Below, one piece after another: positions 1 through 25,201 of a stretch of DNA of 25,201 nt. The notes below the pieces were generated by a model, which saw only the letters and a list, made by a program, of their open reading frames with translations, was not told where the DNA came from and did not search any database. A program made the translations under genes and the position numbers. This DNA is from Bugula neritina (taxonomy: Eukaryota; Animalia; Bryozoa), in the NCBI GenBank assembly GCA_964035545.1, contig CAXIUT010000256.1:1-25201 (forward strand). Direction: 5' to 3'. How positions within the stretch are numbered: position 1 is the first letter of the stretch; every line of letters starts with the position of its first letter.

Positions 1-92
1 CCAACCCCAACCCCAACCCCAACCCCAACCCCAACCCCAACCCCAACCCCAACCCCAACCCCAACCCCAACCCCAACCCCAACCCCAACCCC
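1..92. repeat. Left telomere, (CCCCAA)n
   Basis: Perfect C4A2 hexamer array of about 15 units at the 5' end; this is the Tetrahymena-type ciliate telomere repeat. Confidence 0.99.
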
Positions 93-161
93 TGTATGTT
101 ATAATGAGATATGATTGTTTTGATAGAACTGACAAAAATTATTTAATTATTTAATAATAAA

Positions 162-2359
162 ATGGGAGCATAATTTCAGCCATGCCAGGAAATGCCACAC
201 AATCCTCAAACATAAAAATAGGTCGAATCGTATCAGACAAGATCAACTAATTTGAAACAGTAGTAAGCACCATTTTGTTCTATAAGTCAATGCAGATCAT
301 CTAATATTGAATCGATTCCTCAGCCTAAACGAAAGAATAGTCATGCATTTGAGATGTAGGAGTTGAAGACTCCAGTCAAAAATAGTCGAAATCGTATAGT
401 ATCATTGAGAATGAGCAAGGAGTCATCGAAGAGGTTGATAGTCAAAAGTAAAAAAAAGATTAATTCTTAAGTGTTATATCAACGAAAGTTGCTAGCAAAG
501 ACACTTGTTTCTAGTACTATTGATTTGACATAGATTTGATGTTGTAAGATGAAGTTGATTCGACGGGTCAATCGATATATTCTCCAGAAACTCAGGATAA
601 AAAAATAAAAATGACGAATATCGTAACTAATTTATGTATAAACAATCAGGAACATTTGATTGATGTGATCAATTCGATTGAAAATCGATTTAGGAAGGGT
701 CGAATGGGAGCATCAGAATCGAAAGATCAAGAGTTAAATGAAGAATTATACTAGTTTCTTATTGCAGTTGAGAAAGCTTAGTTGGACTTCCTTGATATGG
801 TAAACAATTGACGATTTAGTTGTACCATAATGATGAGGAAATATATCAAAAAAAATCTAATTATGGATTTAGAAATAATATCGAGAGCAATGTGGTTGAT
901 TTGAAGCAGATAATAATGTAAGAGAAGGAGTTCAGAGGTAGCAAAGCGGTTAAATACTAGAAATACAAGTAGATCGGTTTAGATATGATAAGAAACAAGA
1001 AAGGTAAGATATTTATGATATATAGTATGTTTTTTTGTGATGGCTGGAGGGAAGTCATCTCGGTTTATGATAACATCTGGCGACGGATTAGTTTCTTAAG
1101 GTGTTAATGATATTACGGGTCGGATTGACAATTACCATTAAAGTATAAATAAAAATGTGTATAATAGTACTGATTGGAAATCTGGGTTGTAGTAGTCTAA
1201 TGATAGAAGTAGTTCTACTAGTCATAGAACTCATTCGAATAGAGGCAAATAATTCTAGAATTTGGATATTCCATCAGGAAGGAGTATATTTGCCATCATT
1301 ATTCATAGATTTATTGCACTAGCTGAAAGGTATAACTGTTCTATTGCTTTGTATTTGAGTGTGTCGCCTGATAAAATACATGAATTGACTGAGCAGATCT
1401 TTTCTATTACGTCAAAAACTGATAAATTAACAATTTATCCTTTTTCTAATAAAGTTATCGGAGCTATTGATTTTTAGGGTCAGTTAGTGATGGAAGATAA
1501 CTAGTTGCCTTCTTTGTGGTCGATTGGATCTGGAGATATTTGGAATGTGTTGTTGGGTGATAAGAGTTTAGGTTTTCCATCTATTGATGATTTGATAAGC
1601 GATGGATATGAATATTTATCTGTTTTGGGGACAGCTAATGCTCTTGAGAAATGTTTTGACTGTTTTGCTTTAGGTATGATGGAAGAGGGGAAACTAGATT
1701 GGAGCACTAAAGTGGTATAATCTTTTTAGAGGAATAAATATAAAGGAGAAGGCAACGTATAACCTAAAATGTTTGAAAATAGGCAGTCATAGTTATATAT
1801 ATGTGATCCTCAGTAGTTGGATAACTATGATGCTAGTGCTAGATATACTTTTATTAACAACTCTATTTTTAAATTATAGTATTTGCAAAAGGTTTTGAAA
1901 TCTACTGAGTGGGACAATATGCAATTACGCAAGAAGATCCATTTGGTAAAAAATAGACCACCTTTTTCAAAATATAGCAAAATTATATCTTATTAGAGAG
2001 ACTATACTGATATATTCAGAATGACAAGACTCTAAGAATAAAAAATATAAACAAGCTGCCTCGACAAAGAGATAAACAAAGGTATTCCATCTAAATGGAA
2101 AGTTCTTTTATGTGACAAAAGTGAATACTATCCTTTGGTATATAGCAAAGCTGAACATTCAGATATTTCTCATGCATCTAAAGCGATTGTTGATTTGCAT
2201 AGGAAATATTTGGGGATAGATAAGGGAATAGTGGAAATAGATCCTTATGTTAGTTTGGAAGGAGAGGATTTAGAGGAAATTAGGACTTAGTTAGAGGAAA
2301 GTCGACTTGAAGAGGATTAGGAAATATTTGTGCAATATCCTAGTGATGAATCTACTTGA
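162..2359 (+). CDS. Divergent UDP-N-acetylglucosamine pyrophosphorylase (UAP1/UDPGP family)-like protein with long N-terminal extension, about 711 aa; introns 514-533, 800-819, 1004-1025
   Basis: With TAR=Glu and three tiny introns the frame is open from ATG162 to TGA2357-2359. Motifs: IGLDMIRNKKVCFFVMAGGKSSRF (cf. GKVAVLLLAGGQGTRL), LDIPSGRSIF (cf. GLPSxKSLF), GSGDIWNVL (cf. GNGGLYxAL), GYEYLSVLGTANAL...WSTKVV, SYERDYTDIF (cf. KMEKFVFDVF), VEIDPYVSLEGEDLE (cf. EISPLVSYAGEGLE). Confidence 0.85.
514..533 (+). other. 20-nt spliceosomal intron
   Basis: GTACTATTGATTTGACATAG; required to join the UAP-like frames. Confidence 0.75.
800..819 (+). other. 20-nt spliceosomal intron
   Basis: GTAAACAATTGACGATTTAG; removes an in-frame TGA. 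Confidence 0.8.
1004..1025 (+). other. 22-nt spliceosomal intron
   Basis: GTAAGATATTTATGATATATAG; splicing restores KKVCFFVMAGG. Confidence 0.88.
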
Positions 2360-2416
2360 TCTTTTGTTCAATAATTAACTATTAATATATAAATTATGCT
2401 TAGTATTAAATATCAA

Positions 2417-3016
2417 TCAAAGAAGATAGCTTTCGTGTACTTTTTTCAATAAATAGGAATGCCATCCAAGGTTTAAGAATAGTTATTTGAGGAGAAGTAA
2501 TCTTTTGGCGCTTGAAGTTAAAATTAGACCTTATTTTTGTTTTTTTAGACAGAAATAACTGATCCAATACTCACTAAAAATACTAACTAGAGAGACGAGG
2601 ATTTTAATTTTTACTAAAACAAATCCAGTATTTGCAAGTATCTACAAAAAAGATCGTGATTTAACAGTTTATCCTTCAACTTTTTCTTCAAACTTTCTTG
2701 AGTAGTATGTGAAGCCGATTACAGATAAAGCCAATAGAGGATTAAAAATAACATGATTGAACATAACGTCATAGGCAATAGCTCGTTTACTAACAAGATA
2801 TAATTATCGATAGTTCTTCATATCTTTTGGGAAAACATCTCTGTTGAGTTAATTAAGGACTGATTTATTCCAGAAGAGTCCTAAAGGTCGACCAATGAAG
2901 ATCCAGAAGGGTAGTGGTGAGATATAAGATCCAATAGTTAGATTCTGGTTGTGAGCATAAAGTAGGATAGAAATGCTGGAAGCAAAGATTGCTGGTTGGA
3001 TGATGGCTTTGCTCAT
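2417..3016 (-). CDS. Small membrane protein, probable Mpv17/PMP22 family, 199 aa
   Basis: Uninterrupted ORF MSKAIIQPAIF... to TGA. Segments IGRPLGLFWNK, DVMFNHVIFNPLLAL and RLLLLKELFLNLGWHSYL resemble the Mpv17 GPxxHxWY, DQxxFxP and WNxYLS motifs. The family call is tentative. Confidence 0.6.
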
Positions 3017-3105
3017 ATCTTTGTTATTAGTTGTGATTGTTAAAATATTAATAGTATGATGAAAATTGATTGATAGCCAGTCGTTTTAATTATATATTTC
3101 TGACT
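3017..3105. promoter_or_regulatory. Putative bidirectional promoter, 89 bp between divergent ATGs
   Basis: AT-rich spacer between head-to-head genes; inferred from position only. Confidence 0.45.
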
Positions 3106-3905
3106 ATGAAAAAAACCATAGTTGTATTATTGTTGGTTTGTCTGGTTATTTCTCAGGATTGGATTAGTGAGAAGTCAGCTAGCCAAAGCGATGGCAATCT
3201 TCAAGAAGAGGATCTCTAGAAAGAAAATGTTAAATAGTAAGGATTTAAATAGTTAGACAGTAAATTGAAATTTAGAAATCTAATCCCAAAGAAGCCAAGA
3301 AATAATAAGAACGAAAAGAAAAGCCAGAAGAAAAAAAGGGTAATTCTGTAAATGAAAAAACAGCTGGTATGGAGAGTCCATTTGCCAAGGCTAATAAGGG
3401 ATAAATTAAAAACAAAGGTCCCTCTACATCTTATGACGATGAAATGAGAAAAAATGAATAACACTAAGATGATAAAGGCTCCTATGGTCATCAGCAACAC
3501 AGAGAAAAGCCTAAGCATATGAAACATCGTGGTAAAAAGATGTATCGTCCTATGTCTGATGATGAAGAAGAGTCCTTTTACTATAGTACTTAATTTTTCT
3601 TGTTTGTTGGTGTTCTGGCTTTGGCTGCTTTGGTTGGATGTTGCATGAAGAAGGGTAAAAATTATAATGGAGCTAGAGCTATGAAAAGAAGATAAAGAAG
3701 AGTTCAACCTAGGGAGTTGTAGAGAAGATAGCCAAGGCAAGTGCAAAGAGTTTCTCATCAACAATATGCTGTTAACTCTAAAAGTCAGATAGAGAATCAG
3801 ATAATGTTCCATCAGAGTGAGTTATACCGACTTCAAAATGCATCTAAATAAGATTCTGAGAATACAAATAAAATTATGATGAGATAATACGAACATCAGG
3901 AGTGA
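3106..3905 (+). CDS. Hypothetical type I membrane protein, about 259 aa; intron 3237-3256
   Basis: Signal peptide MKKTIVVLLLVCLVISQ, then a K/E-rich ectodomain, a TM segment FFLFVGVLALAALVGCC and a basic tail. A 20-nt GTAAGG...TTAG intron restores the frame to TGA3903-3905. Confidence 0.8.
3237..3256 (+). other. 20-nt spliceosomal intron
   Basis: GTAAGGATTTAAATAGTTAG; joins the signal peptide to the downstream frame. Confidence 0.7.
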
Positions 3906-4036
3906 TTCTTTGATTGAAAAGCAATAAGAGAATAGTTTAATTAACTATTTTTGTATTTAATTGAAGGATTTTAATAAAAGAATTAATCGAATAAATAAAA
4001 TATAACTTCACATTGATTTATTGTTATATTTATTTA

Positions 4037-4456
4037 ATGGGGAAATAAAGTAAAATAAAAGAAGAATTTGATTGCGACGTTGATGACACTTGTAGCCCCT
4101 TCTATATCCTTAAAAACTATAGAAAAACAGCCTATTTCAAAAGAAAAAGAGAACTAAGAAAAAAAAGGTTGCTTCAAGAAACGGAGATAATGAGATATGC
4201 TTAGATGGAGGAGAAAGAGATTCAACTTCAGCAGATCAACAAGTCAATGCTTGACGAAGACTTTGTTTGGAATAAGGTGCAGGATGAGGTCAAGGGAGAA
4301 AGTCAAGAAGAATTAATAACTGACGATAATTAGGAATCAATGTAGAGCAGAATCAAGAAGTTGAGTGAGGAGGTAGTGATAAATTTGGGAAATGTGTAAA
4401 AGAAGTCTATTTTTGAAAATAGCTTTACTGGGTTTAAATTTATCAGATATTTATGA
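4037..4456 (+). CDS. Hypothetical protein, 139 aa, charged/coiled-coil
   Basis: Open frame MGKESKIKEEFDCDVDD...FKFIRYL-TGA, flanked by AT-rich spacers; no recognisable domain. Confidence 0.6.
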
Positions 4457-4612
4457 TTTAGATGACCATCTAAGTCAGTTTCGGTCACAAACTGATTTAT
4501 CAAATTTATTCAAATTCACATTTTCACGGTTTTAATTATTTGAATATTTAAGAATATCTTATATTTTTATCCAAATTTAAAATAATAATTTAAAATACGT
4601 ATTTAGATTCAA

Positions 4613-6760
4613 ATGAGGAGTAGTCTTGTACTTATCACCTTAGTCATTCTTTTGATGTTTTTAGGATAGACATAATCTAAAGCACCATTTATCTAGTTTG
4701 ACTAAATACATCAGACTCGTTCTTAGTTCTAATTCAACTTGATCATTAATTAAAATAGAAATACTCCCATCATCTTCTTTCAGTTTAGTTAAAATAGAAC
4801 ATAAAAAATAATGCGAGGAATAGTAGAATAAGCCTTTAGACTTTAGCCCGATATTTCTTTTGCTTTGTTTGTTGATTGCAGACAATTTTAGCATGATCTT
4901 AATAGAACTTTAAGGACTTGTCAAGGCTTTTAGGAGTATTTGAAAACATATGTTCCTCTAACAGATGAAGAGCAAGAGTAGAGAAGATTAGATGATCCCT
5001 TTTTTGTATTTGATTTTTTTTCACCAAATCCTATGAGGATAAAGGAGAAAGGTCATGTGATATCAAAGAATCATGATATGCAAAATCTTCGTTCTTTGGA
5101 CGTAAGCTTTAGTGGAGAGTTTCTAGCGAAAGTTATCAGGAATTAACTGCCTGATTTTATTTCTTACATTGAAGATCAAAGAGATTTGTAAGACTTCTTA
5201 CAGATATCATCGCAATTTAGAACATCTAAGGGTCCTAAGTTATTATTCTTTGATCAGAATTTATTAAGTCCTTTCTTTCTTAAAAAATTGGCTGTTAGAT
5301 TGGAGGGATGGTTCAGAATAGGAGTTTCTGATTCACCTAAAATGGTCTCTAAATTTAAATCTAAATTTGACAAGTTAGTTCTCTTATAATATGATTTCTA
5401 ATCTCAAAAATATGACACTCAATAAATACCTTATGATTCAAATGATGGTTTTAATAACATTCTACAAAATAAGTTGATTACTAGTTATACTAATATCAGA
5501 AAACCAAGAGATCTTCTCTTAGATTTCTAGCATAAATAGTCAGTTATTCATAATATATCAAGTTTGAAACAAATAAATTAGTTGATTTCTCATGGAAGAA
5601 TCATTTTATTGGAGGTTAGTCGGGAAGATGATGTCTTTTAGTGTCCAAGTTTGTTAACTCCTCGATAAAAATATGATGTACTTTTCAATTATATTTGTTT
5701 GAAGAGAAGTAAAAGTGCTTAATTTTTGACTATTATGCAAGCTCATCCTCAGAAATGGGATAATAAGATATTTTTTATTGATGGGTCGATAAAAAATACT
5801 AAAATTCTTCATAAAGATTCAAATTTATATGATTAACTACCTCAAACTTAGGCAAGACAAAAAATAACAACTTAAAAGTAGAGTCAGATTTGTAATGAAG
5901 GAGCAAGAGCTAGTCAAAGATAACCAATTTTATACTACTTTAATGATAAAACTCATTCAACTCCTCTACATCTATTGAGGTATTTCGGTTCTTTAACAGA
6001 AGTGAATTCTCTTCTTTATTTTTGTCAGTTTTTGATTCCCGACTAAGATGTTCGTAACACTTATCAACTATCATAAAACGTGATATTTACTTTGACTGTA
6101 CCAGATAAATAGGGTCGTTCTCAAAAGGTATAGCATACAAAGATGTAAGACTTTTTAAGTTTGAAGATGTTTCTTAGATAAATAGCTATAAGTAGAATAA
6201 TGAGAATATACTAACATCGAATTCTAAGAAATTAAATTCTTGAGATAAGTACTTCATAGTAGTTGACTGAGAGATGTTTTAGTCATAAATGTATTATTGC
6301 ATTGATAGAAACAGGTACTTTTCATCAGGAATCTTAGATAAATATATTGAAATAAATGCAGATATCTTTTAGTGATCAACCTTTTAAATATTATTGGATA
6401 GATGGAATTTGTCACTACTAAATTGGTAAACAACTTAAGTTTGCTAAAAAAGGAAGTAAACTTATAGATCGTTCTTATTTGTTTTTGTTTAGTTAAAAAA
6501 ATAATCAATATGCTCTTTGGAAAGGAAATAAATTGAGTCAGTATTGGAATAAAAAAGATACCTTTAGATGGGTTAAATCTCTGAGAAATTAAGATAACAT
6601 CGGAAGAATCAAATTTGGATTAGATATTGAAAACAAAAAATGTTAAAAGAAGTAAGTAGTCAAATAAGATGATAAACCTAAAGATTCAAAAGGTTCAAAA
6701 AAAGATAGAAAATAATCAAGAAAATAAAAAAGTAGAGAAGTAAACGAAGATGAGCTATGA
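4613..6760 (+). CDS. ER-resident thioredoxin-fold (PDI-like, no CxxC seen) protein, 715 aa
   Basis: Intronless open frame with signal peptide MRSSLVLITLVILLMFLG and C-terminal EDEL before TGA. Internal segments LPDFISYIE...GPKLLFF...FLKKLAVRLEGWFRIGV and CFSHKCIIALI...PFKYYWIDGICH resemble non-catalytic thioredoxin-like domains. Confidence 0.75.
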
Positions 6761-6784
6761 TTAAAGATATAAATATGAAAATAA

Positions 6785-7951
6785 TCATCGATAATATTAT
6801 CTCCCAGAACCAGTTCGAGAGTTCCAGCATGGAGTTTATATTTTTTTGAAGTCAAGATAGTTATCATGTTTTTGAGATTTATTTATACTGAGTCTGCTTT
6901 TAGGTGTTCCTGAATATTTGCTATCTTTTGAGTTATTTAGTTAATCTACTATGGTTGTTTATGATTTTTTTGATTTTTTTGATGGTTTTGGAGGTTTATG
7001 TATTTTTTTATTTACTGGAACTGAATGATATTCAAGTGAATTTTCATCTACTATTGATTCACTTAATTTTTATATAACATTTGGTCTTAGTTTTCTTTTT
7101 TACGTGGTTTTATCTTTTTGTTTTATCAATTAATTCCATGATTATTTAACATATAAATTTTAATTTTGTATTTTTGATTTTTTTGATGATTTTTTATTTT
7201 TGTTATTCGATGTTTGAGAGATATAACTTGGTTTAGTTTAATGTTGATATTATTGACTTGATAAATATGAAGAATCTATATATTTTTAACAATAATAGCA
7301 TATTTATTAACCTATTTTAGCTCTATTCAACACCATTTATTGTTGGATATTAGATAAATCAATTTTGACTTGATATAGTGACTATCTAAGTATTTTATAC
7401 ATTTTATTGATATGATTTCTCAATATTTAACTTTGATAGTTACCAGCTTCTTTGACAATATTATCAAGATTCCAATTATTATCTTATTTTTTTATTTATT
7501 AATCAAAAATACGAACTAATTCTACGATTGTATTGGTATTTCCTTTATTTATTTTCATCATCATCTTGTCTAAAACTGAATTTATACCATTTACTTTTAT
7601 TTTCTAGCAGTATAAGTCATAGAGATATCGAACTGAAGACATTAATTGAATGGTTTTTTTCTTATAGCTTTCATAGTTTACTGTTCGATAGTCATCATTA
7701 AGAATAAAATTATTTTGAAGAAGTGTGTTTGGATTGTTATTTTGATTTGATAATATTTTTTTAAGTTAGGTGTTTTATTTTTTTAGTAATCTGTTCTACT
7801 TTGTCAGTTGTTGGCATAATTAGTATAGTTATTTATCTTTAAGTTGTTCGCTAAATTAGCTGTGTTTTCTAGGAGGGGGAATTTGACTTTTTCCTCTTTC
7901 TTCTCTCCAGTATTCCTTGGCGTAAAGGCTTGTGCCTTCAAAATGACTCAT
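6785..7951 (-). CDS. Hypothetical protein, 388 aa, N-terminal coiled coil and K/S-rich C-terminus
   Basis: Continuous TGA-free frame from ATG7951 (MSHFEGTSLYAKEYWREE) to TGA6787-6785. Confidence 0.7.
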
Positions 7952-8241
7952 TATTCGTTATAAATTTATAGTTATACTAAAGTAAATAAGAATATTAACA
8001 AGTTTTTCAAATATAATTATCAAAATAAATACTAAAAATGTATTAGATATTATTTCAATTTTGTCCCAAAAGTATTTATTAAACTATTTTTTAAAAAATA
8101 CCTTTTTCCCAAATACGCTGAAAATATATAAATGTCAATAAAAACAAAATGACAAGAACTATACTTTTATATTATTATCAGATGATTGTATTTGTCAATA
8201 TTTTTTGATATTAATTAAGTTTATATTCTAATACTAATAAG

Positions 8242-10725
8242 ATGGGTCAGATATTCGTTAATGACCAGGTAAAGGGTATGGTAATATAACTGCCTCCAAC
8301 TAATATAAAGCAACAAATATCTTATACACCACTTCTTATATGTAAAAGTCTTGCAGTTCCTTTTTATTAAAAGGTTTTTTACTATGAAAACTATAAGAAG
8401 ATATAAGTTACCTATAAGTTTTTTGGAAAAGTATTCATACATCTGGAAATTAATAAATAAAAACCTAGACAAGAAGCTGGATGTCCTCTAACATTTGGAA
8501 ATGAAATAGTATACGGTTATAAGTTTAAGAAGAATGACAAATCTGATAAAATACGTCCTAATAAAATATTTTTTCGTCGAAAGATCTTTTCTTCCTCATT
8601 TCAACCTCCTAGATCTCATCATAGAAATTAAAAAATGAGGTCTAATGTAAAATCAAGAAAAAAATCAAAATAGCATCATCAATAAATTACATCAAGTATT
8701 CCAGTTTATACTCCTAAATAAGAACTTCTTCGTAAGCTTGCATAACTGAAATTACTAAGTAAGTTAGATGTTGGAGCTAAAGTAGTTAGAATAATTGATG
8801 GGTCAGATGGAATATTGACTGACCATTATATTGAGTTTTACTCGTAAGTTGCTCTTTAGAAAGGATCTTTTTAAAAAAACTAACCAAATGGAAAACAAAA
8901 AGTTTATTCTACACTAACTGATAAAGGATTTAAAGTAGATAAATAAACTTTATTAATAGCTTATAGTGTCTTTCAAACAGGATATATAGTAAAACTAAAA
9001 AAGAAGTTGATTCATGATGAGTAATAGATCTCATAAAACCATTCAATTAAAAAGATGGTGAGATCATTTGAATAATAAATAAATTTTATAGTTTGCAAAC
9101 TGGATGGGATGACAAATATGATGAGTGCTATTCAAAATTATCTTAATTATCGAGAGATAGATAAGGCGATGTAGAAGTTTTAGGAAAATATGGCTAATAT
9201 GTAAGAAAATTAACGTTTGTAATATGCATAACAGATGGAATTTATGTTATCTAAGTATAATTATTATCATTCTTTTTAAAAATAGGTTAGTTCTTTTATC
9301 AGTTCAAGTCGATCTTCTCTGATGGAAAGTAAAACTATTACTACAAGTCGATTCTAAAAAAGAAATAAATCAGAATCTTCTAATTAATCTCATGATAGTA
9401 TAAATAGTTTCAGATCTTCTAGATTTAGTTCAGATCATGAGGCTAAAAGTCCAGTATCACCTGTGACTATATCACCTAAATCTAATCTTGGTTTAAGGTT
9501 TTCATAATCTGAGAGTCCTAGACATTTTGTAGGTCAATAAAGAGATAATTCAACTACAGAAAGTCAGTATTTAAAAGATAGTAAGTAATCGCCTTATATA
9601 ATGTGGGAGACAGCTTTAGATAGACTTAGAAATGCAATAAATGAGAATGATAAAATAGCTATGACAGTATCATTAACTTGTCTTAAAAATTTATCAGTTT
9701 TGCCTCAATTTGAAACATAGGTACTTTTTGGAAAACTACTGATGGAGAATGGAAAGACTAAATATTCAAAGATAGTATTTGAACGTTTGCTTTATCATAA
9801 AAAATCAAATAAAGATGCTTTTATTTGCAGTTAGGTTGAGTGCATGATAGCTTATCTTTATCATTTGAAAGGAGAACATCAAAAAGCTTTGAGTCATTAT
9901 GAAAAAGCAGTTACTCATAGGTTTAGACTTAGAAATTATTCAAAAAAAACAGTTATTGTATTTAACAATATAGCTGTTATTTAATTTTAGCTTGAAAGAT
10001 TTGAGAAAAGTTTACTTTGGCTGCATAGAGGTTTTAAACTCGGTTAGTATTGTGCAGATTATGAATTGGTGATGAGAAGCAACTATGCAATGATTTTAGC
10101 TGAAAAAGGGCAAGTAAAATAGGCTAAAAATTAGATGGTCAAGACACATAAAAATATCTAGCCTTACTCTAATATGTAAATATTATGTAAGTTTCATAGT
10201 AATTTCGGTTACTTGTAGTTGCTATAAAATAATTTTGAGAAAGCTAAGGCTAATTTTGAGATAGCTTGTTAGTTATAGAATAAATATTTGATACCTAATG
10301 GTTACAAATATTCATTTTTTCTTCATAATAATATGGCTATCTATCATACTAAGGTTACTACTCATCATAAGAAGGCAGAATGGAAAAAGGCTGCTTCTCA
10401 TCTAAATAAAATATCTAATCAGTTGGCAGATATTCATGGTCTCACAGCTGTTAAAATTCATTTCAATTTTGGTAAAATAATGAAAGAAGATTATAAACTT
10501 GATTAATCTTTTTTCCATTTTACAGAATGTAGAAGAATATTATTACGTCTCAAGTAGAGTTATATTACTCAATATTTGGATAAGATTTAAGCATAAATTT
10601 AAAAGATGGATGCTCTAAGGATAGATGAGTAATCTGAGTAGTCATCATACGCCAACAAGTTATCAAAGGTTTCAAGGAGATCTTTGTTAAGTAATAAACA
10701 AAAATAATCTAAAATTCTTAATTGA
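8242..10725 (+). CDS. Tetratricopeptide-repeat (TPR) protein, about 827 aa; start uncertain
   Basis: About 2.5 kb TGA-free frame. TPR-like helices at about 9720-10550 include MIAYLYHLKGEHQKALSHYEKAV, VFNNIAVIEFELERFEKSL and HSNFGYLELLENNFEKAKANFEIA, preceded by a Ser-rich linker at about 9290-9570. Confidence 0.8.
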
Positions 10726-10733
10726 TATGCATA

Positions 10734-11114
10734 TCATACTATGAAGTATATCCCTCCTATTATCGAACATACTCCTACCAACTGTGTTATATTTAGAGGT
10801 CGACGCTTCAGTATGCTCTCAGTTATGAATGTTACTGCTACAGTCAGGGCGTTGGCTGTGATTGAAGAAAATTGTTAAGGATATTGGCCTAACAGATAGC
10901 CATAGAGCACTGAGCCGATGTTATTGATTGCAAGGAAGAGTAGGAATTTCCATCTTTTAAGGATTTTGAAGAGAGAATTGATGCTGAAGTCTGTTGGGTT
11001 GAAGTCTTTTTAGTCAGTGTGGGAATATTTTTCAATGAAGGGATTGGTTCCTCCCCAGAACAAGCTGACTACGAAGAAAGGTAGCAGGTCTTTGAAAGTG
11101 ATAGTGTCCAACAT
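10734..11114 (-). CDS. TMEM234: TMEM234 (UPF0546) family membrane protein, 126 aa
   Basis: VSLFWGGTNPFI, WKFLLFLAINNIGSVLYGYLLG and ANALTVAVTFITE match the TMEM234 signatures WGxTNPF, NQxGSVLY and NSLTFxxT. Confidence 0.85.
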
Positions 11115-11177
11115 ATTAATATTTAATATTTATTAAATAAATAACTTAATACAATAGAATTATGATGTTATTATGTT

Positions 11178-12324
11178 TCATTTTCTTTTTCTTGGTGGAG
11201 ATAAGATAGCTCTTCTTTTGACTTAGATTTGTTCTTCGAATTCTTGTATTCTGATTAGAAAGTTTTGTATTTATCCAGCGATGATTCTTTATTTCTTTTA
11301 ATTTTATTAATTTTATTTTGTTAAACTGTCAAGCATATAATCTTGTCCTTCTTAGATCTATCTATACATCTAGTTGTCAATAACAAAGATAGAAGGGTCG
11401 ATAGAGCTAAGCATTTCTGGTTTTATTCTAGTTTATACTATTACATTGTATTAGTTGGGAGTTGGTTAGGGAAGTATGGGACTGATTTTATATTTTTATC
11501 GTTTATTATTTATGTATTTTAGTGCTTTTTATTTATTTGATTTTAGTCTGATTAGTAATTTTTATAAATGTTCTTGCCAATTGGGCGTACTGATATCAAA
11601 ATTTTATACACTATATAGTCCTTCCTATTTATGTTTTCATTTAGTCAATGGCATCTCCACATCTTTTATAGAGATTATTATAGATAACTTTTTCCATTGA
11701 ATCTGAAAATCTATTCATTTATTAGATTTAATTAGATTTTTGTAGTTATTCTTCTTTGACTATTTATAGTTATCTTTTTCTTGTGTTCCATTTATTTCTT
11801 ACTATTTATACATTTTATATTGAATTTGATATTATCTTTTATCTATCTTTTAATTTTTTTTAGCTTTTATTCTAAAATAACTCTTTTTATATTTTTTATT
11901 ATTTCTATTTCTTCAGTTCATCAGTTTAGTCATCTATTTGGTTAAGTAGATCAGTATGAGTTTATATTATTTTTTGTTTTTGGATCATGATGGCTTATCT
12001 GGTTTATTGATACTTTTTTTCAAACATCTAACTTGAATTTATTTTTTATTTTGTTTATTTCTTTACTATTTCTATCTTTTCTTTGCATTATTGGATTTAG
12101 GTATCAAGTAGAATGAGTTGCTAATTATAATTTTATTGGATATTTATTCTTCTACCTGTAAGAGTATCAAGGATAGATATTTGAGTATTGAGATCGTTTC
12201 TTAAATTATCCATTTGTTTGAATATTATTCCAGTTTATGCATACATTCTTTTCTATCTTATATTAGTTTCATCTATTTTTAAAGGGCTTGAGGATTCTTC
12301 AATTTGTATTGGATAAATTAGCAT
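11178..12324 (-). CDS. Hypothetical coiled-coil protein, about 374 aa; intron 11590-11611
   Basis: Heptad-rich E/K/Q frame from ATG12324. A 22-nt GT...CAG intron removes an in-frame TGA and leads to the C-terminus RRAILSPPRKRK-TGA. Confidence 0.7.
11590..11611 (-). other. 22-nt spliceosomal intron
   Basis: GTGTATAAAATTTTGATATCAG on the minus strand; removes a TGA and restores the coiled-coil frame. Confidence 0.6.
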
Positions 12325-12422
12325 ATTGAATCATCTTGGAACTACATATTTTTAATGTTATAAAGGTTATTTATGAAACCAAATCATTTATCTTCTGATA
12401 AAAAATAATTTATTATCAAACT
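12325..12422. promoter_or_regulatory. Putative bidirectional promoter, 98 bp between divergent ATGs
   Basis: AT-rich spacer between head-to-head genes; inferred from position only. Confidence 0.45.
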
Positions 12423-15106
12423 ATGTCAAGAATAGCTGAAACACTTAAAGCATATACCTACAATCAAAACAGACCAGTTTTTACTGCTCATCCTCTCTCA
12501 GTCTATGATGCCTAAAGTAAGTAAACCCATCTGAAGTTTACTCTTAAAATCTATCGTAGGTCAGATGCTTAACTTTTTTCTTATCTTCAAAAGATGAAAG
12601 CAGCAGCTTCTTAATACATAGTTAAATTCTATGAGATAATTCATGAACCTGAATCAAATCAAATTCTTATCGTTCAGGAAGCAAACTCCCTATGGTACTC
12701 TTGCTTCTGCATTGAGTAAGCCTAAAAGATTAGAAGATTAAGATGCTTTGACTATTGTTAAGCAGATGTTAAATGGACATATTGACTTGTTGAGGAGTGG
12801 AACTTATTGGTCAGGAAATTAAGCAGATATTGATGTGACATAAAATGGTTTAAAACTTTCTTGGAATAATTCAATGGTATACTCAGAAAATAATCCTAAT
12901 CCTTTTCCTGAATTTATTGAGAAAATCAGTGTGAGAAAAAGTAAGGATGGACTTCTTCCTTTTCCAAATAACAAGATGATTCAAGATTTGATAAAGGTTT
13001 CAAGATAAAATGCATCATAAATGAGTTTACATCCTTTGTTGAAAAAGAAAGATAAAGTGTTTAAAAAGAAAGGAAAGAATTGGTTGGGCATTAAATAATA
13101 CAAAACTAAAGATAGTATGGAACTGAGTTATCCTATACTGCTATAAGTAGAGATCTAGGATTAGTGAGAGTCAAGGTTTTTGAAGCAGGAGAAGTAGATC
13201 AATAGTTAATAAAAGTATATCAAACAAAACCTGCTTTTACAAAGCTTCTTTCATATTATGATTAAAATCAAAGTTGGGTAACTATTAGTTAATATGCGAA
13301 TGATGGAAATGTTCAGAGTTATGTGAAGAGGTTGAAGACATCAGGGATAAAGCTGAATGAAAGTCAGATAGAATTTATCTTTTCAGTTTGATAGAACCAT
13401 TGAAGTATATTAACTCAACAAATATTCAATCATTTAACATGTTACATATCAAAAACGTGTATATCTACAATGGAATACCAAAACTAGGAGAAGTACCTCC
13501 TATAACTGAAGCCCTTAAAGATATGTTAATCGATAAAGCAGATGTTCCTGATTTCTATCATCGATCGTTCAAGGAACATCCTATGTCGAGAGATGCAAAA
13601 TATGATACATATTCTCTTGGAGTTCTTCTTTATAAATTGATGTATACTGAATATCCTATTTTTCCTTAAGGAAAGGTTCATATTCCTACGACTCCTAGTT
13701 ATAAAAAAACATTGAAAGAAACCATTGCTTTGTTTCTTGATCAAGGAGGAAATCTAACAGATCTTTAAAAATAATTGCAGGTTAGTGATGATATTAAAGA
13801 CAAAGTTAAATAAAATTAAAAGATTCTTAATTTTGGTGGTGGAGTTAAACAAGGAGGGACTTTTCTTCTTGAATAAGAAAGAAGAGAAGGTCAATACAAT
13901 GAAGAACTATCGATTGGATAATAATAAGAAAAAAGAGGTATGAAAGGAAATAGTGATGAATGTTGTGGAAAATTGTGTGCATGGCTCAATACTCGGGGCA
14001 AAGATACTTAAGGAACATACCGTCGTCTACAAAATTCTAACTTTTCTTTTTATCGAGAATGTACTGTAGCTATAAGTATCAGTCTTTTATATTTTTTAAC
14101 CTTCTTTTTGCCATACATCATAGGCTTCTACAACTTGATTAGCAATACTCAACTATTTTTTTCAACTTTTATAAACGTTCTAGGTCAAAATTATCGAATC
14201 ATAATACCAAACTATGATGCTTTTTAAAAGGCCTTTGCTGATTTAGGAACTATATCGAGTATTACTCAAGTTAGTGAAGGGCTAGGCTGTCTTATTGATA
14301 CTACAGGTATTTTAAATGATATATAGGTTCATATTATGCATTTTTCAAACCAACTTCTGCCCACTGGTATTCTTATCTCTTAGTTTCTTTTTTCACTTTT
14401 GGTATCTATGTCAATATTTAGTTATTATTATTGTTCTTAAAGGAATTCAGGCAGGAAAATTCTCTTTAATCAGGACATTATATCATCACTATGATGATAC
14501 TATTAATGGAGCTAATGAGGCCCGATTCGCTATAAGTTCTTATGTATTTTTCCAATTGTGGTACTTCATGAGTCTGTACTGTTTCTTTTGTTTGTTTAAT
14601 TTTATCTTTTTATAGCAAAGTTCTCCTTGTCTTGGAGGACAGAATTGGTCATCTTTGACTGAAACTTTGACTGAAGATCGTCTATAGGTAATTGTTTATT
14701 GATTTAGTTTTTGGTTAAATATGGAATTATAACTCTTTTGGTATTTTTAGTGGCAATTCTTTCTTGGCTTCAAATCATAAAATTTTACAAAAGAATTACT
14801 TACAATTCATTACTAAATCCAATATTTATTTTTACTCCTATCTATGTGGTATTCTTTATTTTGATAAGAATTGGAGCTTACAGTGCTTTTTCTCCAAGGT
14901 AATAAATCAAATAATATAGTTTGAACGATAATACAAGTGGTATAATTGGTAGTTCTTATGTAAACTTCATCGGTTATATACCATAGTTTATTTGGCTGGT
15001 ATAAATATTAATTGAAGTAATAATCGATGTGATCTTTTACAGATATATGGATAGCAAAATATAAACCTTTGTGCTGTCTCAAACTGCTGAAGACATCAAA
15101 AGTTGA
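12423..15106 (+). CDS. Tandem pseudokinase (two degenerate protein-kinase folds) fused to an approximately 6-TM C-terminal membrane domain, about 867 aa; introns 14307-14326, 14402-14421, 14688-14707, 14899-14919; apparent 1-nt frameshifts near 12680, 13060 and 13383
   Basis: Domain 1: FTLKIY, EYIVKFYEII...ILIVQE, YGTLASAL...EDALTIVKQMLNG. Domain 2: VRVKVF, ISEYANDGNV, LKYINS...LHIKNVYIYNGIPKLGE, KYDTYSLGVLLYKLMYTEYPIF. The frame continues without TGA into hydrophobic segments from about 14060 to 15040. Confidence 0.75.
14307..14326 (+). other. 20-nt spliceosomal intron
   Basis: GTATTTTAAATGATATATAG. Confidence 0.8.
14402..14421 (+). other. 20-nt spliceosomal intron
   Basis: GTATCTATGTCAATATTTAG; splicing gives a continuous TM segment SFFTFVIIIVL. 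Confidence 0.7.
14688..14707 (+). other. 20-nt spliceosomal intron
   Basis: GTAATTGTTTATTGATTTAG. Confidence 0.8.
14899..14919 (+). other. Probable 21-nt in-frame intron
   Basis: GTAATAAATCAAATAATATAG; AT-rich and consensus-like, but not required for frame. Confidence 0.55.
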
Positions 15107-15169
15107 TACATGAACATTTAATTTATACATCTTTAATAATTATTTTGTCATATTATATATATTATAAAA

Positions 15170-17965
15170 ATGTTGACAAGTTCCTCACTATTGAAGAAGA
15201 GCTCTTCGATTATGAATAAATAAAATTCAAACTGGAATGAAGAGTACAAATCATTGAAATAGTAAATATATCTATCTGACAAAGTAGCGAAATTTCTTGA
15301 TTGTTTAGATCATCATGCTGATCCTAAAAATAATTGTGAATACTAGAAATCATCATCTTCATCTTAATCATCAATGAGTCATATATGTCCAAATAAACAT
15401 ATCTAGCATGATTATTTTTGTAAGGGATTTTCTAAATTATAAATAAGTCAAAAACAAAGATTTCTTCTTAGGATTTACTCTTTATTAGAAGGATTTTAAA
15501 GTTTTTAACATATATATTCTAAATAATGTGGAGCAGTTAGATGTCAATTGAAGATAGCTACTTGTTTGATTTCTCAATGGTAATAAGTTGAAGTTAATTT
15601 AGATTACCAGCTGAAAATAGTTACGATAGTTGGGTAAAATGTTGATAAAAAAATAAATCTTTAATAATATTTACCTAGATGTTCTAAAAAATAAATATAT
15701 TTTATTACTTTTTAGTATGTTAGTCCTCTTTTGTTGAATAAAGAGTCGATTTAGTTGAGAAGTAGAAAATAGTAAGAACTTGCTTTTGTTGAGTTTTAAA
15801 GAAAAAATTTTGAAATATCAGCTAAAATTCATGCTGATAAGTTGATAAAACAACTAAAAAGACATAAATAGTTTGAGTAAAAAGTAAAAAAAAAGAAAAA
15901 TCTTTGATATTTTCTACTCCTTATTCCCAATAAATAACCAAAAAAACATCAAATCAAAATTTATAATAAATAATGATAAAAACTTAAAGTTATCTAGATA
16001 ATGATCTTTTAAGTATGATGCCTGCTAGTTCAGATCTAGAATAATTTATAACACTAAAATAAAATGAAAATCTAACAATTAAGATGAGTTCGATAAATAT
16101 TTATAATTATCATTGCAAAATAATACTATTTGATGGTTCTAAAAATATGAATGTTGATACTTTATTGTAGAAATACTAAAATAAACATGATATGGTTTTT
16201 AGATTAAATCTACTTGATTAGTCAGTTAAAAATTAACAATAAGATAGAGATCAATCTAAGATGGTTAGTTTTTATCAGAAGATAATATGGAATAATAAAA
16301 TATATAGTCAGATTTTGGTTGCTAAGGAAATTTCTTTTGGAAAAACAAATTTAAGAGGAGTATTCGATTTTTATAATATTGACAATTCTAAAAATATATC
16401 TTTGATATAAAAGATGAAAATAATTTTAAATTAAGTTAAATCTGATAAAATGGTTGTTAATATTTAGATATCTTTTAGTCCACAAAAATAGTTTAACCAA
16501 GAGACTTACATAAGTTACTTATAACATTTTCAAGATGTATTTAATGGTGATACAATCATATTTTCTAACTAATAAACTAAAACTAATAAAAGAGATTTAT
16601 ATTCAGTATTAAGACAAAAAATACCACCTTTGATTTATAGATAAAATTCATAAGATTAAAGATCAGGGTGATAATTTTGATTTATTTTAGAGTTAATCTG
16701 AAAAAGAGAAGAAATAGTATAATAGAATTTTCAGATAATCTTTGGAATAAGATAATTCTGATATTGATTATTTTTTAAGACATAAATATTTACTTTATCC
16801 TCCTTCTTAGAAAGTGGGTGTTCTTATGAAAGATCATTTTTTATGGAAGAATTGGAAAAGAGCTGAAGATGGAGGTCTTGTAGGTAGTAATTAAGAGTTA
16901 GTATAAAAACAAAAAAGCATTGCTAGAGTTGTTATTAAAAAATTTGGACAAAATATTCTTCAAGGTAAAAATATAATAAACTTCTCTTTACCTGTTGTTG
17001 TCTTCAAAAAAGAGTATTTATTTTATTATTTAGGAGTCATCTTGAATCAATTGCTAGAACCTATCTATACTCACCTGTATTTGTCGAAAAAGCTGCTTCA
17101 ATATCAGATCCTCTTGAGCGAATGAAATACTCAATAATAATAATGATGACTTAAAATGCTTTATCAATACACAACTAAAAACCATTTAACCCGATTCTTG
17201 GTGAGACGTATCAAGGTTGGATAGATGGGTGTCCTATTTATCTGGAACAAATAAGTCATCATCCTCCGATCTCAGCTTATTATCTTGTTGGTCGTGGTTA
17301 TAAGAAATATGGATCGATCGAGCCTCGGATTAATATTGGGTTGAATAAGGCTAGTGGGTATAGTTAAAATTCTCATTATATATAATTTGATGATGGAATG
17401 AAGATTTAGTATATATTGTCGAAAATTGTTATTGGGGGATTGCTTATTGGTGAAAGAACTTTTAAATTTTAAGGCAAAAGTAAATATTAAATAATATAGT
17501 TTATGCTTTTGATAGGAAACATCGATTTTTTGCTAGTATTAAATTTGGACCGATTTAATAAGGATTTTTTGGTTCATCGCCATAGCCTCAAGACTACTTT
17601 CATGGTACTATCTATGAGGTAAAACCTTAATTTTAGGCTTATTTTGATTAATAGATTCCTCGAAGATTTCCAGAGGAAAAACATCTGGTTAAATCGTTAG
17701 CTTCTTTGATGGAATATGGAATAGTTATGTAAATATGGACAATGAATAGGTTGTTAATTTTAAAAGTGATTTACCTTATGAATTTGATATATAAAAATAT
17801 CCTTTGCCTTCAGATTCAAGGTATAGAAATGATTTGAGAGAATTAATTTTGGGAGACCTTGAAAAAGCTCAAGAGTAGAAGGAGAGAATGGAAGAAGTTC
17901 AAAGAAATGATAGAAAATTAAGAGAATAATATTAAAAAAAGATGAAAGAATAAAAAAATAAATGA
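15170..17965 (+). CDS. Oxysterol-binding protein (OSBP/ORP) with long N-terminus (PH-like and possible START-like regions), about 918 aa; introns 17014-17033, 17480-17499; apparent frameshifts near 15890, 16635 and 17706
   Basis: Clear ORD motifs: NFSLPVVVF, KPFNPILGETYQG, EQISHHPPISAY, PLPSDSRYRND, AQEEKERMEEVQRNDRKLRE. Joining the N-terminal part (15170-16640) to the ORD requires two frame corrections and is inferred. Confidence 0.85.
17014..17033 (+). other. 20-nt spliceosomal intron
   Basis: GTATTTATTTTATTATTTAG; splicing restores the OSBP segment SLPVVVFKKESHLE. Confidence 0.9.
17480..17499 (+). other. 20-nt spliceosomal intron
   Basis: GTAAATATTAAATAATATAG; splicing restores FEGKIYAFD. 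Confidence 0.85.
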
Positions 17966-18083
17966 TTTATTTATTATTTAATCAAAATAGTATATATTTA
18001 GTTTAAAAATTATGACAAATAAAATAAAAATGACATTTTATGAAGAAAATATTGATAAAATTAATGTTTAATATGAGTCTAGA

Positions 18084-20323
18084 TCATTTATTTTCTTTGG
18101 ATTTTTCATTTTTTGTCTAAATCTAATTTTATTTTGAGGTGTCCTGTTTTTTTTATTGAGATTATTATGATTATTTGCTTTCTTTACTTTCTTTTTCTTT
18201 CTTGTTTTATTGTTATATCTCTTCAGTATTATCTTTTTCATCATAAGAAGTACAATTTTAACATTTAATCTATCTAGATTTTTTATCTTCTTTATCTTAT
18301 TTAGATTATCTCTTTTCTTATTAATTATTTTTATCTTTTTTCTATTCACTTTTATCCTATTAATCTATGGTCTTATTAGAATTATCATCAGCTATTTTAT
18401 TAAAATCTTTATTTTTTACTTATGATTCAACTTAAGAATTTTTCTTGTTATCCTCTTTTTTATTTTTATCGCTCTATTTATCATTAACATTGATATTTTA
18501 ATCTTTCTTCTAATCTTTCTTTTAATCTTTCTTTTCATTGTTCTTTTATTGTTTTAATTTATCTTATTTCTTTTCCCTTTTAACAGCATTTTATTTATTT
18601 TTAACATCTTTTATCAACTCATTTTTTTTATTCTTCGAATTATCTTTATCATTCTTACTCGTTTAAATTTATTTCTTGCTTTTCTTTTTACTTTATTAAG
18701 ATTTATTTTAATCTTTATTATTATTGATATTTTTATTTTTATTTTATTAATTTTTATTATCTTTAGAATCTTCTTTTTTTTTAGTTGGTTCTTTCTTTTC
18801 CTTTGATTTATTTTTGTTTTTTAGCTTTTCATTTTTTCCTTTATTGATTTTTGTCTTTTTTTACTATTTATTTTTGTCTTTATTTACTTTTTTATCTTTT
18901 TTTGTTTATTCTTTTTCTTATTTTTCAAGATTTTTTTGAATATCATCTTTTTTATTCTTTTCTGTTGAATTAGTTTTCAAAGTTTTCAAAGTTTATTCTT
19001 TCGTAGTTTATTATTTATCATTTTTAGTTTTGTTCAAGTCTTTTTTAATTTGCTTAAGAATTTTGTTTTATTTTGATTTTTCAACTTTATTATCCTTAGG
19101 CTTACTTGGATTTACATCTTTATTTTTCATCTTTTATGCTTTCTTAAGAGTACTCTAAAGTGTATTATTTGCCTATTTTTAATGGCTTTATTCTTTCTTA
19201 ACTTTAATTTTCTCTTTAATAGTTTTTTTATTTTACTTCTATTTCTTCATATCTTTAGTTTCTGTTCTTAATGTTTTATCTTTTAAATTATTTTAATCTA
19301 TTTTGTTCTCTGAAGCCTTAGAATTTTATTTCTTGTCAGCACCTTTATCATTGCTATCAATATTTTATTTCTTTGAATCTTTTTTAGATTTTTATTAATC
19401 TTTATTTTTTTTCTTATCATTTTGTACTTCTTTATCCTTACTATTTGACTTTTATAACTACTTTTTATCTTTTTTATCTTTTTGAGTTTATTTTTTTATT
19501 TATTGAGATGATTTCTCTCCTTTTTTCTTATTATTTTTATTCTTTTACTTTGTTTTTTATTCTTATTTTTGAGTTTATTATTTATCATCTTTCTTTTTAT
19601 TAAAATCATTTTTGATCTTTTAAAGAATCTTATTCTATTTAGATTTAACTTTATCATCTTTTGATTTAATTTTTTTATTACCTGATTAAATTAACTCTAA
19701 AATTTTAACCTTTTATGATTTCTTAAGATTGTTCTTTGCCTTTTTTTATTAAGCTTATTATTTCAAAGCTCTTGCTTTTTATAATCTTACTCTTTTCTTT
19801 ATTATTTTTTATTTTTATTTTTATGATTCTTTTTTCTCAACTTTTTTAACTTTATCCATTAGTTTCTTTTTGACAAGTTTTTATTTAACTTCTTTAGCCA
19901 TTTCTTTCTTTTGATTTTGTTTAGATTTAGATTTAAAATTTACTTTAGGACTAGATTTTTTGTCAGCTTTTTTCTTATCAACAGGTATGACTTATATATT
20001 ATTATCTTACTTATCTTCTTTTTTTGATTTTTTTAATTATTAAACTTTCCTCACTTTAACATTACTTGTTTTTTTCTTTTTTATTCTTTAACTTTTTAAC
20101 TATCTTTCTTTTAATTTTGTTTATTTGATTTATTTTTATCAGAAACATTTGATTTATTCTTTTTTTGATTTTTTTATCCTTTGAATAATTCAGATACGTA
20201 TAGTGGAAGATCACAATTTCTAGTTTATGAAGTTTTAGGATCAAGACAAGCTTCATAGTGAAAATATCCTAAGAGAGAGATAGCTCCTATAGCTGCTAGA
20301 ATGGGAATCAATTTATTCAGCAT
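18084..20323 (-). CDS. Signal-anchored, extremely Lys/Glu/Asn/Asp-rich low-complexity protein, about 746 aa; apparent frameshift near 20070
   Basis: Hydrophobic N-terminus MLNKLIPILAAIGAISLLGYFHY, then about 2 kb of strongly A-rich sense strand. The frame was checked at several points and ends ...KSKENK-TGA. Confidence 0.7.
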
Positions 20324-20507
20324 GACGAATCTTATCTCAATAAATCTTATTTAATAATTTATTTAAATCAAATAAATAAAGAATGATAATCATATTGATT
20401 CTAAATAATAAACGACAATAATTTGAGCAATTTTACTTGTATTCAAGAATTAAGATCAAAATGATTGAATTGTAATTTTATTATTCAAATAAAATAAGAT
20501 ATTTTGA

Positions 20508-23296
20508 ATGCGATCGTAAGTGATGGGCTAACATAGATAGTCTCAGATATTTCAACTATTCAAGAAGGACATGTAGCCTGATCAATCGAATAATCCTCAC
20601 TTGAATAAAAACATGGGTTCGATATTTAATCATCTCCATATAAAGGGGATTATTGAAAACAAGTTCAATAAATAAAAATTCGATAGAACATACTAATTTC
20701 CTGCTAACTACAAGGAGGCTAAAATTCATAAGGTAGCTTCTAAATATGGCTACGCTAACAAAAATTTAAAAAATGGTTAGGAGGTGCCTATTTGTCCATG
20801 TTGTTAAAATTATCCATCAACGATCGATATTCCTCTTTGCTATTCTACTCATCCTGGACCACCAGTTGAAGGCAATGATGTTTTTTTGTTGCATACTGGA
20901 GTATCGATGTATTTTAGTTTTATCAAAATGGTGCTTATTTATTTGGTTATTCGGTTTTTAATTGTTGATATTTATAATATCGTAGTTAGCGCCAATGGAC
21001 ATTATTGTTCTAGTTTGAGTGAATTTGCTAGCGAGTGTACATTTACTTTGTCTGGGTATAATCTTAAAAATGCTGAAGATCAGTCTAAAATCAATCCTTT
21101 GGCTATACTTAATTTGGTGTTGACTTTGGTATCGATTATTTACTTTTTGTTGTATAGGAAGGCGACGTTCAAGTTGCAGAGTTGGCTTGATTTCAATGAT
21201 ATAAGTCAGTAAGATTTTTCAATATTGATTGAAAACATACCATCTTTTCTCTTTCAAAAAGGTGCGACTAAAAATGATATCAGTTATAACCATGAGTTGA
21301 TTTTAAGAAATTTGATAGAGTAGAAAATAAAGAATTGGTTTGTTTAGTTGAATATATATCGGAATGAGGACTAGATAAGTGAGGGGATTGAAAAAGATTT
21401 TTGGAAGGTGCTTTATTCTAAAAGAAAGGATGAAATTAAGATGGATTAGATAGTGACAAGTATAACTTTATGTTATGATTTGACTCAATTATAAAACATC
21501 AATAAATTGAGAACCCAATTGATATAAGAATTTTAGGAGGATTAAGATTAAAGTATGGAAATATTTCAATAAACTGATAGATTGGAGCATATACCTAATC
21601 AAATAGAAGTTATTAATGAAGAATATATCAATACTTGTTACAAATTTGCAATAGACAACTCGCCTTCGTTCAATTTGTCTCATTTCACAGGAAAAGCATT
21701 GGTTTCATTTCAATATCAGCACTACCGTGACTATTTTTTGAGAGAATACTAAAGAAACAAATAATTTTTGAGAATCAATAAAAGAAATATAACGATTAGT
21801 CAGGCCAGTAAACCCAGCGATATATATTGGTTTAATATGAAGGTGACAGATAGCTAGCGTAGGAAAAATATCATATATTCTTATATTGTGCTATTGATGT
21901 TGCTGATAATATCGTTTGTATTGTTGCTGGCGTTGTAGTTTTGGAGAACATCGGCCAATGAATCATCAGTTAATACTTCATAGCTGAAAGATCAGGTTAT
22001 CAATAAGTTGGTTATCTTGTTTATGACTATTCTTGTCAATATTATCAACTATATGTTGAGTTATTCGATTGATTTGCTAACCAATGTTGAAAAGCATCTG
22101 ACAAAAACAAACAGATTGCGATCGCTGATCATCAAAACCATCATTACTCAGACTATCAATACCATGTTTATTTACTATGTGTTGTATTTGATATGGCCGA
22201 TCAATCCTTTAAGCGATTTCGGTCTGGTTAACAAGGTTATCAGTTTGGTGGTGATATCTGGATTCATCAGTGTAGCTTTATAGATATTTGTGCCTTTTAA
22301 ATATCTGAGTGATCTGATCAACAGCTACAGGTATAGTTAGGAAAAACCTATTAAACTCTTTCAGGTGCAACTCAATCATGCGATTCAGTTCCCCTAGTTC
22401 AACTTTGCTGTTCAATATGCATTCTATATCGTTTTTACTTATGTTGTTTGTTTTTATGGATTTGTTGCGCCAGTAACTGCTCCTATTCTTATTGTTATCT
22501 TTTTTATTATGTATTGGGTTGATAAGTATAATTTGTTGAGACGATTTGCATATCCTGTTGATCTAGGTCCTGGACTTAATAGAATGATCTTCCAGATCTT
22601 TTAGATTTCTATGTTTATGTCTGCTTTGGGGTTCTTTGTGTGGGATGGCAATGTTCACTTTGATTCTAATGGAACTTCTTAAGTGCTTAAGATAGTTAAT
22701 CTTGCCATTGCTACTATCTACATTGGAATATCTTTGATTGCTCCTCATAATATCGCTAAAAGATCTTTTTTTAGCAAGTTTAATTTTAACACCACCAATA
22801 TACTTCACTTCTTAGAGATAATAAGTTTAAAAAGACATATTATCGACAGAGTCCTGCTACTTCTTGTCTAAAATAAGCTAAAATTGGTTAAGTCAGTGAA
22901 AAAGTAGCTGTCTATCAACATGAAGCACCTGACCCAGTCTTTATTAAACCAAACTAATACGATAAATATCTGAATCTTGATCCTGAAACAGTCAAAATAG
23001 AACACTACAGTAAAGGATAAGTTGAGTACTATCAAATCGTGAATAACATCAGTTATGACTAGATAGCTGCCGGAATAGCTGGAGATCAAGGACTAGGAGG
23101 AATGTTTGCTCAAAATCAAGGAGGAAACAGGGTGAACCAAGGCGGTCAGCCAAATCCAATGAACAATCCGATGGGAAACATGATGGGCAATCCTAATTCA
23201 ATGGGCAGCATGGGAAATCCTAACTCGATGGGCAATCCTAACCAAATGGGCATGGGCAATAACAACATGAATCAAGGGAATCCATTTGGTTTTTGA
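20508..23296 (+). CDS. CSC1/OSCA/TMEM63-family calcium-permeable stress-gated channel-like protein, about 929 aa; apparent frameshift near 22760
   Basis: ICPCC, TGVSMYFSFIK, DFSILIENIP, FTGKALVSF, ASKPSDIYWFNM (cf. APEPxDIxWxNL), PEFNFAVQY, YWVDKYNLLRR and multiple TM segments; ends in an M/G/N/P/Q-rich tail. Confidence 0.85.
23144..23293 (+). repeat. Degenerate coding tandem repeat (MGNPNS/MGNPNQ units)
   Basis: ATGGGCAATCCTAATTCA / ATGGGAAATCCTAACTCG / ATGGGCAATCCTAACCAA. Confidence 0.75.
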
Positions 23297-23400
23297 TCAT
23301 GAAAAACAATCTTCATTATTTTTATTGAATAATAGCATTCATTATTTTATCATTGCTAAAGTCAAATTATAACAGTACATTAATTAATTGATTTAGCAAG

Positions 23401-25079
23401 ATGTAGAAGTAGCTGCATCGACACTACACTACCTACGATACTAATGGAGGTATATATGTTGATATGTAGAGTATAACCGTCGTGGAGTATTTTAGGTTCA
23501 GTCTTAGAGACATGCTTATGAAATAGATGACTATCGGAGGATTTAAATATTTAATGATAAGTTTTTTAGTTTAAAAGAAATTGATAATACCTTTGCTGAT
23601 AGTCCTGGAGTGAAGAATAATCAAAAATATAAAGATATTCAGCAAATATTCAAGAAATATAATTAAGATATTATGCCAATAAGAGGGCAATCACCTTATG
23701 GTTTTCATGCGAAGAAATAGATAATGGATATAACGATGTCGATGTTTATTTTGATGGTGTTATCTCCATCAGTTGAGACAAAGATGACTATTTTATAAAA
23801 AACTCATGAGTGGCTTTTGAAATAACTTAATCGTAAAAATTAGAGAAAACCTAAAAGAAATCTATTGGTTGAGTTGAATTAGTTATTTAAATAAAAATAA
23901 ATTAAATAGATTAAATAATAGGATTTGATTTTACCTACTTTCAAATCAAAAATATAGCTTTAAGATTATTTGAAGAAAGCGAGGACAAGATATCGAGATC
24001 GAGATGCGCCTGCGTTTTAGTTGGAAGGGTATAATACTCGAAAGATTAATATCAATCATCGGAATATGGCGGATGAGTAGAAAGATAAAAGGAAGCGATT
24101 TGCTACTGTGAATTATAGTAGAGTAAAGGATTATTCTCTTTTGAGTAGTGTGAGAGAACCGTATTAATAAAATTTTATTCAATTTCAAGAGAAAATGACA
24201 CAAAATTTAGTTACTATTGAAACTATGCCCAATACAACTGAAGACAGGAAGTAAAATATAATATCTAATACTGAATAAATCAATAAGCAGCCACTAACTA
24301 GATCAATTCATAATTCTAATGGAGAACTTCCATCCAATGAAAACTTGTTATAAAATAATCGACATGATTTTGGATATTAGTATTAATACTAGTATGAGGA
24401 ATCAGAAAAAGAGAAGAAGGGTAAGTTGGATAAGAAACCTAAGGGATTTATACAGAGGAATCCTCATCCTAATGATGTTGAATAGATTCATCCTGTTTTT
24501 AATAAAATGGAACAGTATATTTATAATAAAAATAATTTGAGAAATAGATAGGAATAAAATTTTGTTCAGAGAGTGTCTGATTGGGCGGGTACTAAATCTA
24601 AATTTAAAACAGAACTTGCGAGAAAGATAGAATCAAGTAAAATATTTTTTGGGAATAAATAAAAAGGGAGTGAAGTTAAAGATGAGATCAATCAGTTTAA
24701 AGTTAATAATGCCATTAGACATGGTAGAAAATTTATTAGAGAAGATTTTTCAGGTGAAAGACTTCCTACTGAGCAGGGAATGTCGATATATGCTAGAAGT
24801 AGAAATAAAGTTTCATCAGTGAGGACCGCAAGAACATTGGAATCTATTCTTAAAGAACATAGTAGAGAAAAGACTTCTGAAAGTTTGATGGAGGAGGTTG
24901 AAGATTTAAAGGAAAAGTTATCTAAGAAAAAGGTGTATGCTTCTCTTGCTCTCTTGAAAAAGTCAATTGTTCCACCTTAAGAGGTCGAAGTTTCACTTAC
25001 AGGAAGGCTAGAGAAACCAATAGGTCTTTTATCTAATCCTTTGATGAAGAAAAAGAAAAAGAAGAGAAAATTGACTTGA
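23401..25079 (+). CDS. Hypothetical protein, about 552 aa, with C-terminal poly-Lys; intron 23450-23469
   Basis: Begins ATG TAG AAG TAG (MEKE...). One 20-nt intron gives a TGA-free frame ending LLSNPLMKKKKKKRKLT-TGA. Confidence 0.8.
23450..23469 (+). other. 20-nt spliceosomal intron
   Basis: GTATATATGTTGATATGTAG. Confidence 0.75.
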
Positions 25080-25120
25080 AAGTGATTGCTTTTATTTTTA
25101 TTATTTATTATATTTATTTA

Positions 25121-25201
25121 GGGGTTGGGGTTGGGGTTGGGGTTGGGGTTGGGGTTGGGGTTGGGGTTGGGGTTGGGGTTGGGGTTGGGGTTGGGGTTGG
25201 G
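25121..25201. repeat. Right telomere, (GGGGTT)n
   Basis: Perfect G4T2 array at the 3' end, complementary to the left end. Confidence 0.99.

What the first reader, a model, noticed from the sequence alone, without database searches (positions are those of the whole stretch)
162..25079. Non-standard genetic code: both TAA and TAG encode Glu, TGA is the sole stop
Seen: all 14 gene models end in TGA and in-frame TAR codons recur throughout them. TAR falls where Glu is expected: kinase hinge IS[TAA]YANDG (13290; cf. MEYANGG), UAP SY[TAG]RDYTDIF (1994; cf. KMEKFVFDVF), OSBP FKF[TAA]GK (17470) and AQE[TAG]KERMEE (17876). The run TAT-TAG-TAT-TAA-TAC-TAG-TAT-GAG-GAA (24375-24401) interchanges TAG, TAA and GAG as YEYEYEYEE. 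The Gln-containing tail at 23102-23296 uses only CAA/CAG. Known: TAR=Glu is the peritrich nuclear code (table 30), unlike TAR=Gln in Tetrahymena and Paramecium.
Basis: partly seen in the sequence, partly recalled or inferred. Interest (0 to 1): 0.8.

Follow-up and report, generated by a model that had tools for sequence, protein, structure and literature searches.

The report
Ciliate code: TAA/TAG mean glutamate
This 25-kb stretch is a complete ciliate macronuclear chromosome whose genes read TAA and TAG as glutamate and stop only at TGA; the reading is correct, but this code is already catalogued as the peritrich nuclear code (NCBI table 30).

Summary

**What the window is.** It is a whole macronuclear chromosome with a C4A2 telomere at 1-92 and a G4T2 telomere at 25121-25201. 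With TGA as the only stop, reading frames reach 839 aa. With all three stops, the longest is 202 aa.

**Main test.** I fetched orthologous, syntenic chromosome pieces from related ciliates in public metagenomes and compared them with the window codon by codon.
- Against one relative (4,284 codon pairs, 57% amino-acid identity), window TAA faces GAA/GAG 101 times, TAA/TAG 31 times, Gln 7, Lys 7 and Asp 7.
- Window TAG faces Glu 21 times, TAA/TAG 21, Gln 9 and Asp 7.
- Likelihood picks Glu for both codons. For TAA the next best are Asp (-175) and Gln (-251 lnL). For TAG they are Asp (-57) and Gln (-62).
- All the other fetched relatives agree, except one five-pair TAG sample.
- The same method recovers 59 of 60 standard codons.

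**Supporting counts.** GAR+TAR totals match between the two species (434 vs 436). Charge balances only if TAR is acidic. Strain-level differences include TAA/GAA exchanges in both directions.

**Stops.** Eleven gene ends lie at TGA, usually at the same place in the relative. No TGA faces Trp.

**Not tested.** No decoder tRNA lies in the window or the fetched loci. The organism's identity could not be checked. First readers flagged the same code on other pieces of this genome.

The parts
1..92 (.). Left telomere, (CCCCAA)n
   Evidence: Read directly. The relative's contig L019 starts with the same repeat and a similar subtelomere.
25121..25201 (.). Right telomere, (GGGGTT)n
   Evidence: Read directly.
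1019..2359 (+). UDP-sugar pyrophosphorylase-like gene with 8 TAA and 12 TAG in frame; stop TGA at 2357-2359
   Evidence: Weak Pfam UDPGP hit on one piece, E 0.016, below the curated cut-off. HSPs to L019 cover 1205-2335. TAG at 1994 faces GAA in the relative. The gene ends at TGA in both species.
2417..3487 (-). Conserved gene of unknown function; stop TGA at 2417-2419
   Evidence: HSP 3037-2426 to L019, 60% identity. The ORF ends ...SYLL* here and ...SYQN** in the relative.
4544..6760 (+). Secretory or ER-type protein gene (hydrophobic N-terminus, C-terminal EDEL) with 34 TAA and 19 TAG in frame; stop TGA at 6758-6760
   Evidence: ORF and translation. HSPs 4682-6736 to L019, 57-61% identity. 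It ends NEDEL* here and RSDEL* in the relative.
6785..8134 (-). Conserved gene with 25 TAA and 4 TAG in frame; ORF bounded by TGA at 6785-6787
   Evidence: ORF. HSPs 7954-6905 to L008 and L019.
8209..10725 (+). TPR-like protein gene with 36 TAA and 18 TAG in frame; stop TGA at 10723-10725
   Evidence: HSPs 8242-10704 to L008/L019, up to 68% identity. The relative's ORF pieces carry weak TPR Pfam hits. The stop lies near the same place in both species.
10734..11117 (-). TMEM234-like gene; stop TGA at 10734-10736, conserved
   Evidence: HSP at 74% identity. Pfam TMEM234 on the relative's product. TGA faces TGA.
11178..12368 (-). Conserved gene of unknown function, rich in TAA; stop TGA at 11178-11180. 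Its frame switches are probably indel errors.
   Evidence: HSPs in frames -3, -2 and -3. One-base indels at 11620 and 12216 in contigs of other runs. Strain differences TAA>GAA at 11354 and GAA>TAA at 12021.
12423..14497 (+). Kinase-fold-like (probably pseudokinase) gene; tandem stop TGA TGA at 14492-14497
   Evidence: HSPs at 65-75% identity to L008, L012, L017 and L018. 77 related ORF pieces in the protein database. Weak profile hits to Tribbles and AAK1 kinases, E about 0.2. TAA at 13290 faces GAG, TAA and GAA. The double TGA is conserved.
14500..15106 (+). Short conserved gene; stop TGA at 15104-15106, conserved
   Evidence: HSPs to L012, L016 and L017. TGA faces TGA in L012 and in L008. 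The start coordinate is approximate.
16634..17965 (+). Oxysterol-binding protein gene in three frames; candidate 20-nt GT..AG intron at 17480-17499; stop TGA at 17963-17965
   Evidence: Pfam Oxysterol_BP E 1.4e-13. PDB ORP1/2/3 hits. A profile of 32 homologues matches four segments. Intron candidate. The stop is conserved.
18084..20138 (-). Lys-rich low-complexity ORF with 71 TAA and 14 TAG in frame (12% of codons); ORF bounded by TGA at 18084-18086
   Evidence: ORF and codon counts. Composition K 33% and TAA 10%. No orthologue was aligned.
20508..23296 (+). OSCA/TMEM63-type (RSN1_7TM) channel-like gene; frame change near 22757-22817 is probably an indel error; ORF ends at TGA 23294-23296
   Evidence: Pfam RSN1_7TM on one piece, E 1.3e-5, just below the curated cut-off. 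Relatives P0001-3 and loci L001-L007. In L005 both HSPs share one frame.
23463..25079 (+). Conserved gene containing the Tyr-TAR repeat at 24375-24401; ORF ends at TGA 25077-25079
   Evidence: HSPs 23427-24050 and 24510-24638 to L005 and L007. The repeat lies opposite an acidic stretch in the relative.

Best explanation
The window is a complete macronuclear chromosome of a ciliate. Its nuclear code reads both UAA and UAG as glutamate and uses UGA as the only terminator, which is the code NCBI lists as table 30 (peritrich nuclear code).

Shown here:
- TAA and TAG are abundant sense codons.
- They occupy positions that hold GAA/GAG in orthologues.
- Genes end at TGA.

Inferred from what is known of such codes:
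- Decoding is by tRNA-Glu-derived tRNAs with UUA and CUA anticodons.
- The release factor eRF1 no longer recognises UAR.

In this AT-rich genome (28% GC) the reassigned codons have become the majority Glu codons. They are 59% of Glu codons in the aligned coding sequence, against 26% in a relative with 42% GC.
For: **Structure.** Telomeres lie at both ends. TGA-only ORFs reach 839 aa, against 202 aa with all three stops.

**One pairwise comparison with independent sites.** This is the window against the orthologous chromosome L019+L008, 4,284 codon pairs.
- TAA faces E 101, TAR 31, Q 7, K 7 and D 7.
- TAG faces E 21, TAR 21, Q 9 and D 7.
- lnL for TAA: E best, D -175, Q -251.
- lnL for TAG: E best, D -57, Q -62.

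**Other loci.** E also wins for both codons in L001, L002, L005, L012, L017 and L018. The only exception is a five-pair TAG sample in L003.

**Partner spectra.** Partners of TAA and TAG mirror those of GAA and GAG. 37% of the relatives' Glu residues face a window TAR, against 8.8% of Gln and 7.2% of Asp.

**Control.** The same method infers 59 of 60 standard codons correctly. The one miss is ATG, because leaving out the only Met codon removes all Met data.

**Composition.** GAR+TAR is 434 in the window and 436 in the relative over the same columns. K+R is 14.4%. D+E from GAR alone is 8.8%, and 14.8% once TAR is added. The relative has 14.4% against 14.6%.

**Strain level.** Four differences in contigs of other runs touch TAR: TAA>GAA, GAA>TAA and two TAG>TAA. 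Most of the other 33 coding differences are synonymous.

**Stops.** 11 gene ends lie at TGA, several aligned TGA to TGA, one as a conserved tandem TGA TGA. No TGA faces TGG.

**Literature.** UAR=Glu is described for Peritrichia and treated as a single origin (PMC10553269).
Against: - No decoder tRNA or eRF1 gene lies in the window or in the 21 fetched loci, so the mechanism is inferred.
- There is no RNA or protein evidence. No RNA run holds the sequence.
- A deep-homology test on the OSBP domain (profile of 32 homologues, 11 TAR columns) did not discriminate: K 6.3, E 5.4, Q 4.9 summed log-odds. The TAR codons fall in poorly conserved columns.
- TAG has fewer informative pairs than TAA and faces Gln somewhat more often (9 of 74).
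- The organism's taxonomic position was not tested.
Confidence: 0.96

Rival explanations
1. Classical ciliate code (table 6): TAA and TAG encode glutamine, as in Tetrahymena and Paramecium, which have the same C4A2-type telomeres.
For: C4A2 telomeres. TAG faces Gln 9 of 74 times in the relative. At 17876 the window's TAG faces CAA in two relatives.
Against: lnL is -251 (TAA) and -62 (TAG) relative to Glu. Real CAA and CAG codons face Gln in 46-73% of pairs, whereas TAA faces Gln in about 4%. This code would give 4.4% Glu with 9.4% Gln and leave basic residues about 5-6 percentage points in excess of acidic ones.
Confidence: 0.01
2. Split code as in Oligohymenophorea sp. PL0344: TAA = lysine and TAG = glutamate.
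For: It is a known oligohymenophorean variant (PMC10553269). The deep OSBP profile marginally prefers K at TAA columns, 4.8 against 4.2 for E.
Against: Window TAA faces Glu 101 times and Lys 7 times. K is not among the four best assignments, so it lies below -313 lnL. Real AAA faces Lys in 66% of pairs. TAA and TAG also exchange with each other, both between species and among strains.
Confidence: 0.005
3. Ambiguous code: besides TAR=Glu, TGA is also read as Trp or Sec inside genes, or TAR also terminates in some contexts. Other first readers proposed this on other pieces of this genome.
For: Unchecked first-reader notes s1-435656 and s1-435657. Such codes exist in Condylostoma and Blastocrithidia (PMC4967479, PMC12153298).
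Against: In about 4,300 aligned codons of this window, every TGA inside an HSP is either a conserved stop or lies in an out-of-frame or non-coding extension. None faces TGG. All 11 gene ends examined are at TGA. The apparent frame breaks are explained by 1-nt indels.
Confidence: 0.03

Closest known systems
Peritrich nuclear code (NCBI translation table 30), reported for Campanella umbellaria and Carchesium polypinum (PMC10553269; from my own knowledge also Vorticella and Opisthonecta)
   Same: UAA and UAG both mean Glu and UGA is the only stop. The host is a ciliate with oligohymenophorean-type C4A2 telomeres.
   Different: Nothing in the code itself differs. Membership of the organism in Peritrichia was not tested. 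TAR is the majority Glu codon here (59%), far more than in the GC-richer relative (26%).
Ciliate, dasycladacean and hexamita code (table 6; Tetrahymena, Paramecium, Oxytricha)
   Same: UAA and UAG are sense codons, UGA is the stop, and the telomere type is the same as in Tetrahymena.
   Different: The meaning there is Gln. Here it is Glu, and Gln is rejected by 251 lnL units for TAA and 62 for TAG.
Oligohymenophorea sp. PL0344 code (UAA=Lys, UAG=Glu; PMC10553269)
   Same: UAG=Glu, UGA is the stop, and tandem UGA follows some genes (here TGA TGA at 14492-14497).
   Different: UAA is Glu here, not Lys.
Blastocrithidia nuclear code (table 31; UAR=Glu, UGA=Trp; PMC12153298)
   Same: UAR=Glu.
   Different: That organism is a trypanosomatid, not a ciliate. 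UGA is Trp and UAA doubles as the stop there. Here UGA terminates and never faces Trp.

Membership tests
Peritrich nuclear code (table 30) | UAA encodes glutamate | tested here: met
   180 informative codon pairs against one orthologous chromosome give E best, D -175 and Q -251 lnL. E also wins for TAA in all seven other loci analysed, tying with Asp in a four-pair sample.
Peritrich nuclear code (table 30) | UAG encodes glutamate | tested here: met
   85 informative pairs give E best, D -57 and Q -62 lnL. E also wins in L001, L002, L005, L012, L017 and L018.
Peritrich nuclear code (table 30) | UGA is the only stop and is not a sense codon | tested here: met
   11 gene ends lie at TGA, several aligned TGA to TGA with the relative. 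No TGA faces TGG. The test covers this window only.
Peritrich nuclear code (table 30) | Glu-type tRNAs with UUA and CUA anticodons | not testable with these tools
   No tRNA gene lies in the window or in loci L001-L018. L019-L021 were not scanned. First-reader notes s1-434002 and s1-435052 report tRNA(CUA) elsewhere in this genome, but I could not read those sequences.
Peritrich nuclear code (table 30) | Organism belongs to Peritrichia | not testable with these tools
   There is no rRNA or other marker in the window. Run organisms are coded. Cluster look-up gave no accession or name.
Ciliate code, table 6 (UAR=Gln) | UAA and UAG encode glutamine | tested here: not met
   Q is 251 (TAA) and 62 (TAG) lnL units worse than E.
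PL0344 code (UAA=Lys, UAG=Glu) | UAA encodes lysine | tested here: not met
   TAA faces Glu 101 times against Lys 7 times. K lies below the fourth-best assignment at -313 lnL.
Mesodinium code, table 29 (UAR=Tyr) | UAA and UAG encode tyrosine | tested here: not met
   Only 4 of 476 Tyr residues in relatives face a window TAR.
Blastocrithidia or Condylostoma-type codes (UGA=Trp) | In-frame UGA at conserved Trp positions | tested here: not met
   No TGA/TGG pair occurs in the aligned coding sequence of this window.

The most novel reading that the evidence does not exclude
The organism might not be a sampled peritrich but a separate lineage that acquired UAR=Glu independently. Alternatively, it might combine UAR=Glu with occasional sense use of UGA elsewhere in its genome, as other first readers suspected.

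A milder reading is better supported by the data. Under AT pressure the reassigned stop codons have overtaken GAA/GAG as the main Glu codons (59% against 26% in a GC-richer relative with an orthologous chromosome). This gives a natural pair of species for studying how a reassigned codon spreads.
Probability: 0.07. Interest if true: 0.6.

Novelty: already known. Interest (0 to 1): 0.2.

Why it matters
It matters for practice, not as a discovery. Any annotation of this genome must use table 30. Under the standard or bacterial code every gene breaks into pieces, and under table 6 about 6% of residues would be miscalled Gln instead of Glu.

The comparison also shows how far a reassigned codon can spread. 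In this AT-rich species TAA/TAG carry most of the Glu load. An orthologous chromosome from a GC-richer relative is available in public metagenomes for comparison.

Tried and rejected
- **tRNA and Rfam scans** of the window and of loci L001-L018 found nothing, so the decoder could not be examined.
- **Deep-homology (Codetta-like) test.** I ran one exhaustive search with the 62-aa OSBP piece. I built a profile from 32 near-full-length homologues and read the emissions at 11 TAR columns. The result was not discriminating: K 6.3, E 5.4, Q 4.9. The TAR codons sit in variable columns.
- **Pfam on stop-free pieces** gave only weak or partial hits apart from OSBP. PDB hits have no retrievable sequences, so residues opposite TAR could not be read from them.
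- **Organism identity.** A paper search for the accession numbers of related contigs found nothing. Cluster look-up returned no accessions or names. Run organisms are coded.
- **RNA evidence.** No RNA run holds the sequence.
- **First tblastx tally.** It included a wrong-frame HSP for L002. I replaced it with a best-HSP-per-position filter.
- **'Kinase' label.** The profile search of the PDB gave only E about 0.2 hits, all to kinases or pseudokinases. The label stays tentative.
- **Considered and rejected:** Gln, Lys, Tyr and ambiguous-stop readings (see rivals).
Full report
**What the window is.** The sequence starts with (CCCCAA)n at 1-92 and ends with (GGGGTT)n at 25121-25201. It is therefore a complete 25.2-kb macronuclear chromosome of a ciliate with Tetrahymena/Paramecium-type telomeres. 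GC content is 28%. It holds no tRNA gene and no Rfam family.

**Check of the observation.** If only TGA is a stop, the longest frames are 839, 822, 739 and 685 aa. With the three standard stops the longest is 202 aa, and that one is an antisense artefact of a purine-rich gene. In 13 long frames, TAA plus TAG make up 6.6% of 6,113 codons. GAA plus GAG make up 4.4% and CAA plus CAG 2.8%. Pfam and PDB confirm an oxysterol-binding protein gene. They give weaker hits for a UDP-sugar pyrophosphorylase and an RSN1_7TM/OSCA-type channel.

**How the meaning of TAR was tested.** The tools do not accept proteins read through a stop, so I searched with stop-free pieces.
- A 134-aa piece of the channel gene found three related ORF pieces at 65% identity. 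Their contigs and four JGI metagenome loci were fetched.
- A 102-aa piece of the kinase-like gene found 77 related ORF pieces, some on long contigs. Fetching those gave syntenic loci from several lineages.
- A further look-up gave L019. It begins with the same telomere repeat and a similar subtelomere, and it is collinear with the window from the first gene to about 14.7 kb.
- These relatives have 41-43% GC and also carry in-frame TAR.
- I aligned window and loci with ungapped tblastx. At each position I kept the best-scoring HSP in collinear orientation, then read off codon pairs.

**Result.** Against one relative (L019 plus L008) there are 4,284 codon pairs at 57% amino-acid identity, and each site is counted once.

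| Window codon | Glu | TAA/TAG | Gln | Lys | Asp |
|---|---|---|---|---|---|
| TAA | 101 | 31 | 7 | 7 | 7 |
| TAG | 21 | 21 | 9 | 3 | 7 |

- I built a substitution matrix from the standard codons of the same alignments. With it, Glu is the maximum-likelihood meaning of TAA (Asp -175, Gln -251 lnL) and of TAG (Asp -57, Gln -62).
- Every other locus analysed gives the same winner for both codons, except a five-pair TAG sample in L003.
- Pooled over loci, TAA's partner codons are GAA 83, GAG 78, TAA 37, TAG 22, AAA 12 and CAA 8. This is the same spectrum as for GAA itself. 37% of the relatives' Glu residues face a window TAR, against 8.8% of Gln, 7.2% of Asp and under 3% of every other residue.
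- As a control, each standard codon was treated as unknown in turn. The method recovered 59 of 60. The one failure is ATG, which is expected because removing the only Met codon removes all Met data.

**Independent internal checks.**
- Over the same aligned columns, GAR+TAR is 434 in the window and 436 in the relative. The TAR share differs strongly, 59% against 26%.
- Basic residues (K+R) are 14.4% in both species. Acidic residues reach this level only if TAR is counted as acidic: 8.8% + 6.0% in the window and 12.0% + 2.6% in the relative.
- Contigs of other public runs that hold nearly the same sequence differ at a few dozen places, and 37 of the 40 listed fall in coding sequence. Four of those touch TAR codons: TAA>GAA, GAA>TAA and two TAG>TAA. 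Most of the rest are synonymous.

**TGA.** Eleven gene ends lie at TGA, mostly at or next to the homologous place in the relative. Examples are ...NEDEL* against ...RSDEL*, and ...SSL** against ...PSL** with a conserved tandem TGA TGA at 14492-14497. Every other TGA caught inside an HSP lies in an out-of-frame or non-coding extension. None faces TGG. Other first readers suggested, on other pieces of this genome, that TGA is also Trp. This window gives no support for that.

**What did not work.** A deep-homology test in the style of Codetta gave no decision. It used an exhaustive search with an OSBP piece, a profile of 32 homologues and the emissions at 11 TAR columns. The result was K 6.3, E 5.4 and Q 4.9, because the TAR codons fall in variable columns. 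No tRNA was found in the loci scanned and no RNA run holds the sequence. The decoding machinery and expression are therefore inferred, not shown. The organism could not be named, because run labels are coded and the database gave no accessions.

**Comparison with what is known.** UAR=Glu with UGA as the sole stop is NCBI table 30. The literature reports it for Campanella and Carchesium and treats it as a single origin in Peritrichia (PMC10553269). The other candidate codes fail:
- Table 6 (Gln), table 29 (Tyr) and the PL0344 code (UAA=Lys) fail the test for TAR.
- The UGA=Trp codes fail the test for TGA.

The finding is therefore correct but already known. The scan's first readers flagged the same code on at least eight other pieces of this genome.

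**Side observations.**
- The frame switches inside several window genes coincide with 1-nt indels next to homopolymers in contigs of other runs. The relatives keep a single frame there. These are probably assembly errors rather than introns.
- A real intron candidate of 20 nt (GT..AG) lies at 17480-17499.
- An adenylate kinase gene follows OSBP in three relatives but is absent from the window.

Noticed in passing
window 12683, 13110, 13379; 11620, 11854, 11883, 12216, 12348; about 22757-22817: Frame switches inside genes coincide with single-base indels next to homopolymers in contigs of runs X2 and X23. The relatives keep one reading frame across the same places. These are probably assembly indel errors in the window, so gene models that place introns there are likely wrong.
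   Followed up: partly
window 17480-17499: A 20-nt GT..AG candidate intron in the OSBP gene moves the reading frame by +2, as the protein alignment requires. Relatives carry an in-frame TGA at the matching place.
   Followed up: partly
whole window against L019+L008: Glu codon usage differs strongly between orthologues. TAA+TAG are 59% of Glu codons in the window (28% GC) and 26% in the relative (42% GC), while the total number of Glu codons is the same (434 vs 436).
   Followed up: yes
window 1-170 against L019 1-85: The relative's contig begins with the same telomere repeat. The distance from telomere to the first ATG (MGA...) is about 60-70 nt in both, so the chromosome end is conserved between species that share only 57% amino-acid identity.
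   Followed up: partly
L008 14795-15223, L012 15069-15227, L017 6307-6501; window about 17970-18084: An adenylate kinase gene lies just downstream of OSBP in three relatives. It is absent from the window, where a Lys-rich low-complexity ORF follows instead.
   Followed up: no
window 14492-14497: A tandem stop TGA TGA ends the kinase-like gene and is conserved in L008. This recalls the UGA enrichment after genes described for another oligohymenophorean (PMC10553269).
   Followed up: no
window 4544-6760: The ORF has a hydrophobic, signal-like N-terminus and ends in EDEL before the stop. The relative ends in SDEL. This looks like an ER-retention signal, so the product may be a resident ER protein of unknown family.
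   Followed up: no
window 18084-20138 (minus strand): A 685-codon Lys-rich ORF in which 12% of codons are TAA or TAG. Read with TAR=Glu it becomes a Lys/Glu-rich low-complexity protein. No orthologue was aligned.
   Followed up: no
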